From the sequence record MN871441.1: a DNA stretch of 64,000 nucleotides. One strand, written 5' to 3'. A model generated the notes under the pieces. That model was not told the origin of the DNA, did no database searches, and saw only the letters and a program-made list of their open reading frames with translations. Both the position numbers and the translations under genes were made by a program. Below, one piece after another: positions 1 through 64,000 of the stretch; within the stretch, counting starts at the first letter, position 1, and every line of letters begins with the position of its first letter.

Positions 1-75
1 CTCTTTAGGCTTTTGTACAGACATTATTTTATATCCTTTATTTTATAGGGTTCACCCTTGTATTTAGGAGAAAAT

Positions 76-105
76 AAAAAACCCGACCTAATGGTCGGGT
101 TTTTT
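76..105. terminator. Bidirectional intrinsic terminator downstream of gene 8
   Basis: ACCCGACC-taat-GGTCGGGT hairpin flanked by A and T runs. Confidence 0.8.
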
Positions 106-1088
106 CAGAAACTAAACACCACGTTAAATTCTTCCGTTTGATCTCTAGAACGAATTACAGGTTGTCTATTATCCATATAGATAATATTCCCACTATGTCT
201 TTCTAACTGAGATGGATCATAACTGAGTGCAGTTGCTTTTACATCCGGATCTGCTGGTGTATTTTTAACCAAAAGTGGATTATTTATAATCCCCATCTGC
301 CGAAAACCAGTGTTACCGATTTTACTTGATGCGGGGAAATTATAACTATCAAAATATGATCTAAACCTAAGTGTATTACATTTTATTCTACCAATAAGGT
401 TATAATCATTTGGATACCAAGTTATAACGTGTTGGTATCCCCATACATCAGGAGATGTTTTTAGTTCATCTGGAGTTGGTACTACGATATATTCATTTGA
501 ACAATCGTTTATCGCAACGTCGGTTGGTATTGTGTATAGGTATTCCCATATATAACCATCTTGCATGTTTACGCCATCAGAACGTCCTATCGGGAGTATG
601 CTGAATATTGATGGAGTCCATTTACCACCAACTTTCAAACACTCTTCCTTGTCTTTAATGGTTTGAATTGAACACATACCATCTGATGGTACATCAACAC
701 AACGATATACCATCCACCCAGATCCAATTTCAGTTGTATTATACGGGGCTGAGTTGGTAACTACAATGTCACCGATATGGAAAGTGTATGGGTCTGCATA
801 TCTCTGGTCCCCCCAATCCTTACGGGGCACTACTGGACGAATAAGCTCTTTTTGGATCTTAACAGCTCCCAGCATTCTAGACCAAACATCAGAATACCCC
901 TCTGACGTATCATCGGGATATGGTGGTGCAAATTTTGGGTCTGATTCATTATCAGCCCATGCTTCACTTCTCCCGAAATATGCATAGAGGGTATTTTGTG
1001 TATTACCATCTCCGATAAGAGAATAAAAGTTTAAAAGGTTAGCGACCCGAAAGTCGCTAGTAACCATTGCTCTATAAATCACTGACAT
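105..1088 (-). CDS. 8: Baseplate wedge subunit gp8
   Basis: 327 aa; FGRSEAW, VVPRKDWGD, DGYIWEYLYTIP, GFRQ and RSRDQTEE motifs typical of T4 gp8; follows gene 7. Confidence 0.93.
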   Translation of the reverse strand: MSVIYRAMVTSDFRVANLLNFYSLIGDGNTQNTLYAYFGRSEAWADNESDPKFAPPYPDDTSEGYSDVWSRMLGAVKIQKELIRPVVPRKDWGDQRYADPYTFHIGDIVVTNSAPYNTTEIGSGWMVYRCVDVPSDGMCSIQTIKDKEECLKVGGKWTPSIFSILPIGRSDGVNMQDGYIWEYLYTIPTDVAINDCSNEYIVVPTPDELKTSPDVWGYQHVITWYPNDYNLIGRIKCNTLRFRSYFDSYNFPASSKIGNTGFRQMGIINNPLLVKNTPADPDVKATALSYDPSQLERHSGNIIYMDNRQPVIRSRDQTEEFNVVFSF

Positions 1089-4000
1089 TATTGTTCTACC
1101 TTAACTTGGGTAGGTGGTACTGGCACAAGGAGTTTACTTACATCACGAGGATTGCCTATATCATCCTTAAGCCGTTTTTCTGACAACCGTTTAAGGTCAG
1201 AATACCTACTACTGAAATCGCTAAACAGGGGACTACCATCAAGCCTACGTGCCGATGGGGTATAAACAACACCGTCAACAGTCCAGTTCTGTTCATCTTG
1301 GTCATAATTCCTGACCTCAAATACATTACCGGTACTTGTATCAATTGCGTTATTCCACTCAGACACATCAAATGGCGTTTGTGGTTGTTCCACTTCCATT
1401 AATTCCCCAGTTATCGGGTCGAATAGAGGTACTGGATCTGTAAACGAACCATTGGGGTCTGGTACTGTTCTATATTTAGGGGTTAGGCTAGGTAAACCAG
1501 AATCCCACCGATATGATTTATTTATATCGACGATAGTCTCTATGTGTTTCATAGAAATACCCCCGTTAACCATAACAGTTAGTAGAGTAATACCAACAAA
1601 TCCAAATCCAACTGGATGAACAAACCGAATAACATCATCCTTATACCGAGATGTGTTCAATTCAGAACGAATTCTCATCATATAGTAAGATCTGTTTCTG
1701 TTTATATAATCTATGTCGGAATATGCTAGCTCTTTACCCTTAACTCCCCGAGTGACTTCACCAACAAAAGAACTAGATTCAGATTTTATTTCTTGCCCAA
1801 CTTCCAACTTCCCAATAAGGTTATGAATCGTTATTTTCCATCTTAATTGACCATCAACAAACTGACGTTCAATATAGGTAACGTTGGCTCGACCAGTTTT
1901 GGTAAATATCGTTCTTCCAACAAGATCAGTACTGATATTAGACGACTTAACCAGTATATCATAATCTATCCCAACTTGAGATTCGATTTCAATATCTACA
2001 TCGGCATCATATAGCAGTTTGAACAAGAACTTATAACTATCCAGAGTTCCCTTTGAGCTATAAAAGTTATTGGCGTTGGCTTCGAAGAATTTAACAACCT
2101 CATCTCTCTTGTTTTGGTCTAGATATATATTCCGTCGTCTCATCTCAGACCACAAAAATACAAAAGAATCTTTCTCTCTCGGGTATTTTAGTTTGATGAA
2201 ATTGAGAAGTTTACCATACATCGAATCAGTACCTTCTGATAGGAATTGAAGATAATATTCAGCAAACTTAGAGTAATTTGAGTCGTTGAAATAATGTTCA
2301 GGTCCCATAATTCTCAACATAGGTGCGATATTTGGATCAATTATACCTGTATCATCCTTCTTCTCTTCAACAACTTCTCTTTCTTGGTTTATCAAAGAAG
2401 CTTGCAACGCGATATATTCTGGTCTCCAAAATACAGATGCTTCATCCCTAACACGATAAGGGAACTCATAGTATCCAAATATCTCCCCACCAAGACCATT
2501 CTCTCTATTGTAGGCAGTGTGAATCAAAATACCGTTACAATACTTACTAAAGTTTTTGAAATTGATATTGTTCAGATAAAATTTTACAGAACCTTTATTC
2601 CAAACTTCTTTGTTATATTCCCGTGTAGGGTCTATGTTATATTGGTATTTGGTGGAAGGTGTTATAAGAACTATTCGGTTTTCATGGTTTTTCCAAACCC
2701 TCTCCCCAGTCATAGCCATATAATCAAACCCAGCCTCGTTATAATATCTAGCTGGTCTTAAGGAGAAAACATCACCATCTTCGGTTTCCCATTGATAAAT
2801 GAAAACTTTCTTTTCACTAAGATATCCAAAATCGGAATTGTATTTTACCGCATAGGTCACATCATCCGGGTATTTATTAACGGTATCAAGATCTTCGATA
2901 GTATTTGTGTATTTATAAGTTGCACCGGATACAAATAATTTAGTACCATCAACACTCATATCGGAATATTTGTGTTCGATATTATACCGTTCATCCTCAG
3001 TATTTCCAAACACTCTTTCCCATGACCCACCATCCGGAACAGAAGGCTTTACTATCTGCCCATCTTCTTGGTAAAGGTCAAAAATATTAGGATATGCAAA
3101 ATCATCAACAAACCGACTATATTTCACCGGGTCTACTATCTTTTGTACTGGATCGGAATAGATATCAGCAATAAACTCAAACGAGTCATGGCTATCACTT
3201 GGTACAAAGTTGACTTTCATTTGCATTCCATGGGTTCTACCTTGGAATACTCTAGATTCCCATCTAGTAGAAACTTTACCAACGTGTGTACCGTCAGGAA
3301 GGAAAGTTACCATCTCACGACCAACGTCAATACCATTTACAAAATTAATATCTTCTGTTGGGTCGGAGAAATTCATATTTCCCAACATGAAATCTTCTTT
3401 CTTGTATTTTTCGTTGAGGCGATATACACCAGAATATACAGATTTCTTTACGTTTTTCGGATCTCTTTTATCTTTCCCTGCATCTACTTCACCGGATACC
3501 AGCGCATAACAAACCTCGTTAAGTACATCCATTTTCTTAACTACTACGTTTGGATTATCACAGATCGTAAAGACTTCCGGGTCCCATATGATATTACCTT
3601 CATTATCGGTTGGACCACCAGATACTCGTATACGTCTAGCAACACCATTTGCAGCGGCATATAGCCACATATTAGAGGACGTTTGAGCTTCTACTTTTCT
3701 TCTGATATCGTCTGGGTACTTGGCAAAAGTCCCAAAGAACATAGTAGGAAATGGGATAGACGAATCAGTATCCATCTTAACAAATGTAAGCTGATCATCC
3801 GACCAAAAATGAAGGTCTGAGCTAAATCTTACTTCATCAACATTTCGTCCGTAAAAAGCAAAATCATAACCAAGAAGGAAAGATGTATTCCTGTTTTGGC
3901 TCATTACGGTATTACCGGTTGGATATCCAACGCGATCAGAAATAGCTTGGTAGTAATACCAGTTCTGCCCACCGTCATTAGTTACCTTACAGTAGTTTTG

Positions 4001-4591
4001 ATATTTTTCAAATGCGTATACAACACGACGGTTTGCGCCAAGGTAAACGCTATTAATATCCCGACAAATTTTTGATACAGAACCCAAAATCTCATGGTAT
4101 TCATCGTCACTAGTAACAAAATTTTCTATATTCGTGACGTTTGAGATACTAGGATCGTATATAAAGTTTTCATTCATCAAACTAGCCTGAATCACATCAC
4201 TATTGAGGTTGATATAATCCATCTTGTTTTTATGCAACTTCATATCAATAAACTTAAACGATGGAATGAATTTCTCCATGGTAGTTATTTGATATGCGTT
4301 TGTTGTGAATGATTCTATTACATCACTAACAACCCAATCAGACGGCTCCAAACCGGGATGAGTTGTAGATATTCTAAATTTATATTTTGTATCTGGAATG
4401 AGAGATGAACTGAAAAATTCGGGGGAATATTCCACCCCCAATTGTGTCCAACTATCTACCCCAGTACCTGAAACGATGGTGTATTCGACAATATAAAAAT
4501 AGTTCGAACCTACATCATCCCATTTTAGGTGAACGAAGTTCGCGCCGAGCATGGCGACGCGAAGACTTGTTATTGTTGGAGCTTTTATCAT
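1088..4591 (-). CDS. 7: Baseplate wedge initiator gp7
   Basis: 1167 aa; starts MIKAPTITSLRV; N-terminal FN3-like region; YSSKGT..SYKFLFKLLY and FVHPVGF motifs. Confidence 0.93.
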   Translation of the reverse strand: MIKAPTITSLRVAMLGANFVHLKWDDVGSNYFYIVEYTIVSGTGVDSWTQLGVEYSPEFFSSSLIPDTKYKFRISTTHPGLEPSDWVVSDVIESFTTNAYQITTMEKFIPSFKFIDMKLHKNKMDYINLNSDVIQASLMNENFIYDPSISNVTNIENFVTSDDEYHEILGSVSKICRDINSVYLGANRRVVYAFEKYQNYCKVTNDGGQNWYYYQAISDRVGYPTGNTVMSQNRNTSFLLGYDFAFYGRNVDEVRFSSDLHFWSDDQLTFVKMDTDSSIPFPTMFFGTFAKYPDDIRRKVEAQTSSNMWLYAAANGVARRIRVSGGPTDNEGNIIWDPEVFTICDNPNVVVKKMDVLNEVCYALVSGEVDAGKDKRDPKNVKKSVYSGVYRLNEKYKKEDFMLGNMNFSDPTEDINFVNGIDVGREMVTFLPDGTHVGKVSTRWESRVFQGRTHGMQMKVNFVPSDSHDSFEFIADIYSDPVQKIVDPVKYSRFVDDFAYPNIFDLYQEDGQIVKPSVPDGGSWERVFGNTEDERYNIEHKYSDMSVDGTKLFVSGATYKYTNTIEDLDTVNKYPDDVTYAVKYNSDFGYLSEKKVFIYQWETEDGDVFSLRPARYYNEAGFDYMAMTGERVWKNHENRIVLITPSTKYQYNIDPTREYNKEVWNKGSVKFYLNNINFKNFSKYCNGILIHTAYNRENGLGGEIFGYYEFPYRVRDEASVFWRPEYIALQASLINQEREVVEEKKDDTGIIDPNIAPMLRIMGPEHYFNDSNYSKFAEYYLQFLSEGTDSMYGKLLNFIKLKYPREKDSFVFLWSEMRRRNIYLDQNKRDEVVKFFEANANNFYSSKGTLDSYKFLFKLLYDADVDIEIESQVGIDYDILVKSSNISTDLVGRTIFTKTGRANVTYIERQFVDGQLRWKITIHNLIGKLEVGQEIKSESSSFVGEVTRGVKGKELAYSDIDYINRNRSYYMMRIRSELNTSRYKDDVIRFVHPVGFGFVGITLLTVMVNGGISMKHIETIVDINKSYRWDSGLPSLTPKYRTVPDPNGSFTDPVPLFDPITGELMEVEQPQTPFDVSEWNNAIDTSTGNVFEVRNYDQDEQNWTVDGVVYTPSARRLDGSPLFSDFSSRYSDLKRLSEKRLKDDIGNPRDVSKLLVPVPPTQVKVEQ

Positions 4592-4593
4592 TT

Positions 4594-6800
<2,207 letters not shown>

Positions 6801-6808
<8 letters not shown>

Positions 6809-7229
6809 TTGATAGTTCCATTTTTAGTTCAACAACAGTTGATAAATTTGTGATAAGAGAATAATAAATAGAAACTATATATTCGTTTCTGTCGTATAAA
6901 GGAACAACTTGTACCTGCCTCAATTTTACACGAGGTTCATAGTTTCTTATTGCATCATATATACTTCGTTCAACCGCACTAGTTGACGCATCATTCATTA
7001 ATTCAAATAGTTCTGCGCTAATGTCACAGCCAAAATCAGGGTCAAACGGTTTTTCGCGCTTCCTAGTTGCTATAATACCAGCCATTGACAATTGCACCGC
7101 ACCGATATTCTGTGTCATAAGAACATCGTTTGTCTTTATATCACGACGAAAATTGGGGTCTATATCTGTATAATAGACAGTTTTCTCGTTTGTGATAATT
7201 TTTAATCTGTTTCCAAAAAATCCAGCCAT
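6801..7229 (-). CDS. 25: Baseplate wedge subunit gp25
   Basis: YTDIDPNF, TRKREKPFDPDFGC and IRNYEPRV motifs. Confidence 0.92.
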
Positions 7230-7237
7230 AATAAACC

Positions 7238-7540
7238 TCAAACAACAAATACATTAGATGAACATTCCACAATAACTTCCCCTTCTGTACAAAGATCTGC
7301 TAATTGCGCAACCCGTTTCCCTTCGATGAATACTTTCGCGCTACTGGCGATAACAAGTCCAGACTTCGGACTTGGGTCATCACCGGGCTTTATGTGAGTA
7401 ATCACCCTATCATCTTCTCTAACTAGAATTTGTTTTCCGTTAGCAAAAACCGTAGTTGTGGTTCCAATAACCTGACTTGGTAACCAAGGCCCCGGCCCAA
7501 CAGTTTTTGCACCATNTNATANTNANNNTNNNANNNTCAT
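7238..7540 (-). CDS. 5.4: PAAR spike tip protein gp5.4
   Basis: TVFANGK, SAKVFIEGKRVAQLAD and CSSNVF are PAAR-family features. Confidence 0.85.
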   Translation of the reverse strand: MXXXXXXXXGAKTVGPGPWLPSQVIGTTTTVFANGKQILVREDDRVITHIKPGDDPSPKSGLVIASSAKVFIEGKRVAQLADLCTEGEVIVECSSNVFVV

Positions 7541-7959
7541 NTNNCNNNTTTTNNAANNGGAAAAAAAAATAGTACAGGATCTGTAATATCGTCATAAACC
7601 AATGTCTGTGTATAAGTAACAACCTTTTTCAATTCGCTTGGTGGGTTAAATGCTATGAGGTCACAAGTAGTTGGTTCTGGTAAAGAAGCAAACGAATTTG
7701 TTTGCGATATCTGTAGAGATGTTCTATCTCTATACTTTAGAACCAAATCCACTTTCCCATCAAAATAGTCATTGACTTTCCCATACAATCTGTTACCATC
7801 AAGAAAAATCCCATCTGGTGATAGGTCTTCTGACGGAACCACCGTAAAACTAACCAGTTGGTCAGATGCGGCTAGTGTATAGCTAAACAAGCTATCTATA
7901 GAGGTCTCTCCATCAAAAATGGTTGACTTCCAGTTGGTAGGTGTGTTAATTTGTGCCAT
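7537..7959 (-). CDS. 5.1: gp5.1-like baseplate-region protein
   Basis: Position between genes 5 and 5.4; GGAGG RBS; LKYRDR...FASLP...DL..F.PP motif; upstream CTAAATA. Confidence 0.7.
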   Translation of the reverse strand: MAQINTPTNWKSTIFDGETSIDSLFSYTLAASDQLVSFTVVPSEDLSPDGIFLDGNRLYGKVNDYFDGKVDLVLKYRDRTSLQISQTNSFASLPEPTTCDLIAFNPPSELKKVVTYTQTLVYDDITDPVLFFFXXXKXXX

Positions 7960-8018
7960 ATAAAAATCCTCCATTATGGAGTATTTAGGGGTTGTTCATA
8001 TAAAATAGAGGGTATAAT

Positions 8019-8384
8019 ATGATGTATAATAAATTCAAATTCAAAAACGAAGAAGCAATGGAAAAATTTATCCAGTTTGGAGAAAAAGATGGCAACGAGG
8101 AAAATAATCGCATCATAGTGGAAACACTTGGTATGGATATCTTTTTTGTCGATGAAAAACAGGAAGATGAAATCTATAAAATAGAAGGATATGAAAATCT
8201 AAATGAATTCAGCCCAATCTTTACTTCGAAAGAGATGAAAGAATACCTTATGATAGCAGAATCAGATGATGAGGAATCTTATGAACCTCCGAAGGTAAAC
8301 AAAACCAAAAATGATTTATTGGTTTTGCGCAAAGAATTGATGAAGCAAGTACATCGAATTGACGAGATGTTGGAATCTCTATAA
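8019..8384 (+). CDS. Hypothetical protein in an opposite-strand cassette
   Basis: 121 aa ORF with GAGG and TATAAT immediately upstream. Confidence 0.75.
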   Translation: MMYNKFKFKNEEAMEKFIQFGEKDGNEENNRIIVETLGMDIFFVDEKQEDEIYKIEGYENLNEFSPIFTSKEMKEYLMIAESDDEESYEPPKVNKTKNDLLVLRKELMKQVHRIDEMLESL

Positions 8385-8395
8385 GGAAAATAAAT

Positions 8396-8671
8396 ATGAA
8401 ACTAATTTATGTAGGAACTAATTTTGCTGGTTTTAAAGAAAATCAGGTTCATAATTTTCGAGTTCGTCGAGAACTAAAAAACTTTATCGAAAAGAACTTT
8501 GATAAAGTTGAAGACGAAGAACTTCTGATGGAAGTAAAGATGAAAGAAACCATTTATTGGGATTTCTGTCCATTTGAAATTGATGTAGGTGGCGGCACTC
8601 TATCTTTTGTGTGGGGACTTGAAAAAGAAGCACTCCAAGAATATATCAAACGAAGTGCAGACGACATCTAA
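8396..8671 (+). CDS. Hypothetical protein
   Basis: 91 aa ORF, AAGGA RBS, followed by a terminator. Confidence 0.75.
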   Translation: MKLIYVGTNFAGFKENQVHNFRVRRELKNFIEKNFDKVEDEELLMEVKMKETIYWDFCPFEIDVGGGTLSFVWGLEKEALQEYIKRSADDI

Positions 8672-8674
8672 AAC

Positions 8675-8703
8675 AAAAGGGATCCCAAATCGGGATCCCT
8701 TTT
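8675..8703. terminator. Bidirectional terminator, GGGATCCC family copy 1
   Basis: AAAA-GGGATCCC-aaatc-GGGATCCC-TTTT between convergent genes. Confidence 0.8.
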
Positions 8704-8705
8704 CG

Positions 8706-10544
8706 TTAGTTAATACTAACAGTNGAACCACTAATCTCGGTCGTACCTTGAGAGGTAATAAGAGATTGAGCAGCTTGCGATTTATAGTCACCAGATACAG
8801 TAACTGTATAATCACCAAAAACATTAAGGTTCATATCACCCTCTACGTTCTCGTTGCAATTACCTTGAACTGTTGCAGTTAAATTCCCTTCTATATCACT
8901 AACAACACTACCACCGACAGATAGGGTCACATCAGCGTCTATACGCGATTCTAAGCCACCGTTAACAGTTTGCTTAACGTTCCCCTTCACCGACTGTTCA
9001 ACGTTACCATAAACCGATTCAGATACGTTTCCTTTGACAACCTGAGTCAAGTTTCCATCAACTTGCTGGGTACAGTTACCCATAACGTATACAGTCGCGT
9101 TACCTTCAACAACTACCTGATAATCACCCTTTACGTTGATCATCCGGTTTGCCATATCGATAACATAGTCATCACCCATAACTTTGTTTACTTGACGACC
9201 ACCACCAGAAATCTCAATATACGTCCCTGATGTATGTTTCAGGTTATATCGTTCTTTCCCCGGAGTATCATCAAATTCCTGAATATGACCACTCTCCGAT
9301 TCATATACATGGTTATATGGGTATTCAGCAGCATATGCGCTAGGTGGTTCTTCGAAAAGAAGACCATCAGTACGAGGTGGTGGTGGAACGGACGGATCAT
9401 CTGGGTCTACTTCGTCAGCAAAAACAACCGGAGAGGACAATGCCATAATAGAACGCTTCATTCTCCCAGATATTGGGATAATAGGCGGTTCCTCTGGTTT
9501 TGGTTTTACTCCATAAGACTCTAGGTTTCCGGTTAAAATAATCTTGGCAACCCGATTCGCTCGACCCGGAGTTTGTCTAGCCCAAAGAGAGTCGAGCATA
9601 CCATTATATGCATCTCGCCAACGTTCTTCATACATAGCGTTTAGTGTATTTTTGAATTTCGCTAATCCGCCAGCCCCCATCTGAAACGCCATATTTTCTA
9701 AAGCCATTTGACGACTTCTATTTTCTTTGACGTAGACACGACGTATATTTTCGAATCTCATCATATCAGCACGAGTCTTTTGGATATCCTCGTTAAACAG
9801 CTTTGTAACGTCTTCTGGGGAGATCACACCCCCTTGTACAGGATGACCCAACTGTTGGGTTAGAATCGCATCTATACGGGCTACGTTTCGTGTATTCTCA
9901 TGTATGATTAGATGACCAATACCTATGGTTGGATATCCAAGAGAATCGAGATACCATTTGTTCCTAACCCCTTCGTCCCCCTTCAACATTTTTTCAATTG
10001 TGAAATCCGGATCGTCATCTGCGATTGCATCGTCAAATGATTTGTCATCAGGGGCTAATGCACCAGAAGTATTTTCATCCTGAGTATAAACCGATAACGG
10101 CTTTCCATCAATAGACACCGGGGCAGTTCCATGAATACCAGCCCCTTTTTGTCCACCACCGGCTAATATATTAACGTCGTTACCAATATAACGAGGGTAT
10201 TGACCTGTTGGGTCACAGAATCCCCGTAGAGTATTTGGTTTTTGGACATAAGATCCGGGGATAGAAAAAAGTATTAAACCATCCTGTTTAAATTCATCCT
10301 TGAAAACCCCCATAACCCACACACCCTCTACTAGGTTTGTTGGACTATTTCCCACACCAGATATAGAGGCTGAATCCGTTGACGTGGCACAACGCATCCA
10401 AAGAAGTTCATCAGTAGGTATACCAATCAAATCATCTTTTGATTTTTGGTCAGTGTGGTATCCCATCACACGAACTCTATATCTACCTTGATTAAGAGGA
10501 TCAAACCGATCCTCTACAACGCCAAAAAAGAATTCAAATTTCAT
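8706..10544 (-). CDS. 5: Baseplate hub / tail lysozyme gp5
   Basis: OB-fold FFGVVEDRFDPL..GRYRVRV; T4-lysozyme domain (DEG..YPTIGIGHL, WARQTPGRANR); YPYNHVYESESGH; VxGN beta-helix repeats. Confidence 0.97.
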   Translation of the reverse strand: MKFEFFFGVVEDRFDPLNQGRYRVRVMGYHTDQKSKDDLIGIPTDELLWMRCATSTDSASISGVGNSPTNLVEGVWVMGVFKDEFKQDGLILFSIPGSYVQKPNTLRGFCDPTGQYPRYIGNDVNILAGGGQKGAGIHGTAPVSIDGKPLSVYTQDENTSGALAPDDKSFDDAIADDDPDFTIEKMLKGDEGVRNKWYLDSLGYPTIGIGHLIIHENTRNVARIDAILTQQLGHPVQGGVISPEDVTKLFNEDIQKTRADMMRFENIRRVYVKENRSRQMALENMAFQMGAGGLAKFKNTLNAMYEERWRDAYNGMLDSLWARQTPGRANRVAKIILTGNLESYGVKPKPEEPPIIPISGRMKRSIMALSSPVVFADEVDPDDPSVPPPPRTDGLLFEEPPSAYAAEYPYNHVYESESGHIQEFDDTPGKERYNLKHTSGTYIEISGGGRQVNKVMGDDYVIDMANRMINVKGDYQVVVEGNATVYVMGNCTQQVDGNLTQVVKGNVSESVYGNVEQSVKGNVKQTVNGGLESRIDADVTLSVGGSVVSDIEGNLTATVQGNCNENVEGDMNLNVFGDYTVTVSGDYKSQAAQSLITSQGTTEISGXTVSIN

Positions 10545-11779
10545 TGTATATCCTTCCCTCTAGTATCGGAATCAGATATCAATTCTAAGTTCATGATATA
10601 AGAGCCCTGTGTACAGACATGATTTATTGAGTTGATAAGCCAGCGCCCTGCATCTTTTGATGTCATTTCACCATTCATATCACCAGCAATAATATTTACC
10701 ACCTGACCACAACTCAGGTCCGAATTACCGGCAACTTGAATAAGCATTCTTTTTGCGTTTAGTGATGTTCGGTTTGTTGCTCTTATACCAAGAGAGTTAC
10801 CATTTGAACCCATATTGATATACTTATACATCTGGTCTTCTGTTGTGAAATAAACACATGCATTTCTTTCTGGTTTTATATCACCACCAAACCACGGTTC
10901 TGGGTTTAGTGTTGGATATACATCTTTTACAGACGTATAGTCCTGATAATTATTTGTATAAAGCTTTTTATCCAAAGACATCGAATGAACGTTAACGCCT
11001 AAACCACCATTCCTATATTGTTCTGGTATGTTGTATCCCTTAACACGCTGCATCTTGATTATCTTGTTATACATTGTAGTGTCGTGGGTTGCTTCAAATA
11101 TCAGGTCAACAACCGGGTCTCCAACCATCATGGATGTACCAGTTCTGAATTTGGCTCCATCTACATCCTCATAAAAGTAGAAATTACTATCACCCTTTGA
11201 ATTAACATCCGATGATTGTGCAGAAGAAGCTAAGAAATTAATAACTGATATCGGTGTTAAATTTGGGATTACAATATCCCGGTTATAAAGCGTTGGTTCG
11301 ACAAATATGGTTTCGTCAGTGAACCCAATCACCCGGAGCATATCAGAAACGATTGCATGAATGGATGTCCCTTTATAACTTTTACTGATCCGACTATATT
11401 CATTCTTGTGATCTTGTTCGGATACAAGATGAAGTCTTACAAACTTTTGAGTTTGTGTATTTGGGTTTGTAATATCTTCGTAACGAGTAACTTTGAATAT
11501 TTTAGAATACGTTTTTGCATCCACCCCGTTTAAATGTACGGATCTAAAACTTATTTGTACCTTCTCATCACCTCTTGGATTAATTGAGTTTATTAAATTC
11601 ATGAAATCAACAAATTCAAGGGTGCCTTTCAGCAACCCTTGACTAATCCCTTCATATATGGAGAAGGATTTGAATATATCAGTTATATCAAACCCTTCAC
11701 TATCCAAGCTTTGAAAGAAAACAATACGCTCAATGGTAAAGTTTTCATACGCCGCCGTACTGCGTCTACTTATTCCCAC
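10541..11779 (-). CDS. Baseplate hub protein, gp27-like
   Basis: 412 aa, directly upstream of gene 5; IYEGI..L.G...D, FYFYED and GRWLI....H motifs of hub proteins. Confidence 0.65.
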   Translation of the reverse strand: MGISRRSTAAYENFTIERIVFFQSLDSEGFDITDIFKSFSIYEGISQGLLKGTLEFVDFMNLINSINPRGDEKVQISFRSVHLNGVDAKTYSKIFKVTRYEDITNPNTQTQKFVRLHLVSEQDHKNEYSRISKSYKGTSIHAIVSDMLRVIGFTDETIFVEPTLYNRDIVIPNLTPISVINFLASSAQSSDVNSKGDSNFYFYEDVDGAKFRTGTSMMVGDPVVDLIFEATHDTTMYNKIIKMQRVKGYNIPEQYRNGGLGVNVHSMSLDKKLYTNNYQDYTSVKDVYPTLNPEPWFGGDIKPERNACVYFTTEDQMYKYINMGSNGNSLGIRATNRTSLNAKRMLIQVAGNSDLSCGQVVNIIAGDMNGEMTSKDAGRWLINSINHVCTQGSYIMNLELISDSDTRGKDIQ

Positions 11780-12332
11780 GGATACGCTCCATTAATCTTG
11801 TGTATTCATCCATAAACCTACCCAAATCTGACGGATTTAAAACGTTTATGGTTCTCTTGGATTCGTTGGTTGCTAATTCATGTTCTATGGCAGTAACAGG
11901 GACTAAAGTCCCGACATACTGTTTATATAGATGAGCGGTATCCCCTTCATCATACCAAACACCAGAACCAACCGGATATTCTTTCATACGAAAATACATC
12001 TCACCATTTTCATCAATATGATATAAAACAGTTCCCTCTTTTGCTGGTAGGTTTTTATATTTTTGCGCTGTATATTGATGAACTATTTCTTCTTCACATA
12101 TCCAATCATAAAAAGGATCGTATACTTGGTTAAGAAATAGTAGGATCCAATAATATTTCGTATCCCCATATAAATCGTAGGAAACAACTTCTGGTCTAGG
12201 AGAACCAGAGACGATATATTTTCTTACAATGAATTTGCTTAAAATATCATCAAAATAGTTTCCATGTGGACGAAATATATCAGCAGTTGGAGCCCCATTA
12301 TATTTTATAGGGGGAAAATAGTTAAATAGCAT
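11766..12332 (-). CDS. 53: Baseplate wedge subunit gp53
   Basis: RPEVVSYDLYGDTKYYWILLFLN..DPFYDW LysM-like motif. Confidence 0.92.
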   Translation of the reverse strand: MLFNYFPPIKYNGAPTADIFRPHGNYFDDILSKFIVRKYIVSGSPRPEVVSYDLYGDTKYYWILLFLNQVYDPFYDWICEEEIVHQYTAQKYKNLPAKEGTVLYHIDENGEMYFRMKEYPVGSGVWYDEGDTAHLYKQYVGTLVPVTAIEHELATNESKRTINVLNPSDLGRFMDEYTRLMERIRGNK

Positions 12333-13401
12333 TATCTCTTACCTCCATACGAACCGAAGAAGAATTCACCAGAATCAGGATTACCCAAATCTGATGTAAG
12401 AGCTTCCCAGTAATCGCGATAAACCGGACGAAGTTCTGTAACAGTTATTTCTAGATCTATTGCGACGGAATCCGCAGCCGTTGACGCGAATGTATCATAT
12501 ATTTGGTCTGGGGTTTTGTTGATCCGGATATTACTAATACCGGCTGGACCCATTGCGAATTTAGGTGTAAATCTAATCTTCTGTTCTTGACTTTGACTTA
12601 CCCTTTCTTCTATAAACCACAAAGGGGGTACTTCGAGATAAGTATACCCTTCACCCGCACCAAGTTCTGAATCCGTACCAATTCCAAGAGAAGCAAGATC
12701 TACAGCCCCTTTGTTTTCGGCAGCACTAAGAACCATAAAAGTTTTAATTATTTGTCCAACCTCTTTTAATTCTGCCATAGACCTCGGTCGGAATTGAAAT
12801 ATAAATGTTTGGGAACGTACACCAGTACCACGATACATTTGGGCGGCTCGATCACCAAGCAAATTACCAGTTACCTGAGAATTATATCGCTGTGCAATAC
12901 NANCNGNANAGACGNNNANNNTTTNNNCNNTNNNNTNNCCNNNANCACGANCTCCNTNGNANNTTCNTGGNNATNANTNTTNTNANGNNCGGTNNCATTT
13001 GCNTGNTAATTCANANCTATATCTTGTAGAAAACCTNNATCATNGTNNNNNTANTTATGGNTGNNANTNNCNTTCATGNTTGGNATNNNTANTNNAATAN
13101 CNNNNANANNNNGTTNNTTANANTTCCCTTTGACNNNNCGNATANNANGNTCATGGATATCNCTNTNNNTTAAGCNNNCANTGAGTNGGNTNAACAGCGT
13201 ANNACCANNAGNTNNGNNNANNNCATTGANNATCANTANCTTTCATNNTTAANNNNNACTGTNNNNNNCTTGTATNNNGGGGNTTTTAGAGTTTTTATTT
13301 TCAATGATTAAATCTGTACCTTCCGATTTAACATCTGTTAAGGGGTTGAAATTTCCGCCACTAGTCCCCATATTAGCAGCTTTCAGAATATTAACTTTCA
13401 T
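12332..13401 (-). CDS. 48: Baseplate tail-tube cap gp48 (N-terminal half N-rich and frameshifted)
   Basis: C-terminal QMYRG...R...F.FQFRPRS..E...II..F motif; ATG at 13401 downstream of a late promoter. Confidence 0.8.
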
Positions 13402-13425
13402 TTTAAACCTCACATTGTTTACTTT

Positions 13426-13447
13426 TATTTAGGGTTTGCCCTAAATA
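13426..13447. promoter_or_regulatory. Back-to-back late promoters for genes 48 and 4
   Basis: TATTTAGGG-tttg-CCCTAAATA palindrome gives CTAAATA on both strands at the divergence point. Confidence 0.75.
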
Positions 13448-13469
13448 CTTTCATATAGGAGAAATTATT

Positions 13470-13940
13470 ATGGCAGGAAACAAAACATATAAGGGTCAAT
13501 ACTTCGTTAAAAATCGTGAGAAATATCGCGGAGACCCGAAGAAAGTTACATATCGTAGTTCATGGGAAAAGTATATAATGGAGATGCTGGATAATAGTCC
13601 GGATGTACGATATTGGAATTCCGAGGAAACTATTATACCCTACCGGTCGGAAGCTGACGGGAAAAAACATAGATATTTTATGGATATGACGGTATGGTAT
13701 ACAGATGGTAGTGTTGCTTTATTCGAGGTTAAACCCAAAAAGGAATGTTACCCGCCAGTTCCACCAAAGAGAAATACACTAAAAGCAAAACAAACATACA
13801 TTGACCAACAGATGACCTACATAACCAACATAAGCAAGTGGAAAGCCGCCGCTGCTTTGTGTAAGAAAAAAGGTTGGAGATTTGTCATCATCACAGAAGA
13901 TTCACTAAAAGCATTGGGATTCAAGGGGCTTAACAAATGA
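13470..13940 (+). CDS. 4: Head completion nuclease gp4
   Basis: YKG....N.EKYRGD...YRSSWE, WNSEETIIPY, FEVKPKKE and KW.AA motifs (TnsA-like fold). Confidence 0.95.
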   Translation: MAGNKTYKGQYFVKNREKYRGDPKKVTYRSSWEKYIMEMLDNSPDVRYWNSEETIIPYRSEADGKKHRYFMDMTVWYTDGSVALFEVKPKKECYPPVPPKRNTLKAKQTYIDQQMTYITNISKWKAAAALCKKKGWRFVIITEDSLKALGFKGLNK

Positions 13941-14716
13941 GCGGAATTTTAACAATAATCGACGAATTCAAAAAAGGAAACCAGTATATGGTTTCTTGTG
14001 TTTGTTCCGTATGTTCGGAAGATAAAGAAATGTACCCAGAACCATTTGTTATCCGGAAAAGTCACTTTAAGAATGGGATTATTCCATGTGGTTGTTCTAA
14101 CAAACCAAAGATTTCAGCCAGACAAGCTTCTATCAGAGTTAAGAGAATCCTAAAGAATAATGGATATGGTTACCTTGGATTTTNNNNANNNNNNNANANG
14201 NNNANNTTNTNANANNNTNNNNTNNNCANNTNNNNANNATNGNNTTNNNGNNNGNANNNNTNNNANNNTNNNNCANNNNNNNNNGNNNNNTNGNCNTGGT
14301 NGNTCANAACNNNATNNTNANNNNANCANNCNANCGNNGANNNNNNNANNNNNNANNAANNNNNNNNTGNNANNTTNTNNNNTANNNNGNTGNNTNNNNG
14401 NTNNNNNTNAANNNNNTNNAANNNNNNTNTNNANNNNNNNNANANNANNNTNGTGGGNTNTTNANATANNTTNNTANNNNNNCATTNNTNNNTATNNNNN
14501 NNNNTNNCNNAANTNNNNNGGNANANTCNNNTNTTNNNNNNANNNNNCANNNNNNANNGGNNNNNNANANNTGTNNNTNTANCGGGTTNCTTAGAGTTTN
14601 TATNNNCTATAATNATGAATGNGGNNNNNNCNNANTANANNNTNNGNNANTNGNTTNNNANTNNNANCAATNGTCNNGTGNTAACNNNNNTNNNNNTAAN
14701 NAACTTTCNTTNNTAA
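13937..14716 (+). mobile_element. Putative free-standing homing endonuclease (mostly Ns; may extend to ~15090)
   Basis: C..CSED.E...F.......G..PCGCS N-terminus is typical of phage homing endonucleases; inserted between core genes 4 and 2. Confidence 0.55.
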
Positions 14717-15103
14717 AGNNTCAATGTTGTTCTANTTGNATTTANNNGCANANNNTATAATAANANNNNTNNNNGCAATTTNTATATNNNCGNANATAAT
14801 ACATANNNNGGNNAANACCCNNTNTANANANTNGAGANANNTNTAANNGANANCCNNNNANNNNNANCTACNGNACNTATNNTNGGAANAGCTGATTNTA
14901 NTGNAGNTAGGGAATTGGNTNNTGAATCCAGNNNTNAGANATNGGAANANCNNANNNATGGTCATNNNGNANTNTATCNANNNCANNTGGAANGAAACGA
15001 CGNTATTNTATGGATNNGTNGATNNNNTGGTNNNACNGANNCTNTTNNTCTNTNNNATNGNNAANNNTAANNAGANAATTGNTTATGTCAAAGGACTTAC
15101 TAA

Positions 15104-16103
15104 ATGATATTCGAAATAACGGAACGTGCAGAGTCCACAACAGAAAAACGCAATAGAAAACAATGGATTGATGTTGGTGTTGATTATATGAACGCCAAGA
15201 AAAAGAACCCAAGTCTTACTGCAAAGAAATATGCAGAGGAAAAAGGGTTGAATTATGAAACATTCAGTAGAGCTATGCGCAGACACAGAGAAGAAATAAA
15301 GACTTATTATTCTCTGATAAACCCAAACAAGAATAAACAACAATGGATTGAGCTTGGTGTTGATTATTTGACACAAAAAGAAAAGAGTAGCATTACTCTA
15401 AAAAATTATATTGAAGGACGTGGACTTAATAAAGAAACCACGGAGCGGGCATTCAGAAGATTCAAGCAAGATATTCTACTGGCTAAGAAGTTAAAAGATG
15501 CGCAAGTAAGCGGAAGAAAACTATCTAAAGCCGAAAAATATCAGATGTTGTTGGCTGACTTTAGAAATAAAGTAAGACAACACGAAAAAGAGCCTGTAAA
15601 GTCTCAGAAGAAGTCGAACGGAATGGTTTAACAATTTCATAAAGAAAAACGTTCGTGGTCACCAAGTAACAAGACCAATTGCTGGTCGATTGTATACTTT
15701 CGCATATGACGCAAAACATAAGGCAACACTACCATACTGGGATAAATTCCCCCTGATCGTATATCTTGGCCTNAGTGCAAANCACAAAGGTTTGATGTTG
15801 GGTCTCAACCTTCACTATATCCCGATCAAAGCCCGTAAAGAATTTATGGAAGAGTTGCTGAAACATGCAACCACAGAGAGGATTACCAACCGTACATCCC
15901 TAAATATCAACTGGGGTAAGGTTAAGGGAATGAGAGGTGCAGACCATATGATCAAAGCGTATTTGCCGGGTCATATTAAGGGTCCATTAATGGAGATTAA
16001 ACCGCAGGATTGGAGTTCTGTCATTAATCTACCGACTCAACGGTTTGTATCTGGTGTTCCTCCGAAGACCTATAATACGAATTCCGTTTGGAGATCATAC
16101 TAA
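15104..16103 (+). CDS. 2: DNA end protector gp2 (apparent +1 frameshift near 15620)
   Basis: [21 protein letters not shown] and LNLHYIP.KAR in the 3' part; the frames join at KS/EWFNNF. Confidence 0.88.
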
Positions 16104-17044
16104 TGAACTTAATACCACCTATTCCAACCATAGATAGTATGATAGATAGTACTATCGGGTTTGGTGAAGATTTATTAAACGATGGTGGGGATGCAAGCGA
16201 GATCCCCGATCTAACTAGGTTTATGCGGAAAGTTGAGAATACCGATTTGGCTAGACCAAACATGTTTATTGTAAGGTTCGGAGATTTCCGAACCTCTATA
16301 TTCAGTGATGGTGTTTTTGATAGGGATTTACCNATATTTCCNGANTCAAGNAGCGGGATGGACGTCAATGATAGTCTTTTCTCTGGTACAAGTTATGCTT
16401 GGCATAGAGTTCAGGACATTGCTTTGGGACAAGCACACAAAATCCTCACGCCTAGCATGAAGAAGATTTTTGGTGCTTGGGACCCGTCCTTGATCCGGAT
16501 CATACCGGGAGCAGGAGAGATCCTTGATGGATTTTTGGGAACTGATTACGATGTAAACAGAGATCTAGCATTAATGGTAAAGAGTGTCGGTCTTCCTAGT
16601 TCTACTTTGGAAACGACAATCAACCGTACAGACAAACTACCTAGACACGAAGTTAGAGGTAGAAACTACGGAACCATGAGTATGACGTTTTACTGTTCCC
16701 CTTCTTACGAGGAACGTTCTTTGATGCTAACATGGCAGAATACAATTGTCAACCCAAGAAATGGACAATTTGGATTTTATAATACGTATGCAAAGGATAT
16801 TGACGTCATCACGTTAGACCGTCATGGAGTTAAGCAATCCACTGTACATAATACAGGGTGCTTTCCCATAGAGGTAGGTGAAGTTCAACTAGATTTTGAG
16901 AACAATTCTCAGGTAGCAACCTTTACCGTCACATTCGCTGTATCAACCACAGTGCATGTTCCTACTAAGGGTGAAGAGAACACCATCGACTCTATAGAGA
17001 GTATCATAAGACGTACTACAGGCGTTGTGAAAGCCATTCGTTAA
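16103..17044 (+). CDS. 54: Baseplate tail-tube initiator gp54
   Basis: DLARPNMF and LMVKSVGLP...L motifs; gp19-like C-terminus. Confidence 0.88.
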   Translation: MNLIPPIPTIDSMIDSTIGFGEDLLNDGGDASEIPDLTRFMRKVENTDLARPNMFIVRFGDFRTSIFSDGVFDRDLXIFXXSXSGMDVNDSLFSGTSYAWHRVQDIALGQAHKILTPSMKKIFGAWDPSLIRIIPGAGEILDGFLGTDYDVNRDLALMVKSVGLPSSTLETTINRTDKLPRHEVRGRNYGTMSMTFYCSPSYEERSLMLTWQNTIVNPRNGQFGFYNTYAKDIDVITLDRHGVKQSTVHNTGCFPIEVGEVQLDFENNSQVATFTVTFAVSTTVHVPTKGEENTIDSIESIIRRTTGVVKAIR

Positions 17045-17048
17045 TACT

Positions 17049-17073
17049 AAGCCATCCTACGGGGTGGCTTTTT
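17049..17073 (+). terminator. Intrinsic terminator after gene 54
   Basis: AAGCCATCC-tac-GGGGTGGCTT followed by a T run. Confidence 0.75.
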
Positions 17074-17088
17074 CATATCTACAGATCT

Positions 17089-17184
17089 CGAACGTAGTGA
17101 GACGGCGTAGCCGCCTGTTCGCTTCGCTCACCTTTCTAATTATAGATTTTCTATATAAATACTTATAGAGACTTTATAGTTTGA
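17089..17184. repeat. Bipartite GC-hairpin plus 50-bp palindrome element, copy 1
   Basis: Shared with 47331-47424; 21-nt arms around TAAATACT. Confidence 0.85.
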
Positions 17185-17273
17185 TTGCAAGTGAAACTAT
17201 CTAAGATTAAGTCTTGAAGAACATCATGTTACAATGTACTAAATAAGTATAGATCTATAAGGGATTTTTAACT

Positions 17274-18059
17274 ATGACAAACAAAACCACGATTGACAAG
17301 AGTGTACTTCTTGCTGCTATGCAGAAAAACGTACAGCAGACCAATGTGACTTTATCAGATGGTAGAAAGATCAAGGTTCGTGCTTTCTTGATGAAAGAAA
17401 TGAAACTGTTGATGTTAGCTAATGAAGCCAATACTGGAATCGATGATGCAATCATCCAAATCGTAAAAAACTGTATCCTAACTGATAATGTTGATGTAGA
17501 CCTTTTACCTGTGTTTGACTTGGAAGCAGTTTATCTAGCTTTGTATAAGTTATCAAAAGCAAGTCCAACTGTCCCGGTTATGTTTACTTGTGCCAACGAA
17601 ATTCTCGATGAAGATGGTAATGTTCAATATGACCAATATGGTGAAATTATTCGTTGTGGCTCTGATATCAAAGTAAACGTAAACTTGAATAACGCTAAAT
17701 TGTCGGATGCACCAGATAACAAAATTGTTCTGAATGAGAACATGACAGTTTATATGAGATATCCTAATATCAGCGAGGTTGAATATTTCAACGTAGAAGT
17801 TGAGTCCGACTTGTTTAACTTAATCAATCGCTGTATTGACGAAGTTCATATGGGAGATCAGGTTGTTAAGGTTGGTGTTGATATTCCGTATGAGGATATT
17901 TCTGAAATTATGGAATACGCCGATTCAGTTGCTTTGACAAAAATGGGTAAATTTGTAACATCCCTCCCCCAACATACTCTAAATATACCTGTAAAGTGTA
18001 AAAAATGTGGACACCAAGAAATTGTTACACTTAAAGGGGTAGAAAGTTTTTTCGCATAA
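17274..18059 (+). CDS. 26: Baseplate hub assembly chaperone gp26
   Basis: KVRAFLMKEMKLL, MRYPN and C-terminal CKKCGH....LKGVESFF. Confidence 0.9.
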   Translation: MTNKTTIDKSVLLAAMQKNVQQTNVTLSDGRKIKVRAFLMKEMKLLMLANEANTGIDDAIIQIVKNCILTDNVDVDLLPVFDLEAVYLALYKLSKASPTVPVMFTCANEILDEDGNVQYDQYGEIIRCGSDIKVNVNLNNAKLSDAPDNKIVLNENMTVYMRYPNISEVEYFNVEVESDLFNLINRCIDEVHMGDQVVKVGVDIPYEDISEIMEYADSVALTKMGKFVTSLPQHTLNIPVKCKKCGHQEIVTLKGVESFFA

Positions 18060-18223
18060 CGCTTGTTAACCATACCATATACGATCATTTTAATACGGTA
18101 TATAAGCTTAGAAAAGATGGATGGAGCCATTCGGACCTTGAGGATATGACCCCCTTTGAATTTGGTGTTTATGTTCACCTCTACCTAAACGATCTTAAAG
18201 AACAGGCGAGAGAAAAGGACTAA
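18047..18223 (+). CDS. 51: gp51-type C-terminal domain without its own start codon (probable -1 frameshift extension of gp26)
   Basis: -1 frame reads FFRITLVNHTIYDHFNTVYKLRKDGWSHSDLEDMTPFEFGVYVHLYLNDLKEQAREKD*; resembles the short gp51 family. Confidence 0.75.
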   Translation, partial: FFRITLVNHTIYDHFNTVYKLRKDGWSHSDLEDMTPFEFGVYVHLYLNDLKEQAREKD

Positions 18224-20094
18224 GTGATGATTGACAAGCAGAAACAGAACGAACTTGATAAATCGGTTCGAGATGTCACGGATGCTATGGATATTGTTTC
18301 TGATTCGATGCTTAAGTTGGACGACAAGACAGAAAAGTTGTCCAACTCAACAAAAGACCTTACCGCGTCTTATGATATTACATCTGATTCCAGTCTGGAA
18401 GTCGCACAAGAACAAGAAAAATTAGCGAACCAGATAAAAGGTGCCAGAAAGGATAATAAGCGTAGTAATAAGGTTGAAAACGAATTAGTTTCAGCTAGAC
18501 GAAAGCAACTGGAAGACATTTTAAATAATAAACAACCCCTAGTGGATTATAGCCAAGGTGTAAAAAGTCAGAACCCAGAACAGGGGGAAACTGCCAAACC
18601 TATGCAGGAGGACACTAGGGAGACTTTGAAAGAATTTATACAACGCGAAGTTGGTGATCGTCGTGAATTTGTGGAAAATTTCAAAGAAGAAAATCAAAAA
18701 ACTGGTAAATTTGTTCGAGAGATAGCAAAAAAAGCTAATATAGTTGACCGAATGAAGAAATCAGAAACATCAGCAACAGCGAAAATACTTGGTCATACTA
18801 TGTCCGCTGGTATCGGTATGGTTACTGGAACCATAAACGATTTGTTATCAACTATTCCCGGTTATAATCAGGCCGCTAATGCAACGAAGTTTGTTGGTGG
18901 GTCTATTATCGATGCACATAACGCACGTAAGGAAAAGAAATTAGATGCAAAAGCGAATGCGGCTTATGAAGAGAAGAAGGCTGATGCTACTTCTAGATTC
19001 CAAGCAGATCCCACAAAACAAACCNGAAGACAAAGTAAAAACAGATAGAAATAACCAAGANCAAAAGAAAGAAAGACAAGAAAATGGAAGAGAACGAGAG
19101 AACAACGAAAAGCGTCATAAAAGCTTAATCGATGTTCTTAAAGGTATCCAGATGTCCATGTTGATCGGTAAACTTGATTGGTGGTGTTGGNTTTGTTCTT
19201 AGTGGNCTTGTTTCTGGTATCAGTGTTCTATCTGGTGCGGTTCTTGGTTTGGCNCCTATGATTGCGGGTGCCCTATCTGCTGCTGTTGGTGGTTTAATTG
19301 CTAAGTTTTCGGGGTTGTTTGATAAGATACCGGGATTGGGAAGTAAGACCCCTACACCATCGTCTGGCTCTGGTGGTGTTAATCCAAACGATGTGTCTAA
19401 GGATCCTAAGAAGTCTCCGAAAACTACACAACCGGATGGAAAGAAGCCACCTACACCAGAACCAAGACCGGGGCAACCAGCAAAAATTGAGACACCTAAA
19501 ACAAAGACACCTACCCCTAAAGGGAAGGCTGGTATTTTGTCAAGGGCTGCTGATCTTGGTAAAAAGGGTTGGTCTGTTGCTACCGATGCTGCAAAATCAG
19601 CCTCAAAATTTATACCAAAAAGCGCATTAACTGGTGCTGGTATGGCGGTACGTGTCGCCGGTAGAGCAATTCCTTTTGTTGGTGCTGGCTTGATGGCTTA
19701 TGAGTTGTATAACTTCGCCAAAGAGAATCCAGATCTGTTGGATAAGGGTGTTGATGCTGCGAAGGGTGCTTGGGAAAGTCTTACCGGGTCATTGTTTGGA
19801 AAAGCTAATGCTAGTGAAGCTCAACCGGAATCTAAATTAGGGAATGAAATTAAGGCGGGTGAAAATGAGCCTGTATTTAAAACCCTTGAGAAAAGAAACC
19901 AAGAGGTTGAAGAATTCCGAGCTAAACAACAACGTGAAAAGGAAGAACGAGATGCACGACGTCAAGAAGGTGCGTTAATGGCTGCTGTAAATAATACCAC
20001 ATATAATAGTATGAATTCCGTTCTACCGTCTGGTTTTGGTGAATTTAGACCAGACCAACCACAATATTCATATGGGGTTCAACCGTCAACATGA
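18224..20094 (+). CDS. 29: Tape measure / hub protein gp29-like (frameshifts at Ns near 19030-19190)
   Basis: About 620 aa, helical, Lys/Pro-rich, with GRAIPFVGAGL glycine-zipper segments; lies after 26/51. Confidence 0.65.
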
Positions 20095-20654
20095 TACATA
20101 ATCAAGCACACATAACAAACATGCGTCTGGAAATCCCAGACGCAAACACAACCGCCAACTTTGTAACATCAGCTCAATCTGTTGTTCTTCCAACTATGGA
20201 AATGGATATAACAAGGGTTTCGATAAATCAGATGACGTCCGGACTTATGCCGGGTTCGAAGATCATTTACGAACCATTTAGGATTAGATTTTTGATTGAT
20301 GAAAATTTCGAATCTTATAAAGAGTTGTATCAATGGATGATCTCTGTTACTGATAGTAGAACTTTCAATTCCACCGCCCATCTACCGGGTGCTAGACCTA
20401 GATCTATTTTGGTTCATATTCTGGATAACTCAAAAAAGAATATAGTATTGACTTTCAAGTTTCATGACCCATTCCCGAGTTCATTGGACGATATAGAATT
20501 GTCCTATGTTGATGACGGAAACCCAGCCCTTATAGGTAATGTAACATTTAGTTACTCATCTATGAGTGTTGTTGGTGTAAACGATTTGGAAATCCTACCA
20601 AAACAAAACCCGGTCGGTATCGGTGCAGGACACCCATTCCAAAGTAAAATCTAA
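20091..20654 (+). CDS. 3: Tail completion / sheath stabilizer gp3
   Basis: PGSKIIYEPF...FLIDENFESYKELYQWM and ILDNSKK...F.F..PFP..L motifs. Confidence 0.92.
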   Translation: MIHNQAHITNMRLEIPDANTTANFVTSAQSVVLPTMEMDITRVSINQMTSGLMPGSKIIYEPFRIRFLIDENFESYKELYQWMISVTDSRTFNSTAHLPGARPRSILVHILDNSKKNIVLTFKFHDPFPSSLDDIELSYVDDGNPALIGNVTFSYSSMSVVGVNDLEILPKQNPVGIGAGHPFQSKI

Positions 20655-20700
20655 AGGTTCTTCGTCTTGAGGTATAATAAACAAAAAGATGAGGTACTAT

Positions 20701-21432
20701 ATGATATACGCTATTTCTGGTTTGAAACGGACGGGTAAAGACACAGCCTCGAAGTTCATCCAAGAACTTACTGGGGCTGTTCCATATGCTTTAGCTCACC
20801 CAATTAAAAAATCCATCCATAATGGATTACAACGTATTCAGAAAACAAAAGATATCAGCTTTGCTGATGTTAATGGAGAAACTGAATATGACCGAGAGCA
20901 AGATTTGGGCTTGACTACTTTAGAATTAAAGAGTCTTCTGAATAATGCTATAATGTTCTGCCATAGACACAACAATTTCACATTCGGTGAAATGCATACC
21001 CTTTTTAATTCCGTCTCCGAATTTAGGTCCAGTGACAAAATGACCATAAAGGATATGCTATGTGTTGGTTTTGCTGAATTCTTTGGTAATAAGAAAAAAG
21101 CAGCAGAAATCGAAAATAAATATAAATGGTCTATTCGTAGACTGATGCAAGTTCTTGGTACGGATCTAGTTGTCAATGTAAGACGTGATTATTGGTTAGA
21201 GTGTATCCCGGATGATGGGAAAGACATCATTATAACCGATGTAAGACAGGCTCACGAAATGCAATTTTGTCGTGATAATGGTGCTAAAGTAATCTTTATT
21301 TGTAAGACTGGAATCGTATCAACCGATTCACATATCACCGAGCGTGGTTTAGAACCATCAGCAAGTGATATTATAGTTTTTAATGATGGTACATTAGAAG
21401 CTCTTAAGAAAAATATCAAATCAATTGTTTAA
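20701..21432 (+). CDS. 1: dNMP kinase gp1
   Basis: SGLKRTGKDT P-loop; RRLMQVLGTD; IITDVR..HE. Confidence 0.95.
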   Translation: MIYAISGLKRTGKDTASKFIQELTGAVPYALAHPIKKSIHNGLQRIQKTKDISFADVNGETEYDREQDLGLTTLELKSLLNNAIMFCHRHNNFTFGEMHTLFNSVSEFRSSDKMTIKDMLCVGFAEFFGNKKKAAEIENKYKWSIRRLMQVLGTDLVVNVRRDYWLECIPDDGKDIIITDVRQAHEMQFCRDNGAKVIFICKTGIVSTDSHITERGLEPSASDIIVFNDGTLEALKKNIKSIV

Positions 21433-21445
21433 TAGGAAAAATAAA

Positions 21446-21670
21446 ATGCAAGAACAAATTCAAAAACTGTCTAGTGACATCATCGTACTGAAAGCCCGTA
21501 TTTTTGATATGAGTGAAGAATCAGTAGCAATTAGTCAACAAAATGCTAAAATCTTTAGTATGCTTGCGGAAGCACTCGAACTAGACAAAGAAGAATCTTC
21601 TGACATTCAGTTCTATCTGAATAAAATCAATCACCTGAAACAAAATCAGGTTGAAGTTGTAAAAGAATAA
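21446..21670 (+). CDS. 57A: Tail fibre chaperone gp57A
   Basis: IIVLKARIFD motif; directly after gene 1. Confidence 0.85.
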   Translation: MQEQIQKLSSDIIVLKARIFDMSEESVAISQQNAKIFSMLAEALELDKEESSDIQFYLNKINHLKQNQVEVVKE

Positions 21671-21677
21671 TGTTATA

Positions 21678-21703
21678 AAGGGGTTGCTTAATAGCAACCC
21701 CTT
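21678..21703 (+). terminator. Intrinsic terminator
   Basis: AAGGGGTTGCT-taat-AGCAACCCCTT hairpin. Confidence 0.8.
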
Positions 21704-21724
21704 TATTTTATGGAAGATATTCAA

Positions 21725-21865
21725 ATGGATGACTACTTTGATTTTGATCTAGAACGGATGCGAATCGCAGTTGAAGGAGATACAATCTATAAACCAGAAG
21801 GTATGACCGTGCGGGAGTGGTTGGATTGGTTAAAAACAGTTGACAACGAAAACAAAGAGATGTAA
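21725..21865 (+). CDS. Small hypothetical protein (46 aa)
   Basis: MDDYFDFDLERMRIAVEG...; GGAAG RBS. Confidence 0.6.
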   Translation: MDDYFDFDLERMRIAVEGDTIYKPEGMTVREWLDWLKTVDNENKEM

Positions 21866-21909
21866 CCTATAGTTGTTGCCTAAATACTGTTTTATAAAGG
21901 AATGATTTT

Positions 21910-22923
21910 ATGTCTAAGATGTTTAATGAGCTGTTTGAATCTATGACTCAAGCAGTCGCGATGAAGGCTCTTGGTTTGACTGGTAAGTTTACTGATGACC
22001 AACTAAAGGCTGCATATCGCAAGGCAGCAAAGGATAACCACCCAGACCGTGGTGGTTCCACCGAAAAAATGCAGGCAGTAAACCAAGCTTACGAAGAACT
22101 GAAAAAATCCGGTTCTCCTGCAACCCAAGAAGCTACATGGGCACAGAGAAAACAGAAACAGGAAGAAGAGAAACACGTTGTAACTAACTTCGTGACCCAT
22201 ATGTTTGACAAGTTTTTTGATACTCAGGCTTATCTCGACTACTTCCAAAAGATGAGCGGTAAAAAGTTCACATTTGAACGTAAAATTACCGTTGGTACTT
22301 GGGGAACTTCTTCTGTCGATTATAAATTTACGTCGGAAGACCGTACAGTTTTCTTTGATCTGAATGCAATGGCTCATGTGTTTATCACCAAAGCTCTGGG
22401 TGCAGGTATTGATAAACCTGAGTTGGATAAGATGGGTGTTTTCACTGAGGTTCTGATTGACCGTAAAAAAGTAAAAATGACCCAAAGCAATTACAACCAA
22501 TCCGAAACTGAAAAGTTTATGAAGGATCCGAAAATCCTTTTCCCAGAAACCAAGCTAAAGAAAGCTTTTTCTGGTGATAAAAAGGTTAAACCGCTCAAGA
22601 AAGCCGATTATGTTCTTTTCGTCAAAAAAGAACTTGAAGGAAAACATTTGGGCGGTGATGATTTCGCAGTTGACATTGGTAACGGTTCCGTGATTTATTT
22701 TTCTCGTATGACATGGATGCGAAAGGGTGTATGGAATATCAGTGGTCGTACAGGAACAAAAGAACGTTGGTCTGTAACTACTCCGTTCTATGAAACTGAA
22801 ACACCGGAAAACATGGATGTGATGAAAGAACTTGTACAGACTATGAAATCTCATAGTTCTTCTGGTGGTGCTCAGATGGAAGCTCTTGTCAAGAAATTTA
22901 TGTTGAAAGCTAACAAAGTTTAA
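21910..22923 (+). CDS. J-domain (DnaJ-type) protein
   Basis: LKAAYRKAAKDNHPDRGGSTEKMQAVNQAYEEL with the HPD motif; CTAAATA late promoter at 21880. Confidence 0.9.
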   Translation: MSKMFNELFESMTQAVAMKALGLTGKFTDDQLKAAYRKAAKDNHPDRGGSTEKMQAVNQAYEELKKSGSPATQEATWAQRKQKQEEEKHVVTNFVTHMFDKFFDTQAYLDYFQKMSGKKFTFERKITVGTWGTSSVDYKFTSEDRTVFFDLNAMAHVFITKALGAGIDKPELDKMGVFTEVLIDRKKVKMTQSNYNQSETEKFMKDPKILFPETKLKKAFSGDKKVKPLKKADYVLFVKKELEGKHLGGDDFAVDIGNGSVIYFSRMTWMRKGVWNISGRTGTKERWSVTTPFYETETPENMDVMKELVQTMKSHSSSGGAQMEALVKKFMLKANKV

Positions 22924-22984
22924 AATTAAAAACAGGAGATTATAGTGTTATAATCTCCTTATAAAATAACAAAAGGAAAGATAA

Positions 22985-23209
22985 ATGATTTTTATTGCTG
23001 ATATTGTAGATCCGTCTGAATTTGGTGGTGCGTCTCGTACCGTTATTGACACCAAACTGATCAAAGGTCTCTCTGAGAAGAACGGTGTTTCTTATATCAC
23101 CTTTGATGTTCGTGGAACCGATAAGCAAAAAACGATTGCAGTCCATCAGGATTTCGAAGCAATTTTCTCATATATGCAGTTTGATGAACGGATCAAACTT
23201 AGCCAGTAA
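22985..23209 (+). CDS. Hypothetical protein
   Basis: 74 aa, AAGGA RBS, followed by a terminator at ~23220-23252. Confidence 0.75.
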   Translation: MIFIADIVDPSEFGGASRTVIDTKLIKGLSEKNGVSYITFDVRGTDKQKTIAVHQDFEAIFSYMQFDERIKLSQ

Positions 23210-23372
23210 AACGTATTAACACCCCTAGCGATTTTCGTTAGGGGTTTATTTTTTTGTCAAGAAATCGAAGCGAAAGATGTAGTAAAATCAAAATACGATC
23301 ACCTTGTTGTTACTGAACGTGCTGCATTTTGGATTGATAACAAAGAAATCAAAACCGTGGTTTGGTGGTGAT

Positions 23373-24362
23373 ATGGGTAGTTTTAATACTGTTTGTTCTG
23401 TTAGTCGTCAAATCGTTCAAGGTGGTGATAAAGTTCGCTTGATCCCAGTTGCTGGTAAACACTGTATTAGTGCTTTCCCACTTACTGCGGTGTATGACGA
23501 TTATGGTGAGTTTGACATTGATGATAATCTTGCGTTAGAATGCTTAATGAAAAACGTATCCATGTTTAACGATGGTGTCTCTAAAGAGAACTTAGCCCAT
23601 GGATTTTATCCATACGATGAAAATCGTTGGACAATCCCAGACCTATGGAGCAAAACAAAATACGAGACTTCTTTTATTGTAGTAAAGTCTGATGTATACG
23701 ATCTTGTTTCGGAGTTTGGTATTACTTGTTGGTGGGAGAAACCTGTATACGACGTTTCTGATGCAGATGACTGGCTACCGGTAACACCGGAACGAGTCGC
23801 TAGACATCTTAAAACTCTCCAAGAAAGACTGAAAGAGTTGATCGAAGATAGCGAAGATCCAGAAGATGATATCCTTGTGAATCATGTTAAGATGATGGTT
23901 GATAATGTTCATATTGGTAATGCAAAACATTATGAACTTAGCAGATTGATGAAAACTCAAGATCAGATTAATGATTATGCCCATCACGACGATACAACTT
24001 ATGCAATTTTCAAAAATATTGAAGAATTTGCAAAATTAGAAAATTTTTATGCCGGTTGTAATAACTTGGATATTGTGTTAACATCGCAGGAATATGGTCG
24101 TCAGACATGCAAACAGTTTGAAAAGGTTCGTATGATGACAAAAATCCAGATTACTGGATTTAACCAAACAGAAAAAATTCAGTTGACTCCGGTTGAGTGG
24201 GATGTTAAGATTCCTTACTCTATGGTTATGGAATCAACTAAACCCAATTGGTCAAATGAAGTTGATTTGATTCGAGTTGGTAACTGTCTTGAAATTACGG
24301 ACTCTAAATACAATGAGTTCAAAGAGTATAAACATGATGATGTCTATCTGAGTGAGAAATGA
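23373..24362 (+). CDS. Hypothetical protein
   Basis: Long ORF, probable start MGSFNTVC after GGTG. Confidence 0.75.
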   Translation: MGSFNTVCSVSRQIVQGGDKVRLIPVAGKHCISAFPLTAVYDDYGEFDIDDNLALECLMKNVSMFNDGVSKENLAHGFYPYDENRWTIPDLWSKTKYETSFIVVKSDVYDLVSEFGITCWWEKPVYDVSDADDWLPVTPERVARHLKTLQERLKELIEDSEDPEDDILVNHVKMMVDNVHIGNAKHYELSRLMKTQDQINDYAHHDDTTYAIFKNIEEFAKLENFYAGCNNLDIVLTSQEYGRQTCKQFEKVRMMTKIQITGFNQTEKIQLTPVEWDVKIPYSMVMESTKPNWSNEVDLIRVGNCLEITDSKYNEFKEYKHDDVYLSEK

Positions 24363-24612
24363 TATGAATTTTTTAGAATCAGAAAAAGTAACTTGGGGTG
24401 GAAGAATATACCCGCTAGATATAGCAAACCAAATATGTTCTGTTCAGCCTATAGACCCTGAGCCATTTCGAAAACTATATGAGCGGGCTAAAGAGAACGA
24501 ACGTATTAAGAATCGGCTTTCTAAAGCTTTTATGGTCCCTGTATCAAGGATCGACGCATACTGTGTAGAAGCATATCGACTTGGTATAAAAGAAAGTAAA
24601 AATAAAAGTTAA
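24352..24612 (+). CDS. Hypothetical protein
   Basis: Coupled ORF of 84-86 aa. Confidence 0.6.
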   Translation: MRNDMNFLESEKVTWGGRIYPLDIANQICSVQPIDPEPFRKLYERAKENERIKNRLSKAFMVPVSRIDAYCVEAYRLGIKESKNKS

Positions 24613-24649
24613 ACATACTTTCTAACTGTGATATGATGTTTATATAAAT
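24601..24649 (+). promoter_or_regulatory. tRNA promoter, 49-bp direct repeat copy 1
   Basis: GTTAAAC...TGTGATATGAT extended -10; one mismatch against 25760-25808. Confidence 0.8.
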
Positions 24650-24651
24650 GA

Positions 24652-24744
24652 GCGTGAGTGGCGAAGTTGGTTGAAACGCATCGGACTTAAAATCCGATAC
24701 TGCATAATGGCACATCGTGGGTTCGATTCCCACCTCACGTACCA
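24652..24744 (+). tRNA. tRNA-Leu(TAA)
   Basis: Cloverleaf; TCGGA-ctTAAaa-TCCGA; long variable arm; GTTCGATTCC; CCA. Confidence 0.93.
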
Positions 24745-24749
24745 AATAC

Positions 24750-24815
24750 GAGATGATAAACTCAAATTACTTTTGTTGAATGAGCTTTTTGGACGTTATG
24801 TGAGTTTATCATCTC
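24750..24815 (+). ncRNA. Candidate small RNA closed by a 15-bp perfect stem
   Basis: GAGATGATAAACTCA / TGAGTTTATCATCTC. Confidence 0.45.
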
Positions 24816-24840
24816 TCAAATTCAATATGAGATGCTTAAT

Positions 24841-24978
24841 ATGAACGTATACATCAGAAATTACATGTGTGGAGTCCTTTGGGGTAGTATCTTCAACGAA
24901 GAACACTGTAAAGGTAAATGTGTAAAGATTATGCGCGGTAAACATTTGAAGCCTTTCTATCAAAAATCGAGATATTAA
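24841..24978 (+). CDS. Small hypothetical protein (45 aa)
   Basis: MNVYIRNYMCG...KSRY*, abutting the next ORF. Confidence 0.45.
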   Translation: MNVYIRNYMCGVLWGSIFNEEHCKGKCVKIMRGKHLKPFYQKSRY

Positions 24979-24979
24979 A

Positions 24980-25369
24980 ATGAAAGTGAAGCTTGGGGCT
25001 TACAACCTTAATGAAAAAAGTTCTTTGGTTAATACGAACGGATTAAAATTCATTTTGAATGAACAAGTTATAGATGAATTTTCTAAAAAACTACCTGTTC
25101 TAATCAATTTTGGTCAAAAATGTTTTAACATTGATAATGCTAAAGATACTCCGGATCCGGTTGGTATTCTTAATTCCATAGAAACTTACAAGAAAGATAA
25201 TATCATTATTGTTACTGGTGATGTAGAAATAACCAATGACAAAGTATATGATGTTCATGGGTGCCTTCCTTCTTTTTGTGTCCGATCTTTAGCTATTCGT
25301 AACGGTGATACTTACAAAGTTGGAGAAATTATTGCATGGGATATGGAAATATATGAAGGTTTATCATGA
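24980..25369 (+). CDS. Hypothetical protein
   Basis: 129 aa ORF. Confidence 0.7.
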   Translation: MKVKLGAYNLNEKSSLVNTNGLKFILNEQVIDEFSKKLPVLINFGQKCFNIDNAKDTPDPVGILNSIETYKKDNIIIVTGDVEITNDKVYDVHGCLPSFCVRSLAIRNGDTYKVGEIIAWDMEIYEGLS

Positions 25370-25764
25370 ATAAACATGATATTCATCTCATTGGTATTAG
25401 TAAGTTTATCAAGAAAGGTCTTACTGTGGTTCAATCAAGTTTGATCTTCAAACAAACCAGTGAAGAATGGAAAAATATCCATGGTGTTGATGTAGACAAG
25501 ATTTATTGCTATATTAACAACGAGGGAAAGGATATCTACGCAATTGGTAGACTTAGATCCTGTTGCGGACCTTGGTTGAGTGTTAGTTGTCGGTCTCTCC
25601 GTAAAAAAGGTTATATAGCATTTGACTTTAACGATGAAATTGAGATACCATATGGTTCAGGGATGAAAACTGCTTATAGGGTATTGTTTTCTGACACCCC
25701 TAAATACGAGTATGATGAAGAAGCTAGACATCCAGTCGCTTACTTCGAAAAATACTTCAAATAA
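25366..25764 (+). CDS. Hypothetical protein
   Basis: 132 aa, ATGA overlap with the previous ORF. Confidence 0.7.
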   Translation: MNKHDIHLIGISKFIKKGLTVVQSSLIFKQTSEEWKNIHGVDVDKIYCYINNEGKDIYAIGRLRSCCGPWLSVSCRSLRKKGYIAFDFNDEIEIPYGSGMKTAYRVLFSDTPKYEYDEEARHPVAYFEKYFK

Positions 25765-25808
25765 AAGTTAAACATCCTTTCTAACTGTGATATGATGTTT
25801 ATATAAAT
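25760..25808 (+). promoter_or_regulatory. tRNA promoter, 49-bp direct repeat copy 2
   Basis: Near-identical to 24601-24649; directly precedes tRNA-Arg. Confidence 0.8.
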
Positions 25809-25809
25809 T

Positions 25810-25886
25810 GCGCTGTTAGCTCAGTTGGATAGAGCAACGTTCTTCTAAAGCGTGGGTCACTGGTTCGAATCCAGTACGGCGCACCA
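25810..25886 (+). tRNA. tRNA-Arg(TCT)
   Basis: Cloverleaf; anticodon loop ctTCTaa; CCA. Confidence 0.95.
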
Positions 25887-25970
25887 CGGGATGTGGTGAA
25901 ATTGGCAGACACACTAGATTTAGGTTCTAGCGCCATAGGCGTGACGGTTCGAGTCCGTCCATCCCGACCA
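25887..25970 (+). tRNA. tRNA-Leu(TAG)
   Basis: CTAGA-ttTAGgt-TCTAG; variable arm; CCA. Confidence 0.93.
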
Positions 25971-25971
25971 A

Positions 25972-26047
25972 GCGGGTAAGGTGTTTATGGATACATGCAA
26001 GCCTTCCAAGTTTGAGTAGACCGGATCGTTACCGGCTACCCGCTCCA
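25972..26047 (+). tRNA. tRNA-Gly(TCC) with an atypical T arm
   Basis: GCGGGTA/TACCCGC acceptor; ctTCCaa; T loop ATCGTTA; CCA. Confidence 0.85.
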
Positions 26048-26058
26048 AGATTTAAAAT

Positions 26059-26128
26059 TGATGTGTTACAGCTATCAGCTCACCGTTGAAAGAATACGGA
26101 TAAGTCGGCTCGACTAAAGAACATATCA
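26059..26128 (+). ncRNA. Candidate ~70-nt structured RNA
   Basis: Terminal stem TGATGTGTT/AACATATCA enclosing hairpins CCGT/ACGG and AGTCG/CGACT. Confidence 0.5.
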
Positions 26129-26131
26129 TTT

Positions 26132-26208
26132 GGCCCCTTAGCTCAGTTGGTTAGAGCAACCGACTCATAATCGGTTGGTCACTGGTTCGAGTCCAGTAGG
26201 GGCCACCA
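26132..26208 (+). tRNA. tRNA-Ile2(CAT) (lysidine type), possibly Met
   Basis: GGCCCCT acceptor and overall sequence resemble enterobacterial ileX; ctCATaa; CCA. Confidence 0.88.
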
Positions 26209-26230
26209 AATTTTTGATGAGAGCTATATT

Positions 26231-26425
26231 ATGTCTGGTATAAAATCCATAATTGAAAATTGGTCAGTTGGTGATGGTATAATCCATTGGAAGAATGGAC
26301 GCCATAGTTTAGTAGTCTTTGGGTTTGCTCCAAATGGAGAACCTGCCTTTAAGTTTAAAGGTAAGAGTAAACTTACATCAGTAAGACAGATCGAAAAATC
26401 CATAGTTAATGCATATATTCTATAG
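26231..26425 (+). CDS. Hypothetical protein
   Basis: 64 aa, GAGAG RBS. Confidence 0.6.
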   Translation: MSGIKSIIENWSVGDGIIHWKNGRHSLVVFGFAPNGEPAFKFKGKSKLTSVRQIEKSIVNAYIL

Positions 26426-26434
26426 TTGTAAGCT

Positions 26435-26582
26435 CTCACGAATTTAATGGTCGTTGACCTTACGATAATAATGAAGCGATACAGAGTCCCATCGCTTCTA
26501 AAAATATCAAAAGGGATGTTGATGCGCGTATGTAGCCGGGTTATAATGACCAAGATTCATGAAGGGTGAAAGACCACCCTAA
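26435..26582 (+). ncRNA. Candidate ~150-nt multibranch RNA
   Basis: GAAGCGAT/ATCGCTTC and AGGGTG/CACCCT hairpins; long-range TGGTCGTT/AATGACCA. Confidence 0.5.
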
Positions 26583-26589
26583 ATATCAT

Positions 26590-26667
26590 AGCGGGGTGGA
26601 GAAGTCAGGAGTTCTCGCCAGACTCATTATCTGGAAATCGGTGGTTCAAATCCACCTCCCGCTTCCA
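26590..26667 (+). tRNA. tRNA-Met(CAT), initiator-like 5' end
   Basis: AGCGGGGTGGAG start; CCAGA-ctCATta-TCTGG; CCA. Confidence 0.88.
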
Positions 26668-26668
26668 A

Positions 26669-26744
26669 TGGCGTGTAGTTCAGTAGGTAGAACAGCGGAC
26701 TGTTAATCCGTATGTCGTGGGTTCGAATCCCACCTCGCCAGCCA
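26669..26744 (+). tRNA. tRNA-Asn(GTT)
   Basis: GCGGA-ctGTTaa-TCCGT; CCA. Confidence 0.94.
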
Positions 26745-26750
26745 AATTCT

Positions 26751-26841
26751 GGATGTTCGGCTACGATGGCGGTGTAGCGGCGGACTGTAAATCCGTTCCC
26801 TCTGGGTAAACAAGTTGGTTCGAATCCAACAGCATCCACCA
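26751..26841 (+). tRNA. tRNA-Tyr(GTA)
   Basis: GCGGA-ctGTAaa-TCCGT; variable arm; CCA. Confidence 0.92.
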
Positions 26842-26844
26842 AAT

Positions 26845-26990
26845 AGAAGAAGTTAGAAGACGTTCTGATAAAATCCTCGGAGACGATGCCCCCTTGCGGT
26901 TTTAAACCGTTACGGATAAGCACGGGGTAATCCAAATCAACCATTATAGGGATGTGGTCATCTGGTATGTAAAATACAGTTGGTTTGGAA
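26845..26990 (+). ncRNA. Candidate stable RNA between tRNA-Tyr and tRNA-Pro
   Basis: No ORF; CGGT-tttaa-ACCG hairpin; CCAAATCAAC/GTTGGTTTGG stem; internal AACCA at 26939-26943. Confidence 0.4.
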
Positions 26991-26995
26991 CTTTT

Positions 26996-27071
26996 CGGTG
27001 ATTAGCGCAGTTGGTAGCGCGTCTGGTTTGGGACCAGAGGGTCACAGGTTCGAGTCCTGTATCACCGACCA
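26996..27071 (+). tRNA. tRNA-Pro(TGG)
   Basis: TCTGG-ttTGGga-CCAGA; CCA. Confidence 0.95.
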
Positions 27072-27349
27072 CTTAGCACAAAGAACGGGTAACGACGTAT
27101 GCCCCGGAATAAGCCAGCCATAGAGAATCTGGATATCCTGAAACGTGCCTTTAGGTTTCAGGCGGGATTGGTAGTATAAAGACGATATGGTAACTACTCC
27201 TTGACAAGCAGGGTTGAACTTGAGGTAACTGTCCTTTACCAAACAACGAACAGATGGACAAAATCAGTTGAACGTCCTTCCTCCTTGTGATAGCATGTCA
27301 ACTACATTAGGATATAATCACAGTCTAACGATCCTGATTATAATCCGCT
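27072..27349 (+). ncRNA. Candidate ~280-nt structured RNA
   Basis: CCTGAAAC/GTTTCAGG and TATAATCA/TGATTATA hairpins; long-range GCGGGATT/AATCCGC and TTGACA/TGTCAA. Confidence 0.55.
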
Positions 27350-27425
27350 GCCGAATTAGCTCATCTGGTAGAGCACAGCCTTTGTAACGCTGGGGTGGTC
27401 CGTTCGAGTCGGACATTCGGCACCA
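27350..27425 (+). tRNA. tRNA-Thr(TGT)
   Basis: Cloverleaf; ttTGTaa; CCA. Confidence 0.93.
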
Positions 27426-27430
27426 AATTT

Positions 27431-27892
27431 TGGATTCTCGTCAATAGTCCGGTCTATGAGAATCGACGCTTTAAGTAGCCCACCGGTATTTGTAAAAAAT
27501 CTAGTGAAAGCTAGAAAATAAAAACCGAACCCCGACCTCTCCCATTACTCAAATGGTGATGTAGGTTCCTTCCCTGTAATAAGGTTCTAGTCCGTGACGG
27601 GTAAAAGGTTACATAGGGAGTATTGCTTGTGAATGACCACTGATTCAAGCCATCACATAAGCTCGTCCGTTATGACGTTAAATATAAGGCTTAGATTCCC
27701 ATAAGGGCCTAAGCGTAAAAGTAACGAGCAAGACCGTTTTGCAGGCGTAGCCCATTGGGGTGATGATGTTTGTATGTTGGGCTCGGATAGCCAATGCTAT
27801 TAAGTCCGGTGATGGTGCGACCGGATCGATTTACGGAACCACATCAACAAGTATGTGCCTTGGTGGTTCGACCTGCTTTGCAGCCGCACATG
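27431..27892 (+). ncRNA. Candidate ~460-nt large structured RNA
   Basis: No ORF of 60 aa or more; about ten nested helices found by eye (see findings). Confidence 0.6.
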
Positions 27893-28244
27893 AAGCTAAA
27901 ACTTAAAAAGAGAGGTTGTATATGTCACCGCTAAACGCAAGCCGTTAGGACGTAAAGGTAAAAATAGTGTTTTTGTAAATGGTTATACCAATAATGGTAT
28001 TCCGGTTTTATGTAATGTATTTTATCAGTTTGAAACAAATGGTATTCCATTGGATATTCTGATAGAGAAATTTTATAATTCCGGTTATATTATTGATTGG
28101 GTTTCTTTCGTTAATGATGCTTTCAAGATCGGATGGAAGAAAGAAACTGTAATAAAAAAGATAAAGTATGCATTTGATGATATTGAGATAAATGATTCAA
28201 ATGAAATACTAAACCGTGTGATTAAATACATAGAAAGCCTGTAA
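27890..28244 (+). CDS. Protein with an alanyl-tRNA-synthetase-like segment (start uncertain; possible 1-nt error in the A run at ~27905)
   Basis: FYQFETNGIPLDILIE...YIIDWVSFVNDA resembles the AlaRS FKLYDTYGFPLDLT segment. Confidence 0.5.
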
Positions 28245-28254
28245 GGAATGATAT

Positions 28255-28506
28255 ATGGGTAAGACATTTCGTCGTAAAAATGAAAAACATCTGGACAGTT
28301 GGTATGGTGATGAACTTAAAGTGAATCGGGATCTGGGAGATAAATATCCTAGTTATCCAGAATCGGGTGTCAAAGATCGTTATAATACATTGAGTCGTCA
28401 GCGAGATCGTAAATTGAAACATGATATCATGCACGGTAATCACGATGTTTTTGTTGATGATGATTACGAAATGAAAAAGGCTAACGCCGGTTATCAATAT
28501 AGTTAA
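28255..28506 (+). CDS. Hypothetical basic protein
   Basis: 83 aa, AAGGA RBS, starts MGKTFRRK. Confidence 0.75.
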   Translation: MGKTFRRKNEKHLDSWYGDELKVNRDLGDKYPSYPESGVKDRYNTLSRQRDRKLKHDIMHGNHDVFVDDDYEMKKANAGYQYS

Positions 28507-28514
28507 GATTTTAA

Positions 28515-28755
28515 AGTGTACGCGCCCCAAGAGTGGCGCAGCGGCGTCAAACAATACGAGTCAAGGGTAAAGGTGATACCCTGTATTGTCACTAGACGAA
28601 AAGAGACCATATTGCCTCGATTATGGTCCCCGTTTTAAAGAGGGTGGTGTGACCTACCACTATCACAAGGTTGTTGTCTGACACCAAAGACAACGTTCGG
28701 CAACGGGGACTTTATCTTGCTTTGACTGGCTTGATATAGTCCCCGTTTTTCTTTT
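28515..28755 (+). ncRNA. Candidate ~240-nt structured RNA or leader ending in a terminator-like stem
   Basis: Six consecutive hairpins; the last is AACGGGGACT/AGTCCCCGTT plus a T run. Confidence 0.55.
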
Positions 28756-28774
28756 TATTAACGGAGAATTTGAT

Positions 28775-28960
28775 ATGTTGACTGGAATTTTTATTGTGTA
28801 TTTGATTGGTGTTCTGGTATTCATTACCGCATTTGTGATTACCGATCATCAAGACCGAGAAGAGGATAGGACCCCTACTTTTAAAGAAGTTATGGATTAT
28901 CTTTCTGTATCAGCAATTTGGCCCGTTTTGATTGCTATGTCGATTATTCGTAGTCTTTAA
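28775..28960 (+). CDS. Small membrane protein
   Basis: Two hydrophobic segments; GGAG RBS. Confidence 0.75.
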   Translation: MLTGIFIVYLIGVLVFITAFVITDHQDREEDRTPTFKEVMDYLSVSAIWPVLIAMSIIRSL

Positions 28961-28999
28961 TCCCTAAATATGTTCATATCAACTATAGGAGAGTTTTAA

Positions 29000-29209
29000 A
29001 TGGCTAAGAATATTCATGAGAAAAGTCATGCCCGTGAGGGTCGTGGTGGTGCCAATGGTGGTAATGAAAAATGGTATAACTCCAAACTGTGGGAAAACGT
29101 AGAAGCCAAACAGGTTAGTCTGGATGCAAAGCCGGATGAACTGTTGAAAGAGAAAGAAGGTGAAGACCTTCGAGCAAAACAGCGTCGTATGTTCGCGATG
29201 GCTTATTAA
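29000..29209 (+). CDS. Hypothetical late protein
   Basis: CTAAATA at ~28963; AGGAG RBS. Confidence 0.75.
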   Translation: MAKNIHEKSHAREGRGGANGGNEKWYNSKLWENVEAKQVSLDAKPDELLKEKEGEDLRAKQRRMFAMAY

Positions 29210-29237
29210 AATAAACTAATAAGAAGGTAAAACAGAT

Positions 29238-29792
29238 ATGATGATATCGCCAAACAGTTTCTTTAGAGACGAATATGTTAGTATGGTAAACAAAAAATTA
29301 AAATTATTTAAAAGTTCCGAATATATAGACAGGAGTCGATTGATGAAGTCTCCTGATGCATTCCAACAAGAGTTGGGGACTATATGCTTGGATATGGGAA
29401 GACAAACAGGAAAAACATCTGCTGCTATTATGTTGTTAGAAGAACATAAAGACGCTTTGTATGTTGTTCACAACCATCCTACTATCAGATCTATATTGTC
29501 GGTGGCACCACATTTAAAAGACCAAGTGTTGTCAATTAGCGACTTTGTTAATAGGTTTTATTCTCGTGGTACATACAATCATGTTATTCATGGAAGTAGG
29601 ATTGAAAAATATAGTATGATCATTATTGATGAACCTTATTTCACATGTACCAATGGTCAGAGACAATTCACTAATCGTAGTAGTTGTTCATATCACTTGG
29701 ATGGTGGTAAACAAATAAATACCACATACGGTCTAATTAGTTATGCCGCATTCAGGATGGAATCATTAATCGTTAAATTGGGAATGCAATGA
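29238..29792 (+). CDS. P-loop NTPase-like protein
   Basis: MGRQTGKT Walker A; IIIDEP Walker B. Confidence 0.7.
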   Translation: MMISPNSFFRDEYVSMVNKKLKLFKSSEYIDRSRLMKSPDAFQQELGTICLDMGRQTGKTSAAIMLLEEHKDALYVVHNHPTIRSILSVAPHLKDQVLSISDFVNRFYSRGTYNHVIHGSRIEKYSMIIIDEPYFTCTNGQRQFTNRSSCSYHLDGGKQINTTYGLISYAAFRMESLIVKLGMQ

Positions 29793-30190
29793 AAATAGCT
29801 TATAAATATGATATGAAACGAATCTCAGATAGAGTATCTAGATTTGTGACTCTTGGATTAAAGACGGTTGCAAAGATCCACTATCTCCATCTTACAACCA
29901 ACAATTATGCGCTCCATATGGCACTTGATGAGTTCTATAAGGAATTCCCAGATGACTACCTAGATTCGGTTGCAGAGAGCGCCTTGGCTAACGACATCGA
30001 GTTGGTATACAATCACTTTGAAGTTGCGTCAGACGACGCTCTGGGTGTGTTACAGGGACTTTACGACAACGGTTCTGAGTTGGCTGAGTTACTTGATGGA
30101 AAACCAGAGTTCAAAGGAACCCTAAACGCACTTGAGGATTCGTTGGAATTCATTAAGTTGGTGATCTACAAGGTAAAACGTTTCAAATAA
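29789..30190 (+). CDS. Ferritin/Dps-like four-helix protein
   Basis: H.LHL.T.NYALHMALDEFY....D...E motif. Confidence 0.65.
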   Translation: MKIAYKYDMKRISDRVSRFVTLGLKTVAKIHYLHLTTNNYALHMALDEFYKEFPDDYLDSVAESALANDIELVYNHFEVASDDALGVLQGLYDNGSELAELLDGKPEFKGTLNALEDSLEFIKLVIYKVKRFK

Positions 30191-30193
30191 AAA

Positions 30194-30235
30194 CATCCCC
30201 TGTCTATTGACGGGGGATTTTCGTTTGTGTATAGT
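30194..30235 (+). promoter_or_regulatory. Terminator hairpin overlapping a sigma70-type promoter
   Basis: ATCCCCTGTC/GACGGGGGAT stem; TTGACG-N17-TATAGT with TGTG extension. Confidence 0.65.
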
Positions 30236-30256
30236 GAAGAAACTATAAGAATAAAA

Positions 30257-30520
30257 AGGAATATAAAGATGTACGATGTAAAACGTGTTATTGAAATCTG
30301 CGAAGAAGCTTACGAAAAGGTAGAAGTTGTTGATATGGGTAACTATACCAAGATCAAAACTTTCTATACTAAAGCTTGCTTTATTGATGAACCATGTGAA
30401 ATGGTATGTGAATATATTGTTGGTGTTATGGAATCCGGTATTGTTGTTACTAGATTCAAAGACAAACGGATGATGGTATTCAAGACGATTGAAGAGTTTT
30501 CTTATTGGGTAGATGCCTAA
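30257..30520 (+). CDS. Hypothetical protein
   Basis: ORF, probable start MYDVKR. Confidence 0.65.
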   Translation, partial: RNIKMYDVKRVIEICEEAYEKVEVVDMGNYTKIKTFYTKACFIDEPCEMVCEYIVGVMESGIVVTRFKDKRMMVFKTIEEFSYWVDA

Positions 30521-30553
30521 ATACCAAGGTAATCAACCTATAGGAAAATTAAA

Positions 30554-31405
30554 ATGAAAATGAAATTTAGTGAATTCGTTCAATTGGAAGAAAAATTGAT
30601 GGTATTCGGAAAGAAGGCATATCCTAAGTTTAACAACGTCTTGATCTTGGCTGGTGGGGCCGGTTCGGGAAAGGGATTTGTTACTTCTAAACTAGTTGGT
30701 CTGGAAGGTATTACCCTAGACGTAGACCGTGTAAAAGAGCTTGCTATGGCTTCCACAAAGCTCGCTGGGCGCATTAAAGCAGAAACCGGGCACGATATAT
30801 CCAAGTTTGACTTGAAGAAGCCAGAAAACGTTTCTACTCTGCATAGCCTTCTATCTGATGTATACAAGACAACCAAGAACATGGATAAACGTGTTTTTAA
30901 TGGTGTATTGGCTGCACCAGAGGATCGTAAACCTAATTTGATCTTTGACGTTACCCTTAAAGATATGGGCAAGATGGCTCAAATTGCAAAACAGGTTCGT
31001 GAACTAGGTTATAACAAGGAAAACGTTCATATCGTGTGGGTAATGAATGATATCAACGTTGCTATGAAACAAAACGCTGAACGTTCCCGTACTGTACCGG
31101 TTGAAATTCTTGTTGCAACCCATGAGGGTGCAAGTATGACCTTCAAAAATCTAATGGCTATGGGTGAAGGTGCCCGGAGTTATGCCGACGGTGATTGGTA
31201 TATTGCATTCAATAAAATTGGTGTTGACTCTTCTATTGCTAAATCTGGTAAAGGTGGTTCTTATGTTAAAGAAGCAAACTACATAAGAGTTAAACAACAG
31301 GGTAAAGCTCCGATGAAAGCAACTGAACTTGATAAACAGATTGTGAATAAGATTTCTGATTATATTCCAAACCCAGAAACATGGGCTATGGTAATGAAGA
31401 AATAA
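30554..31405 (+). CDS. P-loop kinase (zeta-toxin/AAA_33-like) with an internal-protein-like N-terminus
   Basis: ILAGGAGSGKG Walker A; LIFDVT; A..QN.ER.RTVP lid; starts MKMKFSEFVQLEE; late promoter at 30517. Confidence 0.75.
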   Translation: MKMKFSEFVQLEEKLMVFGKKAYPKFNNVLILAGGAGSGKGFVTSKLVGLEGITLDVDRVKELAMASTKLAGRIKAETGHDISKFDLKKPENVSTLHSLLSDVYKTTKNMDKRVFNGVLAAPEDRKPNLIFDVTLKDMGKMAQIAKQVRELGYNKENVHIVWVMNDINVAMKQNAERSRTVPVEILVATHEGASMTFKNLMAMGEGARSYADGDWYIAFNKIGVDSSIAKSGKGGSYVKEANYIRVKQQGKAPMKATELDKQIVNKISDYIPNPETWAMVMKK

Positions 31406-31458
31406 AGGTACTAAATAAAAGGGGCATAATGCCCCTTTATCGTTTTGAGGTATTATAA

Positions 31459-32226
31459 ATGAAATTTTATTCTAAAGGTTCGTCTGTCACCTTGAGTTCA
31501 GAAATTACCACAGAAGGCGCAACCTATGTGTGGAAAAAGGGATCTACCGTCATTTCCGGTAAAACAGAAAAAGACCTTATTCTTAGTTCTTTCGGTGCTT
31601 CTGATGTTGCCACTTATACAGTAACTGCAACGGTAGATACTACCGACACAGACACTGTTTTTGAAATCGGTATGGCTGAATTGGACCTTACACCACAACC
31701 ACTACAGACCATTACCCTTGAGGAAGGTGATAGTTTTTCGTCTACTATGACAGCAGTCGTTAAATTTACCCCTGATACCGCTGGTGATAACAAGTCTGAT
31801 TTTACGATCAAATATCAATGGAAGAAAGGACCCATTAATGTATCCGGTGCAACTTCTGCGGTATTAACAAAAAGCAACGTCGTTGTTGCGGACTCTGGTA
31901 ATTATCTGGTCGAAACGACTCTTATGGATAAAACTACTTCTGGGCAAATGATTTCGACTAGAATGGTTGACCTAACCGTTATTACGAAGGTTCTTGAGTC
32001 TTTATGGAAAGTTATCCCTCTTGAGTATAGAGGAACTAGCTTTACTTGGATTGGGTACTGGGTTATTGACGAAATAAAGAAAAATCCATCTTGGTTTACA
32101 GACTATAGTTCTCTGAAATATAAAGACGAAATAGAAACCATAGTTAAAGCGTTTGATGAATATGGAGAAGTTGAACTTCAAGAATCCAGAAATGGTCGGA
32201 TTCTAAAGGTAAGTGACTTAAAATAA
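31459..32226 (+). CDS. hoc: Hoc-like outer capsid protein with two Ig-like domains
   Basis: YVWKKG and YQWKKG...DSGNY Ig motifs; C-terminal PL.YR.TSFTWIGYWVIDEI...EVELQESRNG capsid-binding domain. Confidence 0.85.
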   Translation: MKFYSKGSSVTLSSEITTEGATYVWKKGSTVISGKTEKDLILSSFGASDVATYTVTATVDTTDTDTVFEIGMAELDLTPQPLQTITLEEGDSFSSTMTAVVKFTPDTAGDNKSDFTIKYQWKKGPINVSGATSAVLTKSNVVVADSGNYLVETTLMDKTTSGQMISTRMVDLTVITKVLESLWKVIPLEYRGTSFTWIGYWVIDEIKKNPSWFTDYSSLKYKDEIETIVKAFDEYGEVELQESRNGRILKVSDLK

Positions 32227-32249
32227 AAAGAGCCTTCGGGCTCTTTTTT
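32226..32249 (+). terminator. UUCG-tetraloop terminator
   Basis: AAAGAGCC-TTCG-GGCTCTTTTTT. Confidence 0.85.
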
Positions 32250-32265
32250 ATTAAGGAGAATTGAA

Positions 32266-32682
32266 ATGAAATATGAAAACAGTAAAGGTATAGATAGACA
32301 AAATATGCCTCAAATTGCAGCCGAGAACGTCCCCGGATTTTTGGATTGGTGTACAACAAACGGGGTTGGGTTTATTAAGGAAAGGGTTAAAGTAAAGACT
32401 TTACTTCCGACTCAATCAGAGTATAATGAAGAAAAAGTGGAAAAGATGAGAAGTGCACCATATAGTGTGTTATCAAAACCTATTGTTGTTTCTGATGATA
32501 ACTACATTCTAGACGGACACCATCGGTATAGCGCATTGTTAGCCAATGATGGTGATAACCTGATTGAAATATATCGGGTTCGTTGTGATATTGTGGATCT
32601 ATTGATTGCTGCTCATAAGTTTCCATTAACATTTTATAAAGGGCTCAAAGAGAGTCGTAAAAAGTTTTCTGATTTTATCTGA
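32266..32682 (+). CDS. ParB/Srx-like domain protein
   Basis: L.PTQ.E...EKV..M and PIVVSDDNYILDGHHRY motifs. Confidence 0.8.
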   Translation: MKYENSKGIDRQNMPQIAAENVPGFLDWCTTNGVGFIKERVKVKTLLPTQSEYNEEKVEKMRSAPYSVLSKPIVVSDDNYILDGHHRYSALLANDGDNLIEIYRVRCDIVDLLIAAHKFPLTFYKGLKESRKKFSDFI

Positions 32683-32690
32683 GGTATGAT

Positions 32691-33266
32691 ATGTCTAGTT
32701 TGCATTTCCATCATTCCGCAATGAATGCGGGAAAGAGTTCTCATTTATTGCAAGTTGCTTATAATTATGAAGAACGAGGAATGGGAGTTTTAGTTTTAAA
32801 ACCTTGCATTGATACTCGTGATGGGGAAATGGTTTCTTCACGATTGGGGGTTTCTCGTCCATCAATTATGTTTTCTGATAAGGAGAATTTAACTGATCTT
32901 TATTTGAGTTATAAGATCGGAAAGAAAATAGATTGTATTCTTATCGATGAAGCCCAATTTATGACGGTCGAACAAGTAAAGCAACTGGCTTTTATTGTTG
33001 ATAACTACGATGTTCCTGTTATGTGTTATGGTCTTATGTCTGACTCCAATGGAGAGATGTTTGATGCCAGTCGTCAACTTGTGGTTATGGCTGAACAAAT
33101 TGTGGAACATAAAACAATTTGTTGGTGTGGTTCTAAAGCAACGATGAACCTTCGTGTTGATGAGAACGGCAAAAAAGTTATTGGTGATCAAGTTTGTATT
33201 GGTGGGAACGATAGATATATTTCTGTTTGTCGTAAACACTGGGTTGCTGGTATGAGTGGAAAATGA
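32691..33266 (+). CDS. tk: Thymidine kinase
   Basis: SAMNAGKS, ILIDEAQF, CYGL, C.CG.KAT and QVCIGGNDRY..VCRKH. Confidence 0.97.
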   Translation: MSSLHFHHSAMNAGKSSHLLQVAYNYEERGMGVLVLKPCIDTRDGEMVSSRLGVSRPSIMFSDKENLTDLYLSYKIGKKIDCILIDEAQFMTVEQVKQLAFIVDNYDVPVMCYGLMSDSNGEMFDASRQLVVMAEQIVEHKTICWCGSKATMNLRVDENGKKVIGDQVCIGGNDRYISVCRKHWVAGMSGK

Positions 33267-33296
33267 AAAAGGGATCCCTATTTGGGATCCCTTTTT
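33266..33296. terminator. Bidirectional terminator, GGGATCCC family copy 2
   Basis: AAAAA-GGGATCCC-tattt-GGGATCCC-TTTTT at the tk/lysozyme convergence. Confidence 0.85.
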
Positions 33297-33298
33297 GT

Positions 33299-33799
33299 TT
33301 ATGCGAATGGATAACCTTTGTAAGTACCAGTCTCAATAACGTCTGTAACTCTCTTAGCACGATTTGGTGTCTGTCTCGCCCAAGCACTAGCAAGACCGTG
33401 CTTCTTTGCTTCTACCCAGTTCTTGGAGCGCATAGCGCGAAGCATCGACGGGAAGCCATTTACACCTTTAGCCCCCATCTGAAAAACCATATTTTCCAAT
33501 GCGGTTTTTCTGACTTCATCTAATCCAACATATGTAGACCATAAATCGACATACCCTTTCATAGAATTTCTAACTACTTCAAGATCTTTAGCAAAAAGTT
33601 GACTTTCTTCTGATTGAGTAATCTTACCGTCGGTAATAACCCTCCCAACATGGGAACTTAACTCACGGTTAATTTCCCCCATATCTTTCGTACGAAGTTT
33701 CTTTATTAAATGACCAATACCGATAGTCGGATATCCTTCGGTATCCCAATAAACAGTAAGCTTCGAACCCTCGTCGAATTTAAGCATTTTTTCTAACAT
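33299..33799 (-). CDS. e: T4-type lysozyme (endolysin e-like)
   Basis: DEG...YWDTEGYPTIGIGHL; ENMVFQMG; WARQTPNRAKRV. Confidence 0.9.
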   Translation of the reverse strand: MLEKMLKFDEGSKLTVYWDTEGYPTIGIGHLIKKLRTKDMGEINRELSSHVGRVITDGKITQSEESQLFAKDLEVVRNSMKGYVDLWSTYVGLDEVRKTALENMVFQMGAKGVNGFPSMLRAMRSKNWVEAKKHGLASAWARQTPNRAKRVTDVIETGTYKGYPFA

Positions 33800-33816
33800 A
33801 TAATATTCTCTCTAAA

Positions 33817-33843
33817 ATTATGGACTCCCGAAGGAGTCCAAAT
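33817..33843 (-). terminator. UUCG terminator after the tail fibre gene
   Basis: Minus strand GGACTCC-TTCG-GGAGTCC. Confidence 0.7.
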
Positions 33844-33845
33844 TA

Positions 33846-36800
33846 TTAAGTTATCCGCTGTGCCAATGTTACGTTCCAAGAACCCCAACCGTCGCCGTTT
33901 TGGGAATTTGCTCTAGAAACACCCATCAGACGCCATGTACCATAGTTACAAGCAACCATATTAGTACCTTCCGCGTTCGAGAATGCAATCTGAGTACCTT
34001 GGAGAACAGTCCCCGGACCTTGTGGACCAAGGTTGGATTTGACTGTGACCATCGCATATGAACCAATATCCATATTGCCGCCGCCATTGACGACTGATCT
34101 CAGTATTACACCATCTGGAATTGGGTTACTTGGTGAATAAACTCGTTGACCTACGTCGTGAACACCACCATTAGCGTTAACAGAACCTGCTATTCCGGTA
34201 TTACCATTGTTATCAATAGACATTCTGAGTTTAGTTTCACCACCGGCACCATTACTTGATGTAAATCGAAGTTGACCGTCTGTGTTCATGTAAATCATTG
34301 TTGCCCAAAATCCGGGACGATGAAATTCTAGTCTGTTATTATTATTGCTAATGATAGAGGCATAACCACTATTAACACCTACAGATCCACCAACCTCAAT
34401 GTTTCCATTAACACTTAGGGAACCAGACATTGTTCCGCTGGTTGTGTTGAAACCCGTACTCATAGTAACCACACCGTTCGAACCTATCATAAATGGTTGG
34501 AGATTCCATACACCATCTTGATAACGATGGATACCAAGGTTACCATTAGATAGATCCATACCCATCCCCCAAGACAAACCTTGTTTGTTTTCGAACGGGG
34601 TGAATATCAGACCAGCATTATTGATAACCCGGAAAGATGGTGCAGCAATTCTGTCTTGGTTAGCAATAATCTCGCCATCATTAAACGTCATTACACGTAT
34701 GTTTGCAGTGTCTCCAGATCTTCTTACATATATGTATGGGTTTATACCAGAAGATTCTTGTGCTCCAAGCCCAAATACCCTAGTACCATCTGCACCACTT
34801 ACAAACATTGCAGTTCTTGCACTTAACTGATTTTGAAGTTCTGTTACTGTTGGGCTAACTTGTATTATCTGGTTTTCGCCTGAGTTACCATGTTTTAGTT
34901 TAAATGTGTTTCCTTCTGCTAATATATGAAATCTAGCATTAGAACCATCTTGAAAACTAATCGATGCACCATTATTAATCATAACAGCATTCTTTATGGT
35001 TGCAGTAGTTACCGCTCCAGTTAGAGTGCCACCAGACAGATTTAATTTAGTATTAAGTAAATTATCTGTTTCAGTTTTTGTGTATGCATTAAAATCACCA
35101 GCAGAAGGTTTATTACCAGTGTGATATATGGTGTAATCGTTACTTCCAATCCTTACCATTGGGTTATTTTTGCTTTCAAGATATACAGTACCAGTCTTAG
35201 CAGCCAGATATATATTGTTGCTCGCGGCGTTGATATATTCATCTGTTGCATCCCAACGAATTGCACCAGTCATGATACCACCAGACAGATTAAGCTTTTT
35301 GTTAAGCTCTGTGTTTATCTGTGCAGTTGTTAATGTACCAACGTCGGCGGCTGATGGTTTATTGCCGGTATGATATATGTCATAATCTGTGTTATTAACT
35401 TTAACCTTCGGATTGATAGTTCCAGAAGCTAATGTCAATCCAGATGGTGAGCGTTCGACGTAATAATCAGAACCACTACCAAGAGTCAATCTAGTGGTGT
35501 TGCCAGAGTTAAATCTAACATCCCCAGTTACAGTACCACCAGTTAAAGACAACGCCCCAACATCAGCGGAAGTAGGTTTAAACTCTTCGTTATAGTCACG
35601 ATACCAAGGCTTCCACGCACCACTTGAATATTGTGCTCTAGACCAAACTTCGGACGAGTTATATACCCAATATTTTTGAATAACGCCAGCGGAAGTAGTA
35701 ACAATAAGGTTACCAGCTTTCTCAACTGGATAGTTCAAACTAGTTAATGCTTTAGCGTTAGCAACTTGGCTATATATACCAGCGGTTTTAATATCGTTGA
35801 GGTTATCTGTATCTCTCAGTGTGATAATAGAACTAAAACCACCAAGAGCAACACCATCAACATATGCCTTGTTTGTTAAATGCATTGCCAACGTCGGAAC
35901 TTGGTTATTTGATATAGTACCGGTTGCATTAAAGACAGTTTCCCCAGTTACAGTTCCCGAACCATTTGGACGAATCACAACACCAGATGAACCACCACCA
36001 ATAATTGTTCTATTATCTAAATAGATTCCTTGGTTTGCATTACCGGAATATTGAAGTGCATAACCAGTTGTGGTTACAATAAATTTCTCTGCATTCACAT
36101 TACCGGTTTCGATCTGTACTTTCTTACCTGCATGGGTAAATTCAGCACCAACATCTCTACTTATTCTTAGTGTACTAGTGTCAGCAGTCGAACCATCAGA
36201 CCCTTTGCGATATCTAGAAGCTAAGAACAAAGTACCTTCATATTCACCGGTTGTGGTTGTGTTTGTTGCTTGACCTATAATTCTAGACAACTGATCGCCA
36301 CTATGGGGATCATATCGGTTTGTAGCACCAACTCTAAAACTAACCTCACCTATTGTGTATGGAATACCAGCAGCAACACCATCACGATATTTTTCCTTGG
36401 TATAAGATACGTAAGGATAAACAGAGTCGTCATTAGTAGAGTTATTGTGTCTTAGAATACCAGTTCTGTATGTGTTTACCTGTTCCCACACACCAGTCGG
36501 TAACCATGGTTGCCAACCTTCAACTGCATTAATCCATACCCTTGTAAACTCTCTTGGTTCTACAAATCCACCGACTGTTACCCAGTTACTGAATTTCTGA
36601 ACAGTCAAGTTATCGAAAGATCGTTGTTTAACCTCAACAATACCCGTATGAGTAGTTGCAGTTGCGGTATTGTCAGTTCCATTAGCCCAGTTACCATCAA
36701 CTGTAAAAACACCGTTGGTCTTAATTAGGTTGAAGTCACGAACACCACCGGTTACTGTGATCGCGTTGGGACTATCACCAACACCAAGACCCATACCACC

Positions 36801-37799
36801 CACAGACTGTTTGTTCAGAGAGGTATACATTTCCGCCCATGGCTGCCAAACACCGATATATTGACGACGAACCCATACACGATCTTGTGTATAAGAAAAG
36901 AATATTTGTGCATTCGCCCCGTTACCCCAACGGGTAACAAGGAGAGTTGATCCACTAGGACCAGTACCACCGTCGTTAGGAGTATTTTTTGTGTTTGCGA
37001 AAACACCATAGTTACCGGGCATAATTGCTTTATCGCAATCATCTTCNNGGTGGACGATCATATACAGCCATTGCCTTTACTTCTTCCGCNCTAGGCAAAT
37101 TACCTTTATGGAAAATATCATAGTTTGTATTTCCATAAGACACTTGAGGGATTAACCCCNGNAGCCATATTAAATCTTACTTGAGTNAGNGGTGTACCAT
37201 ACCAACCACTAAAAGCAANTCGTTGAGTCNGTAACGTCTCTATCTACTTTACCACCTTGGAAATAAAGTAANGAACCAGATGCAACNANACGNTGTGCNT
37301 ATGTATTGGTAGCAGAATCATAAACTTCAACTTGACCGTTGGANTTGATTCTATTNGCNTCAACCTGACCATTAACCATTAGGTTTCCAGTCATNGTATC
37401 NCCATCTCTATTAACAGCTCGAACAGGNAAACCGTCNAGNTTTGTNTTNTCTTCTTTNCTCATTGCCCCATGNGCGGATTGCGTTGCGTTATTAATTGAA
37501 ACTCGCGGACTTACACCAGTAGTAACGACGATTGGGAGAGTCCCGGTTACAGATTTCACCGATGTACTATCTAGGTTATCAACATAACCTTTAATGGCAA
37601 CTTCATTAGAATTGACAGGAGTTTTATATGTCAATGTTCCGGTAAAGGTTTTAGCCCCACCAATAGATTGATTACTAACACTATCAATAACCTCATTACC
37701 ATTATAAAACAGCTTAACGTCTTGCGGGGAAAATGGTAGGTTAGTCTGTGTCCAAACTAATCCACCCCCAGCGGTAGACGAACTCTTAAGGTCTGCCAT
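33846..37799 (-). CDS. Tail fibre protein, ~1300 aa (one gene, split by N-associated frameshifts at 37030-37230)
   Basis: gp36-like start MADLKSSSTAGGGLVW; YHTGNKP repeats; LNDIKTAGIY; tip GSYA...GTWRLMG; linking frames traced by eye. Confidence 0.85.
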
Positions 37800-37836
37800 T
37801 TTTAAATTCCTCTATTTTGAAATTGTTTCTACTCTT

Positions 37837-38160
37837 TTATTTAGGTAACAAAAAAGTCCCNTANTNNGGGACTTTTTGACATTGTGGNTCTTTCAGATCC
37901 TTTCTATAAGAACATAACATTCTATTTTGNGAATCTATATAAACACCTATNTTTTCNANCCAAGCNCTATANCTTAAACTNTCCTCATATGTCATNCCNA
38001 CATAAGTNGTTTCACCTTCCTTNATNACAGTCCATTTAGGAATATANGTTTTTACAGGNNTNGGTCTATTTGGATGNAACACTAATACCGGNTCTGGTNT
38101 CGGTGGNGTTGAACANGCAGCNANAACCACTATACACATCATAATTAGAATTTTTTTCAT
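37837..38160 (-). CDS. o-spanin lipoprotein (Rz1/pseT.2-like)
   Basis: Signal peptide with lipobox Cys, Pro-rich; ends MLCSYRKDL...QC. Confidence 0.8.
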   Translation of the reverse strand: MKKILIMMCIVVXAXCSXPPXPXPVLVXHPNRXXPVKXYIPKWTXXKEGEXTYXXMTYEXSLXYXAWXEXIGVYIDXQNRMLCSYRKDLKXPQCQKVXXXGTFLLPK

Positions 38161-38534
38161 TTACATTCCCCCAGAGTGAGACAATCCATTCGGTTACCAA
38201 ACTCTTCGTAATCTTTCTGGATTATCTTCTCTACCAGCTTGGGTTTCTTGTTTATTGCATCCTTACCACGACTAGCATTAGATTCAAGCGTACCAATGCG
38301 CTTAGAAAGCTCTCTGTTCGATTTCTCTTCTGTTTGGCTATACTCATTAGACTGTTGTTTGAAATCGCTTATACTCAATTCTATGGCGGATAATTTGGAC
38401 GTCGTTGTTTCTAGTTGTTTGGTCATCTCTCCTATTGTTATAGCCTGTGATTCGATCTTGTTGAACATATACCAAGAAGAACCACCAACCAGAATAAGAA
38501 GAACCCCAAATATAATTGCCTTGTATCTTACCAT
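38157..38534 (-). CDS. i-spanin (Rz/pseT.3-like)
   Basis: N-terminal TM segment, coiled coil, KKPKLVEKII motif; late promoter at ~38569. Confidence 0.8.
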   Translation of the reverse strand: MVRYKAIIFGVLLILVGGSSWYMFNKIESQAITIGEMTKQLETTTSKLSAIELSISDFKQQSNEYSQTEEKSNRELSKRIGTLESNASRGKDAINKKPKLVEKIIQKDYEEFGNRMDCLTLGECK

Positions 38535-38599
38535 TGTTAATCTCTCCAAATAAAAAGGCTCCAACCTTATTTAGGATGGAGCCTTTGGGAGATTAATGA

Positions 38600-39083
38600 T
38601 TACTTTTTATCCCATTCGACACAAATCAATTCTTCAAAGTCGTCTTCGTCAAAGCAATTTTCAATTACTTGTGAGATAACATCCCAATCCCCACCAGCAA
38701 CACCCGCCCCAATCTTTGGGAATATAAGTCGATACCCTTCATATCCAAAATCTTCCGCTAACGAAACCATTCTCTAATGCATCCAAACGAAGATCTCGAC
38801 CGGGGAAATATTGGGTATATAGGTTAATCAATCGAGAATCATAATCTAAGGGGGTCCAGCTATATTGACCAAGCATTCCAATATCCACCTGACCGTTTGT
38901 CTTAAACAGCCGTTGGAAATGTGCNTCNANANNANGCNCANCNGGGAANTNNNNGGNAATANNNNNANCAATCNNGAANCATNNNNTANGNNNNTNCANC
39001 NATANNGANCAANNTTNNAATNTNCANNNNNNCTNNGTCTTNNACATGNCGNTNANATCGCCTTTAACATAACGAATTTTCAT
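38600..39083 (-). CDS. Macrodomain (tk.4-like) protein, N-rich and frameshifted
   Basis: Starts MKIRYVKGD; INLYTQY.PG; C-terminal frame FPKIGAGVAGGDWDVI. Confidence 0.8.
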
Positions 39084-39739
39084 TTTTCTACATCTCTTTG
39101 CTTTGGATATTGTTTTTGTTCCATCTTGTTAACTTTATCAAGTTTTTTAATGTGAACTAACGGATAAACATAACTATGTTTTCCCGGTACTACCACTTCC
39201 TCTAGAAGACCATCATTTTTCATATTTTGTAATTTTTGTGCAAAAGGTTTCAACATACCTTTATATTTCGTTCTCATTGCCCTACTGTGATATAATTTTC
39301 CGTCTGGTGTTTTTAATAGTTTATCTTTGGGAGTTTCTCCCACATATATCCAGTTTGTTGCCTGATATATAATACCAACGTGGTCATGAAACGGGTCTGC
39401 ATAACTAATTACAACTTTATGAGTTTTTAATTTTTTCAATATTCTCAGACACGAACCAATAACCCACGACTCAGAATTATGAGGTAATTCATCCAATAAT
39501 ACAAGACGTCGTAATTCCAATACATCACATTCTTTATCAGAAAACTTTTTCCATGCAGTTGTACTTAGTTGTCCAAATATAACAGCACCAACCAATTCCC
39601 CATTTTTATCATCAATACGAAAACAATATGATGTTTTTAGACCATTGATATTATGAGAATAATGATGGGTCTCTACGAATTCCTTTATTTCTTTTCTTTC
39701 ACATAAAGATAATTCGTAACCCCTCCATTTTATGGTCAT
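39080..39739 (-). CDS. Mom-like DNA adenine-modification (GNAT-fold) protein
   Basis: HHYS, LVGAVIFG, LELRRLV, ESWVIG, VISYAD..H.GIIYQATNW.Y.G are Mom-family motifs. Confidence 0.8.
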   Translation of the reverse strand: MTIKWRGYELSLCERKEIKEFVETHHYSHNINGLKTSYCFRIDDKNGELVGAVIFGQLSTTAWKKFSDKECDVLELRRLVLLDELPHNSESWVIGSCLRILKKLKTHKVVISYADPFHDHVGIIYQATNWIYVGETPKDKLLKTPDGKLYHSRAMRTKYKGMLKPFAQKLQNMKNDGLLEEVVVPGKHSYVYPLVHIKKLDKVNKMEQKQYPKQRDVEK

Positions 39740-40046
39740 TCGATAACCTCCTTATGAAATTCACCAATAACTTTTTCTGGTGAATGACCCAAGACAACCA
39801 TATTGACTGGGTGGGAAATGGTATGAACACCGCTAACAAAATAAAATTTAACTACGTTTGTTTCTGTAATCCCACGAGATTCGTCAAGGGTTACGAAATC
39901 ATACATCCAATCGTTGAATCCGCGATATTTTGCATTGTTCAAAATAATTTCAGCAGCAAGCCCGAAAGACCNNNCTNTATCCTTCAATTCTTTAACTGTC
40001 GATATNNAACACCGACACNGAATNNANNNNNAANNNTCTTNNTNNT
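39736..40046 (-). CDS. Hypothetical protein (N-containing)
   Basis: C-terminal part of the 171-aa ORF call; start uncertain. Confidence 0.45.
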
Positions 40047-40611
40047 TAATAAAAACGGTTNCGTTCGCAACTAGTNNGATNTTCTTGNGCCNNNTCNNAA
40101 NANCNNAAACNGNAATTACAANNTTCATCGTNGTCNATATGAAACACGATGAATCCATTCTTAAGAATTTCATAATTATAAAAATTACGTTCGCAACTAG
40201 TACGATATTCTTGAGCCGCTTCGGAAGACCGAAAACGGTAAATGGTATCAAAGTTCATACGTGGGTATTGNNNNNNTTGGANATNNNNGNNTNNANNNCN
40301 ANNCNATNTNNNNNNGAAATTCNNNANTNNCTNTNTCTNGNGAANGACNNNACACNNNNNTNTTNACTNGATNGNAAATNGCTTGATNNAGCGNNGCTAA
40401 CTNACAATNACCAATTTTNAGGNTACNTGTTNTGTTNNGNNNTTCNNCGNNNTTCNTCAANGGTTNNGNNATCATCNCNNNNAGATGCGGGTTNAANCTC
40501 NCNANATTTNGACNNNGTTNNAAGANNATTATCAAGNAGNANNNCCGTNANTACANNNNCNNCATCGTNGNTNTNNANNACTAATNNNNCNANNCTTNNG
40601 AANNTCNTCAA

Positions 40612-40878
40612 TTATANAANNTACNTTNNCNACTGGTACGANATNNTTGANNNNNTTCNNCACNANCNANANNGNTNAATGNNNTCNANNTTCAATACNN
40701 NATTAACAATAAAACGGCTAATATAACCATCGCTGTTAAGTCTGTTCAAGCTATCTTGGTTAACTGTCAGACGATAATCAACCAGATAATTAGAAACAAT
40801 CCAATCATTAATTTTGGCGAGACCGATAAATTCTTTCCGGTCTTTCAGATTTTTGAATTTATAAACAAATGCTTTCAT
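40612..40878 (-). CDS. Hypothetical protein
   Basis: AAGGA RBS; C-terminus obscured by Ns. Confidence 0.55.
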   Translation of the reverse strand: MKAFVYKFKNLKDRKEFIGLAKINDWIVSNYLVDYRLTVNQDSLNRLNSDGYISRFIVNXVLXXXXIXXXXXXXXXSXXSYQXXXXXX

Positions 40879-40892
40879 TATTTTTCCTTTTA

Positions 40893-41459
40893 TTAGTCCA
40901 TGTAAGAGCTGCGGTATGCAACTTTTTCACCAACCACATTATTAATTTCGTCACAAATAATCTGCATGATTTCCTCTTTGTAGGTCAACGACTGATGACC
41001 ACAATACGGGATTCTAAATTTTGGTTCCAAGAATGATTCTTTACCTGATTTATACGCAATGTCAAACCCAAGACCCAAAACAAGGTCTTTTACTTTTTTC
41101 TTTCTTCCAAATTCAACATACACAGAGGAAAATCCACAACAGTCCCAATCGTTGGGATGACGCTCAAGGTAGTCCCGATGATAATCATTGATTTTCTCGA
41201 TTACTTTTTCAACAAAAGAAACATCATATCCAGATTCCGGTTGTACTACTTCCGGAAGTGGTTTCTTCTCTTCTTTGTCGAGACAGATCAGTTCATTCTC
41301 TTCATATGCACTGATAGTACCATTGGGCCAAGTAACCTCAACCCAAACCTCTGGATTGTAGTATGAAACCACACCAACCACACCAAACAAATGACGTTGA
41401 CTTTCGTCATTCATCACATTGCTATTGATCTGTACGTTGCTACCTTCTTTCATAGTCAT
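40893..41459 (-). CDS. Hypothetical early protein
   Basis: 188 aa; GAGG RBS; TTGACA upstream; WDCCGFSSV motif. Confidence 0.8.
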   Translation of the reverse strand: MTMKEGSNVQINSNVMNDESQRHLFGVVGVVSYYNPEVWVEVTWPNGTISAYEENELICLDKEEKKPLPEVVQPESGYDVSFVEKVIEKINDYHRDYLERHPNDWDCCGFSSVYVEFGRKKKVKDLVLGLGFDIAYKSGKESFLEPKFRIPYCGHQSLTYKEEIMQIICDEINNVVGEKVAYRSSYMD

Positions 41460-41517
41460 TTCCTCGTTTTACGAGATAGAGAATACCAGAGTGTGGTTGG
41501 TTATGTCAAACACTTTA

Positions 41518-42021
41518 TTACATCAGTTTCAATTTCAGTGACTTTAGTTGATCTCGGTCGTTTCGGTTGATGAAGTATGATTTACCATTGCAATCGGTTG
41601 CAATTGCTGAACCATCATGACCGATAAACGATACAGAAATGTCTTTCGGGTTTTTGTTTCGGCGAAGACCAATAGTGAGCATATCACCAACTTCCAGTTC
41701 CCGAAATTCTGATACTTTCTCTTTTTTGATTGTAAACAGATTACCGTTCAGAGTCATTCCAAACTCAGATACATCAGTTTCATAAGTAACAGTACCCCCG
41801 GAATGATACTCAGTAACACGGACACCACCACTAAGATTAAAATGGTCTAAAATAATAGTTAATCCTGTAATACACGCGATAAGTTGTGATACAACACCAT
41901 TATTTTTGTTAATAACGGAGACGACCAAACGCTTTGATTTATAGTTGAATCCGCTACCCTCTTCAATCACAACCCCTTCAACGTCTTTCGTGACTCGTTT
42001 TTCTACATAAAGTTTTTTCAT
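41518..42021 (-). CDS. Hypothetical protein
   Basis: Probable start MKKLYVEKR. Confidence 0.7.
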   Translation of the reverse strand: MKKLYVEKRVTKDVEGVVIEEGSGFNYKSKRLVVSVINKNNGVVSQLIACITGLTIILDHFNLSGGVRVTEYHSGGTVTYETDVSEFGMTLNGNLFTIKKEKVSEFRELEVGDMLTIGLRRNKNPKDISVSFIGHDGSAIATDCNGKSYFINRNDRDQLKSLKLKLM

Positions 42022-42351
42022 TACATACCCCATTCTTTTTGAATTACGTCGTTGCAAAAATCAACTGAATTTTCAAAATCATACATTTTGTTCATCAAAT
42101 CACCAAACTTGGATTTGATAAGTTGTTCCGCTGCTTCTCGTACCCGTTGATCAAACGCCTCAACGTTGTATTGTTTTTTAACCCGATTTTCCATAACTTC
42201 ATACTGGTATTTCATGAAGTTTTCGTAAGATTCAACATGTTCGATCTCGATGCCGTTGATCAAGACAGTCAGTTTGAAAAAATTTCATCGGATTGGTCAA
42301 GCAACAGGTGATTCACAACAAGGTTAGCTTCATCAAGTCCAAATTTCATAA
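42021..42351 (-). CDS. Hypothetical protein (N-terminus probably frameshifted)
   Basis: GAGG RBS at ~42357; 80-aa C-terminal ORF. Confidence 0.55.
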
Positions 42352-42361
42352 TAATTTCCTC

Positions 42362-42700
42362 TTAGTCACTCAGTTTACCGAACGGGATTTGTTCAACAAA
42401 AGCCCAAGCGGCATGATAAACGGTAGCACCGGGGGTTTCACTCATAAATACAGTGTCAACCGGGGCCACAACACGAAACAAAGTTGGTTCTCCACCAATC
42501 GACCGAGCCGCCCGTCGTGCATATACTTTTGCCAGTCCACGGTCTTTAGTGAAGAACACACGGTCTAAGTTTTTCTTACGACCTTTCTCTGAAATTGTAT
42601 CAGTCATCTCAGGAGGAAGCAACATATTACCTTTCAAACCAAGAGTACAGGAACCATGATAGAACTCAACATAATCTGGTTTGCAGTGAATAGTTGTCAT
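42362..42700 (-). CDS. Arr-like ADP-ribosyltransferase
   Basis: FYHGS...LLPP, VFFT.D...A..YA and F.V spacing typical of Arr/diphtheria-toxin-like ARTs. Confidence 0.65.
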   Translation of the reverse strand: MTTIHCKPDYVEFYHGSCTLGLKGNMLLPPEMTDTISEKGRKKNLDRVFFTKDRGLAKVYARRAARSIGGEPTLFRVVAPVDTVFMSETPGATVYHAAWAFVEQIPFGKLSD

Positions 42701-42727
42701 ATCTTCTCTCCATCAACGTTACAACCC

Positions 42728-43099
42728 TTATTCTACACTTTCGTCGGCTGGTGTCAATATGTTTTTAGAAATAAAATTTATTACCCCATCATCTGGACGT
42801 TCAAACAACCAAATGCAATTTAGATATCCCAGTGAACTGGAGTCTTCATGGTCAATGCGACCCACTGGGATCTCACTGTCGTAACAAAACCCTTTGTAAT
42901 CATCACATACATAGAAACCACACTGTTTACTGTAAACAATACCAACACAAACGCAAGATTCGGGCCAAAGTTCAACCAGACCATCATTGNTTACAGTTAC
43001 AGCAAATTTGTCATATTTGTGTTCGTTTACTGGGAGGTCGAGAACCAAATTATCAATTATAACAGGAATGTTAAAACTCTTAAAAGGTGGTGTATACAT
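42728..43099 (-). CDS. Hypothetical protein
   Basis: 123 aa ORF. Confidence 0.7.
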   Translation of the reverse strand: MYTPPFKSFNIPVIIDNLVLDLPVNEHKYDKFAVTVXNDGLVELWPESCVCVGIVYSKQCGFYVCDDYKGFCYDSEIPVGRIDHEDSSSLGYLNCIWLFERPDDGVINFISKNILTPADESVE

Positions 43100-43326
43100 T
43101 TTAGTACCNNNNNNNTNNATGANCNNNANNNNCNNTAACNNNACNNNTNGTAANCANTNNNNTNNATANANNCNANANNNTNNGGAANNNTNAAANNNCA
43201 NANCNNNNANNNNNTNNNNNNNNNNGNNNNNANTTCNACNNGNNNANCNTNGTTNANANNNANANCAAANNNANCNTANATNTNNACGAGAACTGATGAT
43301 ATATATATNATCAGTTTACATAAAAC

Positions 43327-43356
43327 AAAAGGGATCCTCAACGGGATCCCTTTTTT
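43327..43356. terminator. Terminator, GGGATCC family copy 3
   Basis: AAAA-GGGATCCT-caac-GGGATCCC-TTTTTT at the end of asiA. Confidence 0.8.
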
Positions 43357-43627
43357 ATTCGTCAACCATACAGTTAATCAAATGGTCAATTCTACCAGCA
43401 TCAAATTCTTTTATAATCTCTTTTTTCTGATATGGGGTTAGACTACTAACCATAACTCTGAAATTAAAAATCGTTAATGGTTTACCTCGCACGGTAGTAA
43501 ACCCTAGTTCATTTAGAAAATCTACAAACCCAGATTGAGTATCTAGAATGTCATCACAGCCATATTTTGCCAAGATAGATGCGGTAGCTACAATATCTTT
43601 CATCAATTCAACTTTTGTAATTTTCAT
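43355..43627 (-). CDS. asiA: Anti-sigma70 protein AsiA
   Basis: DIVATASILAKY..DDI....FVDFLNELG....LT..NFR.MV..LT...KKEII.EF aligns with T4 AsiA; 90 aa. Confidence 0.88.
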   Translation of the reverse strand: MKITKVELMKDIVATASILAKYGCDDILDTQSGFVDFLNELGFTTVRGKPLTIFNFRVMVSSLTPYQKKEIIKEFDAGRIDHLINCMVDE

Positions 43628-43863
43628 ATTTTATAATCTTTATCTCTTAGGATCACATCAGTTCGATTTCGAACATCACCAATAAATCTTGCAGTACTAC
43701 CACACGGAAAAATAATAATACTCACTTCATACCCAAACGCATCTTTTTGGATAGATAGTTTGACCGTTTCCATTGAATGGTCTTTCAGGTTGATATGGGT
43801 AGGTTTTCCATCTTTTGTAAGACCAGACACTACCCCACCGCCAAATAATGTCATATCAATCAT
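43624..43863 (-). CDS. Hypothetical protein
   Basis: About 80 aa, coupled to asiA. Confidence 0.65.
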   Translation of the reverse strand: MIDMTLFGGGVVSGLTKDGKPTHINLKDHSMETVKLSIQKDAFGYEVSIIIFPCGSTARFIGDVRNRTDVILRDKDYKI

Positions 43864-44060
43864 AATCACCAACCCTCTGATTTCTTATGCTTTTTACCAC
43901 GAATTTTCTTGGAATTCTCTTTCTTGTCCTTCATAACAGAAGGACGATTGAAATTATGTTTAGCTACTGGATTCATTTTCTATTCCTTATGTTATGAAAG
44001 AGGGGGCGAACCCCCTTGATGCGGTTATAGTCTCATAACCAATACATGTTTGCAAGTGGT

Positions 44061-44510
44061 TTATACTGGGAGAATCCAGAAAAGACCACAGAAGAATCCA
44101 GAAACAGCAGAAATAAGAGCCAAAAGAACCACAACAGTGATTACATTGATTCGTTTGTTAGCAGATTCGCGCTCATTGTCGGTCATTGCTTCCCACTTCC
44201 GAATTGACTCTTCCAGATCTTTAACCCCATCAATACCNCTCTCGATGTAGATNANTGTCATTGGGTTAGCATANGCTTTACCAAGATAACCTACCCNNTC
44301 TTTNGCATAAGANANCATGGTNAGATANTGGAACATCACCATNACGATAGCGCCAANGATAATAGGNCCATACATAGTGGATGCNGGGATTGATGCAAGG
44401 GCTGCTGCCATGAAGAACAGGCCCCAAGTAACAATTGCATTCGATTTAACCCGTTGGGTTTCTTCATGAATACGTTGTTTTACTTTTGTCACACGAGTTT
44501 CAATAGACAT
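44061..44510 (-). CDS. Membrane protein
   Basis: Three hydrophobic segments; starts MSIE. Confidence 0.75.
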   Translation of the reverse strand: MSIETRVTKVKQRIHEETQRVKSNAIVTWGLFFMAAALASIXASTMYXPIIXGAIXMVMFXYXTMXSYXKXXVGYLGKXYANPMTXIYIEXGIDGVKDLEESIRKWEAMTDNERESANKRINVITVVVLLALISAVSGFFCGLFWILPV

Positions 44511-44538
44511 TTCATTTTCCTTTTTTACAAAACTATAT

Positions 44539-44967
44539 TTAGAGGAACAACCAAGATGATACCATTACAGGAACACCAAATAAACCAAGATAAAATACAA
44601 AATCACAAAAGTATATTACTATTCCTGCAATAGTAATTCGTAGATTAAAGTTTGATGTATTTTTATAAATATGAAGGTATTTCCCAACGTTATTACCGCA
44701 AAATGAGTATAGCATACACATAGATAATGGATGTTTAAACTCTTTGCCATAATTGGGGCGCTTAATCCATACAACTACCATGAACACAATATCAAGGAGA
44801 ACATAAAATATGGCACATAACAGTATGTATAGATTGACATCCGGCACAAACCCACAACCAACAAGTACACTTGCTACCAATGCCCCCATACANGATGGGA
44901 TNANCGCAGGNAACATCCCGTTTGTTTCTGTTTCTGCCTGTCTCATAATGTTTATTTCTATAGACAT
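44539..44967 (-). CDS. Membrane protein
   Basis: Three hydrophobic segments; starts MSIE. Confidence 0.75.
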   Translation of the reverse strand: MSIEINIMRQAETETNGMXPAXIPXCMGALVASVLVGCGFVPDVNLYILLCAIFYVLLDIVFMVVVWIKRPNYGKEFKHPLSMCMLYSFCGNNVGKYLHIYKNTSNFNLRITIAGIVIYFCDFVFYLGLFGVPVMVSSWLFL

Positions 44968-44968
44968 T

Positions 44969-46315
44969 TTATTTACTATCCTTCAATTTATTTTTCAAAG
45001 TTGTTAAATCTTTCAAATATTCTTTTTTTGAGTTTGTACTTTTCCAATAAGCTAGGTCTTTTTCTGCTTGCTCATATTCTTTAACCAGCTTTTCTACTTC
45101 ATCTTCTGTCATGTTAAAGATTGGAAGACCAACCACCTTATCAGCATAAACAGAAAGCTCTGGATCCAGAAGAGTTTTAACTTGTTGGATCATAGATTTC
45201 TTCGGTTGGTTATAACCGATTTTCCCATCACGAGCCAGACGAATAAATTCTGCCTTCGCTTTCAATTCCGGGATAAGAANAGTCAGATTTTCAATCATAT
45301 TTTCAATGCGACGGTCAACNACNGTCATGCGATAATCNACAAATTCNCACACNAGTTGNCTNGTATTGTCGTATTTTCNCAGNTCCATATCCCCNGTAAC
45401 CATGTTNGAGTTTGGACCGATTACGTTGATATTCTGATAGATATTCTCAGATAGAGAGAACTGTTTCATGATATTTTCATGAGAAGTATCAAAATCACGT
45501 TTCAAAGTGACTCGGAATGTAAAATCACCGTCACCTTCAATCTCATCATAACTAACAATCTGATCTTTTTCAATGAGATTATTCAAAATCGCCACATATT
45601 TTATTCGATTGAAACTAACTGGGATTTCTGTGATCAAAAGCTTGGTTTTACCTTGAAGTTCATAAACCCCTTCGTTTGTCCATTGTTCACCTGATGTATT
45701 AACGTTCCCAATAAAAGAAGGGAACTTGATTTCTGGATCTTTACATTTACCAGTCTTAACATAAGAAATACATTCATCAATAACGCTGTGAATGTCATGT
45801 GGTAGNATATGAGTCGCGTAACCAGTTGCAACACCATGAACCCCATTGATNAGAACAAACGGAATNACNGGNAGATAAAATTTTGGAATAGAATAAGAAT
45901 CNATCTCACTTGGTAAAACTAGATCCAAATCTTTAAANAGTAGGTCAAAATTATCATCCANCTTACCGAAGATNTAACGTGGTTCNGCTGCNGCTGGGTT
46001 CTGTCGTGAACCAAAGTTACCGCGACCCTTGATAACTGGGAAGTTGTTTGCGTATTCAGTTGCCATNCCNGCAAGAACATCATACCCNCTTGCTTCNCCA
46101 TGGGGATATCCATAGTCGGAGATAACACCACAAAGAAATGCGGATTTCTTGAAGTCCTTACTTGCGTTTTTGATTGTGGAGTACAAAACAAAACGCTGAG
46201 ATGGTTTGAACCCATCTACCATGGAAGGTAATGCCCGGTTGACGATGGTATAAAATGTATATTCTTTTGCTTCGTTGTGAATATAACTTGAAATAGTACG
46301 ATCTACAAATTTCAT
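44969..46315 (-). CDS. 52: DNA topoisomerase II medium subunit gp52
   Basis: RALPSMVDGFKPSQRFVLY; YPH.E; GRGNFGSR; GVATGYAT; ITEIP. Confidence 0.97.
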   Translation of the reverse strand: MKFVDRTISSYIHNEAKEYTFYTIVNRALPSMVDGFKPSQRFVLYSTIKNASKDFKKSAFLCGVISDYGYPHXEAXGYDVLXXMATEYANNFPVIKGRGNFGSRQNPXAXEPRXIFGKXDDNFDLXFKDLDLVLPSEXDSYSIPKFYXXXIPFVXINGVHGVATGYATHXLPHDIHSVIDECISYVKTGKCKDPEIKFPSFIGNVNTSGEQWTNEGVYELQGKTKLLITEIPVSFNRIKYVAILNNLIEKDQIVSYDEIEGDGDFTFRVTLKRDFDTSHENIMKQFSLSENIYQNINVIGPNXNMVXGDMXLXKYDNXXQXVXEFXDYRMXXVDRRIENMIENLTXLIPELKAKAEFIRLARDGKIGYNQPKKSMIQQVKTLLDPELSVYADKVVGLPIFNMTEDEVEKLVKEYEQAEKDLAYWKSTNSKKEYLKDLTTLKNKLKDSK

Positions 46316-46344
46316 ATCATTCCTTATTTTAATTTATTTTATGT

Positions 46345-46394
46345 ATCATAACACATATGAATATAAACTGTAAAGCCCATCAAAAGACGGGCTT
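46345..46394 (-). promoter_or_regulatory. Terminator overlapping the early promoter of gene 52
   Basis: Minus strand AAAGCCC/GGGCTTT stem, then TTTACA-N18-TATGAT with TGTG. Confidence 0.65.
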
Positions 46395-46398
46395 TGTT

Positions 46399-46803
46399 CT
46401 AACTTACCATTCGACCATGGATGATAAATTTGTTTCGGATCTTGCCAGTCAACTCATGACCATTATTCATCTGTCCGTATTCTTCAATCCCAAGGAGGTG
46501 TCGGGCTTGGCTATATTTAAGGAAATATAGTTTTACGGTCTTTCCTGTCATCAGATAATCATGAACATCTTTAGCCTGTCCGGTACGTGGTTTTCGAAGT
46601 CGGATCATGGTTTCACCAAAACCACGTTTTCGCTGTTGATTTCCAACATGAGTCATATAAACAACAGAACTAGCGGGGGCAGAAATGAAGTAAAACCCCT
46701 CTTTCGTTACATCACCAGTTTCGTTAAGGTTGATACCATCAAAGTTACCAACAACAACCGCACCAGACTTGACAAGCTCCTTTGTAGTTAAATTCTTTTT
46801 CAT
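46399..46803 (-). CDS. ndd: Nucleoid disruption protein Ndd
   Basis: L...GAVVVG, GFYF and HVGNQQ.KRGF motifs; syntenic with gene 52. Confidence 0.8.
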   Translation of the reverse strand: MKKNLTTKELVKSGAVVVGNFDGINLNETGDVTKEGFYFISAPASSVVYMTHVGNQQRKRGFGETMIRLRKPRTGQAKDVHDYLMTGKTVKLYFLKYSQARHLLGIEEYGQMNNGHELTGKIRNKFIIHGRMVS

Positions 46804-46994
46804 TATTTCACCATATTAAAAATTAAAAACAAGACAATACCAAGACCCAATATTTTAATAAACCAACCGGTGGGAGTGGTCATCATTGATTCCGGGTGAT
46901 ACATTTCTTCTGGTATATCTCTTTTATTGCCATAACGGTCGTGAGTATCCATCAGCCTAGGGCCTTCATCCTCATCGTATGGTTGATATCTCAT
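46803..46994 (-). CDS. Small membrane protein
   Basis: C-terminal TM segment. Confidence 0.65.
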   Translation of the reverse strand: MRYQPYDEDEGPRLMDTHDRYGNKRDIPEEMYHPESMMTTPTGWFIKILGLGIVLFLIFNMVK

Positions 46995-47239
46995 TCACCC
47001 ACCCGAAAAAATTTTCCGTCTCGAACCAGTACATGATCCAAATTATAAATGATGAACCCTTTGGTTTCATATGGGGTAACAACACGATATTCGACGTCTT
47101 TGGTATCGTGATTCACATGAAAGGAATATACCCAGTCTTTAACCTTTAATTGAAGGCTTGTATAACCAGACACAAACGGTATTACCTCCTTATAGCCTTC
47201 ACTTTTCTTAATGTTTACGAAACTCTCTATAGAAACCAT
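46991..47239 (-). CDS. Hypothetical protein
   Basis: 82 aa, GAGG RBS. Confidence 0.65.
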   Translation of the reverse strand: MVSIESFVNIKKSEGYKEVIPFVSGYTSLQLKVKDWVYSFHVNHDTKDVEYRVVTPYETKGFIIYNLDHVLVRDGKFFRVGE

Positions 47240-47261
47240 GATTAAACCTCGTGTATGGTGT

Positions 47262-47323
47262 CTAGAATCAATTCCTANNNAGAATACATAACATTGTANG
47301 AGATAACNAGGAATTGATTCTAG
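47262..47323. repeat. Inverted repeat
   Basis: CTAGAATCAATTCCT ... AGGAATTGATTCTAG. Confidence 0.75.
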
Positions 47324-47330
47324 NNANATT

Positions 47331-47424
47331 GGTGAGCTTTAGCGAACCGGCTACGCCGTACTCGTTTCACTCGTTCTAATTATAGATCTTCTATATAAAT
47401 ACTTATAGGAGATCTATAATTTGA
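47331..47424. repeat. Bipartite GC-hairpin plus 50-bp palindrome element, copy 2
   Basis: Palindrome co-oriented with copy 1; GC module is the reverse complement of that in copy 1. Confidence 0.85.
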
Positions 47425-47436
47425 TTTCAGATGATA

Positions 47437-47916
47437 CTAACCTAGTACCTTTTTGACAAGGGCACCATCAAACAAAAGACCTTTGGCAGCAGCAGCCTTC
47501 TTACAAGCTCCCATGACTTGACCGATGTTAGAACCACCGACGAGCTGACCAAGTACCTCTTTGATATGTTCTTCGTCAAACACCTTCGGAAGATAGGAAC
47601 TCAGCAATTCACGTTCGATCATTAAGTCTGTGAATTTGATATCAGTTTTAAGAATATCCATCACTTCTTGATTGGTCATATCGTTTGATACGGATACAAC
47701 CCGTTTGCGGATCTCGGTAACTGCTTCGTCAATGTTTTTAACGAATTTACGAATAACCGATTGGACTTGTTCGTCAGTTACTACCTGATTACCGGAAGGA
47801 CTTGCTTCACCAATTAGGGTTGTTAGNGCGTTGATACGAACTTTCCCGNNATGGGTAGANCGNTCTTCTGATTTACGGNNTNNNATTTGGTCTTTCTTAA
47901 TTTNTTCAAGCAGCAT
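47437..47916 (-). CDS. GatB/YqeY-domain protein
   Basis: LTTLIGE...TDEQVQSVIRKFVK; ERELLSSYLPK; NIGQVMG. Confidence 0.85.
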   Translation of the reverse strand: MLLEXIKKDQXXXRKSEXXSTHXGKVRINXLTTLIGEASPSGNQVVTDEQVQSVIRKFVKNIDEAVTEIRKRVVSVSNDMTNQEVMDILKTDIKFTDLMIERELLSSYLPKVFDEEHIKEVLGQLVGGSNIGQVMGACKKAAAAKGLLFDGALVKKVLG

Positions 47917-47928
47917 TTAATACACCTT

Positions 47929-48159
47929 TCATATATTGGATAGTTGATTTGTTTCCAGATCTTCTTTGCAAGAGTTGTTTTCAACCCAAGCAATAAACGC
48001 CATAACTTCTTGAGCTTCCATCACGTTCAGAGATTTCTGATGCATCATACGATTATAAACAGCTTCAATCGCATATTGGGAAGGGTCTTCGATACAAACC
48101 CACTCTTGATAGCGCGGATAAAGTTCATAAAACTCATGCATGTTCAGACGAATAATCAT
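47929..48159 (-). CDS. Hypothetical protein
   Basis: 76 aa ORF. Confidence 0.65.
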   Translation of the reverse strand: MIIRLNMHEFYELYPRYQEWVCIEDPSQYAIEAVYNRMMHQKSLNVMEAQEVMAFIAWVENNSCKEDLETNQLSNI

Positions 48160-48187
48160 GGTAAATCCCTCTTTGTTTTATAGTTGA

Positions 48188-48216
48188 ATTTTAAACTGGC
48201 CTTTTGTTTATGTCAA
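48188..48216 (-). promoter_or_regulatory. Sigma70-type early promoter
   Basis: TTGACA-N17-TAAAAT. Confidence 0.7.
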
Positions 48217-48220
48217 CGGT

Positions 48221-48604
48221 TTATCGGATAGAAATAAAACCGTATACACCAGAAGAAGAACCAAAGGACATTGCAGCCTTCCAGTTGTCGATGTGTCCAC
48301 GGACATACTTAGAAGCACCTTTCCATCCATTTCCTTTGTGAATATCACCGGTTTCCATGTTTACAAACCAAACCATCGAACCGGTAGTTTCCTCTCGTCC
48401 GTAATCGTGCATCATGATACGAGCGAATTTTCGGCCTGTTTGATATGAGTAAGAACGGCGGTTGAGATTTGCAGAGATAAAAGATTCTACATGTTCTTCG
48501 CTGTAGCGAGCCCGCATTTCAGGAAGGACGCGATTGAACCAGTTATCTTCTGAAAAGGCATTCATTTCAGCAACCATAGTTTCGATTTTGTTCAACATAG
48601 TCAT
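48221..48604 (-). CDS. Conserved phage hypothetical protein
   Basis: GRKFARI..V.FV....GDI.K..GW motif; GGAG RBS. Confidence 0.75.
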   Translation of the reverse strand: MTMLNKIETMVAEMNAFSEDNWFNRVLPEMRARYSEEHVESFISANLNRRSYSYQTGRKFARIMMHDYGREETTGSMVWFVNMETGDIHKGNGWKGASKYVRGHIDNWKAAMSFGSSSGVYGFISIR

Positions 48605-48653
48605 TCTCCTAATTGGTGTCTCGTCTCAACAGGGATAGTATCTCATAACAGTG

Positions 48654-48965
48654 TTATTCGATCAAGTACTTTTCTACAAAAGTTTTAGCCAATTTTAGTT
48701 CAGAAACGATTACATCAAAGTATGCTTGTCGCACATCCACATCTTTAACATTAAAAAATTCGTTTTCAGTTGCGATCTGATACTTATTGAAAACTTCACT
48801 TGCCCGCACCAAAGCCTGAAAAGAGAATGTGTGGTGTTCGAAATAAGGACCACCATTCAGAGAGAACATCGCCACACTAATACAGTCATTGGTACTTTTG
48901 AATAGAGATTCGTTTTCGAAAATACTGATTGCGTTATTGATATCATTAATGATTTTCTTTTTCAT
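48654..48965 (-). CDS. Hypothetical protein
   Basis: Probable start MKKKIIND. Confidence 0.6.
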   Translation of the reverse strand: MKKKIINDINNAISIFENESLFKSTNDCISVAMFSLNGGPYFEHHTFSFQALVRASEVFNKYQIATENEFFNVKDVDVRQAYFDVIVSELKLAKTFVEKYLIE

Positions 48966-48966
48966 A

Positions 48967-49194
48967 TCAGACCTCGTAATCAAGAACATCTTGGAAATCA
49001 AAGGATTCAACGCCACCACCAGACGATTTGTCATAGTAGCAATGAACATCACCTTCAAAATCTTCGTCGTAATAGCTTTCATATACCATTTCGACACCAG
49101 ATTTCAGAACAACAACGATCTTGTCCTCGAATTGGGTCAGATCGATATGCTTGAAACCTTTAACACCATGCAGAGCAACCAATACGTTATCCAT
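48967..49194 (-). CDS. Hypothetical protein
   Basis: 75 aa, GGAG RBS. Confidence 0.65.
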   Translation of the reverse strand: MDNVLVALHGVKGFKHIDLTQFEDKIVVVLKSGVEMVYESYYDEDFEGDVHCYYDKSSGGGVESFDFQDVLDYEV

Positions 49195-49272
49195 CTTAAT
49201 CTCCTTTGGGAACCATTTCCCGACACAGTTAGTATCTCATAGGCCGGAATACCGATCAACAACTTTTTTAAA

Positions 49273-49590
49273 TTATTTTCCAAGGTTGATGTAAGCAGCC
49301 CGAAGATTGGCAACAACCAGATCCATATAGATACTGAANTCTTCNGTAATCTCTCCGTCATGAGCCGCACATACATCGTGNCAGTTCTTGAACTCGATTG
49401 TGGCCTTCNCTACGTAGTTGCGTGATTCACAAGGCCCCAAGTTGTTCATCAATTCTTTCATGTCGTTGGCGGTTTGGGAAAAAGTGAAGTTGGAGCTAAT
49501 ACCAGTAACAACCTTGGCATTTACCATTACCAGTTCGGACTGAATANCCATAATGNNTTCNCGNAGNNNTTGCATAGTGATATGAGTCAT
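49273..49590 (-). CDS. Hypothetical protein
   Basis: 105 aa, GGAG RBS; upstream hairpin ACGGGGA/TCCCCGT. Confidence 0.65.
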   Translation of the reverse strand: MTHITMQXXXEXIMXIQSELVMVNAKVVTGISSNFTFSQTANDMKELMNNLGPCESRNYVXKATIEFKNXHDVCAAHDGEIXEXFSIYMDLVVANLRAAYINLGK

Positions 49591-49662
49591 AGTAATTCTC
49601 CATTAGACGGGGAACCACTCCCCGTTTCGACAAGACCTATATTATCAGAATACGACTGGATG

Positions 49663-49869
49663 TCAACGCTCTAATTGTGATTGTTTGCAAATATTTTTAT
49701 ATCGTGCTTCTAAGCAATCTAACCAGTGACGATGAACAGGGTCCGGATTCTTTTCCAGATGTTCTGTCAACATATCAATCATTAGCTGGAAATTGTCAAT
49801 CAGATATGCTTGATCGTCAAATTCCAGTGGGATGAATGTAACCCCTTGATTCCACGAATATTGTTTCAT
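49663..49869 (-). CDS. Hypothetical protein
   Basis: 68 aa ORF. Confidence 0.6.
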   Translation of the reverse strand: MKQYSWNQGVTFIPLEFDDQAYLIDNFQLMIDMLTEHLEKNPDPVHRHWLDCLEARYKNICKQSQLER

Positions 49870-50187
49870 ACAAATACATCTTCCATAGTGAAATTGATGG
49901 AACCTAATGCTTCTTTTAGTATATCAACTGTTTTGTATACTGCTGGGATGGTCTGACAATCCTCCAAACCCCGATGACGATACAGGTGATGGCGAATCAT
50001 CATATCAATGACACTACTGGTAATTGTCTTGATATCACTGGGGTATTTGCTACCGATATACCGTTTGTATNCCNCGATGACGATACAGGTGATGGCGAAT
50101 CATCATATCAATGACACTACTGGTNATNGTNNTNNTATNNCTGNGGTANTNNNTACCGNTATACCGTTNGTNNNCCTNNATNNANAT

Positions 50188-50424
50188 TCATTTTTCTTCA
50201 CGAACAAATGCTTTATAAACGGTATCTCCAATAGGAGAGTTTGGGTTGAATTCCCAATTCGAGATAACACCATCGTTGTTTATCTCGATTGTACCTGCTT
50301 TGTGGTCGACAACACAATCATCAGGATTGTACCTAATTGCGTCTTTAAATTCACCACTTTCGCCGATCCAAACCGTCCATTGACTCATGAACGTGCTGTA
50401 GTGACAGTAACCAATCTTCATCAT
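50188..50424 (-). CDS. Hypothetical protein
   Basis: 78 aa, coupled ORF. Confidence 0.65.
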   Translation of the reverse strand: MMKIGYCHYSTFMSQWTVWIGESGEFKDAIRYNPDDCVVDHKAGTIEINNDGVISNWEFNPNSPIGDTVYKAFVREEK

Positions 50425-50822
50425 TAACCCTCGATTTTGAACTCGTTGTAACCAACGAGAGAGATTTTACGTTCTTTCTTATGGTACACCAGTTGGCGAA
50501 TCACATCAACTTCTTTAACGTGATTTCGAATATAGTTGTCAAGATCCATCATGGAATCGGCGGAAATTCGAACCCCGTTTATAACTCGGTATAACGGCAT
50601 CGATACGGTATCAAATACATTAACACACAAGGTACGAGCTTCCTGCCAAGACAGGTTAATCATAACCTTCTGTTGTTTAATAATCCCATCGTAGTAGTAG
50701 CCAGTCCAACCTTTCCCGTTGTTTGGGCGATACCCCATCAACCACATAAGGGTGTCCATGTGTTCCATCACTACTTTAGCATTGGGCCATTTATCGAAAT
50801 TTTTCATTTTACTTGTACCCAT
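50424..50822 (-). CDS. Hypothetical protein
   Basis: 132 aa ORF. Confidence 0.7.
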   Translation of the reverse strand: MGTSKMKNFDKWPNAKVVMEHMDTLMWLMGYRPNNGKGWTGYYYDGIIKQQKVMINLSWQEARTLCVNVFDTVSMPLYRVINGVRISADSMMDLDNYIRNHVKEVDVIRQLVYHKKERKISLVGYNEFKIEG

Positions 50823-51220
50823 TCGTTATTTTCATGATAGAAAGAGTTGGATTCGCGGAAGAATACCGGAAGGTCATCAAATTCTTGAACAAGGCTTTCC
50901 GCAACCATCTTCATGATACGAATACCTTCTTGGTTGTGACCAAGGGATATATAAACTTTATCGCCATCATAAACCAAACCATCAATTTCCTCTTTTTGAG
51001 AAACTGTACACATAAACACACTTCGCTTTCCGCTTTCCGTGTTAAATACGATTACAAAGCTTTGGAAATCGTAAGAGTGAATTGTTGCAAATCCACCAAC
51101 GTTACCAACTGTGTTCGCTATGTTGATTTTCTGAATGAGACGATGAACAACGTGGCCTATGTCGGTGATGTTCATGTTGTGATTGCTGATGTCAACAAAA
51201 ATAGAAGTAGATACGCTCAT
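50804..51220 (-). CDS. Hypothetical protein
   Basis: 138 aa, AAGGA RBS, upstream TTGACA. Confidence 0.7.
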   Translation of the reverse strand: MSVSTSIFVDISNHNMNITDIGHVVHRLIQKINIANTVGNVGGFATIHSYDFQSFVIVFNTESGKRSVFMCTVSQKEEIDGLVYDGDKVYISLGHNQEGIRIMKMVAESLVQEFDDLPVFFRESNSFYHENNEWVQVK

Positions 51221-51295
51221 AATAAAAATTCCTTAATTGTGTTTTGTTTCAACAAAAAACAGGATACCTTTATTGATATCCTCTTGTCAACATGT

Positions 51296-51721
51296 TTAAT
51301 CAACAAATTTCAGGGAAGGGCAGATTTTTTCTTTCTTCGCTTTCAGGAAAGATGTAATCAACGATTCTTTGTATTCCCCATTTGCTTTTTTCTTAGCGTC
51401 TCGTTGCAATTTCTTTCGGCGCATAGAACTCTTCATATGGTCACAAAGGAAGAAAAACCCAACTATAATCACAATCGCAATCACAGCAAATACAAAACCA
51501 ATCAAAGGAGAAGTTATCAAAACGAGACCACTGGTGATACCAAATGCTTTTAGAATCGACAATCCAATCCCAGATAGGGCAAAAATAAACAGGGTTGACA
51601 TACCGGATATCAGAACCAATGCCCAAACAGTTTTCCAAAAATATGGGCACAAACTAGTTGGGATTGTATCAAACATTTTGTTGTTCAGACGATAGTGCCA
51701 GCTTGATTTATTAATATTCAT
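51296..51721 (-). CDS. Membrane protein
   Basis: SWHYRL and SLCPYFWKTVW motifs, two TM segments, ends ICP. Confidence 0.8.
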   Translation of the reverse strand: MNINKSSWHYRLNNKMFDTIPTSLCPYFWKTVWALVLISGMSTLFIFALSGIGLSILKAFGITSGLVLITSPLIGFVFAVIAIVIIVGFFFLCDHMKSSMRRKKLQRDAKKKANGEYKESLITSFLKAKKEKICPSLKFVD

Positions 51722-51723
51722 TT

Positions 51724-52107
51724 TTATTCCTTTTCAATTTTCCAGTTGATGATGAGATTATCTAACGTACTCACCTTTTTGTCACTACGATTATAACCTA
51801 TATGTTCATAGAAGTCCCATACACTATCAAAATAAATTTCTTGATTTTTGTAGTAGTCTGTTTCACCTATGGCTTTATTCATCCGTTCATTATTACCGGA
51901 ATCACATGGATCATATCGACCAAATACGCCCTTGTCAATAACACCCATATGTTTATCATACCATCTGTTTAGGATACGACCGACAAACCCCTCAATAGAG
52001 GTAAGTTGACGATACCAACCACCTTTTGGATGTCCGTCATAAATCCGGATCCGATATAGCTGTGTTATCGGGTGTTCATAAAATTTATAAGTATAAACCT
52101 TATCCAT
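51724..52107 (-). CDS. Hypothetical protein
   Basis: 127 aa ORF. Confidence 0.7.
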   Translation of the reverse strand: MDKVYTYKFYEHPITQLYRIRIYDGHPKGGWYRQLTSIEGFVGRILNRWYDKHMGVIDKGVFGRYDPCDSGNNERMNKAIGETDYYKNQEIYFDSVWDFYEHIGYNRSDKKVSTLDNLIINWKIEKE

Positions 52108-52453
52108 TACTGAGTTCCTTTAGGATCCTCTGACTTTCATTAATCATATTTTGTTTCTGATTAAAAAACCAAGAACTCCACAAAGTATAGCATTGATTGG
52201 CGGCCTCAAACGCAATCTCTTCCGTATCAAACACATACAGGACTTTCCTAGAACTCACAAAAGAATCTTCCTCTAATTCAGTAGATTGTCGATTCAAACC
52301 TGCTGGGATTCGTCGTGAAATATAAACTCGATCCCCAGAAACTTTGGTTACAAGACGAGGTTTTGACGCAACAACACCACCGACATTAATGGATTCGGTT
52401 AAAACCCATTTATCAACTAGATGTGCATGTGCTTCTACTTTTTCTTTAGCCAT
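52100..52453 (-). CDS. Hypothetical protein
   Basis: 117 aa, GAGG RBS. Confidence 0.7.
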   Translation of the reverse strand: MAKEKVEAHAHLVDKWVLTESINVGGVVASKPRLVTKVSGDRVYISRRIPAGLNRQSTELEEDSFVSSRKVLYVFDTEEIAFEAANQCYTLWSSWFFNQKQNMINESQRILKELSNG

Positions 52454-52455
52454 TA

Positions 52456-52908
52456 CTACCTCTTTTTATTGTTAATTTTTAAGAATATGGATGTAAATTT
52501 ATCACCACAACACGACCGATGTTGTGTATGTGGAACAACACCAAGAGATTCCCAAAATAAAACAGAATAAGAATATCCAGTATAAGCCCAATGACTTTCA
52601 CCGTCAACCTTCAATCTGTTTACTAGTTCGGAACCGACACCCGAGTTACGAAATTCATCTTTGACGTAACACATCATAAAGTTTTTATAACCACTCATGA
52701 TCCCACGGGTTGCTAGTCCAACGGGGTTACCGTCCTTGTACTTGATTGCAACTTTGGTGATAAACCTCTTTTCAAATTCGATAACTTGTACGAGATATGG
52801 TTTCAATGACCACCCTTCAACATACATTTTCTTATCTAAAAGATATTGACAGATCTCTTTGATATGAGACCCAGAATAAACCTTTACATCACCATAGTCA
52901 ACAATCAT
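52456..52908 (-). CDS. GNAT-family acetyltransferase
   Basis: YVKDEFRNSGVGSELV acetyl-CoA motif; FWESLG. Confidence 0.75.
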   Translation of the reverse strand: MIVDYGDVKVYSGSHIKEICQYLLDKKMYVEGWSLKPYLVQVIEFEKRFITKVAIKYKDGNPVGLATRGIMSGYKNFMMCYVKDEFRNSGVGSELVNRLKVDGESHWAYTGYSYSVLFWESLGVVPHTQHRSCCGDKFTSIFLKINNKKR

Positions 52909-52909
52909 G

Positions 52910-53224
52910 TTATACTACCTCAAATCCGTCAGTGTTCATCTCTTCGAGATGACCCCATTCACTAGTACCCAACGAGATGACTTTCCCTTCTTCTGTGACG
53001 ATTACGTAATCACGAGCACAAATATCCAAACAATCACCATCTACTGTTGGTGGATTATAAGCCTCTTGACCATCAAACGGGATCTGTTTCAGAACATAAA
53101 CCCATTTGATGTTAGGAAACAACCCTTTCAGGTTAGTCAATGCATGTTCACACTTAACATACTTATATGAATCTACATGCCAACTTTCGCCATAAAACTC
53201 GTTTACATTATCAAAATCAATCAT
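52910..53224 (-). CDS. Hypothetical protein
   Basis: 104 aa; SLGTSEWG motif. Confidence 0.7.
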   Translation of the reverse strand: MIDFDNVNEFYGESWHVDSYKYVKCEHALTNLKGLFPNIKWVYVLKQIPFDGQEAYNPPTVDGDCLDICARDYVIVTEEGKVISLGTSEWGHLEEMNTDGFEVV

Positions 53225-53232
53225 AAATCACC

Positions 53233-53520
53233 TTAAAATTGGATACTTGGGGAAACCATATAACTTTCGATATCCATATGTGGGAAGTACGTAATTGTCA
53301 AGGTATCAACACCTTTAACCATTCGATCCTCAACAGGTACATGACGGTTAATTTCCTTCCGAATCTCCTTGAGGTCATCTTTAACACTATGAGTTTTCCC
53401 ACGAACCTTTTTCCCAGAAAGGCTGATCGTGGTTTTCCCAAGTACATTACTATAATACGAAGTGATATAAACCATACTTTCTCCTTTGTCGGTGTATTGA
53501 TATGGTCTCATCCAATACAC
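53233..53520 (-). CDS. Hypothetical protein
   Basis: 95 aa or shorter. Confidence 0.6.
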   Translation of the reverse strand: MYWMRPYQYTDKGESMVYITSYYSNVLGKTTISLSGKKVRGKTHSVKDDLKEIRKEINRHVPVEDRMVKGVDTLTITYFPHMDIESYMVSPSIQF

Positions 53521-53543
53521 CTTTTGTCAACTACTTATACTGT

Positions 53544-53729
53544 TTACAAACACCAAATATCTTGAGTCTCTGTGTCATCCCGAACTACATCTAGTTCACC
53601 CCAACAATCAGTTTTCTTCGCAATGTCGATTGCTTCCTCTTCTGAGTTTGCATATACATAAGCAGTCTTGTGTCCGCGAATGTATCCACTAATCTCTTTT
53701 CTTACCTCATACTCTTTCATCTGGCTCAT
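53544..53729 (-). CDS. Hypothetical protein
   Basis: V.ANSEEEAIDIAK motif common in small phage proteins. Confidence 0.65.
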   Translation of the reverse strand: MSQMKEYEVRKEISGYIRGHKTAYVYANSEEEAIDIAKKTDCWGELDVVRDDTETQDIWCL

Positions 53730-53732
53730 CTT

Positions 53733-54011
53733 TTACCCCTCATAATTCTTTTCAAGTACATCAATGATATGAGAAACCATAGCTTTGTTCTTATCCTTTT
53801 CCCAACTAAAGTGTCTGATATCCATAGAGAAAAGACTTTTTGGGAGAGAAAATTTGCGCATTAAAAACCCATCACCTCGACTCGTGGGGTCATCAACAAA
53901 GAAATCATATTCATCTTCCCATACACGAATTTCTTTAAGATATTTCTTGACAAATTGAGAAACTGTAATATCAATTGTTTTTGTTGTTACTACTTGGTAT
54001 GTATGTTTCAT
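53733..54011 (-). CDS. Hypothetical protein
   Basis: 92 aa ORF. Confidence 0.65.
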   Translation of the reverse strand: MKHTYQVVTTKTIDITVSQFVKKYLKEIRVWEDEYDFFVDDPTSRGDGFLMRKFSLPKSLFSMDIRHFSWEKDKNKAMVSHIIDVLEKNYEG

Positions 54012-54727
54012 CANTAAAATTCCGCTGTTGCTATTTCGACCATGGGACTTACNCCATGCCANTCAGAAAGATAAATCGAAGTGTCTACACCACATCCCGG
54101 TTCAAGACGGATCCCTGTTTGCTCGGTAAACTTCAAATACTTATTTGACGGTTCTTTATCACAGAACGAACGTACTCCGCTATATTTAAATCCAGCACTC
54201 ATCTGAGGGATAATAAAGACCCCGAATTCAGATACCTTACTAGCGGCCTCTATTACCTTATATTCGAATTCTGCGCCAGTATACCGACCTTTATAACCAG
54301 ATGTATTGATGTTTCCAAAAGGTGGATTGCTAATACAAAAATCAAACCGGTCATTAGTGTTATCACAGTATTCCAGTGCATCACCACGGATCCAGTTTGC
54401 ATGAGGTACGACTCGTTTACCAACCTCAAAATATTCGTGGTTCAACTCAACACAAGTGACATCGTTGTCATACAACCAGAAAGACAGACCACCAATACCA
54501 GCACATAGATCCAATACAGAACGGTCTTGGTTAACTTCGATCATAGCATCACGAGCTAACATAACTGGGGTGAAGAATGCACCAGCAAGGCCATTCATCT
54601 GGGTAGCACCTTCTTGGTAATTCTCAAGGATAAAAAGACGCTCATTCCATGAAAGTTCCTTATCCGAGTGAACAAGATCCATAGCCTTATTATGGAGTTT
54701 CAACGCCTGTTTGCTGATCTTAGCCAT
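54011..54727 (-). CDS. Amino (N6-adenine type) DNA methyltransferase
   Basis: AFFTP, VLDLCAGIGGL (motif I) and CISNPPFG (motif IV). Confidence 0.85.
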   Translation of the reverse strand: MAKISKQALKLHNKAMDLVHSDKELSWNERLFILENYQEGATQMNGLAGAFFTPVMLARDAMIEVNQDRSVLDLCAGIGGLSFWLYDNDVTCVELNHEYFEVGKRVVPHANWIRGDALEYCDNTNDRFDFCISNPPFGNINTSGYKGRYTGAEFEYKVIEAASKVSEFGVFIIPQMSAGFKYSGVRSFCDKEPSNKYLKFTEQTGIRLEPGCGVDTSIYLSXWHXVSPMVEIATAEFX

Positions 54728-54730
54728 TGG

Positions 54731-55033
54731 TCATTTACTCCATCGCTTGTATTCGGTAGGGCAGATGTCTTGTACCGGACATTCATCACAGTATCCGGAT
54801 GTGTACTTGACTTCTACACCGGGTTCGGTCACTTCTTCCCAGACCTCATTATCGATTGCTTCGTTATGGATACAGCCCCAGATTTCTGCTTCTTTCCGGT
54901 TCCAGTAAAACACAGGCATTGTGTTAGCAATCTTGGTGCAAAGTTGTTGAAGCTGTTTCTTGTTGTCCATTACATTACGTTTTTGAACGGCTTTCAGTTC
55001 TTTATACTCTTCTTCTGTCAAAATGTATTGCAT
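54731..55033 (-). CDS. Hypothetical Cys-rich protein
   Basis: WGCI...YCDECPVQDICP motif. Confidence 0.7.
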   Translation of the reverse strand: MQYILTEEEYKELKAVQKRNVMDNKKQLQQLCTKIANTMPVFYWNRKEAEIWGCIHNEAIDNEVWEEVTEPGVEVKYTSGYCDECPVQDICPTEYKRWSK

Positions 55034-55266
55034 TACACAAACTCCAATTTAAGGAAAGAACCTTTGAGATGACCGACGTTTCGGCCACCCATAGACGGAA
55101 CACCCAGATATGCATCCCAATCAAGTCCGTACTGAGATTTCTGTGGGAAAAGAACAACAATAATAGAACGAATATCTGGCTTGTTAGTGGATCCGCTATT
55201 CCATAAGTAGGTTCCGGGGGTTTTTGGTGTATAAGGTGAAAAACTACTCAGATTAATCTCCATCAC
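55033..55266 (-). CDS. Hypothetical protein
   Basis: 77 aa ORF. Confidence 0.65.
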   Translation of the reverse strand: MMEINLSSFSPYTPKTPGTYLWNSGSTNKPDIRSIIVVLFPQKSQYGLDWDAYLGVPSMGGRNVGHLKGSFLKLEFV

Positions 55267-55514
55267 TTACCCTCTTTCAGCATATCGATAAACGCCCCAC
55301 GAATCGATTCCTTGCATTCATCGGTGTTTTGGTTGCTACCACACCAGATAGACTCAGCAACGCCTTTAAGGCCCTGTTCCTGTACGTTAACGGCAGCATA
55401 ACCAACAAGAGCGACTTGTGCTGCAATCATCAAGAGAACACCGATAAAGAACACGGTAAAGATCTTGTTGAAGTGGCGGAAAAACCAAGGCTGATTNCTG
55501 TTAAAATTGCGCAT
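55263..55514 (-). CDS. Membrane protein
   Basis: One TM segment. Confidence 0.65.
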   Translation of the reverse strand: MRNFNXNQPWFFRHFNKIFTVFFIGVLLMIAAQVALVGYAAVNVQEQGLKGVAESIWCGSNQNTDECKESIRGAFIDMLKEGK

Positions 55515-55517
55515 ATT

Positions 55518-56003
55518 TTATTCCTCAATNTNAATANNAAAATTTGATGGGGTGATATNNGANCCNANNGACTCAAGTTCTTTGTAAATATCACGTTCTC
55601 GAATCTTAANCTGTTGTAGTTCTTTTGTCAACATACTTTCTTTACTTTTAATATGACTCTGAACGAATTTATCCTTGACATACTCAGATACTTCTGGGTC
55701 GTTCATAGCCCATTCCATCATCATAGTCTTTGTNAANTCNGGTTGNCCACTCAAANTAATTTCTTCTGAATCAAGAAAANATTCCATCTCAGNTTTGGTA
55801 AATGGNATTTTGTNCCNCGGATGNTANTTNACTGTTTTNCNNTCTTCNCTAATGACAANCGGTCGAAANANTTCATCCTCTTCAATAGTAAACCATTTNG
55901 GNTATTCACATACNNNNNTGATNCTATTNTANAAATCTATNTTNTTGTTGNTGANAAACAAATCCCAAGTNNNTTGACTTTTAAACTTATATTTCTTTTT
56001 CAT
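55518..56003 (-). CDS. Hypothetical protein, possible paralog of 8019-8384
   Basis: KYKFK and PFTK.EME motifs. Confidence 0.65.
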   Translation of the reverse strand: MKKKYKFKSQXTWDLFXXNXXIDXXNXIXXVCEXXKWFTIEEDEXFRPXVIXEXXKTXXXHPXXKXPFTKXEMEXFLDSEEIXLSXQXXXTKTMMMEWAMNDPEVSEYVKDKFVQSHIKSKESMLTKELQQXKIRERDIYKELEXXXXXITPSNFXIXIEE

Positions 56004-56004
56004 C

Positions 56005-56223
56005 TTATTTCCCNTTCAAAAATTGTTTCAGTTGTTCTTTNNATTGGTCNAGTTCNATACGAGCTTGAGCCTTGGCAGCCTTATTAGCTTCTTCTCGGAT
56101 AGTATTGCTATAGATCCAATGGTTGTCTGTTCCCCCAGAAGTTGTTACCGAAATACCGTTTTTGATAATATCTTCCAAAACTTTGATCTGATCAATGATT
56201 TTATGGGATTGTTCGTAAGTCAT
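56005..56223 (-). CDS. Hypothetical protein
   Basis: 72 aa, GGAG RBS. Confidence 0.65.
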   Translation of the reverse strand: MTYEQSHKIIDQIKVLEDIIKNGISVTTSGGTDNHWIYSNTIREEANKAAKAQARXEXDQXKEQLKQFLXGK

Positions 56224-56238
56224 GTTTGTATCTCCTAA

Positions 56239-56475
56239 TTATCCGAGATCTTGAAGGATGAGAATGGTTCGGTTTGCTGGGTCTGCGTGAACATCATAGA
56301 ACCCTTTATACTGGCCGTCTGTGATGACGAAGGAGTTACCCCAACCAATAGATACCTTTTGGTAATTGATATCATGCCGCTTAAAGAAACGTTCTGCCAT
56401 TTCTTCACTGTGACCAGATAACCAACGAAGTTCAACGGCATATGCACCAGTAGGAAGAAGTTCGAAATTTTTCAT
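56239..56475 (-). CDS. Hypothetical protein
   Basis: 78 aa ORF. Confidence 0.6.
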   Translation of the reverse strand: MKNFELLPTGAYAVELRWLSGHSEEMAERFFKRHDINYQKVSIGWGNSFVITDGQYKGFYDVHADPANRTILILQDLG

Positions 56476-56488
56476 GATATTTTACCTC

Positions 56489-56689
56489 TTAGTTGAACCA
56501 CGGGTCGTTAATCATTTCTTCTAAACGAGCTTGGATTTCTTTGATCTCTTGCTCGTAATCAGCGAGAAGACCAGCATATTCTTTTTTGGTGTTATCGTCA
56601 ATGTCTTTTGACAACATATTTCGACAGTATGCGGCCTGTTTACCAAGTGATTCTAACTTCTTCATGTTCAGTTCAACATAGTGGTTCAT
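56489..56689 (-). CDS. Hypothetical coiled-coil protein
   Basis: 66 aa, GGAGG RBS. Confidence 0.65.
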   Translation of the reverse strand: MNHYVELNMKKLESLGKQAAYCRNMLSKDIDDNTKKEYAGLLADYEQEIKEIQARLEEMINDPWFN

Positions 56690-56765
56690 ATCGTTTCCTC
56701 CGAATCAACAAAGCCCATTCTACACGAACGGGCTAAAGATGCAACTACTATTTTTAGAAACTATC

Positions 56766-56996
56766 CTAATTCATATAAGCCTGATATAGATAAATCTTTG
56801 GACCATAATGAGAATATTTCTCAATCCACAAAAATTCATGTTCCAGACCAAATTTATCTGATGCTTTCCAGATATATCCATCGTCTCTATTTGCGTTGAC
56901 TTTGGTAAATTCCGGTTTCTTTGTGCATGTAAATGGGCCAAACCGACCATCCCAAAATTCAGTTCCAATATCTATTTTTTCGATTACGTCTTTCAT
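56766..56996 (-). CDS. Hypothetical protein
   Basis: 76 aa, GAGG RBS. Confidence 0.65.
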   Translation of the reverse strand: MKDVIEKIDIGTEFWDGRFGPFTCTKKPEFTKVNANRDDGYIWKASDKFGLEHEFLWIEKYSHYGPKIYLYQAYMN

Positions 56997-57439
56997 ATTT
57001 GCACCTCGTGATATGACAATATGATGTCATTTACCGTTTCAACTGAGCAAGACTTGATATTATCCTTGCTGGTGTAGTATGTCATTACTAACACATCTTC
57101 GCCGTGGATATTCATTTCAGACACAAAGAAATCGTATGTGTCATCATATCCATATTCGGTGATTTTACCAGTAGACCCTACTTGTAGTCGGTCTGTTATC
57201 ACCCGGTTTACATCATGACCGCGCGGGGTGTTGATTCCATGTTCTACATGCACGATATCATCGCCGTGTTTTTCTTGAAACTCTACGCTTGACATATAAA
57301 CTGGGTGGTTTCCGAATGGATTAGGTGTGATCTGGCGACCCCCGGAAACACGAACTAAAAGTTGTACATCACCTTTCATATAAACTGTATAATAACCAAA
57401 CGTCATTTTCTTGACAAAATCATTNAGCTTTATATTCAT
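56993..57439 (-). CDS. Hypothetical protein
   Basis: 148 aa ORF. Confidence 0.7.
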   Translation of the reverse strand: MNIKXNDFVKKMTFGYYTVYMKGDVQLLVRVSGGRQITPNPFGNHPVYMSSVEFQEKHGDDIVHVEHGINTPRGHDVNRVITDRLQVGSTGKITEYGYDDTYDFFVSEMNIHGEDVLVMTYYTSKDNIKSCSVETVNDIILSYHEVQI

Positions 57440-57448
57440 NACNAGTCC

Positions 57449-57679
57449 TCACNGAGTAACAAAGTAATAGATACCGTAATACCAAAGGATCTCAGTNATA
57501 GTACCAATTGGGTGTTGACTAACAGTCAGTTTGCCATCACCAAACAACTTGTTATTGATTACCGCAATACGAAGAAATGGTGCATTCCAATGGAAGTATG
57601 TACCAATAACCATAAGTACCAGAGAAAAACATTCCCAAGCAGACAAAGTAAACAACCAAGTATTGATAGATTCGAACAT
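57449..57679 (-). CDS. Small membrane protein
   Basis: Hydrophobic 76 aa. Confidence 0.6.
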   Translation of the reverse strand: MFESINTWLFTLSAWECFSLVLMVIGTYFHWNAPFLRIAVINNKLFGDGKLTVSQHPIGTXTEILWYYGIYYFVTX

Positions 57680-57689
57680 AATAATTTCC

Positions 57690-58130
57690 TCAGTTAAATT
57701 TGGCTACAACAGCCATAAAGTTTTCGACGTTTTCATTAAAGAACTTGATTACCGCATCACATGCTTCAAGTTGGGTTTTCTTCTTACGAAGTACCGGCTT
57801 ACCAACACTACTCAAAAGGACTTTAAACTTTGTTTCATCTTCGTGCATGATGAATTGAATGATTCGCCCATTGAAGTATTCGACTCCAGTTTCAACCTCT
57901 TTACCAGTTGCAATGAATGCAACGGTAGTATCGGCTTGCCCAATACACCAGCTAGGATATGCCTGAATGTATGGGAGAAGAACAGGATCTACCTTAGAAA
58001 GGATATAATCCGCATTCTTTTGCATTTCTGCGATACGGGNGGCCTTGTTTACTTCATATTCGTTAGCAGTCATGNTTTCTTCCTCTNGTTTCGATATGGA
58101 TAATGTANNCNANCTATTTTNAAAAAGCAA
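57690..58130 (-). CDS. Hypothetical protein
   Basis: Up to 146 aa; start obscured by Ns. Confidence 0.6.
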   Translation of the reverse strand: MLFXNXXXTLSISKXEEEXMTANEYEVNKAXRIAEMQKNADYILSKVDPVLLPYIQAYPSWCIGQADTTVAFIATGKEVETGVEYFNGRIIQFIMHEDETKFKVLLSSVGKPVLRKKKTQLEACDAVIKFFNENVENFMAVVAKFN

Positions 58131-58415
58131 TAGCTATTTCATCACAATGTCGATAAACATATNATTTNCTTNCGANNNNNANGCNANANCNNCNGCCAAT
58201 AGTTACTTTGACGTCAGTAATTACACCGACGTCAACGCCATATCGAAGAAGGTTTTTATCAACAAGTTCTTTTTTGATGATGTTAACGAAATCTACTGAG
58301 ACAATCTTCATAGCTACTTTTCCTTACGAACTTCAAGCCAGACCAACAGACCAAATATTACTACAACACCAATCACGGTTTCAAGAACAAAAACATTAAG
58401 AAATGTCATAAAATC

Positions 58416-58655
58416 TCACATATCCAAATAAATATTACTTGCTTTTTCTAGGTCTTCTTCACTGAAAAACCCATAAACAAGACCATCCAGCCCCATGGTG
58501 GATTCATCCCCCTCTCGTTCTTCCCATTCGTATTTTATTCCTGATAGTTCGAGATGAGTTTCAAACACAGAAGCTGAATTATTCCAGTAGTCAAACCACA
58601 ATGTATAATGCACTTTACACCCCATATTCTCTTTTGTAAAGTTCAATATCGTCAT
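58416..58655 (-). CDS. Hypothetical protein
   Basis: 79 aa ORF. Confidence 0.6.
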   Translation of the reverse strand: MTILNFTKENMGCKVHYTLWFDYWNNSASVFETHLELSGIKYEWEEREGDESTMGLDGLVYGFFSEEDLEKASNIYLDM

Positions 58656-58804
58656 CGGTAATGTATGATGAACTACATTTCGTCATATAGCAAGCACTTT
58701 CTTTGTTCATCTTAAAGATTCTAGCCGAACCAATTGATACATAAGGAATTTTATTCAGGTTGAGGAATGAGTCAACCCATTCCTCTTTACCTTCAACCTC
58801 AAGT

Positions 58805-59317
58805 TTAACAAGCCCGTCGTTCATCTCGGATCCTCTCAACCAGACCACCAACACCAACCTCAAGGTCGTTACAAAAATAAGAAGGTAGGTCGTCGTTGTA
58901 AAGTGTAATCAAATGACCATAACCGACCGTCAAGATCTCTTCATTACCTTCAATTTCAACGATAATAGAGTCGGACTTAAAGAAATCTTTTACCACAAAA
59001 CACACATGTTTAAGACGGTCTGCGTCGTCATAATAAGAAGCTCGTACAACGTCACCAACCTTAAGTTCTTCACGTTCACCAAACGTATACAAACAGCCGT
59101 CAATAAAGGCGTAGTGCCACTGAGTTGTGTTACAGTGAGATGTTTGTGTTTTGTAATAGTAACTNTGCACAGAATCAAATTTGANCTCTACACCNNTNTC
59201 TAGTTTGATCTGACCATACATATGGTTTATATCAACGATTTTCGACTTGAGGTTACCATCATTAAATGAATCGCCAATAGCCAACTTACCCCAAGTATTC
59301 TTTTTCCAGAAAATCAT
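58805..59317 (-). CDS. Hypothetical protein
   Basis: 170 aa ORF. Confidence 0.7.
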   Translation of the reverse strand: MIFWKKNTWGKLAIGDSFNDGNLKSKIVDINHMYGQIKLXXGVEXKFDSVXSYYYKTQTSHCNTTQWHYAFIDGCLYTFGEREELKVGDVVRASYYDDADRLKHVCFVVKDFFKSDSIIVEIEGNEEILTVGYGHLITLYNDDLPSYFCNDLEVGVGGLVERIRDERRAC

Positions 59318-59673
59318 ACGTCTTCCCTCAATTTTTCGATGTCTTGTTCGATATCATCAATCTGTCCCCTGAGTTTTTCCCGCTTCCAATAATGGTCGAC
59401 CCCTGTTAATGCTTCAATATTAAAACATTCTTCAATTTCGCCATCAAGTTCACGAACTTTATAATACAGACTCATAATCTCCAACTCGTTTTTATGACCA
59501 ATCGGAAGAAAACGAGTTGGGGATAATTGAATTTTAACCCCAGATAGTTGAACAAGGTCACCAGCCATAAGACTTATGTATTTGTCAACAACATATGTTT
59601 TACCTACAACTAAAACACCTTCCATCTCAAGGTTATTAACACATACAATCTCTTGATTTTCTTTAAATTTCAT
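59314..59673 (-). CDS. Hypothetical protein
   Basis: 119 aa, AAGG RBS. Confidence 0.7.
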   Translation of the reverse strand: MKFKENQEIVCVNNLEMEGVLVVGKTYVVDKYISLMAGDLVQLSGVKIQLSPTRFLPIGHKNELEIMSLYYKVRELDGEIEECFNIEALTGVDHYWKREKLRGQIDDIEQDIEKLREDV

Positions 59674-59912
59674 GATTACACCTTTACTTTAGACATTGCA
59701 AACATAATGGCCGCACGACCAACAGGAGTTTTATCATTGATCTGTTTACCACACCACAAAACTTTGGCATCAAAGGATTCGAAGGTCAGTTTCTGATCTT
59801 CGATATGAGTGTTGAAAAACTCAGCAACCGCTTTTTTGAATTCTGTGTTAATCATCTTTTCTCTCCTTTGTTGGTACAGGGGTATAATCTCATACCCCCT
59901 AATCTACGTCAA

Positions 59913-60251
59913 CTACTTTTTATCTGTCATGTCACGATTAAAACGAAAATCTTGATACAACCTGTCTTTCAGTTCCTCTTGAAGCTGGTCGATCTGGTCT
60001 ACAAGAGAGAATCGATGTGGAAGGTCACAAGGACTGTTTATAAACTTATCTACAACCCGTTGCGGTTCTTCCGGATCATCATAATCGATTTCGCAATCGA
60101 TGAATTCGTTTGTGTCTTTTTTGAATAAATATGCAAAACCATCATAAGTAAACCAACTCAGTTCACCACTACTAATATCTTTGATGTAGAACTCAAAGAA
60201 TTTGATGTTTCGTACAGTTAATAGACTTGTTACAGTTGAAAACATTTTCAT
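59913..60251 (-). CDS. Hypothetical protein
   Basis: 112 aa ORF. Confidence 0.7.
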   Translation of the reverse strand: MKMFSTVTSLLTVRNIKFFEFYIKDISSGELSWFTYDGFAYLFKKDTNEFIDCEIDYDDPEEPQRVVDKFINSPCDLPHRFSLVDQIDQLQEELKDRLYQDFRFNRDMTDKK

Positions 60252-60760
60252 TTTATACTCTCTACAAAATTAGCTGGAATTTCTTTGATCTCAAATTCAT
60301 CATGAATGAACCAAACATCAATACTTTCTACAACACGAATAAAATCACCGTCATAATAGGTTGCTTCATGAGTGATATTTTTCTTGATAGTTTCTAGGAT
60401 AGTTACCCAATTAGGAACACCCTCTTCTTCATCAATCACATTGCAATCGATATCAAGAAAGCGCTTGAACTGGTTAGCCATATGCGGATTTTCTTCGAGT
60501 TTATCAAACAACTCAAAAACTAATGCATCTGTGTAAGGATCATTACCATAACCCGGCTCTTTCCAATCATTTGCGCTGTTAAAAAACGGAGCAATAACAC
60601 GGAAGAAATCGACATCATCGCGAGTCAGACCAGTATGGTAAATGGTATGGTAATAATCACCGTCGTTTTCCCAACTAGTGATCCCTACAATGTAACCACG
60701 GGGGATAACAGTCCCGATTGGGAGTTCTAATTTTTTCATTTTAAAATTTCCGATTGTCAA
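60248..60760 (-). CDS. Conserved phage hypothetical protein
   Basis: IPRGYIVGITSWENDGDYY motif. Confidence 0.75.
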   Translation of the reverse strand: MTIGNFKMKKLELPIGTVIPRGYIVGITSWENDGDYYHTIYHTGLTRDDVDFFRVIAPFFNSANDWKEPGYGNDPYTDALVFELFDKLEENPHMANQFKRFLDIDCNVIDEEEGVPNWVTILETIKKNITHEATYYDGDFIRVVESIDVWFIHDEFEIKEIPANFVESIK

Positions 60761-60998
60761 TTTTTGCTATTACCATACCGCACATATCTAGGTCTGCTAG
60801 GTCGTCGTTAAGGGTTGAACAATCACTATCAATCCAAGTGTCGATCTGTTCTTCTTCCACATCAACAACCACACAAACGGCATGATGAGATTTTACCATC
60901 ATATCCATAACCTCAATACGAGTAGGGGTACATTCTGTAATTTCCACCACATTCATATCATCATCAAAACCAATAAATACAATCATAAAGTCCCTCAA
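60741..60998 (-). CDS. Hypothetical acidic protein
   Basis: 85 aa ORF. Confidence 0.6.
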   Translation of the reverse strand: MRDFMIVFIGFDDDMNVVEITECTPTRIEVMDMMVKSHHAVCVVVDVEEEQIDTWIDSDCSTLNDDLADLDMCGMVIAKIDNRKF

Positions 60999-61456
60999 TC
61001 ATTAATTTTTAGATACAAACCATCTTGAAGTAAATCAAGAACCGTGTCAACTACTTCACGCTGTACATCCTCAACAGAACCCCTCAGAAAGCCTTTCCAA
61101 CCATCTTGACCAACCGTACCCATACTGATATCAATTGACCATGTGTCGTTGTTAAATCGCGTTATAGACACGTTGTGGTTATCCATATGGAAAGGACGAT
61201 ATACGTAGTTCACGTAATACGTTTCTTTTGACGAATTAGTGTCTTTTACCCATTCAGGATCCTTGGAGAAGTGGATTGCAGCACGAACAGATTCCTTATG
61301 ACATCCCTTCTCAAACTCTTCCTGTTCACCCCAAGAATCCATAGCTGATTCGATTTCTGATTCAATCATATCATCAACTCGACGCGCTAGTTCCGGGGAG
61401 ATCTCATCGATTATCCTAACCAGTTCATCCACTTTTAGATTGTGTTGAATATACAT
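60995..61456 (-). CDS. Hypothetical protein
   Basis: 153 aa, AAGGA RBS. Confidence 0.7.
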   Translation of the reverse strand: MYIQHNLKVDELVRIIDEISPELARRVDDMIESEIESAMDSWGEQEEFEKGCHKESVRAAIHFSKDPEWVKDTNSSKETYYVNYVYRPFHMDNHNVSITRFNNDTWSIDISMGTVGQDGWKGFLRGSVEDVQREVVDTVLDLLQDGLYLKIND

Positions 61457-61465
61457 ACCAAATCC

Positions 61466-61672
61466 TTATTTTGATGGAGTTCCGAAATCGAATTGCTCAT
61501 CTTGTTGTTTCTTTTGTTCGTATTTTTTCCCAACACCAACACCAACAATAGTGATTGCAACGATGATCATGAACCATTCGATACCATAAGCAGGAACCCA
61601 ATAATAAATGGAGTTCAGAGAGGCGAACAGAAAAGAGGCTAACATATGACAGTAACGAATAATGAAATCCAT
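61466..61672 (-). CDS. Small membrane protein
   Basis: Two hydrophobic segments. Confidence 0.65.
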   Translation of the reverse strand: MDFIIRYCHMLASFLFASLNSIYYWVPAYGIEWFMIIVAITIVGVGVGKKYEQKKQQDEQFDFGTPSK

Positions 61673-61674
61673 AA

Positions 61675-61962
61675 TTATTCCTCGATTACAAAATATTTTA
61701 CATCAGTCCATCCCTCAAAATAAAGAGAATCGGTAATATCATGTTCCCATGTGTCATATTCATTTTCATATTCAAAAATACGACCGTTTCCGTCTGCATA
61801 AAAAGATTCACCAAACGGGAACGGGGTTTCTTGAAAATTACTTATGCCAGTGACAACAAAGTAACCTTTTTCCGGGATACCATCAACTTGAACAAGTTTC
61901 ATTTTAACCTCAAAATAAGTGTGTAAGGGTTTGAGACTGCTTTGGGGTCTCGACATAATCAA
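61675..61962 (-). CDS. Hypothetical protein
   Basis: Probable start MKLVQVDG. Confidence 0.6.
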   Translation of the reverse strand: MIMSRPQSSLKPLHTYFEVKMKLVQVDGIPEKGYFVVTGISNFQETPFPFGESFYADGNGRIFEYENEYDTWEHDITDSLYFEGWTDVKYFVIEE

Positions 61963-62179
61963 TATACTTTTTGTTTAGGTCTTTGTCAAACACCAAAATC
62001 TGCCCATTGATACTATCATGTTGGGAGATCATCGACCTCCCATACTTCAACAGAGCCTCGTTGTGATTATCTGTGATAATATCCTGATAGTCAATCCAAA
62101 ATCCAGTATTTCTATCTTTGAACCTTGAATGTCGATAGTTTGACATTAAGAAAAATCTAAGTTCTTCCTTCGAACACAT
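61910..62179 (-). CDS. Hypothetical protein
   Basis: 89 aa ORF. Confidence 0.55.
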   Translation of the reverse strand: MCSKEELRFFLMSNYRHSRFKDRNTGFWIDYQDIITDNHNEALLKYGRSMISQHDSINGQILVFDKDLNKKYIDYVETPKQSQTLTHLF

Positions 62180-62478
62180 TAGATGTAATCCTTTACCAAT
62201 CGACGCATCATACCCTTTGCCTCTTCGAGTTGAGAGTTGAGGAAAATTACTTTGTTTTCTGCAATCGCTTTCTCTTTGATGATATTATCGATTGTATCTT
62301 TGATGTACTCAAACTCGGATTTACTTTGATGAGGTATGGTAATGGTTTCGGTTGAAACATTTCTGGGTTTCGTGGACTTCGGTTTTTTAACCTTATCCCC
62401 AATATCCTGATTCAAAATAATACTAATATGTGGTTGTTNACNATAGAGTGNNTANATACCACANTANNTGACNANCAA
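62179..62478 (-). CDS. Hypothetical protein
   Basis: 99 aa; start in Ns. Confidence 0.5.
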   Translation of the reverse strand: MXVXXCGXXXLYXXQPHISIILNQDIGDKVKKPKSTKPRNVSTETITIPHQSKSEFEYIKDTIDNIIKEKAIAENKVIFLNSQLEEAKGMMRRLVKDYI

Positions 62479-62520
62479 NTCANATCTANGAATTTTNNAN
62501 ATGANCANTTANNNTNNCCA

Positions 62521-63880
62521 TCANANGGATAGAAACGNNNCNTTNNNNAATACNNNTTGNNNNACTANNNANTTTTNTANCTCATCNNTNNNTTNNTAAC
62601 NAAGATTTTCNATTTNNGTACCAATNCCAGATNCANNCTNGTNNNGNTAGAGCTNAATNTNNACCANATATNNTTNNCNANNANANCAAATCTTNANTNT
62701 GNNNNTNATACAANTCNNANTCTGNNCNTGNATANCCATCGTNACNAANNNATNNTTTNNTGANACGACTAGTANTCCGTTCCCNNCGTGCTNGTTNNNC
62801 TNCGNTGCGTAATNCTNNNTTNCGNNCTNCNNANNTTNATNCCTCNTNNANAGGAAATTCATAACTNNNCAANNNNNNNCTCCANANCAATCTNNTNTNG
62901 TNGANNTNNATNNNNNNNGATATCNTTCNNCNTTANANNANNNNTNANTGNNNNNGNNNNANNNNNNNNNNNCNNNNNNNNNATNNNCNNNGTNNNNNNN
63001 ANNNNNNTTNNNGNNNACANNNNNNNCNCNNNTTNNNNNNTNNNCGNTNNNANNNNNNANTGCGGTCTCCAAAGATTCACCCTNTTNNNNNNNANANNNA
63101 NNNNNNNNTNNNNANNNNNNNTTNNNTTCNNGNNNNNNNNNNCANNTNNNNNNNTCNNNNNNTNNNNNNNNNNNNTNANNNATNNANNNANANNNNNNNT
63201 NNGNNNATNNNTCTNNGNNNNNNNATNNNNNANNNCNNNNNNNNNNNNNNNNNTNTCNNNANNNNNANNNNTCNNNNNNTTNGTNNCCNNNNTTNNNGGN
63301 TNNANNNNNANNANCNANNNNANNNTNNNCNTNTACANNNNNAAANNNANNACCNNNNTNNNNNTNANAGANNTCNNNANCNNNNNNNNNNNNNNNNTNN
63401 ANNNNGNNTTCANNNNNNTTNNGNNTTNGNNNNANNANNNNNNNANNNNTNNNTNNNTNNNNNNNNNNNNNNNNTNNTNNNNNNNNTTNNNTNNNAGTNN
63501 TCNTNNNNNNNNNNTTNTNNNNNTNCNNNNNNANNNTNANNNACTNNNGNNATNNCNNNNNCTNNNNNNNNNNNTNTNNNNNGNNNNNNNNNNNNNNNNN
63601 NGNCNNNTNNNNNNNCNNNNTNANNNNNNNNANNGNNNNNNANNNNNGNNGNNNNTNNNNNNGNTNGGATGNNNNNNNNNGNNGNANNNANNNANNNNTN
63701 NNTNCNANCTNCNNNNNNAANCANNNNANCNNNNTNNNCNTCANANNNNNCNNNANNNNNANCNNNNNNANNANANANNTNNNANNNNGTTTGATTGCGG
63801 ATTTGTTCCAGAAGGTCAATATGGATACTTGCATTGTCTTTCGATTTAAATTCTTCGTAAACTTCTTTGATAGTCTTCAT
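62521..63880 (-). CDS. Unresolved coding region (mostly Ns)
   Basis: AAGGA RBS and start MKTIKEVYEEFK at 63880; the rest is unreadable. Confidence 0.4.
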
Positions 63881-63898
63881 AATATTTCCTTTGTTAAG

Positions 63899-63937
63899 TT
63901 ACGGGAGTATTATCACACACTCCCGTTATGTCGTCAA
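63899..63937 (-). promoter_or_regulatory. Early promoter with an inverted repeat spanning the -10 box
   Basis: TTGACG-N17-GATAAT; ACGGGAGT/ACTCCCGT arms flank the -10. Confidence 0.65.
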
Positions 63938-64000
63938 CTCAATCGTGCATTTTAGGACGCTGGATTACGGTCTGGTTGACCCCTTTATATTCTTCATGAG

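What the first reader, a model, noticed from the sequence alone, without database searches (positions are those of the whole stretch)
17089..47424. Two-copy origin-like element whose GC-rich module is flipped between copies
Copies at 17089-17184 and 47331-47424, 30 kb apart, share a 50-bp palindrome: TCTAATTATAGAT..TCTATA-TAAATACT-TATAG.AGA..TATA.TTTGA. Arms pair at 19/21 and 20/21 counting G-U, with the same T-T mismatch in both. Each is preceded by a ~44-bp GC-rich module (GTGAG..CGGCGTAGCCG..TTCGC..GCTCACC) that is inverted in copy 2 relative to the palindrome. The centre is a T4-consensus TATAAATA, unlike the phage's usual CTAAATA, and in copy 2 it points against all neighbouring genes. 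Copy 2 adjoins another 15-bp inverted repeat. Candidate roles (inference): replication origin or single-strand initiation signal, packaging/recombination site, or RNA primer source.
Basis: partly seen in the sequence, partly recalled or inferred. Interest (0 to 1): 0.7.

Follow-up and report, generated by a model that had tools for sequence, protein, structure and literature searches.

The report
Conserved palindrome-plus-hairpin repeat in Aeromonas phages
The two look-alike stretches are real and belong to a family of six evenly spaced, position-conserved intergenic DNA elements (an AT-rich 50-bp palindrome next to a flippable cluster of tiny GC hairpins) found only in one clade of T4-like Aeromonas phages; their job is untested, and replication-start sites are the best guess.

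Summary
The window is Aeromonas phage AsSzw2 (MN871441.1, bases 62001-126000), a T4-like Ceceduovirus deposited as a low-quality, N-peppered assembly.

"Two-copy" holds only for the window. Well-assembled relatives (CC2, phage 65, ZPAH1) carry the element at six syntenic intergenic loci, evenly spaced about 39 kb apart in CC2 (P about 0.001).

Each element has two parts:
- P, about 65 bp: a 21+8+21 palindrome plus a conserved asymmetric tail.
- G: three GC mini-hairpins with compensatory changes. The central one is GCGNAGC, the very stable DNA mini-hairpin motif known from single-strand priming sites.

G's orientation differs between lineages, and phage 65 has a P-G-P composite that could mediate the flip.

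The central TATAAATA is not the phage's late promoter (that is CTAAATA) and is absent from the phage 65 type. No sigma-70 promoter, terminator or Rfam family fits. Orientation relative to genes varies, and hairpin motifs lie on both strands, so the element probably acts as DNA.

Best guess (about 0.35): replication-initiation or primosome-loading sites. The function is untested. The N run at 43216-43225 does not affect the finding.

The parts
17049..17075 (+). Intrinsic terminator after the gp54-like baseplate gene, 13 bp upstream of copy 1. It is context, not part of the repeat.
   Evidence: Terminator scan. The gene name comes from annotated relatives.
17089..17132 (+). Copy 1, G module (CGAACG...GCTCACC). 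It holds three mini-hairpins: h1 ACGTAGT at 17092-17098, h2 CGGCGTAGCCG at 17103-17113, and h3 GCTTCGC at 17121-17127 (GCGAAGC on the other strand).
   Evidence: Covariation across 11 family members: 93% of cells paired, 5 of 8 pairs compensatory, 0 of 500 shuffles as high.
17135..17184 (+). Copy 1, P palindrome: arms 17135-17155 and 17164-17184, with the asymmetric 8-bp centre TAAATACT at 17156-17163. TATAAATA is at 17154-17161.
   Evidence: Family alignment and pair counts.
17185..17199 (+). Copy 1, conserved asymmetric tail of P (TTGCAAGTGAAACTA). Sequence similarity between copies ends here.
17239..17245 (+). CTAAATA, the clade's late-promoter motif, upstream of the gp26-like gene (17274-18059). 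It is context and lies outside the repeat.
   Evidence: the same motif lies upstream of 15 of the 25 CC2 genes examined, most of them late genes, plus the gp26-like gene; Nolan et al. 2006 for phage Aeh1.
47262..47323 (.). 15-bp perfect inverted repeat (47262-47276 and 47309-47323) with a 32-nt spacer, between copy 2 and the start of the next minus-strand gene (46991-47239). It is specific to this locus and not part of the family.
   Evidence: N-free version in CC2.
47331..47374 (-). Copy 2, G module in reverse orientation relative to P. Its central hairpin reads CGGCTACGCCG at 47348-47358.
   Evidence: The same flip is seen in CC2, AS-zj and ZPAH1; the phage 65 ortholog is unflipped.
47375..47424 (+). 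Copy 2, P palindrome: arms 47375-47395 and 47404-47424, centre 47396-47403. It is the most perfect arm pairing in the Ceceduovirus group.
47425..47439 (+). Copy 2, asymmetric tail (TTTCAGATGATACTA). Its last three bases are the stop codon of the convergent minus-strand gene at 47437-47916.

Best explanation
SHOWN.
- The two stretches are members of a family of about 115-bp composite cis-elements.
- The family is confined to one clade of T4-like Aeromonas phages (Emmerichvirinae: the CC2/Ceceduovirus and 65/Ishigurovirus groups).
- The elements sit at six syntenic intergenic loci: gp54|gp26; gp35|homing endonuclease-nrdA; vs.1|alc; upstream of a DprA-like gene; the ndd/amidotransferase region; and an ORFan block.
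- In CC2 the loci are spaced evenly, 25-49 kb apart.
- Each element has a conserved AT-rich module P (21-bp arms, an 8-10 bp AT-only centre, a 15-nt asymmetric tail).
- On a fixed side of P lies a GC-rich module G made of three mini-hairpins kept by compensatory changes.
- The central hairpin is GCGNAGC with every N represented. This is the very stable DNA mini-hairpin motif.

INFERRED.
- The element works as DNA, not as RNA and not as a conventional promoter.
- The most likely role is a replication-initiation or primosome-loading site.
- Proposed steps: P melts or extrudes; the mini-hairpins on each strand resist coating by single-strand-binding protein; this marks where the priming and helicase machinery assembles. 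T4 likewise has several dispersed origins.
- The flipped G module of copy 2 is best explained by recombination between inverted repeats flanking G. Phage 65 carries such a P(inverted)-G-P composite at gp54|gp26.
- On this view the flip is tolerated because G carries hairpin motifs on both strands.
For: Family and synteny:
- BLAST finds 117 places in 21 Aeromonas phage records.
- CC2 has six full copies.
- Phage 65 has copies at the same six kinds of locus. Four are confirmed by the annotation; the DprA-like and ndd-region ones are assigned from flank similarity.
- ZPAH1 has copies at gp54|gp26 and the ndd region, plus a third near e.6.

Clade restriction:
- All 13 IMG/VR hits of a specific pattern lie in phages 65, CC2 and AS-zj.
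- Two true hits occur in metagenomes and none in 185,579 bacterial and archaeal genomes.

Selection:
- P is an island of conservation in otherwise unalignable intergenic DNA.
- ZPAH1's P is 94% identical to CC2's at gp54|gp26, while the adjacent gp54 gene is 74.5% identical between ZPAH1 and the window phage, a close relative of CC2.

Even spacing: P(sd of gaps <= observed) = 0.0013 and P(min gap >= observed) = 0.0046.

Structure:
- Palindrome: 86.5% of cells paired versus 29-47% when the partners are slid.
- G hairpins: 93% paired, 5 of 8 pairs with compensatory changes, 0 of 500 shuffles as high.

DNA-level clues:
- The element lies in either orientation relative to flanking genes: 2 of 6 one way and 4 of 6 the other in CC2.
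- GNA loops are on one strand for h1 and h2 and on the other for h3.
- Neither strand folds consistently better.
- GCGNAGC/CCGNAGG mini-hairpins occur at the G4, St-1 and alpha3 complementary-strand priming sites and at ssiA of RSF1010, and they bind SSB poorly (PMC13037366).
- T4 has at least five dispersed origins (PMC3016281).

Flip:
- G is flipped at the ndd locus in the CC2 group and ZPAH1, but not in phage 65.
- Hairpin loops differ between copies by inversion (AAA/TTT, GTA/TAC).
- The P-G-P composite is seen in phage 65.
Against: - There is no replication evidence of any kind.
- T4's own origins share no sequence motif. The best understood ones need a promoter plus an unwinding element, and no convincing promoter was found here.
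- P is 82% AT, which is not extreme.
- Covariation in the palindrome is weak: 2 of 21 pairs, and the shuffle controls are not exceeded. Most CC2-type copies have an internal mismatch block.
- The invariant T-T mismatch and the conserved asymmetric tail point to sequence-specific protein recognition, which could serve many functions.
- Even spacing could also arise because close direct repeats are lost by recombination. The spacing test is post hoc, and the loci of the two genera are orthologous, so it counts once.
- T4-type primase is not known to need hairpin signals.
- The element does not sit consistently at strand-switch points (annotation).
Confidence: 0.35

Rival explanations
1. A transcription-control cassette. 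P would be a regulated, possibly bidirectional, promoter or operator recognised by a phage-modified RNA polymerase or an unknown activator; these phages have AsiA but no annotated MotA. G would be an attached stem-loop. Functionally this would be a relative of the PeSL promoter/stem-loop cassettes of RB49 and phi1.
For: - The strand opposite to TATAAATA reads TTGCAA-N17-TATAAG, or xTGxAA-N16-TATAAT in phage 65 types.
- In 4 of 6 CC2 loci that strand points with the flanking genes. G then abuts the downstream gene's ribosome site, and two of these loci follow a terminator, so the next gene would need a promoter.
- At vs.1|alc a gene starts 13 nt after the tail on the other strand.
- Dyad symmetry, the invariant mismatch and concerted evolution of all copies within a genome fit a co-evolving DNA-binding protein.
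- The six elements are always intergenic.
- PeSLs combine promoters and stem-loops and sit at module borders (PMC2839356).
Against: - The consensus scan finds no sigma-70-type promoter inside P at any of three copies.
- TATAAG lacks the near-invariant final T, and the first base of the -35-like hexamer varies between copies (T, G, C or A).
- The phage's real early promoters (TTGACN-N17-GATACT) and late promoters (CTAAATA) look different.
- The centre flips or changes between lineages.
- Two of six loci would fire antisense into genes.
- Six sites are few for a promoter class.
- Even spacing is unexplained.
Confidence: 0.25
2. A recombination or cleavage site. A phage nuclease or recombinase, or hairpin processing by the gp46/47 (Mre11/Rad50-like) complex, would act on the palindrome. 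The resulting breaks would seed recombination-dependent replication or promote exchange of genome modules.
For: - P has a lox/FRT-like layout: inverted arms around an 8-bp asymmetric centre.
- Nested inversions are seen: the G module, the hairpin loops, and the palindrome centre in one phage 65 copy.
- Flanks of the vs.1|alc locus are replaced between close relatives.
- Concerted evolution implies frequent exchange among copies.
- One public contig joins the left flank of copy 1 to the right flank of copy 2.
- Several homing-type endonuclease genes are annotated in CC2.
Against: - No integrase or recombinase is annotated in CC2.
- Gene order across the six loci is conserved between genera, so the sites do not visibly drive rearrangement.
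- In phage 65 the centre is nearly symmetric, which would remove directionality.
- The joining contig starts with an adapter and may be a PCR or assembly chimera.
Confidence: 0.15
3. A structured RNA: a small RNA gene, or an RNase III-type processing hairpin within mRNAs.
For: - The 21-bp arms would make a long hairpin. In CC2-type copies the TATAAATA strand folds better because of G-U pairs (-8 to -22 versus -5 to -17 kcal/mol).
- The G hairpins covary.
Against: - No Rfam family matches, even at E <= 10.
- In phage 65-type copies the strand preference is small and runs either way.
- G shows no consistent strand preference either.
- The better-folding strand is antisense to flanking genes at 4 of 6 loci.
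- G flips relative to P.
- Two-base-pair stems with GNA loops are stable in DNA, not notably in RNA.
- No conserved promoter or terminator brackets the element.
Confidence: 0.1
4. A selfish or neutral dispersed repeat (MITE-like or PeSL-like remnant) with no function of its own, spread by recombination.
For: - The element is multi-copy, intergenic and found in both orientations.
- Copies within a genome are homogenised.
- Partial or deleted copies appear in some assemblies.
Against: - All six loci are positionally conserved across two genera.
- P is far better conserved than adjacent coding DNA (94% versus 74.5%).
- No terminal inverted repeats were seen by eye, and no filled-versus-empty sites were available to look for target duplications.
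- No copies occur in bacterial genomes or other phages.
- The deleted copies sit in records with Ns or artefacts at the junctions.
Confidence: 0.05

Closest known systems
Bacteriophage T4 replication origins (oriA, C, E, F, G; oriF/oriG are R-loop origins made of a promoter plus a DNA-unwinding element)
   Same: - T4-type genome with several dispersed initiation sites (at least five in T4, six loci here), spread around the map.
- An AT-rich, easily melted segment.
- Some loci lie in roughly comparable neighbourhoods (tail-fibre gene 34/35, baseplate genes, the vs/rI region). This last point rests on the review's figure legend (PMC3016281) plus my recollection of the T4 map, so it is a lead only.
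   Different: - T4 origins share no sequence motif, whereas these six share about 65 bp at 83-98% identity within a genome.
- oriF and oriG need a MotA-dependent middle promoter. No convincing promoter is present here and no MotA is annotated.
- No origin activity has been measured for the Aeromonas phage elements.
Single-strand initiation signals carrying GNA mini-hairpins (complementary-strand origins of phages G4, St-1 and alpha3; ssiA of RSF1010 oriV) and the hairpin promoters of phage N4
   Same: - GC-closed hairpins with GNA triloops (GCGNAGC, CCGNAGG). Here N varies freely (T, C, A, G) while the G and A of the loop are kept.
- Such hairpins are very stable as DNA and bind SSB poorly (PMC13037366).
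   Different: - Those signals act on single-stranded replicons with DnaG, RepB' or N4 virion RNA polymerase. T4-type phages use the gp41/61/59 machinery, and no N4-like polymerase is annotated here.
- Here the hairpins sit on both strands of a double-stranded genome, next to a long AT-rich palindrome.
- Some family members have AAA, TTT or tetraloops instead of GNA.
PeSL (promoter-early stem-loop) cassettes of coliphages RB49 and phi1
   Same: - Short repeated intergenic cassettes in T4-type genomes that combine an AT-rich part with a GC stem-loop.
- They lie at module borders, next to ORFans and plastic loci.
- Repeats can recombine with one another (PMC2839356).
   Different: - PeSLs are defined by consensus sigma-70 promoters and number about 50 per genome, mostly in hyperplastic regions.
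- The element here has no such promoter, has six copies, includes loci inside conserved late-gene modules, and keeps its positions across genera.
- This phage clade has its own PeSL-like early promoters, and they look different.
Palindromic AT-centred origins flanked by GC-rich boxes, such as herpes simplex virus oriS/oriL (recalled from memory, not checked with tools)
   Same: The overall architecture matches: an AT-only centre inside a 45-150 bp palindrome, with adjacent GC-rich boxes that can form a hairpin.
   Different: The virus family and the initiator protein are unrelated. No homolog is claimed. This is an analogy of layout only.

Membership tests
T4-type late promoter | Match to the late-promoter consensus used by the phage's own gp55, placed 20-60 nt upstream of late genes | tested here: not met
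   - The clade's late motif is (C)CCTAAATA, found upstream of 15 of the 25 CC2 genes examined, most of them late genes, plus the gp26-like gene. The same motif is published for phage Aeh1.
- P has TATAAATA, which lacks the C.
- Phage 65-type copies have TAATATATTA instead.
- The motif points against the neighbouring genes at 4 of 6 loci.
PeSL / sigma-70 early promoter cassette | Near-consensus -35 and -10 hexamers with 16-18 nt spacing, plus a stem-loop | tested here: not met
   - The consensus scan finds no site within P at copies 1, 2 and 3.
- The best candidate, TTGCAA-N17-TATAAG, lacks the final T of the -10 hexamer.
- The phage's own early promoters are TTGACN-N17-GATACT.
- The stem-loop part of the definition is met: the G module.
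Intrinsic (rho-independent) terminator | GC-rich stem-loop followed by a T run | tested here: not met
   No terminator-like site is found in G or P. The terminators detected lie outside the repeat.
Known RNA families (Rfam 15) | Covariance-model match | tested here: not met
   Only tRNAs pass the gathering threshold in the window. Nothing relevant appears at E <= 10 around copy 1.
Replication origin | AT-rich unwinding element | tested here: inconclusive
   P is 82% AT in a 62% AT genome, with an AT-only centre of 8-10 bp. No stability calculation or experiment was done.
Replication origin | Initiation of DNA synthesis at the site (nascent-strand peak, autonomous replication of a cloned fragment) | not testable with these tools
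   The public runs were held only as assembled contigs and were uninformative.
Replication origin | Initiator-binding repeats or an origin promoter | tested here: inconclusive
   No iteron array is present. The conserved asymmetric tail and the dyad could be protein sites. Promoter potential is weak.
Single-strand initiation signal with DNA mini-hairpin | GC-closed hairpin with a GNA loop (GCGNAGC, GCGNNAGC or CCGNAGG) | tested here: met
   - h2 is GCGTAGC, GCGCAGC, GCGAAGC or GCGGAGC in different copies, and CCGGAGG in ZPAH1.
- h3 is GCGAAGC, GCGTAGC or GTGAAAC on the other strand.
- h1 is ACGTAGT or ACGAAGT.
- The stems covary.
- The motif definition comes from PMC13037366.
- Exceptions: AAA or TTT loops and tetraloops in four copies.
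Single-strand initiation signal with DNA mini-hairpin | Primer synthesis by a primase at the hairpin | not testable with these tools
   This needs biochemistry with the phage's gp61/41/59/32 proteins.
Tyrosine-recombinase core site (lox/FRT-like) | Inverted arms around a 6-8 bp asymmetric spacer, together with a cognate recombinase | tested here: inconclusive
   - The layout is met in CC2-type copies: 21-bp arms and the 8-bp centre TAAATACT.
- In phage 65 types the centre is nearly symmetric.
- No integrase or recombinase is annotated in CC2.
- The hypothetical proteins were not searched.
MITE / IS-derived mobile repeat | Terminal inverted repeats, target-site duplication, presence/absence polymorphism at otherwise identical sites | tested here: not met
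   - No terminal inverted repeats were seen when the two ends were compared by eye.
- No filled-versus-empty sites were available, so target-site duplications could not be looked for.
- The same six loci are occupied in two genera.
- Apparent losses coincide with Ns or artefacts in poor assemblies.
- None occurs in bacterial genomes.

The most novel reading that the evidence does not exclude
The six elements are the replication origins, or the primosome or sliding-clamp loading sites, of this phage clade. That would be the first set of T4-type phage origins defined by a shared sequence. Very stable GNA DNA mini-hairpins on both strands would act as SSB-resistant landmarks beside a meltable palindrome, and a dedicated phage protein that co-evolves with the palindrome type (CC2 type versus 65 type) would recognise it.
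Probability: 0.3. Interest if true: 0.8.

Novelty: new variant of a known kind. Interest (0 to 1): 0.6.

Why it matters
How T4-type phages choose where to start replication is still poorly understood. T4's five origins share no motif, and only two are mechanistically clear. A clade in which six evenly spaced, position-conserved sites share one sequence would allow direct tests, such as mutating one site, several or all, or moving a site to a plasmid. That could define an origin or loading signal, or else a new class of regulatory site.

The element also gives a natural case of the DNA mini-hairpin motif under selection in a double-stranded phage genome. It shows small palindrome-driven inversions (module, loop and centre flips) as a recurring mode of sequence change.

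Practically, these repeats coincide with the damaged spots in two deposited assemblies, and annotators of these therapy-candidate phages should know about them.

If the elements turn out to be only recombination-homogenised repeats, the finding is a modest annotation note.

Tried and rejected
- T4-type late promoter at the palindrome centre: rejected. The clade's consensus is CTAAATA and the centre is not conserved in phage 65.
- Sigma-70 early promoter or PeSL: not supported.
- Sigma-54, sigma-32, sigma-E, MotA-box and IHF consensus matches were checked by eye and none fits. These are my own reading of the sequence, not a tool test.
- Terminator: none.
- Known RNA family: none.
- Strand-specific RNA structure: no consistent strand preference.
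- Host-derived REP-like origin of the GC module: no match to the element's palindrome pattern in the bacterial and archaeal genome collection. The GC module alone was not searched there. Within CC2 and AsSzw2 the module never occurs without P.
- A G-module pattern scan of IMG/VR returned 38 hits. By my own rough estimate that is about the chance expectation. Only those in phages CC2, AS-zj and 65 are family members.
- A degenerate tail pattern returned mostly chance hits.
- RNA evidence: four RNA-labelled runs held only low-depth contigs of relatives, so no transcript could be inferred. That used the single read-laying run, so copy 2 and read-level inversion heterogeneity could not be examined.
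- Iteron idea (GTGAG/GTGAA boxes): the boxes are not consistent across copies, so it was dropped.
- Ns as a sign of inversion heterogeneity in the loop next to copy 2: rejected. Only 5 of 32 loop positions are N, and they coincide with positions that differ from CC2. The Ns therefore look like low-confidence positions of a reference-guided consensus.
- A scan for the strongest palindromes in CC2 returned only GC-rich, terminator-like hairpins under my scoring and did not rank P.
- Looking for a trans-acting protein that co-varies with the palindrome type (CC2 type versus 65 type) was considered. It was not attempted because full proteomes of ZPAH1 and phage 65 were not fetched.

Full report
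IDENTITY OF THE WINDOW AND DATA QUALITY

The window is bases 62001-126000 of GenBank MN871441.1, Aeromonas phage AsSzw2. This is a T4-like phage (Straboviridae, Emmerichvirinae, Ceceduovirus), and the record is flagged UNVERIFIED_ORG and unannotated. The window and the record are identical letter for letter, Ns included: 2533 Ns in the window and 4658 in the record.

The Ns are scattered in patches where this phage differs from its relatives, which looks like a reference-guided consensus with masked low-confidence positions.

The run at 43216-43225 lies inside one such patch (42990-43309, 105 Ns). That patch aligns collinearly with the 99%-identical phage AS-szw. The alignment has no gap at or next to the run, and the called letters agree almost everywhere. 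It lies between asiA and a hypothetical gene, 4 kb from copy 2. It is not a scaffold break and has no bearing on the finding.

THE OBSERVATION

- The palindromes are at 17135-17184 and 47375-47424.
- Copy 1 arms pair 16 Watson-Crick + 3 G-T + 2 mismatches. Copy 2 arms pair 19 + 1 + 1. Both have the same T-T mismatch.
- A 20-mer from the centre occurs twice in the window, against none expected.
- The GC-rich module is reversed in copy 2. The 12-mer ACGGCGTAGCCG is on opposite strands. The local alignment score is 33 reversed versus 13 forward, with 0 of 2000 shuffles reaching 33. A profile of the module hits copy 2 only on the minus strand.
- The same flipped arrangement is present at the orthologous locus of independently assembled CC2, AS-zj and ZPAH1. 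It is therefore not an artefact of this poor assembly.
- Copy 2's neighbours are on the minus strand, and the adjoining 15-bp inverted repeat is real.

IT IS A FAMILY, NOT A PAIR

- BLAST with copy 1 finds 117 places in 21 Aeromonas phage records, 3-8 per genome.
- AsSzw2 itself has a third copy outside the window (record 34891-34986). That copy lacks the left arm.
- Two further copies are spoiled by the assembly. A 30-odd-base poly-A run replaces most of one, and the other is N-peppered.
- The RefSeq genome of CC2 has six full copies, at 32.1, 81.0, 122.1, 147.7, 189.9 and 219.9 kb.
- Phage 65, in another genus (Ishigurovirus), has copies at the same six kinds of locus. Four are confirmed by the annotation: gp54|gp26; gp35|homing endonuclease-nrdA; vs.1|alc; and an ORFan block. 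The copies upstream of a DprA-like gene and in the ndd/amidotransferase region are assigned from flank similarity to the window's copies 3 and 2.
- ZPAH1 has copies at gp54|gp26 and the ndd region, plus a third near e.6.
- A specific pattern for the palindrome hits only phages 65, CC2 and AS-zj in IMG/VR (13 of 13 hits).
- The same pattern gives two genuine phage 65-like contigs among 241 million metagenome records, and nothing in 185,579 bacterial and archaeal genomes.
- I found no description of these repeats in the searchable literature.

ANATOMY

Similarity between copies starts at CGAACG and ends at GAAACTA, about 115 bp in all.

Module P (63-65 bp) is the conserved core.
- It has 21-bp arms, an AT-only centre and a 15-nt asymmetric tail (TTGCAAGTGAAACTA and variants).
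- Across 18 copies, 86.5% of arm cells pair, versus 29-47% when the partners are slid.
- Only 2 of 21 pairs show compensatory change, and the shuffle controls are not exceeded.
- The T-T mismatch at arm position 3 is invariant.
- The centre is TAAATACT in the CC2 group and ZPAH1, but TAATATAT-like in phage 65, avDM6 and a metagenomic relative.

Module G always lies on the TCTAATT side of P.
- It consists of three mini-hairpins: h1 ACGTAGT, h2 CGGC-GTA-GCCG, and h3 GCTTCGC.
- Across 11 distinct copies, 93% of cells pair and 5 of 8 pairs show changes on both sides. Examples are CGGC/GCCG to CGCC/GGCG, GC/GC to GT/AC, and AC/GT to GC/GC.
- No shuffle out of 500 reaches the observed covariation.
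- The outer GTGAG/CTCAC stem is conserved but does not covary.
- The loop of h2 is GTA, GCA, GAA or GGA in different copies, so GCGNAGC occurs with every N.
- h3 reads GCGAAGC, GCGTAGC or GTGAAAC on the opposite strand.
[quoted passage not shown] They are reported at the priming sites of phages G4, St-1 and alpha3 and at ssiA of RSF1010, are discussed for phage N4 promoters, and bind SSB poorly (PMC13037366).
- Exceptions exist: AAA or TTT loops and tetraloops in four copies.

THE FLIP

- G's orientation relative to P is labile. It is reversed at the ndd-region locus in the CC2 group and in ZPAH1, but not in phage 65.
- Smaller inversions of the same kind are visible. Hairpin loops differ by reverse complement between copies (AAA versus TTT in two phage 65 copies; GTA versus TAC between the window's two copies). 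In one phage 65 copy the palindrome centre is inverted relative to the outer arms.
- At gp54|gp26, phage 65 carries two P modules in inverted orientation, 90 bp apart, around a GC-hairpin segment.
- From this I infer a route for the flip. Homologous recombination between such inverted P copies, or template switching within the quasi-palindrome, would flip G. Loss of one P would then leave either orientation.

EVIDENCE OF CONSTRAINT

- P is an island of conservation in intergenic DNA that is otherwise unalignable between genera.
- At gp54|gp26, ZPAH1's P is 94% identical to CC2's. The adjacent gp54 gene is 74.5% identical between ZPAH1 and the window phage, a close relative of CC2.
- Copies within a genome resemble one another more (90-94%) than they resemble positional orthologs of the other palindrome type (72-85%). 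This indicates concerted evolution, co-evolution with a trans-acting factor, or both.
- The six CC2 sites are more evenly spaced than random points on a circle: gaps of 25.5-48.9 kb, P(sd <= observed) = 0.0013, P(min gap >= observed) = 0.0046.
- This spacing test is post hoc and counts once, because the loci of the two genera are orthologous.

WHAT IT IS NOT

- It is not the clade's late promoter. (C)CCTAAATA lies upstream of 15 of the 25 CC2 genes examined, most of them late genes. Nolan et al. (2006) found CTAAATA for phage Aeh1.
- It is not like the clade's early promoters. Those are TTGACN-N17-GATACT, often overlapped by GC stem-loops (PeSL-like).
- The consensus scans find no sigma-70 promoter or intrinsic terminator within G or P.
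- No Rfam family matches.
- Neither P nor G folds consistently better on one strand.
- The element lies in either orientation relative to flanking genes. In CC2 the TATAAATA strand is co-directional at 2 of 6 loci and antisense at 4 of 6.

MOST LIKELY FUNCTION

These properties point to a cis-acting DNA element rather than an RNA or an ordinary promoter.

My best guess, at about 0.35, is a replication-initiation or primosome-loading site. The AT-rich palindrome would melt or extrude, and the mini-hairpins on each strand would stay free of single-strand-binding protein and mark the assembly site. This would parallel the multiple dispersed origins of T4 (PMC3016281). This step is inference, and nothing here measures replication.

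The main rival (0.25) is a regulated promoter/operator cassette.
- The opposite strand reads TTGCAA-N17-TATAAG, or TATAAT in phage 65.
- At four loci it points into the next gene, twice just after a terminator.
- At vs.1|alc a gene starts 13 nt beyond the tail on the other strand.
- The dyad and the concerted evolution would suit a dimeric regulator.

Less likely rivals:
- a nuclease or recombinase target that seeds recombination-dependent replication or module exchange (0.15);
- a structured RNA (0.1);
- a functionless repeat (0.05), which the positional conservation argues against.

PUBLIC READS

Four RNA-labelled runs held only low-depth contigs of relatives, and these mostly represent other copies of the family. 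One 408-nt contig at about 20 times the depth of the other phage contig in that run joins the left flank of copy 1 to the right flank of copy 2. It begins with an adapter, so it may be a jackpot or chimeric fragment. It remains unexplained.

VERDICT

The origin-like reading is neither shown nor excluded, although its TATAAATA component fails. The element is an undescribed variant among phage intergenic repeat and origin-like elements, and it is worth an experiment.

Noticed in passing
window 4672-63788 in patches; record MN871441.1 10129-10157 and about 151460-151600 (L001, L004): The deposited AsSzw2 genome is a low-confidence consensus with 4658 Ns. A poly-A run of 30-odd bases replaces most of one element copy, another copy is N-peppered, and copy 3 lacks its left arm although the CC2 ortholog is intact. 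AS-zj also has Ns exactly at deletion junctions inside three copies. The palindromic repeats seem to be trouble spots for these assemblies.
   Followed up: partly
L129:5340-5565 (phage 65, gp54|gp26 intergenic region, record about 102.15-102.36 kb): Two P modules lie in inverted orientation, 90 bp apart, flanking GC hairpins (GGGC-TTT-GCCC and CGCC-AAA-GGCG). Together they make a composite palindrome of about 215 bp. In the left copy the centre is inverted relative to its outer arms.
   Followed up: partly
run X18, contig laid on window 16919-17186: A 408-nt contig at word depth 66 (the other phage contig in that run has 3.4) starts with a Nextera adapter. It runs from the gp54 3' end through G and P, then continues into the right flank of copy 2 (TCATTTGATATTAAGTACTTTTTTAACAAG). 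It could be a recombinant between the two direct repeats 30 kb apart, a PCR chimera or an assembly chimera.
   Followed up: no
L143, L145, L149, L151, L155-L158, L160, L161, L169, L172, L173 (IMG/VR contigs): An unrelated conserved sequence...CCGAAACGAACGAAGTGAGTAAGGTATAAGTTGTTCGAAGAACAAC..., recurs in at least 13 environmental viral contigs. It surfaced only because it shares CGAACGNAGTGAG...GTTCG with the G module. The four of these contigs that were scanned had no Rfam hit at gathering threshold.
   Followed up: partly
L006 and L026 (CC2 1-100 kb, minus strand); same gene blocks in window 34000-64000: The early intergenic regions carry a clear promoter class, TAGTTGACN-N17-(TG)nGATACT/GATAAT. 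These are often overlapped by a GC stem-loop, so this clade has its own PeSL-like cassettes, distinct from the element studied.
   Followed up: partly
window 24652-27425: A cluster of ten tRNA genes (Leu x2, Arg, Gly, Met x2, Asn, Tyr, Pro, Thr) lies on the plus strand between the two copies.
   Followed up: no
window 17095-17100 and 47437-47439; L026:31106-31108: The element's ends supply stop codons for neighbouring genes. TAG of CGAACGTAG ends the upstream gene at the vs.1|alc locus of CC2. The last CTA of copy 2's tail is the stop codon of the convergent gene at 47437-47916.
   Followed up: no
window 43109-43352: AsSzw2 and AS-szw carry about 170-190 bp here that CC2 and most other relatives lack. 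In AS-szw this segment is annotated as a 46-aa plus-strand ORF between asiA and a hypothetical gene. In the window this segment is the N-peppered one.
   Followed up: partly

What the first reader, a model, noticed from the sequence alone, without database searches (positions are those of the whole stretch)
18031..18223. Probable -1 programmed frameshift producing gp26 and a gp26-gp51 fusion (G/GT-type chaperone pair in a T4-like phage)
Seen: gp26 ends GAA AGT TTT TTC GCA TAA, containing the slippery heptamer T TTT TTC (18047-18053). An SD-like AAGGGG lies ~7 nt upstream. The -1 frame is open for 56 codons (RITLVNHTIYDHF...DMTPFEFGVYVHLYLNDLKEQAREKD), has no ATG/GTG/TTG start for the full domain (a stop bounds it at 18032), and ends directly at the tape-measure start (TAA GTG ATG). 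Known: long-tailed phages make tail chaperones G and GT by -1 frameshifting just upstream of the tape-measure gene (lambda GGGAAAG, P2 TTTTTTG). From memory, T4 gp51 is a gp26-like fold plus a C-terminal tail of this type. Inference: this phage makes a 261-aa gp26 and a ~316-aa gp51 equivalent from one gene, and T4's 26/51 pair is a duplicated, fixed G/GT. I am not aware of this being described for T4-like phages.
Basis: partly seen in the sequence, partly recalled or inferred. Interest (0 to 1): 0.88.

Follow-up and report, generated by a model that had tools for sequence, protein, structure and literature searches.

The report
Conserved frameshift joins gp26 to gp51 tail
In this T4-like Aeromonas phage, and in every non-T-even relative examined, the small "gp51" piece has no start codon of its own and sits in the -1 frame behind a conserved slippery T-run at the end of gene 26. 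The phage therefore almost certainly makes a short and a long hub-assembly chaperone from one gene, as lambda does with G and GT, whereas T4 encodes the two forms as separate genes.

Summary
gp26 (17274-18059) ends with an in-frame T_TTT_TTC (18047-18053), one more codon and a stop. The -1 frame is open over 18035-18223 and has no start codon that could give the full domain. It stops one base before the next gene.

The -1 ORF is real coding sequence. It matches the gp51 family (phrog_634, E 2e-12). Against phage 65, 31 of its 44 base differences fall on third codon positions.

The layout is conserved. All 94 gp26 genes of this type that I examined carry an in-frame T_TTT_TTN 0-3 codons before the stop, with the gp51-like tail in the -1 frame. 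They form 38 clusters at 50% identity and span Aeromonas, Vibrio, Citrobacter, Pseudomonas, Xanthomonas, Ralstonia, cyanophages and 80 metagenomic contigs. A Shine-Dalgarno-like element about 10 nt upstream is enriched, including at the codon-choice level.

T4, Mineola and EcS1 lack both the slip site and the tail ORF after gp26. Their gp51 is a gp26-family domain with the same tail fused in frame.

The best explanation is a G/GT-type -1 programmed frameshift. I found no description of it in the searchable literature. No product has been detected. The tape-measure identity of the downstream gene rests on position and composition only.

The parts
17154..17161 (+). T4-late-promoter-like TATAAATA upstream of gp26
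   Evidence: It is the only TATAAATA between 16000 and 20700. This suggests gp26, the tail ORF, the downstream long gene and gp3 share one late transcript (inference).
17274..18059 (+). gp26, the baseplate-hub assembly protein (zero-frame product, 261 aa)
   Evidence: PF12322 E 2.5e-54 and phrog_150 E 7e-59. hhalign of the ten-member alignment A1 against T4 gp26 gives E 6e-22, end to end. The AlphaFold model has pLDDT 85.8.
18034..18039 (+). Shine-Dalgarno-like AAGGGG, candidate 5' stimulator of the shift
   Evidence: The anti-SD duplex energy of the 16 nt upstream is -8.0 kcal/mol; 1.1% of background windows reach that value. An SD-like element at this position occurs in 85% of 92 related sites against 13.5% of background windows. 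GAG is preferred over GAA at the Glu codon (35:22 against 483:1548, Fisher p 3e-9).
18047..18053 (+). Slippery heptamer T_TTT_TTC in the gp26 frame
   Evidence: Seen. An in-frame T_TTT_TTN is present in 94 of 94 relatives of this type; among the first 90 counted, 47 had C, 29 had T and 14 had A at the last position. U_UU.U_UU.C/U is an efficient -1 motif in E. coli (PMC4066793).
18057..18059 (+). Zero-frame stop of gp26, one codon after the heptamer
   Evidence: The stop lies 0-1 codon after the heptamer in 87 of 90 relatives.
18053..18223 (+). -1-frame tail ORF (56 codons plus stop), equivalent to the C-terminal tail of T4 gp51. The frame is open from 18035.
   Evidence: phrog_634 E 2e-12. 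tblastn finds it in 38 phage records, with 100% amino-acid identity in 15 of them. Against phage 65 there are 44 base differences, 31 at third codon positions, and 27 synonymous to 17 non-synonymous in this frame against 5:38 and 3:40 in the other two frames. It is never called as a full-length protein in 1.84 to 5.8 billion predicted proteins. The model is a helical hairpin with pLDDT 82.
18224..20094 (+). Downstream long gene, the probable tail tape measure. In this window it is broken by two single-base frameshifting indels relative to intact orthologues.
   Evidence: It is a single CDS of 1860-1866 nt in CC2 and AS-yj, with two 1-nt gaps in the pairwise alignments. It matches phrog_11300, function unknown, with central hydrophobic segments like T4 gp29 but no homology to T4 gp29.
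20091..20654 (+). gp3-like tail completion / sheath stabilizer (context)
   Evidence: Annotated as such in CC2 and AS-yj. It also matches PF06841 and phrog_45.
16088..17044 (+). gp54-like tail-tube initiator (context, upstream neighbour)
   Evidence: phrog_45 E 1e-46. Annotated gp54 in CC2.

Best explanation
Gene 26 of this Ceceduovirus-type Aeromonas phage is decoded in two ways.

Most ribosomes terminate at 18057-18059 and make the 261-residue gp26. A minority slip back one base on T_TTT_TTC (18047-18053), with both tRNA-Phe re-pairing on UUU. They continue in the -1 frame from 18053 to 18220. The result is a roughly 315-residue protein: gp26 through its second Phe, plus a 56-residue helical tail.

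That long form is the counterpart of T4 gp51. The short form is the orthologue of T4 gp26.

The slip is probably helped by two features. One is a Shine-Dalgarno-like element 7-10 nt upstream, as in dnaX. The other is the zero-frame stop one codon downstream.

By analogy with lambda G/GT and P2 E/E+E', the pair would act as assembly chaperones for the hub and tape-measure complex in a fixed ratio. The gene immediately downstream is the probable tape measure.

What is shown: the anatomy, the coding status of the tail, the conservation of site, phase and missing start, and T4 gp51 = gp26-like domain + tail.

What is inferred: that the shift happens on the ribosome, how efficient it is, and what the two products do.
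For: - Anatomy at the stated coordinates.
- The tail ORF matches the gp51 family and is under purifying selection in the -1 frame only.
- 80 of 80 IMG/VR loci, found through an N-terminal gp26 motif, plus 14 isolates from different genera carry the tail domain in the -1 frame, starting at an in-frame T_TTT_TTN. These 94 sequences form 38 clusters at 50% identity, with median pairwise identity 35%.
- The codon before the run always ends in T (37% expected) and the first Phe codon is always TTT (70% expected).
- 61 of 90 loci have no ATG/GTG/TTG from which the full tail could start. In 14 of 90 a -1-frame stop abuts the T-run.
- The upstream SD-like element is enriched, with a codon-level GAG preference.
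- The heptamer class is efficient in E. coli (PMC4066793).
- T-even phages, which have a separate full-length gp51, encode the gp26 Phe-Phe as TTC TTT and have no tail ORF.
- T4, Mineola and EcS1 gp51 are colinear with the predicted long product across the junction.
- T4 gp26 and gp51 are listed as hub assembly chaperones, and gp51 is absent from the virion (PMC3004832).
Against: - No protein, ribosome-profiling or transcript data were available, so the trans-frame product is not observed.
- There is no conserved downstream RNA structure. The window's hairpin is not better than shuffles (z -0.67) and phage 65 has none. Only some lineages have strong hairpins.
- The Phe-Phe and Gly residues are conserved for protein reasons too, in T4 gp26 as well. 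Part of the T-run and of the SD-likeness is therefore forced by the amino acids.
- 32 of 90 loci have T-runs of 7-9, which would also favour RNA-polymerase slippage.
- 29 of 90 loci have some start codon nearby, often an ATG created by TAATG. Vibrio phage D493 has clearly switched to an independent start.
Confidence: 0.72

Rival explanations
1. Transcriptional slippage. RNA polymerase stutters on the T-run and adds one U to a fraction of the mRNAs. Ordinary translation of those mRNAs then gives the same gp26-plus-tail fusion.
For: The site is a homopolymer. 32 of 90 relatives have runs of 7-9 T. UUUUUUU is avoided in E. coli genes in all three frames, possibly for this reason (PMC4066793). The protein product would be indistinguishable from the frameshift product.
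Against: 58 of 90 sites, including the window's, have exactly six T; from general knowledge that is short for efficient polymerase slippage. The SD-like element at the dnaX-type distance and its codon-level enrichment make sense only for a ribosomal event. The same holds for the zero-frame stop kept within 0-1 codon of the site.
Confidence: 0.13
2. The tail is made as a separate small protein of about 55 residues. Ribosomes would start at a non-canonical codon or re-initiate after terminating at the gp26 stop. This is how the 'short gp51' is annotated in cyanophages, phiAS5 and PX29.
For: Several records annotate a small 'baseplate hub assembly catalyst' CDS. 29 of 90 loci have an ATG/GTG/TTG near the junction. 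Vibrio phage D493 has no T-run and has an ATG overlapping the stop, so a free tail may be functional.
Against: - In the window and in 61 of 90 relatives no canonical start exists.
- The codon at the annotated start position varies: ATA, TTA, CTG and TTG.
- This model cannot explain the absolute conservation of the in-phase T-run and of the T before it.
- It cannot explain why T-even gp26 genes without a tail ORF avoid the run.
- In T4-type phages the tail occurs only fused to a gp26-like domain.
- Homology to T4 gp51 starts at the Phe codons, upstream of the zero-frame stop.
Confidence: 0.1
3. Artefact or relic: a sequencing indel in the window splits one ORF, or the tail is a decaying remnant.
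For: The window is of draft quality. It has 2,533 ambiguous bases, a 46-nt poly(A) run, and two single-base indels in the very next gene.
Against: The junction is identical in CC2. The same two-frame layout is present in 94 independent sequences. The tail is under purifying selection. No in-frame version occurs among close relatives.
Confidence: 0.02

Closest known systems
Lambda G/GT and the conserved tail-assembly-chaperone frameshift of long-tailed phages (Levin, Hendrix and Casjens 1993; Xu, Hendrix and Duda 2004; reviewed in PMC5009743)
   Same: - Two overlapping ORFs, the second without a start codon.
- A -1 slip on a heptamer in the last codons of the first ORF.
- Location between a tube-type gene (gp54) and the long gene that occupies the tape-measure slot.
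- The T4 counterparts (gp26, gp51) are assembly chaperones, and gp51 is absent from the virion.
   Different: - gp26 (PF12322, about 250 aa, with four conserved Cys) shows no sequence relationship to lambda G. Its structural resemblance to a solved chaperone is weak and not significant (HK97 2ob9: E 0.62, TM 0.50).
- The T4 proteins are assigned to hub assembly, not tube assembly.
- The frameshift has not been demonstrated.
P2 E / E+E' (contractile-tail phage, slip site TTTTTTG; cited from the finding and general knowledge)
   Same: Contractile tail; a T6-type heptamer; an extension of about 50 residues; a position upstream of the tape-measure gene. 14 of 90 relatives use T_TTT_TTA, also with a Leu codon in the A site.
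   Different: The protein family is unrelated. In this family C or T dominates the last position of the heptamer.
T4 gp26 and gp51 (hub assembly chaperone / 'catalyst')
   Same: - The zero-frame product is the orthologue of T4 gp26 (hhalign E 6e-22).
- The -1 tail is homologous to gp51 residues 200-249.
- gp51 also contains a PF12322 domain.
   Different: - T4 encodes the two forms as two divergently transcribed genes with no recoding.
- Its gp51 N-domain has diverged: 20% identity to T4 gp26 (E 1e-5), and only E 9e-5 against the window-type profile.
- In T4, gp51 is followed by genes 27, 28 and then 29.
E. coli dnaX -1 frameshift signal (general knowledge; PMC5009743)
   Same: A homopolymeric heptamer with an internal Shine-Dalgarno-like stimulator about 10 nt upstream.
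   Different: There is no conserved 3' hairpin here. In dnaX the shifted product is the shorter one; here it is the longer one.

Membership tests
G/GT-type tail-assembly-chaperone frameshift | Downstream ORF overlaps the end of the upstream ORF in another frame and lacks its own start | tested here: met
   In the window, the -1 frame is closed by TAA at 18032-18034 and has no ATG/GTG/TTG before the last 23 codons. 61 of 90 relatives have no usable start.
G/GT-type tail-assembly-chaperone frameshift | [quoted passage not shown] | tested here: met
   T_TTT_TTN is in phase in 94 of 94 loci, and 0-1 codon from the stop in 87 of 90.
G/GT-type tail-assembly-chaperone frameshift | The pair lies between the tube gene and the tape-measure gene | tested here: inconclusive
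   The order gp54 - gp26 - tail - long gene - gp3 is conserved. The long gene has tape-measure size and hydrophobic segments, and in X1 it carries peptidase/endolysin-family matches. It shows no homology to T4 gp29. In RSP15 and D493 the neighbours differ.
G/GT-type tail-assembly-chaperone frameshift | A trans-frame fusion protein is made at a low, fixed ratio | not testable with these tools
   No proteomic or ribosome-profiling data were at hand.
G/GT-type tail-assembly-chaperone frameshift | Both products are needed for tail assembly and are absent from the virion | not testable with these tools
   For the T4 homologues, a review lists gp26 and gp51 as hub assembly chaperones and gp51 as absent from the particle (PMC3004832). 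Nothing is known for this phage.
G/GT-type tail-assembly-chaperone frameshift | Chaperone fold shared with solved tail assembly chaperones | tested here: inconclusive
   Foldseek of the gp26 model (pLDDT 85.8) against the PDB gave no hit at E <= 0.001. The best meaningful hits were local: the HK97 tail assembly chaperone 2ob9 (E 0.62, probability 0.77, TM 0.50 on the target) and YqbN 3klu (E 2.9).
T4 gp26 family (Pfam PF12322, phrog_150) | Full-length match to the family profile above the curated cut-off | tested here: met
   184.7 bits against a cut-off of 24.5, covering residues 25-261.
T4 gp51 (baseplate hub assembly catalyst) | gp26-like domain followed in one polypeptide by the conserved C-terminal tail | tested here: inconclusive
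   Both modules are present and adjacent. They lie in different frames, so a single polypeptide exists only if the shift occurs.
dnaX-type -1 frameshift signal | Heptamer plus upstream SD-like element plus downstream stem-loop | tested here: not met
   The heptamer and the SD-like element are met. The downstream structure is not: in the window it is -10.7 kcal/mol with z -0.67, and it is not conserved among relatives.

The most novel reading that the evidence does not exclude
The whole non-T-even part of the T4 superfamily would make 'gp51' only by a -1 programmed frameshift at the end of gene 26. That covers marine cyanomyoviruses, vibriophages, Aeromonas phages and pf16-like phages, among others.

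gp26 and gp51 would then be the long-missing G/GT-type chaperone pair of T4-type contractile tails. T4's two separate genes would be a derived, hard-wired copy of that pair. This would also explain the 'short gp51' of cyanophages and the 'missing gp51' of Aeh1 noted in 2010 (PMC3037559).
Probability: 0.7. Interest if true: 0.85.

Novelty: new member of a known kind. Interest (0 to 1): 0.8.

Why it matters
- The tail-chaperone frameshift, widely conserved in long-tailed phages, does not appear for T4-type phages in any paper I could search, including the 2016 recoding review (PMC5009743).
- If the shift is real, gp26 and gp51 become the short and long forms of one chaperone. That gives a concrete, testable model for hub and tape-measure assembly.
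- It would correct the annotation of at least several hundred public genomes. In those records gp51 is called as a truncated mini-ORF or missed altogether: tblastn with the tail of one vibriophage alone finds 511 records.
- It adds a very large, ecologically dominant phage group (marine cyanomyoviruses) to the list of users of programmed frameshifting.
- It offers a natural example of the same two-protein output being reached either by recoding or by gene duplication.

Tried and rejected
- **Direct BLASTP** of the window's gp26 or tail against T4 gp51 gave nothing (E 0.14 and 3.5). Profiles were needed.
- **hhalign** of ten downstream long proteins against T4 gp29 found no similarity. PDB and NCBIfam searches on that protein gave only a sub-threshold SMC coiled-coil match.
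- **PDB sequence search** with the gp26 profile gave only chance caspase hits at E > 0.06.
- **The search for homologous proteins** with the tail found no candidate. The exhaustive phmmer search found only nine weak hits, either short fragments or unrelated long proteins, and no in-frame long form.
- **Fold search** with the tail's helical-hairpin model gave nothing meaningful.
- **A conserved 3' stimulatory RNA structure** was looked for and not found.
- **Internal duplication of gp26** (N half against C half) is not significant (E 0.1).
- **Another in-frame T_TTT_TTG** near a gene end (minus-strand ORF 37837-38160) was rejected as a recoding site. Its -1 ORF is 4 codons long and the context looks like a terminator.
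- **Ten literature searches** found no description of a gp26/gp51 frameshift. Targeted reading of the 2016 recoding review, the 2014 heptamer paper and T4 reviews found none either. The KVP40 and T4 genome papers are not held, so an earlier remark there cannot be excluded.

Full report
**What the window is.** Positions 16000-22000 are 99.8% identical to Aeromonas phage AsSzw2 and 95-99% identical to CC2, AS-yj, AS-zj and other Ceceduovirus genomes (Straboviridae, about 230 kb). In the annotated relatives the local order is gp2, gp54, gp26, an unannotated gap of about 165 nt, a hypothetical protein of about 620 aa, gp3, dNMP kinase.

**Checking the observation.**
gp26 occupies 17274-18059 (261 aa; PF12322 E 2.5e-54) and ends GAA AGT TTT TTC GCA TAA.
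- T_TTT_TTC lies at 18047-18053 in the X_XXY_YYZ phase, and AAGGGG at 18034-18039.
- The -1 frame is closed by TAA at 18032-18034. It then stays open to TAA at 18221-18223, directly followed by GTG ATG, the start of the next gene.
- After a -1 slip the first new codon is at 18053, and 56 codons follow. The only canonical start in that frame is an ATG 23 codons from the end.

**The -1 ORF is a real coding sequence.**
- It matches phrog_634 'baseplate hub assembly catalyst' (gp51) at E 2e-12, covering profile positions 55-112 of 121. It also matches, weakly, the C-terminal end of the gp26/gp51 profile phrog_150.
- tblastn finds it in 38 phage records: 100% amino-acid identity in 15, 80-82% in phage 65-type phages, 44-54% in phiAS5, Aeh1 and PX29, and 31-40% in a cyanophage and a Citrobacter phage.
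- Against phage 65, 31 of 44 base differences fall on third codon positions of this frame. The synonymous to non-synonymous count is 27:17 in this frame, against 5:38 and 3:40 in the other two.
- Gene callers never predict it in full. A word-based search of 5.8 billion proteins found nothing. An exhaustive phmmer search of 1.84 billion representatives found only short truncated ORFs (26-74 aa) and a few unrelated long proteins.

**Conservation of the recoding layout.**
- In phage 65, phiAS5, Aeh1, PX29, Ahp1, Citrobacter Ci1, Vibrio PG216 and ValKK3, Synechococcus S-H38 and S-SSM5, Pseudomonas pf16, Xanthomonas X1 and Ralstonia RSP15, gp26 ends the same way: NNT TTT TTY, zero or one further codon, then a stop. 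The gp51-like tail starts at the T-run in the -1 frame.
- A scan of IMG/VR seeded by an N-terminal gp26 motif returned 80 loci at 26-34% identity to the window protein. In 80 of 80 the tail domain lies in the -1 frame and begins at the T-run.
- Over the first 90 loci:
  - the heptamers are TTTTTTC (47), TTTTTTT (29) and TTTTTTA (14);
  - T-run lengths are 6 (58), 7 (17), 8 (12) and 9 (3);
  - the zero-frame stop follows after 0-1 codon in 87;
  - 61 have no ATG/GTG/TTG from which the whole tail could be started;
  - in 14 a -1-frame stop abuts the run.
- The preceding codon always ends in T (background 37%) and the first Phe codon is always TTT (background 70%).
- The 94 gp26 sequences fall into 38 single-linkage clusters at 50% identity, with median pairwise identity 35%.
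- The zero-frame residue after the two Phe is highly variable: 14 different residues. The aliphatic residue at the second -1 codon is partly forced by its overlap with the stop codon, so I do not count it as independent evidence.

**Stimulators.**
- The 16 nt lying 5-20 nt upstream of the heptamer pair with the 16S 3' end at -4 kcal/mol or better in 85% of sites, against 13.5% of in-gene background windows. The window's own value is -8.0.
- Part of this comes from a conserved Glu/Lys/Arg-Gly motif. However, the Glu codon there is GAG 35 times and GAA 22 times, against 483:1548 in the rest of these genes (Fisher p 3e-9). That points to selection on the RNA itself.
- No conserved downstream structure exists. 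The window's hairpin has z -0.67 and phage 65 has none. The phiAS5/Aeh1 group has moderate structures, and PG216 and pf16 have strong ones.
- U_UU.U_UU.C and U_UU.U_UU.U belong to the efficient -1 motifs in E. coli and are used by IS elements (PMC4066793).

**Relation to T4.**
- In T4, Mineola and EcS1 (Tevenvirinae), gp26 ends with the same Gly-Leu-Lys-Glu-Phe-Phe motif. The Phe-Phe is encoded TTC TTT, two to three more residues follow, and gene 25 comes next. There is no tail ORF.
- Their gp51 (249-252 aa) is transcribed divergently and is followed by genes 27, 28 and 29.
- T4 gp51 matches PF12322 over residues 1-201 (E 8e-55) and phrog_634 over 147-246.
- A profile of the ten -1 tails aligns from its first or second position to gp51 residues 200/201 onward (T4 E 1e-6, Mineola E 7e-8). 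It finds nothing in T4 or Mineola gp26.
- gp51 is therefore colinear with the product predicted for the frameshift.
- The window-type gp26 profile is much closer to T4 gp26 (E 6e-22, end to end) than to the gp51 N-domain (E 9e-5). T4 gp26 and gp51 share 20% identity (E 1e-5). This fits gp51 being a diverged paralogue in which the tail became fixed in frame.
- Which arrangement is ancestral is an inference. The frameshift form is the more widely distributed one.

**What was already known.**
- Sullivan et al. 2010 recorded that cyanophage and marine vibriophage gp51 are only about 20% of the T4 length, lacking the first 200 or so residues, and that gp51 is 'missing' in Aeh1. They offered no explanation (PMC3037559).
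- A GenBank note carried by Vibrio phage PG216 says that a stretch resembles about 40 residues at the C-terminus of T4 gp51.
- None of ten full-text searches mentions a frameshift here. Neither do the 2016 recoding review, the 2014 heptamer survey with its supplements, or a 2025 preprint on frameshifting.
- None of the 20 annotated records I opened carries a joined CDS.
- Subscription papers, including the KVP40 and T4 genome papers, could not be read.

**The downstream gene.**
- It is 595-741 aa in all lineages. It starts at or overlaps the tail's stop and is followed by gp3.
- It has central hydrophobic segments like T4 gp29. In Xanthomonas X1 it carries peptidase/endolysin-family matches, and in S-SSM5 it is annotated as an endolysin; both are common in tape measures.
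- It shows no detectable homology to T4 gp29. 'Tape measure' is therefore probable but not shown.
- In the window the gene is broken by two single-base frameshifting indels relative to intact CC2 and AS-yj orthologues. Given the draft state of the sequence, these are most simply assembly errors.

**Structure.**
- The gp26 model (pLDDT 85.8) resembles other 'baseplate hub' models in BFVD down to Campylobacter, Bacillus and jumbo phages.
- Against the PDB nothing is significant. The best meaningful local hits are the HK97 tail assembly chaperone (2ob9: E 0.62, probability 0.77, TM 0.50) and YqbN.
- The tail is predicted as a helical hairpin, with no informative structural neighbours.

**Verdict.**
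- The most likely mechanism is a -1 ribosomal frameshift of the G/GT kind, with confidence about 0.7. Production of a fusion by either ribosomal or transcriptional slippage has confidence about 0.85.
- Independent translation of the tail remains possible in a minority of lineages and is evident in Vibrio phage D493.

Noticed in passing
window 18224-20094: The long gene downstream of the tail ORF (the probable tape measure) is broken by two single-base frameshifting indels relative to the intact 1860-1866-nt orthologues of CC2 and AS-yj. These are probably assembly errors.
   Followed up: partly
window 6157-6202: An uninterrupted poly(A) run of 46 nt, which creates a spurious poly-Phe stretch in a minus-strand ORF. 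It looks like an assembly or sequencing artefact.
   Followed up: no
window, whole (first at 4672, last at 63785-63788): There are 2,533 non-ACGT bases in 1,152 short stretches, dense around 4-6 kb, 12-16 kb, 36-46 kb and 62-64 kb. None lies within 17100-18500. They truncate several ORF calls; gp48 and gp2, for example, look shorter than in CC2.
   Followed up: partly
window 24652-27425: A cluster of 10 tRNA genes: Leu-taa, Arg-tct, Leu-tag, Gly-tcc, two Met-cat, Asn, Tyr, Pro and Thr. There is no tRNA-Phe.
   Followed up: no
window 37837-38160 (minus strand): An in-frame T_TTT_TTG lies four codons before a gene end. Its -1 ORF is only 4 codons long, and the run follows a GC-rich stem like an intrinsic terminator. 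It is not a recoding site.
   Followed up: yes
L097 (Vibrio phage D493) 3148-3348: This is the exception to the rule. gp26 ends without a T-run, and the tail ORF has an ATG overlapping the gp26 stop (TAATG), so the tail seems to be made as a free small protein there. In D493 and in Ralstonia RSP15 the pair is also not followed by a long tape-measure-like gene.
   Followed up: partly
window 17274-18059; T4 gp26' in L010 3591-3878: The gp26 model shows two halves with a similar strand-strand-helix order. T4 makes the C-terminal half separately as gp26'. An internal duplication is not significant by sequence (hhalign E 0.1).
   Followed up: partly
L011 (Vibrio phage PG216) 2477-3322: The gp26 CDS is labelled 'baseplate hub assembly catalyst' and carries a note about similarity to about 40 C-terminal residues of T4 gp51. 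Annotation from two neighbouring features appears to have been merged. Across records, the tail is variously called gp51, 'hypothetical protein', or not called at all.
   Followed up: no

What the first reader, a model, noticed from the sequence alone, without database searches (positions are those of the whole stretch)
27431..27892. ~460-nt highly folded RNA candidate downstream of tRNA-Thr
Helices seen: GATTCTC/GAGAATC, TCTAG/CTAGA inside CGGT/ACCG, CCATT/AATGG, GTGATG/CATCAC enclosing TCCCT-GTAA/TTAC-AGGGA and GCTTG-GAAT/ATTCAAGC, GCTCGT/ACGAGC enclosing GCTTAG/CTAAGC, TCCGGT/ACCGGA, TGATGT/ACATCA, GCAGG/CCTGC and ATGTGC/GCACAT. A possible pseudoknot joins CGTTAT and GTAACG. Large phage ncRNAs in tRNA clusters are known (GOLLD, ROOL), but I cannot match this to either, nor to tmRNA, RNase P or a group I intron. 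With the neighbouring candidates, more than 1 kb of this cluster may be an undescribed ncRNA set.
Basis: partly seen in the sequence, partly recalled or inferred. Interest (0 to 1): 0.75.

Follow-up and report, generated by a model that had tools for sequence, protein, structure and literature searches.

The report
Phage tRNA-cluster pseudoknotted RNA family
The 460-base stretch is a patchwork of small folded RNA modules, not one large RNA, and one module of about 100 bases belongs to a pseudoknotted RNA family found only in phages, in about a thousand genomes including T4, that is absent from Rfam 15 and from the papers searched.

Summary
The window is an Aeromonas T4-type phage (Ceceduovirus). 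Bases 27431-27892 lie at the end of its tRNA cluster, hold no credible ORF and match nothing in Rfam 15.

The single ~460-nt RNA reading fails:
- The stretch folds no better than shuffled sequence (z -1.96, and -2.23 on the other strand).
- Relatives inherit it as at least four separate modules.
- Many relatives carry a tRNA-Trp gene inside it.

Several local hairpins are real and show compensatory changes.

The main result is module B (27519-27627; folded core 27523-27618). It belongs to a family in about 1,000 phage records. These include T4 itself (between denV and vs.8, under the annotated vs.8 start), T5-like Aeromonas phages and uncultivated phages. The fold has P1, P1a, P2, P3 and a pseudoknot. 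In 50 distinct sequences 82.8% of pairs form, against 35-53% for slid controls, with covariation above all 500 shuffles.

Copies sit among same-strand tRNA genes or directly upstream of vs.8. My best reading is a small RNA cut out of tRNA transcripts that acts on a partner still unknown. A cis-regulatory leader is the main rival.

The parts
27350..27425 (+). tRNA-Thr (UGU), the last tRNA gene of the cluster in this phage. Module A begins 4 bases after its encoded CCA end.
   Evidence: ARAGORN; Rfam tRNA model, 55.7 bits.
27429..27496 (+). Module A: a post-tRNA spacer module with hairpin 27433-27464 (GGAUUCUCGU.../...AUGAGAAUC) and a weaker hairpin at 27472-27492. In phage 65 and avDM6 it follows a different last tRNA (Asp).
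   Evidence: blastn map; one compensatory pair, U-A to C-G, in phage 65 and avDM6; fold.
27500..27515 (+). Small hairpin UCUAG-UGAAAG-CUAGA just upstream of module B. It was seen only in close relatives and was not tested further.
   Evidence: Read from the sequence; alignment.
27519..27627 (+). Module B core: the single copy in this window of the phage pseudoknotted RNA family (folded core 27523-27618).
- P1: 27523-27526 with 27564-27567.
- Conserved single-stranded J (GAACC...): 27527-27535.
- Variable hairpin P1a: about 27538-27561.
- Pseudoknot 5' strand: 27568-27571 (CCUU).
- P2a: 27572-27574 with 27616-27618.
- P2b: 27575-27579 (UGUAA) with 27609-27613 (UUACA).
- Conserved loop UAAGGU: 27580-27585.
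- P3 hairpin with a bulged A: 27586-27601.
- Pseudoknot 3' strand: 27605-27608 (AAGG).
   Evidence: Covariance model R1 scores 93.4 bits, E 5e-19, and finds one copy only. Covariation was counted, and the pseudoknot was tested. Homologues were found.
27619..27682 (+). Module B tail: hairpins at about 27625-27662 and 27664-27677. It is shared only with Aswh_1, ZPAH1 and the close Ceceduovirus relatives, and it is not part of the wide family.
   Evidence: blastn map; alignment; fold.
27683..27828 (+). Module C: a lineage-specific structured module found in Aeromonas Emmerichvirinae only.
- Hairpin C1: 27687-27716.
- Long imperfect helix: 27725-27785.
- Hairpin: 27786-27801.
- Hairpin: 27804-27826.
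   Evidence: RNAalifold on 7 relatives predicts 43 pairs, 6 of them with changes on both sides. The MFE z-score is -2.23. It is present in phage 65 and avDM6, which lack module B.
27829..27831 (+). Empty tRNA-Trp slot. AP1, CC2, P19, Assk, ZPAH1 and Aswh_1 carry a tRNA-Trp(CCA) gene of about 75 nt exactly here. This phage and its nearest relatives do not.
   Evidence: blastn breakpoints; annotation and ARAGORN; sequences.
27832..27900 (+). Module D: hairpin GGAACCAC.../...GUGGUUC at 27836-27869, then an A-rich run before the next ribosome-binding site.
   Evidence: Alignment and fold. The evidence is weak, because avDM6 has a different hairpin at this place.
29238..29792 (+). Likely distant homologue of T4 vs.8, a P-loop protein of unknown function. 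It lies 1.6 kb downstream on the same strand, and the scan found no + strand terminator-like site between 24000 and 30195. In Tevenvirinae the RNA family lies directly upstream of this gene.
   Evidence: BLASTP to T4 vs.8 is weak and limited to the Walker A region. Both proteins end in ...GMQ. It matches phrog_2586. Terminator scan.

Best explanation
Bases 27431-27892 are the non-coding tail of the phage's tRNA gene cluster. They are a chain of small, separately inherited, structured RNA modules (A, B, C, an empty tRNA-Trp slot, and D), not one large RNA.

Module B (27519-27627; folded core 27523-27618) is a true member of a large RNA family that appears to be restricted to phages.

Fold (shown):
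- A closing helix P1 around a conserved single-stranded GAACC-type segment and a variable hairpin P1a.
- A second domain in which helix P2 encloses two nearly invariant loop strands (CCUGUAAnAAGG... and ...GGUAA) and hairpin P3.
- A pseudoknot that pairs the linker just 5' of P2 with the loop strand just 5' of the P2 3' strand.

Mechanism (inferred):
- The RNA is transcribed with the tRNAs from the early-type promoters of the cluster.
- The host tRNA-processing enzymes that trim the neighbouring tRNAs set it free, much as happens to T4's species 1 and 2 RNAs.
- It accumulates as a small stable RNA of about 100 nt.
- Its invariant loops and pseudoknot form a binding surface for a protein or small ligant partner that is not yet known. 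A link to translation, tRNA function or host defence is a guess.

In T4-type coliphages the same RNA has come to lie in the 5' leader of vs.8, where it may also act in cis.
For: Identity and context:
- The window is 99.6-100% identical over this stretch to Aeromonas phages AS-yj, AsSzw2, Assk, AS-sw, AS-zj and vB_AdhaM_G2; Assk is filed under Straboviridae, Ceceduovirus.
- It carries ten same-strand tRNA genes between 24652 and 27425.

Mosaic:
- blastn breakpoints show modules with different distributions among relatives, and a tRNA-Trp gene inside the stretch in relatives.

Family:
- The core matches unrelated phages: Demerecviridae AhSzw-1, Akh-2 and AhP_Mru1, and Straboviridae Ahp1_CNU, Ci1, S13, LPCS28, Serratia 4S, ESCO10, JD18, Melville, RB51 and T4.
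- The ESCO10 copy finds 1,043 phage records.
- Model R1 finds one copy in the window at 93 bits and the T4 copy at 79 bits.
- It also finds divergent copies in IMG/VR and in metagenomes.

Structure:
- On 50 distinct sequences 82.8% of cells pair, against 35-53% when the 3' partners are slid.
- The covariation score is 0.314 against 0.120 for shuffles (0 of 500 reach it).
- All 5 P1 pairs and 3 of 4 pseudoknot pairs change on both sides (the raw MAFFT alignment gives the same picture).
- The pseudoknot was not part of the model, so it is an independent test. It has about 12 different sequence solutions (CCUU/AAGG, CUUUU/AAAAG, CUCUU/AAGAG, CCCU/AGGG, CUGG/CCAG, CACU/GGUG, CCA/UGG and others). 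Cognate strands pair over 4 bases or more in 72% of cases, against 30% for mismatched partners.
- Many conserved G-U pairs fix the RNA on the tRNA strand.

Processing context:
- Copies abut same-strand tRNA genes. L307 starts at the base after tRNA-Met. L158 starts 2 nt after tRNA-Ser and is followed by an intrinsic terminator. L236 ends 3 nt before tRNA-Thr. L231 starts 20 nt after tRNA-Glu. More than a dozen others sit inside tRNA arrays.

Phage restriction:
- In one genome for each of 185,579 bacterial and archaeal species, only two small contigs of one MAG hold the element. The longer one (L172) carries 23 tRNA genes and looks like phage DNA.

No Rfam family matches this copy or six other members.
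Against: - There are no expression data. Transcription, excision and stability are inferred from context alone.
- In roughly a thousand Tevenvirinae genomes the element lies directly upstream of vs.8, sometimes in tandem. That pattern is typical of a cis-regulatory leader, not of a free RNA.
- P2 and the pseudoknot are joined by linkers of 0-2 nt. They may be alternative conformations, which would fit a switch, and not one static fold.
- The thermodynamic signal of the window copy is nil (z -0.15).
- The alignment used was fitted to the model's nested helices. The pseudoknot, and the raw MAFFT count, were not.
- The possible third contact (J ACC with loop GGU) has one compensated case (Melville) and one contradicting case (L151 copy 2).
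- The partner and the function are unknown.
Confidence: 0.5

Rival explanations
1. Module B is a cis-acting regulatory leader. It would be a riboswitch-like sensor, or an operator for a phage or host protein. The choice between the pseudoknot and P2 would set transcription read-through or translation of downstream genes: vs.8 in T4-type coliphages, and here the small ORFs and the vs.8 homologue at 29238-29792.
For: - Every Tevenvirinae-type copy examined lies directly upstream of vs.8.
- In those phages a further conserved 3' stretch runs to the ribosome-binding site.
- Tandem copies lie upstream of vs.8 in L151 and L154. L249 also has a tandem pair, with no vs.8 in the flanks held.
- The loop nucleotides are nearly invariant while the helices covary, as in aptamers.
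- The pseudoknot and P2 are adjacent, which could make them mutually exclusive.
- The window has a vs.8 homologue on the same strand, and the scan found no + strand terminator-like site between the element and it.
Against: - Outside Tevenvirinae the copies lie inside tRNA arrays, and no vs.8 was found in the flanks held.
- Several copies touch a tRNA gene, or are followed by a tRNA or by a strong stand-alone terminator.
- In this window 1.6 kb and four ORFs separate the element from vs.8.
- No expression platform is conserved across the family.
Confidence: 0.3
2. Module B is a self-cleaving ribozyme or a dedicated processing signal that cuts polycistronic tRNA or early transcripts.
For: - It is a compact pseudoknotted fold with invariant unpaired nucleotides.
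- It is found in phages and next to tRNA genes.
- The strand order (pseudoknot 5', P2 5', P3, pseudoknot 3', P2 3') recalls the P1-P2-P3 order of HDV-like ribozymes. The comparison with HDV rests on my own knowledge of that fold.
- Serratia phage 4S has an insertion of about 120 nt where an HDV P4 would sit.
Against: - No ribozyme family of Rfam 15 matches at E<=10.
- No J4/2 segment exists to carry a catalytic C.
- P3 and its loop differ from those of HDV-like ribozymes.
- tRNA transcripts already have RNase P and RNase E for processing.
Confidence: 0.07
3. One reading: the whole of 27431-27892 is one large ornate RNA of about 460 nt, of the GOLLD or ROOL kind.
For: - The stretch is non-coding, sits in a phage tRNA cluster and holds many hairpins.
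- Several of those hairpins are maintained by compensatory changes.
Against: - The whole stretch folds no better than shuffles, and the antisense strand does as well.
- The modules are inherited separately, and phage 65 and avDM6 lack the central 190 nt.
- A tRNA-Trp gene interrupts the stretch in six relatives.
- The long-range helices are uncompensated or conflict with covariation-supported pairs.
- GOLLD and ROOL models give no hit.
Confidence: 0.03
4. The conservation reflects a DNA-level element, such as a recombination or promoter cassette that shuffles genes in the plastic regions of T4-type genomes, and not a functional RNA.
For: - The region is plastic. tRNA genes and modules come and go.
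- CC2 has hairpin C1 duplicated around an insert of about 90 nt.
- A 61-nt promoter cassette is repeated upstream of two tRNA subclusters.
Against: - For module B the covariation preserves pairing and not sequence, and it includes a pseudoknot.
- The covariation relies on many G-U pairs, which would be A-C mismatches on the other strand.
- The orientation always follows the flanking transcription.
- No promoter consensus lies inside the core.
Confidence: 0.05

Closest known systems
T4 species 1 and species 2 RNAs (rnaC, rnaD)
   Same: They are small RNAs of about 120-140 nt encoded on the tRNA strand right after a tRNA gene in a T4-type tRNA cluster. Their role is still unknown (PMC3014915; PMC9697503). 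A convergent SNP in rnaD arose when a T4-like phage adapted to a host (PMC12685909).
   Different: They are not homologous to the new family. Model R1 finds nothing in the T4 rnaC/rnaD region at E<=10. Local alignment of rnaC and rnaD to every module of the window stays within the shuffled range; the highest z among modules A-D is 1.4, and one neighbouring spacer reaches 2.0. T4 carries the new family at another place, between denV and vs.8.
manA and wcaG RNA motifs of T4-like cyanophages (Rfam RF01745, RF01761)
   Same: They are structured RNA motifs supported by covariation, are carried by T4-like phages, lie in putative 5' UTRs and have no known ligand or function (PMC2864571).
   Different: There is no Rfam match at E<=10 or at E<=1 for six other members. 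The hosts differ (enterobacteria and Aeromonas, not cyanobacteria). The link to tRNA genes is also different.
GOLLD and ROOL large RNAs
   Same: They are often encoded in phages or prophages, sometimes near tRNA genes, and are highly structured (10.1101/2024.12.08.627333 for their structures; the link to tRNA genes is from my own knowledge).
   Different: Those RNAs are single molecules of about 600-800 nt. Here the units are about 70-170 nt and are inherited separately. Their Rfam models give no hit.
HDV-like self-cleaving ribozymes
   Same: The strands of three helices come in the same crossing order (a, b, c, c', a', b'). One member has an insertion where HDV P4 would lie.
   Different: No Rfam HDV-type model matches. 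There is no J4/2 with a catalytic cytidine. P3 is a 6-bp helix with a bulge and a 3-4 nt loop. Six conserved unpaired bases lie between P2 and P3.
Catalogue of about 10,000 candidate structured RNAs in viruses and phages (PMC10690425)
   Same: It comes from a comparative-genomics screen of IMG/VR and reports many candidates near or resembling tRNAs and candidates upstream of genes.
   Different: I could not check whether this family is among them, because no supplementary files are held. The main text does not mention T4 vs.8 or this motif.

Membership tests
New phage tRNA-cluster / vs.8-leader RNA family (model R1, built here) | Full-length match to the covariance model, with the conserved strands CCUGUAAnAAGG and GGUAA | tested here: met
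   window 27519-27627, 93.4 bits, E 5e-19, model positions 1-115 of 115. This sequence was part of the seed alignment. The independent evidence is blastn to unrelated phages.
New phage tRNA-cluster / vs.8-leader RNA family (model R1, built here) | Helices P1, P1a, P2 and P3 and the pseudoknot can all form | tested here: met
   In the window: AACC/GGUU, the CCAUU/AAUGG stem, UGUAA/UUACA plus CCC/GGG, the P3 hairpin, and CCUU/AAGG.
New phage tRNA-cluster / vs.8-leader RNA family (model R1, built here) | Same strand as, and close to, phage tRNA genes or a vs.8 gene | tested here: met
   It starts 94 nt downstream of tRNA-Thr on the same strand, and a vs.8 homologue lies 1.6 kb downstream.
GOLLD / ROOL | Match to Rfam covariance models, as one RNA of about 600-800 nt | tested here: not met
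   No hit at gathering score or at E<=10. The stretch is a mosaic of separately inherited modules.
tmRNA, RNase P RNA, group I intron | Match to ARAGORN (tmRNA) or to Rfam models | tested here: not met
   Searches gave no such hit in 27431-27892.
Degenerate tRNA gene (pseudo-tRNA) | Residual match to the tRNA model or to ARAGORN | tested here: not met
   No tRNA-clan hit in 27431-27892 even at E<=10. ARAGORN finds none.
T4 species 1 / species 2 RNAs | Encoded on the tRNA strand right after a tRNA gene of the cluster | tested here: met
   This is a resemblance of position only.
T4 species 1 / species 2 RNAs | Sequence or structure homology to rnaC or rnaD | tested here: not met
   R1 gives no hit in L136. 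Local alignment scores of modules A-D are within the shuffled range, with z at most 1.4.
T4 species 1 / species 2 RNAs | Accumulates as a stable processed RNA during infection | not testable with these tools
   This needs a Northern blot or small-RNA sequencing.
Riboswitch (as a kind) | Conserved aptamer-like fold with invariant loops and covarying helices | tested here: met
Riboswitch (as a kind) | Lies in the 5' UTR directly upstream of the regulated gene, with an expression platform | tested here: inconclusive
   This holds in Tevenvirinae, upstream of vs.8. It does not hold in this window or in the tRNA-array copies. No platform is conserved across the family.
Riboswitch (as a kind) | Binds a specific ligand | not testable with these tools
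   This needs in-line probing or ITC with candidate ligands.
HDV-like ribozyme | Rfam model match, and a J4/2 segment with a catalytic C | tested here: not met
   No Rfam hit. The pseudoknot 3' strand and the P2 3' strand are separated by 0-1 nt in most members.

The most novel reading that the evidence does not exclude
Module B represents a new functional RNA class, conserved from T4 to T5-like phages, whose pseudoknot and invariant loops bind a specific molecule. It could be a new riboswitch or ribozyme class. It could also be a phage RNA that binds and disarms a host factor acting on tRNA or translation, for example a decoy for a tRNA-targeting defence nuclease. It would be the first such RNA identified in T4 itself.
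Probability: 0.3. Interest if true: 0.9.

Novelty: new variant of a known kind. Interest (0 to 1): 0.7.

Why it matters
T4 is among the most closely studied genomes. A 2010 review states that no riboswitch and no trans-acting small RNA of T4 had been functionally characterised, and that the two RNAs of its tRNA region have unknown roles (PMC3014915).

- **An unrecorded RNA in T4 and its relatives.** The data show a structured, pseudoknotted RNA of about 100 nt in T4 and in about a thousand other phage records. It is not in Rfam 15 and was not found in the papers searched. In T4 it is hidden under the annotated start of vs.8.
- **A pattern across unrelated phages.** Its repeated placement among tRNA genes suggests that phage tRNA clusters carry more than tRNAs.
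- **A tractable system.** The question can be tested in T4 with E. coli K-12.
- **Annotation.** The result gives a covariance model and a reason to move the vs.8 start codon.
- **For the scan.** A dense set of helices read by eye was right about a structured RNA being present. It was wrong about that RNA's size and its long-range pairs.

Tried and rejected
1. One large RNA was rejected. The evidence is the fold z-scores on both strands, the module map and the tRNA-Trp gene inside the stretch in relatives.
2. Known RNA families were rejected. Rfam gathering and E<=10 scans of the window, and an E<=1 scan of six other members, found only tRNAs and noise.
3. Degraded tRNA genes were rejected, because there is no tRNA-clan signal.
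4. Homology to T4 rnaC or rnaD was rejected. A by-eye resemblance of rnaD (GGUUCC..GUAAGG..UUACAUCAC) did not survive the model search or the alignment statistics.
5. A first loose pattern scan of viral contigs returned almost only chance matches and was wasted. Tighter patterns worked.
6. The 'insertion' in phage Assk is an assembly gap of N bases, not biology.
7. vs.8 function could not be assigned. Pfam gave no family for the window homologue, PHROGs gave families of unknown function, and PDB sequence search with T4 vs.8 gave no hit below E 0.05.
8. A tertiary pairing between the J segment (ACC) and the loop (GGU) stays undecided. Melville has a compensated case and L151 copy 2 contradicts it.
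9. Literature searches by gene names, by the motif sequence and by topic found no description of the element. The supplementary files of the large phage RNA catalogue are not held.
Full report
**What the window is.** Over 27300-28000 the window is 99.6-100% identical to Aeromonas phages AS-yj, AsSzw2, Assk, AS-sw, AS-zj and vB_AdhaM_G2. Assk is filed under Straboviridae, Emmerichvirinae, Ceceduovirus. ARAGORN finds ten tRNA genes on the + strand between 24652 and 27425, the last being tRNA-Thr at 27350-27425. The finding covers the 460 bases that follow.

**Checking the observation.** The sequence is as described. No ORF in 27431-27892 is longer than 48 aa on the + strand. Rfam 15 finds only the tRNAs at gathering scores, and nothing in the stretch at E<=10.

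Folded as one molecule, the stretch is not special. Its z-score is -1.96, and 6 of 100 shuffles fold as well. The opposite strand gives -2.23. Taken one at a time, only module C stands out (z -2.23), and the module that proves most interesting has z -0.15. Helix density alone is therefore not evidence here, and the case rests on comparison with relatives.

**The stretch is a mosaic.** A blastn map against seven relatives gives these pieces:
- Module A (27429-27496) is found in phage 65 and avDM6 after a different last tRNA.
- Module B (27510-27682) is found in Aswh_1 and ZPAH1 but is absent from phage 65 and avDM6.
- Module C (27686-27831) is present in all of these.
- A breakpoint lies at 27829-27831. 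There AP1, CC2, P19, Assk, ZPAH1 and Aswh_1 carry a tRNA-Trp gene.
- Module D runs to about 27900.

A single 460-nt RNA cannot be the conserved unit if relatives lack its middle or carry a tRNA gene inside it.

- GTGATG/CATCAC, GCTCGT/ACGAGC and the CGTTAT/GTAACG pseudoknot change on one side only in Aswh_1, ZPAH1 or CC2.
- TGATGT/ACATCA spans the tRNA-Trp slot, and its changes are not compensated.
- GCAGG/CCTGC spans the same slot, but its only change keeps a G-U pair, so it is undecided.

Five local hairpins hold up, four of them with compensatory changes.

**Module B belongs to a wide family.** A sensitive search with the stretch matched a core of about 100 nt (27517-27615) in unrelated phages. 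These were T5-like Aeromonas phages (AhSzw-1, Akh-2, AhP_Mru1), Ahp1_CNU-2021 and Citrobacter phage Ci1. In each record examined the match lay unannotated inside or beside a tRNA array on the tRNA strand.

Walking outwards reached Cronobacter S13 and LPCS28, Serratia 4S and Escherichia phage ESCO10. The ESCO10 copy then matched 1,043 phage records. T4 has the element too. It lies between the denV stop codon and the ATG that starts the conserved vs.8 protein (MRTFLTG...), so it sits inside the annotated, over-long vs.8 ORF. RB51, JD18 and Melville have it at the matching place.

**Structure.** From 28 diverse copies I read a common architecture:
- P1 closes a domain that holds a conserved single-stranded GAACC-type segment and a variable hairpin P1a.
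- P2 (UGUAA/UUACA plus a short outer part) encloses the almost invariant strands UAAGG and GGUAA and the hairpin P3, which has a bulged A.
- The linker just 5' of P2 pairs with the strand just 5' of the P2 3' strand, which makes a pseudoknot.

P1 has many sequence solutions: AACC/GGUU, AAGCU/AGCUU, AAAGG/CCUUU, GGGAA/UUCCC, GGGAG/CUCCC, AGCGC/GCGCU, UGAGG/CCUCA and GUGUAU/AUACAC.

The counts support this fold:
- On the raw MAFFT alignment 83.3% of cells pair, against 36-50% for slid partners. The covariation score exceeds all 500 shuffles.
- A covariance model (R1) realigned 50 distinct sequences. There 82.8% of cells pair, against 35-53% for slid partners.
- The covariation score on that alignment is 0.314 against 0.120 for shuffles (0 of 500 reach it). 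Twenty-one of 28 pairs change on both sides, including all five P1 pairs.
- The pseudoknot was not in the model, so it is an independent test. Three of its four pairs change on both sides, and one column pair shows U-A, A-U, C-G and U-G.
- About twelve distinct complementary solutions exist for the pseudoknot. Cognate strands pair over 4 bases or more in 72% of cases, against 30% for strands taken from different members.
- Abundant conserved G-U pairs place the RNA on the tRNA strand.

P2 and the pseudoknot are joined by linkers of only 0-2 nt. They may form together in a compact side-by-side arrangement, or they may alternate. I could not tell which.

**Distribution and context.** R1 finds exactly one copy in the window (27519-27627, 93 bits). 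It finds none in phage 65 or avDM6, and none in the T4 rnaC/rnaD region. Pattern scans followed by R1 added divergent members from IMG/VR and from metagenomes.

In one genome for each of 185,579 bacterial and archaeal species, the only true hits were two small contigs of one MAG. The longer one carries 23 tRNA genes and looks like phage DNA. This scan needs an exact core pattern, so divergent bacterial copies could have been missed.

Copies fall into two contexts:
- **T4-type coliphages and their kin.** The element lies directly upstream of vs.8, sometimes twice in tandem.
- **All other members.** The element lies among same-strand tRNA genes, often touching them. L307 starts at the base after tRNA-Met. 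L158 starts 2 nt after tRNA-Ser and is followed by a strong terminator. L236 ends 3 nt before tRNA-Thr. L231 starts 20 nt after tRNA-Glu.

The window has features of both. The element lies at the end of the tRNA array. A distant vs.8 homologue lies 1.6 kb downstream, and the scan found no + strand terminator-like site between them.

**Other modules.** Modules A, C and D are confined to Aeromonas Emmerichvirinae. Module C folds into four helices, six of whose pairs change on both sides among seven relatives. Module A's main hairpin has one compensated pair. Module D is weakly supported. They look like further small structured spacer RNAs, but the sample is too small and too closely related for a firm call.

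**How it most likely works.** These points are shown: a conserved, strand-specific, pseudoknotted RNA fold, restriction to phages in the collections searched, and linkage to tRNA genes or to vs.8.

These points are inferred. The RNA is co-transcribed with the tRNAs. Promoter-like cassettes lie upstream of the tRNA subclusters. The enzymes that process the neighbouring tRNAs release it, and it persists as a small stable RNA that binds a partner through its invariant loops.

The nearest precedent is T4's species 1 and 2 RNAs, which are positional analogues and not homologues. Their function is also unknown (PMC3014915, PMC9697503). The main rival is a cis-regulatory leader, favoured by the vs.8 linkage and the tandem copies. 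A ribozyme, a DNA-level cassette and the single large RNA are less likely, for the reasons given under the rival explanations.

**Novelty.** No Rfam 15 family matches this copy or six others. No paper in the library contains the core sequence, and topic searches found no description. I could not check a catalogue of about 10,000 candidate phage RNAs (PMC10690425), because its data files are not held. I therefore rate the family as a new one of a known general kind (a structured phage non-coding RNA), and not as already known.

**Verdict.** The large-RNA idea should be dropped. The stretch does contain a well-supported member of a widespread and apparently undescribed RNA family that can be tested directly in T4.

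Noticed in passing
L138:6794-6913 (-), which is NC_000866 64,793-64,912: The annotated T4 vs.8 ORF (219 aa) starts about 120 nt upstream of the ATG (MRTFLTG...) that RB51 and ESCO10 annotate as the vs.8 start and that begins the conserved protein. The extra N-terminal part overlies the conserved RNA element, so the T4 start codon is probably annotated too far upstream.
   Followed up: partly
window 24589-24649 and 25748-25808: A 61-nt cassette is repeated at 90% identity directly upstream of two tRNA subclusters (tRNA-Leu at 24652 and tRNA-Arg at 25810). It holds a TAAACA box, a 16-nt spacer and TG-n-TATGAT, which looks like an early promoter driving the tRNA genes.
   Followed up: partly
window 27829-27831; L002:3538-3612; L004:2055-2129; L003:2044-2112: There is a presence/absence polymorphism of a tRNA-Trp(CCA) gene with clean breakpoints. 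The window and its closest relatives lack it. ARAGORN did not call the Assk copy, although the sequence reads as a tRNA with a CCA anticodon.
   Followed up: partly
L004:1770-1945 (phage CC2): Hairpin C1 (GGCUUAG...CUAAGCGUAAAAG) is duplicated around an insert of about 90 nt that contains TATAAT-like boxes. This suggests that the hairpin marks a recombination or insertion point.
   Followed up: no
L003:1809-1892 (phage Assk): The apparent insertion in this 'UNVERIFIED' record is a run of N bases flanked by a duplicated 47 nt. It is an assembly gap and not a real difference.
   Followed up: yes
L154:8965-9195; L151:5077-5306 (-); L249:797-950: The RNA family occurs in tandem copies. In L151 and L154 the two copies are separated by a short GC hairpin and lie upstream of vs.8. 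In L249 the P1 helix differs between the two copies (UGAGG/CCUCA against UAGAUA/UAUCUA).
   Followed up: partly
L134:2468-2700 (Serratia phage 4S): This family member has a structured insertion of about 120 nt exactly between the pseudoknot 3' strand and the P2 3' strand. The same arrangement is conserved in Serratia phages PS2, SP1 and Muldoon and in Cronobacter phage VP8.
   Followed up: no
L138:6795-6840 (-) and the matching stretch in ESCO10, JD18, Melville: T4-type coliphages share a further conserved stretch (AUGGAC...GUGCCAnGGAAUGGCCC) between the RNA core and the vs.8 ribosome-binding site. The window lacks it. It may be an expression platform or a separate element.
   Followed up: no
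None matches Rfam or model R1. They were not analysed further.
   Followed up: no
L172 and L186 (contigs of a 'Phocaeicola sp.' MAG): L172 is a 4.9-kb contig that carries 23 tRNA genes and an element copy nearly identical to that of the Aeromonas T5-like phage AhSzw-1. L186 (1.4 kb, same MAG) also holds a copy. They look like phage DNA binned into a bacterial MAG by mistake.
   Followed up: partly
L001:~3712-3745; L007:~1745-1790; window 27429-27466: A motif UUUUGGAUUyyy...rrrAAUCGAC, which is the module A type of hairpin, recurs after different tRNAs or modules in phage 65 and avDM6. It may be a generic post-tRNA spacer hairpin.
   Followed up: no

What the first reader, a model, noticed from the sequence alone, without database searches (positions are those of the whole stretch)
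39080..39739. Mom-family DNA modifier in a T4-like phage
The full set of Mom motifs is present. Mu Mom converts adenine to N6-(1-acetamido)adenine to block restriction, whereas T-even phages rely on modified cytosine. With an amino-methylase (54011-54727) and a separate GNAT (52456-52908), this phage may use an adenine-based protection scheme. Such modification could also degrade sequencing quality (speculative).
Basis: partly seen in the sequence, partly recalled or inferred. Interest (0 to 1): 0.65.

Follow-up and report, generated by a model that had tools for sequence, protein, structure and literature searches.

The report
Mom-type DNA-modifying gene, already annotated
This T4-like Aeromonas phage carries an intact, optional one-gene cassette related to phage Mu's Mom enzyme, which decorates adenines in phage DNA to block restriction enzymes; public records of sister phages already label the gene this way, so the finding is real but ordinary.

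Summary
The ORF at 39080-39739 (minus strand, 219 aa) is a genuine Mom-family GNAT. It matches Pfam Mom at E 7.5e-40 and PHROG "Mom-like" at 1.4e-68. Its model (pLDDT 93.6) matches the Mu Mom crystal structure 8bv8 far better than any ordinary GNAT (Z 20.9 against 14.0 or less).

The catalytic residues R111 and S124 of Mu Mom are kept (R78, S91), as are H58/Y59, D149, Y159, the HTH-like insertion and the C-terminal YPK. Mu's essential R151 is not kept. That arginine occurs only in the Mu clade; this protein has the commoner ADxxxxHxG loop.

The window is a Ceceduovirus (Straboviridae). The gene is 100% identical in AsSzw2 and about 95% in relatives whose records already call it Mom. It is a seamless 656-nt cassette, absent from CC2, Assk, Asswx_1 and Aszh-1, and under purifying selection (dN/dS 0.07).

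The lineage lacks the T-even hydroxymethylcytosine genes.

No modification has been measured in these phages. The scan reached the same verdict earlier on related DNA (s1-159559).

The parts
39080..39739 (-). Mom-family GNAT gene (219 aa), the predicted DNA adenine N6-modifying enzyme
   Evidence: ORF; Pfam Mom E 7.5e-40; phrog_1384 at 1.4e-68; best structural match is Mu Mom 8bv8, Z 20.9 over 202 residues; dN/dS 0.069 against AS-zj
39747..39753 (-). Shine-Dalgarno AAGGAGG, 7 nt before the ATG
   Evidence: Read from the sequence. The Mom-less CC2 allele reads AAGGATA at the same place
39736..39739 (-). ATGA overlap: stop of the upstream gene (phrog_17527, function unknown) and start of Mom; left junction of the cassette
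39080..39083 (-). ATGA overlap: stop of Mom and start of the Tk.4-like gene; right junction of the cassette
39084..39739 (-). 656-nt one-gene cassette, present in AsSzw2, AS-szw, AS-zj, AS-sw, AS-yj, P19 and G2, and cleanly absent from CC2, Assk, Asswx_1 and Aszh-1
   Evidence: Megablast coverage, CC2 annotation, three-way alignment. The exact boundary is ambiguous within the repeated ATGA

Best explanation
The gene encodes a functional Mom-family GNAT. By analogy with Mu Mom, it most likely takes glycine from host (or phage) Gly-tRNA(Gly) and puts it on N6 of adenines in double-stranded phage DNA after replication. The adduct then rearranges to N6-carbamoylmethyl-adenine (6-NcmdA, the same compound as N6-(1-acetamido)adenine). 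This makes the DNA resistant to host restriction enzymes. It is a self-contained accessory cassette that a subset of Ceceduovirus phages carry, in a lineage without the T-even cytosine-modification pathway. It lies in a translationally coupled run of small genes downstream of asiA, with no Mu-style Com regulator and no T4 late promoter, so it is probably made early or in the middle of infection. Shown here: family membership, fold, catalytic residues, cassette structure, purifying selection, and absence of the hmC pathway in the relative. Inferred: DNA as substrate, Gly-tRNA as donor, the product, the anti-restriction role and the timing.
For: Pfam, PHROG and PDB sequence matches. AlphaFold model pLDDT 93.6. 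Mu Mom 8bv8 is the top structural hit at TM 0.77 and Z 20.9, rmsd 2.8 A over 202 residues, model 1-213; ordinary GNATs reach Z 14.0 or less and about 135-155 residues. Equivalents of R111, S124, H58, Y59, D149 and Y159, the HTH-like insertion and the C-terminal YPK are present; their roles are from PMC13219725. A lone 656-nt gene fits an enzyme that needs only a ubiquitous host co-substrate. dN/dS is 0.069 with dS 0.36. The gene is intact, without indels, in contigs from four independent runs. AS-zj has one td-type thymidylate synthase next to frd, and no gene 42, alpha-GT, beta-GT, D12-class Dam or Com, with positive controls in T4 and Mu. There is no TATAAATA on the coding strand anywhere near the gene.
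Against: No nucleoside, SMRT or restriction data exist for any Ceceduovirus. Identity to Mu Mom, the main characterised member, is only 24-28%. Mu's essential R151, the dimer residue W48, W181 and the basic N-terminal tail are not conserved, so donor, target motif or product could differ. Which subfamily the paper's two active metagenomic homologues belong to could not be checked, because the supplements are not held. The timing rests on gene position and a missing consensus; sigma70-like sites upstream are no more frequent than in shuffled sequence (23 found against 20.5 expected). The hmC-pathway absence was tested in AS-zj, not in the window's own genome, which is not held.
Confidence: 0.68

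Rival explanations
1. It is a Mom-family DNA modifier with different chemistry or specificity from Mu Mom. The subfamily has a His-type active-site loop (ADPxHxH), a longer and strongly conserved basic insertion (YHSRAxRTKYxGxxKPF) and no N-terminal tail. It may use another aminoacyl-tRNA or acyl donor, or another target motif, and so give a different adenine adduct.
For: R151, which is essential in Mu, is F117 here and is variable across 44 subfamily members, while H120 is over 90% conserved. W48 and W181 are not conserved. The insertion is 5 residues longer, with its own invariant residues. PMC13219725 says co-substrate and substrate could not be predicted from structure alone.
Against: The two residues the paper singles out as conserved across metagenomic space and essential (R111, S124) are kept. 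The His-type loop is the commonest type in the family rather than an oddity. The paper's randomly chosen metagenomic homologues were active.
Confidence: 0.2
2. It is a GNAT that acts on something other than DNA, such as a protein, a tRNA or a small molecule, perhaps with acetyl-CoA, and only shares ancestry with Mom.
For: GNATs are very versatile, and several phage records annotate relatives simply as 'acetyltransferase'. There is a weak sub-threshold match to the uncharacterised XF1762 family.
Against: The Mom-specific HTH-like insertion, proposed to bind DNA and essential in Mu, is present, very basic and superposes on 8bv8. The full-length Pfam Mom match is five times the cut-off. Ordinary GNATs match much worse.
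Confidence: 0.08
3. It is a decaying or functionless hitch-hiking gene.
For: It is dispensable, since four sister phages lack it. The gene immediately downstream is frameshifted in this window.
Against: dN/dS is 0.069 at dS 0.36. The gene is intact in nine phage records and four sequencing runs. All family-invariant residues are kept, and it has a strong ribosome-binding site.
Confidence: 0.03

Closest known systems
Phage Mu Mom (methylcarbamoylase; PDB 8bv8; Pfam PF25680)
   Same: Same Pfam family and same GNAT fold, with the HTH-like insertion (Z 20.9). Equivalents of H58, Y59, R111, S124, D149 and Y159 and the C-terminal YPK are present. It is a single gene that needs no dedicated partner.
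   Different: Only 24-28% identical. It lacks R151 (F117; it has the His-type loop with H120), W48, W181 and the 33-residue N-terminal extension with its basic tail. The insertion is 5 residues longer. There is no Com, no Dam/OxyR-type control and no late promoter. It sits in a lytic T4-like phage rather than a temperate transposable phage.
Annotated orthologues in sister phages (AS-zj YP_009834621.1 'Mom-like DNA modification protein'; AS-szw, AS-sw and AS-yj 'Mom'; vB_AdhaM_G2)
   Same: 95-100% identical protein at the same locus with the same flanking genes.
   Different: Nothing of substance. The AsSzw2 record, which is 100% identical, simply has no annotation. The Mom alleles differ more (92.3% nt) than the flanks do (97-100%).
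The large His-loop Mom subfamily in other phages (Salmonella FSL SP-031 and VSiP, Vibrio ICP1, Klebsiella K64-1, Enterococcus phiSHEF2-like, Synechococcus S-SSM7, many metagenomic contigs)
   Same: 43-65% identity. Shared ADPxHxH loop and YHSRAxRTKY insertion motif. Typically a lone gene among replication or nucleotide-metabolism genes.
   Different: Different phage backbones. I found no member of this subfamily with published modification chemistry.
Mom homologue of T4-like Aeromonas phage AsFcp_1 (Angelvirus; PX29 group)
   Same: Also a Mom-family gene in a T4-like Aeromonas phage.
   Different: It belongs to the Mu-like clade (it keeps the R151 equivalent), is 301 aa long and ends in ...DLFGDF, which resembles the polymerase's clamp-binding tail. 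The protein studied here ends ...YPKQRDVEK and has no such tail.

Membership tests
Mom family (Pfam PF25680) | Full-length match to the family HMM above the curated cut-off | tested here: met
   137.2 bits against 27.1, model positions 4-202 of 202; phrog_1384 at 1.4e-68
Mom family (Pfam PF25680) | GNAT fold closest to the Mu Mom crystal structure rather than to ordinary GNATs | tested here: met
   8bv8_A: Foldseek E 1.5e-13, TM 0.77; VIA Z 20.9, 202 residues, against Z 14.0 or less for other GNATs
Mom family (Pfam PF25680) | Catalytic residues R111 and S124 (Mu numbering) | tested here: met
   R78 is invariant; S91 is Ser or Thr throughout; their roles are from PMC13219725
Mom family (Pfam PF25680) | Active-site residues H58, Y59, D149 and Y159 | tested here: met
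   H26, Y27, D115 and Y125 are invariant in 13 sequences from eight or more lineages
Mom family (Pfam PF25680) | Essential R151 | tested here: not met
   F117 in the BLAST, MAFFT and HMMER alignments. The arginine is found only in Mu, JD024 and AsFcp_1. All other lineages have ADxxxxHxG, with the His at H120 here. It therefore defines the Mu clade, not the family
Mom family (Pfam PF25680) | HTH-like insertion (Mu 175-209), essential for activity | tested here: met
   Residues about 143-187 with helices 152-156 and 165-175. They align to Mu's insertion and fall within the superposed range 1-213
Mom family (Pfam PF25680) | Tight homodimer through W48 | tested here: inconclusive
   W48 aligns with K16, a variable position in the subfamily.
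Mom family (Pfam PF25680) | Basic unstructured N-terminal tail (Mu 11-19) that aids activity | tested here: not met
   The protein starts at about Mu residue 36; the ORF cannot be extended upstream
Mom family (Pfam PF25680) | Product 6-NcmdA on dsDNA, with Gly-tRNA(Gly) as donor | not testable with these tools
   Needs nucleoside LC-MS or an in vitro assay. No raw long reads of this phage were available
Mu-type mom regulation | Com zinc-ribbon translational activator upstream of mom | tested here: not met
   PF10122 is absent from AS-zj and is found in Mu as a positive control. The upstream gene is also present in Mom-less CC2
T-even glucosyl-hydroxymethylcytosine system | Gene 42 dCMP hydroxymethylase (a second thymidylate-synthase-family gene) | tested here: not met
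   AS-zj has one hit, td-type and next to frd. T4 gives td (two exons) plus gene 42. Tested in the relative, not in the window's own genome
T-even glucosyl-hydroxymethylcytosine system | Alpha- and beta-glucosyltransferases | tested here: not met
   No PF11440 or PF09198 match in AS-zj. Both are found in T4

The most novel reading that the evidence does not exclude
The His-loop Mom subfamily to which this gene belongs has at least 783 members and includes ICP1, K64-1, Enterococcus and Salmonella phages. It has no R151 equivalent and carries a longer conserved basic insertion. It might install an adenine adduct, or use an aminoacyl-tRNA, different from Mu's glycine-derived 6-NcmdA. Ceceduovirus virions would then carry an undescribed DNA hypermodification.
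Probability: 0.15. Interest if true: 0.6.

Novelty: already known. Interest (0 to 1): 0.2.

Why it matters
The practical value is modest. Ceceduovirus phages are being developed as therapy against Aeromonas in aquaculture. An optional anti-restriction gene could help explain host-range differences between near-identical phages such as AS-zj and CC2. It also supplies the candidate that a 2021 survey of non-canonical bases in T4-like phages said was missing for AS-szw and AS-zj; that paper never mentions Mom (PMC8056088). The natural pairs of phages with and without Mom offer a ready-made test of whether the common His-loop Mom subfamily makes the same product as Mu Mom.

Tried and rejected
- Clamp-binding tail (lead from scan note s1-156855): rejected for this gene. 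The relative's polymerase ends ...SLDDLFG and Mom ends ...YPKQRDVEK. The tail belongs to the AsFcp_1-type Mom.
- Phage tRNA-Gly(TCC) at 25972-26047 as a dedicated glycine donor: rejected. The same tRNA is at 98.6% identity or more in the Mom-less CC2, Assk, Asswx_1 and Aszh-1.
- Functional link to the methyltransferase at 54011-54727 or the weak GNAT at 52456-52908: rejected on distribution.
- T4 late promoter upstream: none found. Sigma70-like sites are at the level of shuffled sequence.
- The window's own genome is not held, so genome-wide statements rest on AS-zj.
- Supplementary files of PMC13219725 are not held, so the active homologues A and B could not be placed in a subfamily.
- Sequencing runs: only assembled contigs of relatives at 93-94% identity. 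They show presence and intactness but cannot show modification or expression.
- The large profile search (search of protein representatives) was not run, because the word search and family scans already settled the identity.

Full report
OBSERVATION. The window holds an uninterrupted ORF with no masked bases at exactly 39080-39739 on the minus strand (219 aa). The sequence shows an AAGGAGG ribosome-binding site 7 nt before the ATG. The start overlaps the stop of the upstream gene (ATGA), and the stop overlaps the start of the downstream gene (ATGA), so the gene is translationally coupled within an operon. It matches Pfam PF25680 (Mom) over the full model at E 7.5e-40, with 137 bits against a cut-off of 27.1. 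It also matches phrog_1384 "Mom-like DNA modification protein" at 1.4e-68. The only solved structure it matches by sequence is Mu Mom, 8bv8 (profile E 1.2e-16).

WHAT PHAGE THIS IS. The region matches only T4-like Aeromonas phages of the genus Ceceduovirus (Straboviridae, Emmerichvirinae). The protein is 100% identical in AsSzw2 and about 95% identical in AS-szw, AS-zj, AS-sw, AS-yj, P19 and vB_AdhaM_G2. Several of these records already call the gene "Mom" or "Mom-like DNA modification protein". No paper on these phages discusses it.

FAMILY MEMBERSHIP AT RESIDUE AND FOLD LEVEL. Direct identity to Mu Mom is low: 28% over 147 residues at E 6e-13, and 24% in a multiple alignment.

An AlphaFold model built on 44 homologues is confident, with pLDDT 93.6 and pTM 0.86. 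Its best structural match is the Mu Mom crystal structure: Foldseek E 1.5e-13 and TM 0.77, and VIA Z 20.9 at rmsd 2.8 A over 202 residues, spanning model residues 1-213. Ordinary GNATs reach only Z 14.0 and about 135-155 aligned residues.

The 2026 study of Mom (PMC13219725) lists the residues that matter. They map as follows:
- Conserved: H58/Y59 = H26/Y27, R111 = R78, S124 = S91, D149 = D115, Y159 = Y125.
- The HTH-like insertion is present, 5 residues longer and very basic.
- Not conserved: the essential R151 (F117 here), the dimer residue W48 (K16), W181 (L149) and Mu's N-terminal extension.

I then aligned Mom homologues from Mu, Pseudomonas JD024, Aeromonas AsFcp_1, Listeria A511, Bacillus SerPounce, the archaeal virus HGTV-1, a mycobacteriophage and an Acinetobacter phage. 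The R151 arginine occurs only in the Mu-like clade (Mu, JD024, AsFcp_1). Every other lineage has ADxxxxHxG with a conserved histidine, H120 here, apart from one subfamily sequence (P0089) that has Pro there. The window protein therefore carries the majority form of this loop. A C-terminal YPK motif turned out to be family-wide and is present at residues 211-213. Membership in the Mom family is thus secure. Identity of mechanism with Mu Mom is an inference.

AN OPTIONAL CASSETTE UNDER SELECTION. CC2, Assk, Asswx_1 and Aszh-1 cover only the flanks of the region. In CC2 the Tk.4-like gene directly abuts the small upstream gene. A three-way alignment shows a clean 656-nt indel bounded by ATGA on both sides, and the Mom-carrying allele has the better Shine-Dalgarno sequence.

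Between this window and AS-zj, dN/dS for Mom is 0.069 at dS 0.36. The gene is 92.3% identical at nucleotide level, while the flanks are 100% identical immediately upstream and about 97% over wider stretches. This mosaic pattern suggests that Mom alleles are exchanged between phages.

Contigs from four independent public runs carry the gene at about 93-94% identity without indels. The nearest outside relatives are metagenomic proteins at 56-65% identity. One of them lies alone among ribonucleotide-reductase and ligase genes on a 122-kb phage contig. A lone gene fits an enzyme that needs only a ubiquitous co-substrate.

The lineage does lack T-even cytosine modification.
- AS-zj (97% complete) has a single thymidylate-synthase-family gene, td-type and next to frd.
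- AS-zj has no alpha- or beta-glucosyltransferase.
- The same searches on T4 find td, gene 42 and both transferases.
- This agrees with PMC8056088, which found no known non-canonical-base genes in AS-szw and AS-zj and did not mention Mom.

The proposed partners, however, are not linked to Mom.
- The gene at 54011-54727 is a gamma-type amino-methyltransferase with an NPPF motif (phrog_3820). It occurs in 288 phage records, including Mom-less Assk, RB43 and JSE.
- The "GNAT" at 52456-52908 scores below Pfam's cut-offs. All four combinations of GNAT and Mom presence or absence occur among the sister phages.
- The phage tRNA-Gly(TCC) at 25972-26047 is attractive because Mom uses Gly-tRNA(Gly), but it is equally present in the Mom-less phages.
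- AS-zj has no D12-class Dam.

REGULATION. No Com homologue exists in AS-zj (positive control in Mu). The upstream gene is also present in Mom-less CC2. No TATAAATA late-promoter consensus lies on the coding strand anywhere near the gene. Sigma70-like sites upstream, at 42757, 41509 and 41065, are no commoner than in shuffled sequence. The gene lies in the run of small genes between asiA and the spanin genes. Early or middle expression is therefore my inference, not a result.

VERDICT. The clamp-tail idea from note s1-156855 applies to the AsFcp_1-type Mom, not to this one. The remaining open question is whether the common His-loop subfamily makes the same 6-NcmdA product as Mu Mom. The natural phage pairs with and without Mom would answer it with one mass-spectrometry experiment.

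LIMITS.
- The window's own genome is not held.
- The paper's supplements are not held.
- No raw reads of the phage exist in the served runs.

Noticed in passing
window 38600-39083 (minus strand): The Tk.4-like gene just downstream of Mom (phrog_335 'phosphatase') is split into two ORFs, 38739-39083 and 38600-38770. A 5-nt deletion relative to both AS-zj and CC2 (GGTTTCG-----TTAGCGG) causes this. It is either a real frameshift or an assembly error.
   Followed up: partly
window 40040-40260 (minus strand): The small gene two places upstream of Mom seems to contain an internal duplication in this window. The peptide motif AAQEYRTSCERN appears twice, and the DNA differs from AS-zj and CC2 here. 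The stretch is partly masked with N, so it could not be resolved.
   Followed up: no
L009 (AS-zj 34884-38189), ORFs 2-1048 and 1045-2220: The T4-type DNA polymerase of the relative is encoded as two adjacent overlapping ORFs (a split gp43). The second ends in the clamp-binding-like tail SLDDLFG.
   Followed up: no
L017:511-1416 (Aeromonas phage AsFcp_1): A different T4-like Aeromonas phage carries a 301-aa Mom homologue of the Mu-like clade. Its C-terminus (...DLFGDF) resembles the polymerase's clamp-binding tail, in line with scan note s1-156855.
   Followed up: partly
window 24652-27425: A cluster of ten tRNA genes on the plus strand (Leu x2, Arg, Gly, Met x2, Asn, Tyr, Pro, Thr).
   Followed up: no
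window 52456-52908: The weak GNAT-like gene is itself an accessory gene. It is present in AsSzw2, AS-yj, P19, G2, Aszh-1 and Asswx_1, and it gave no match in AS-zj, AS-szw, AS-sw, CC2 or Assk.
   Followed up: partly
window 43327-43354: A perfect GC-rich palindrome (AAAAGGGATCC...GGATCCCTTTT) scores as a terminator on both strands, upstream of the Mom operon.
   Followed up: no
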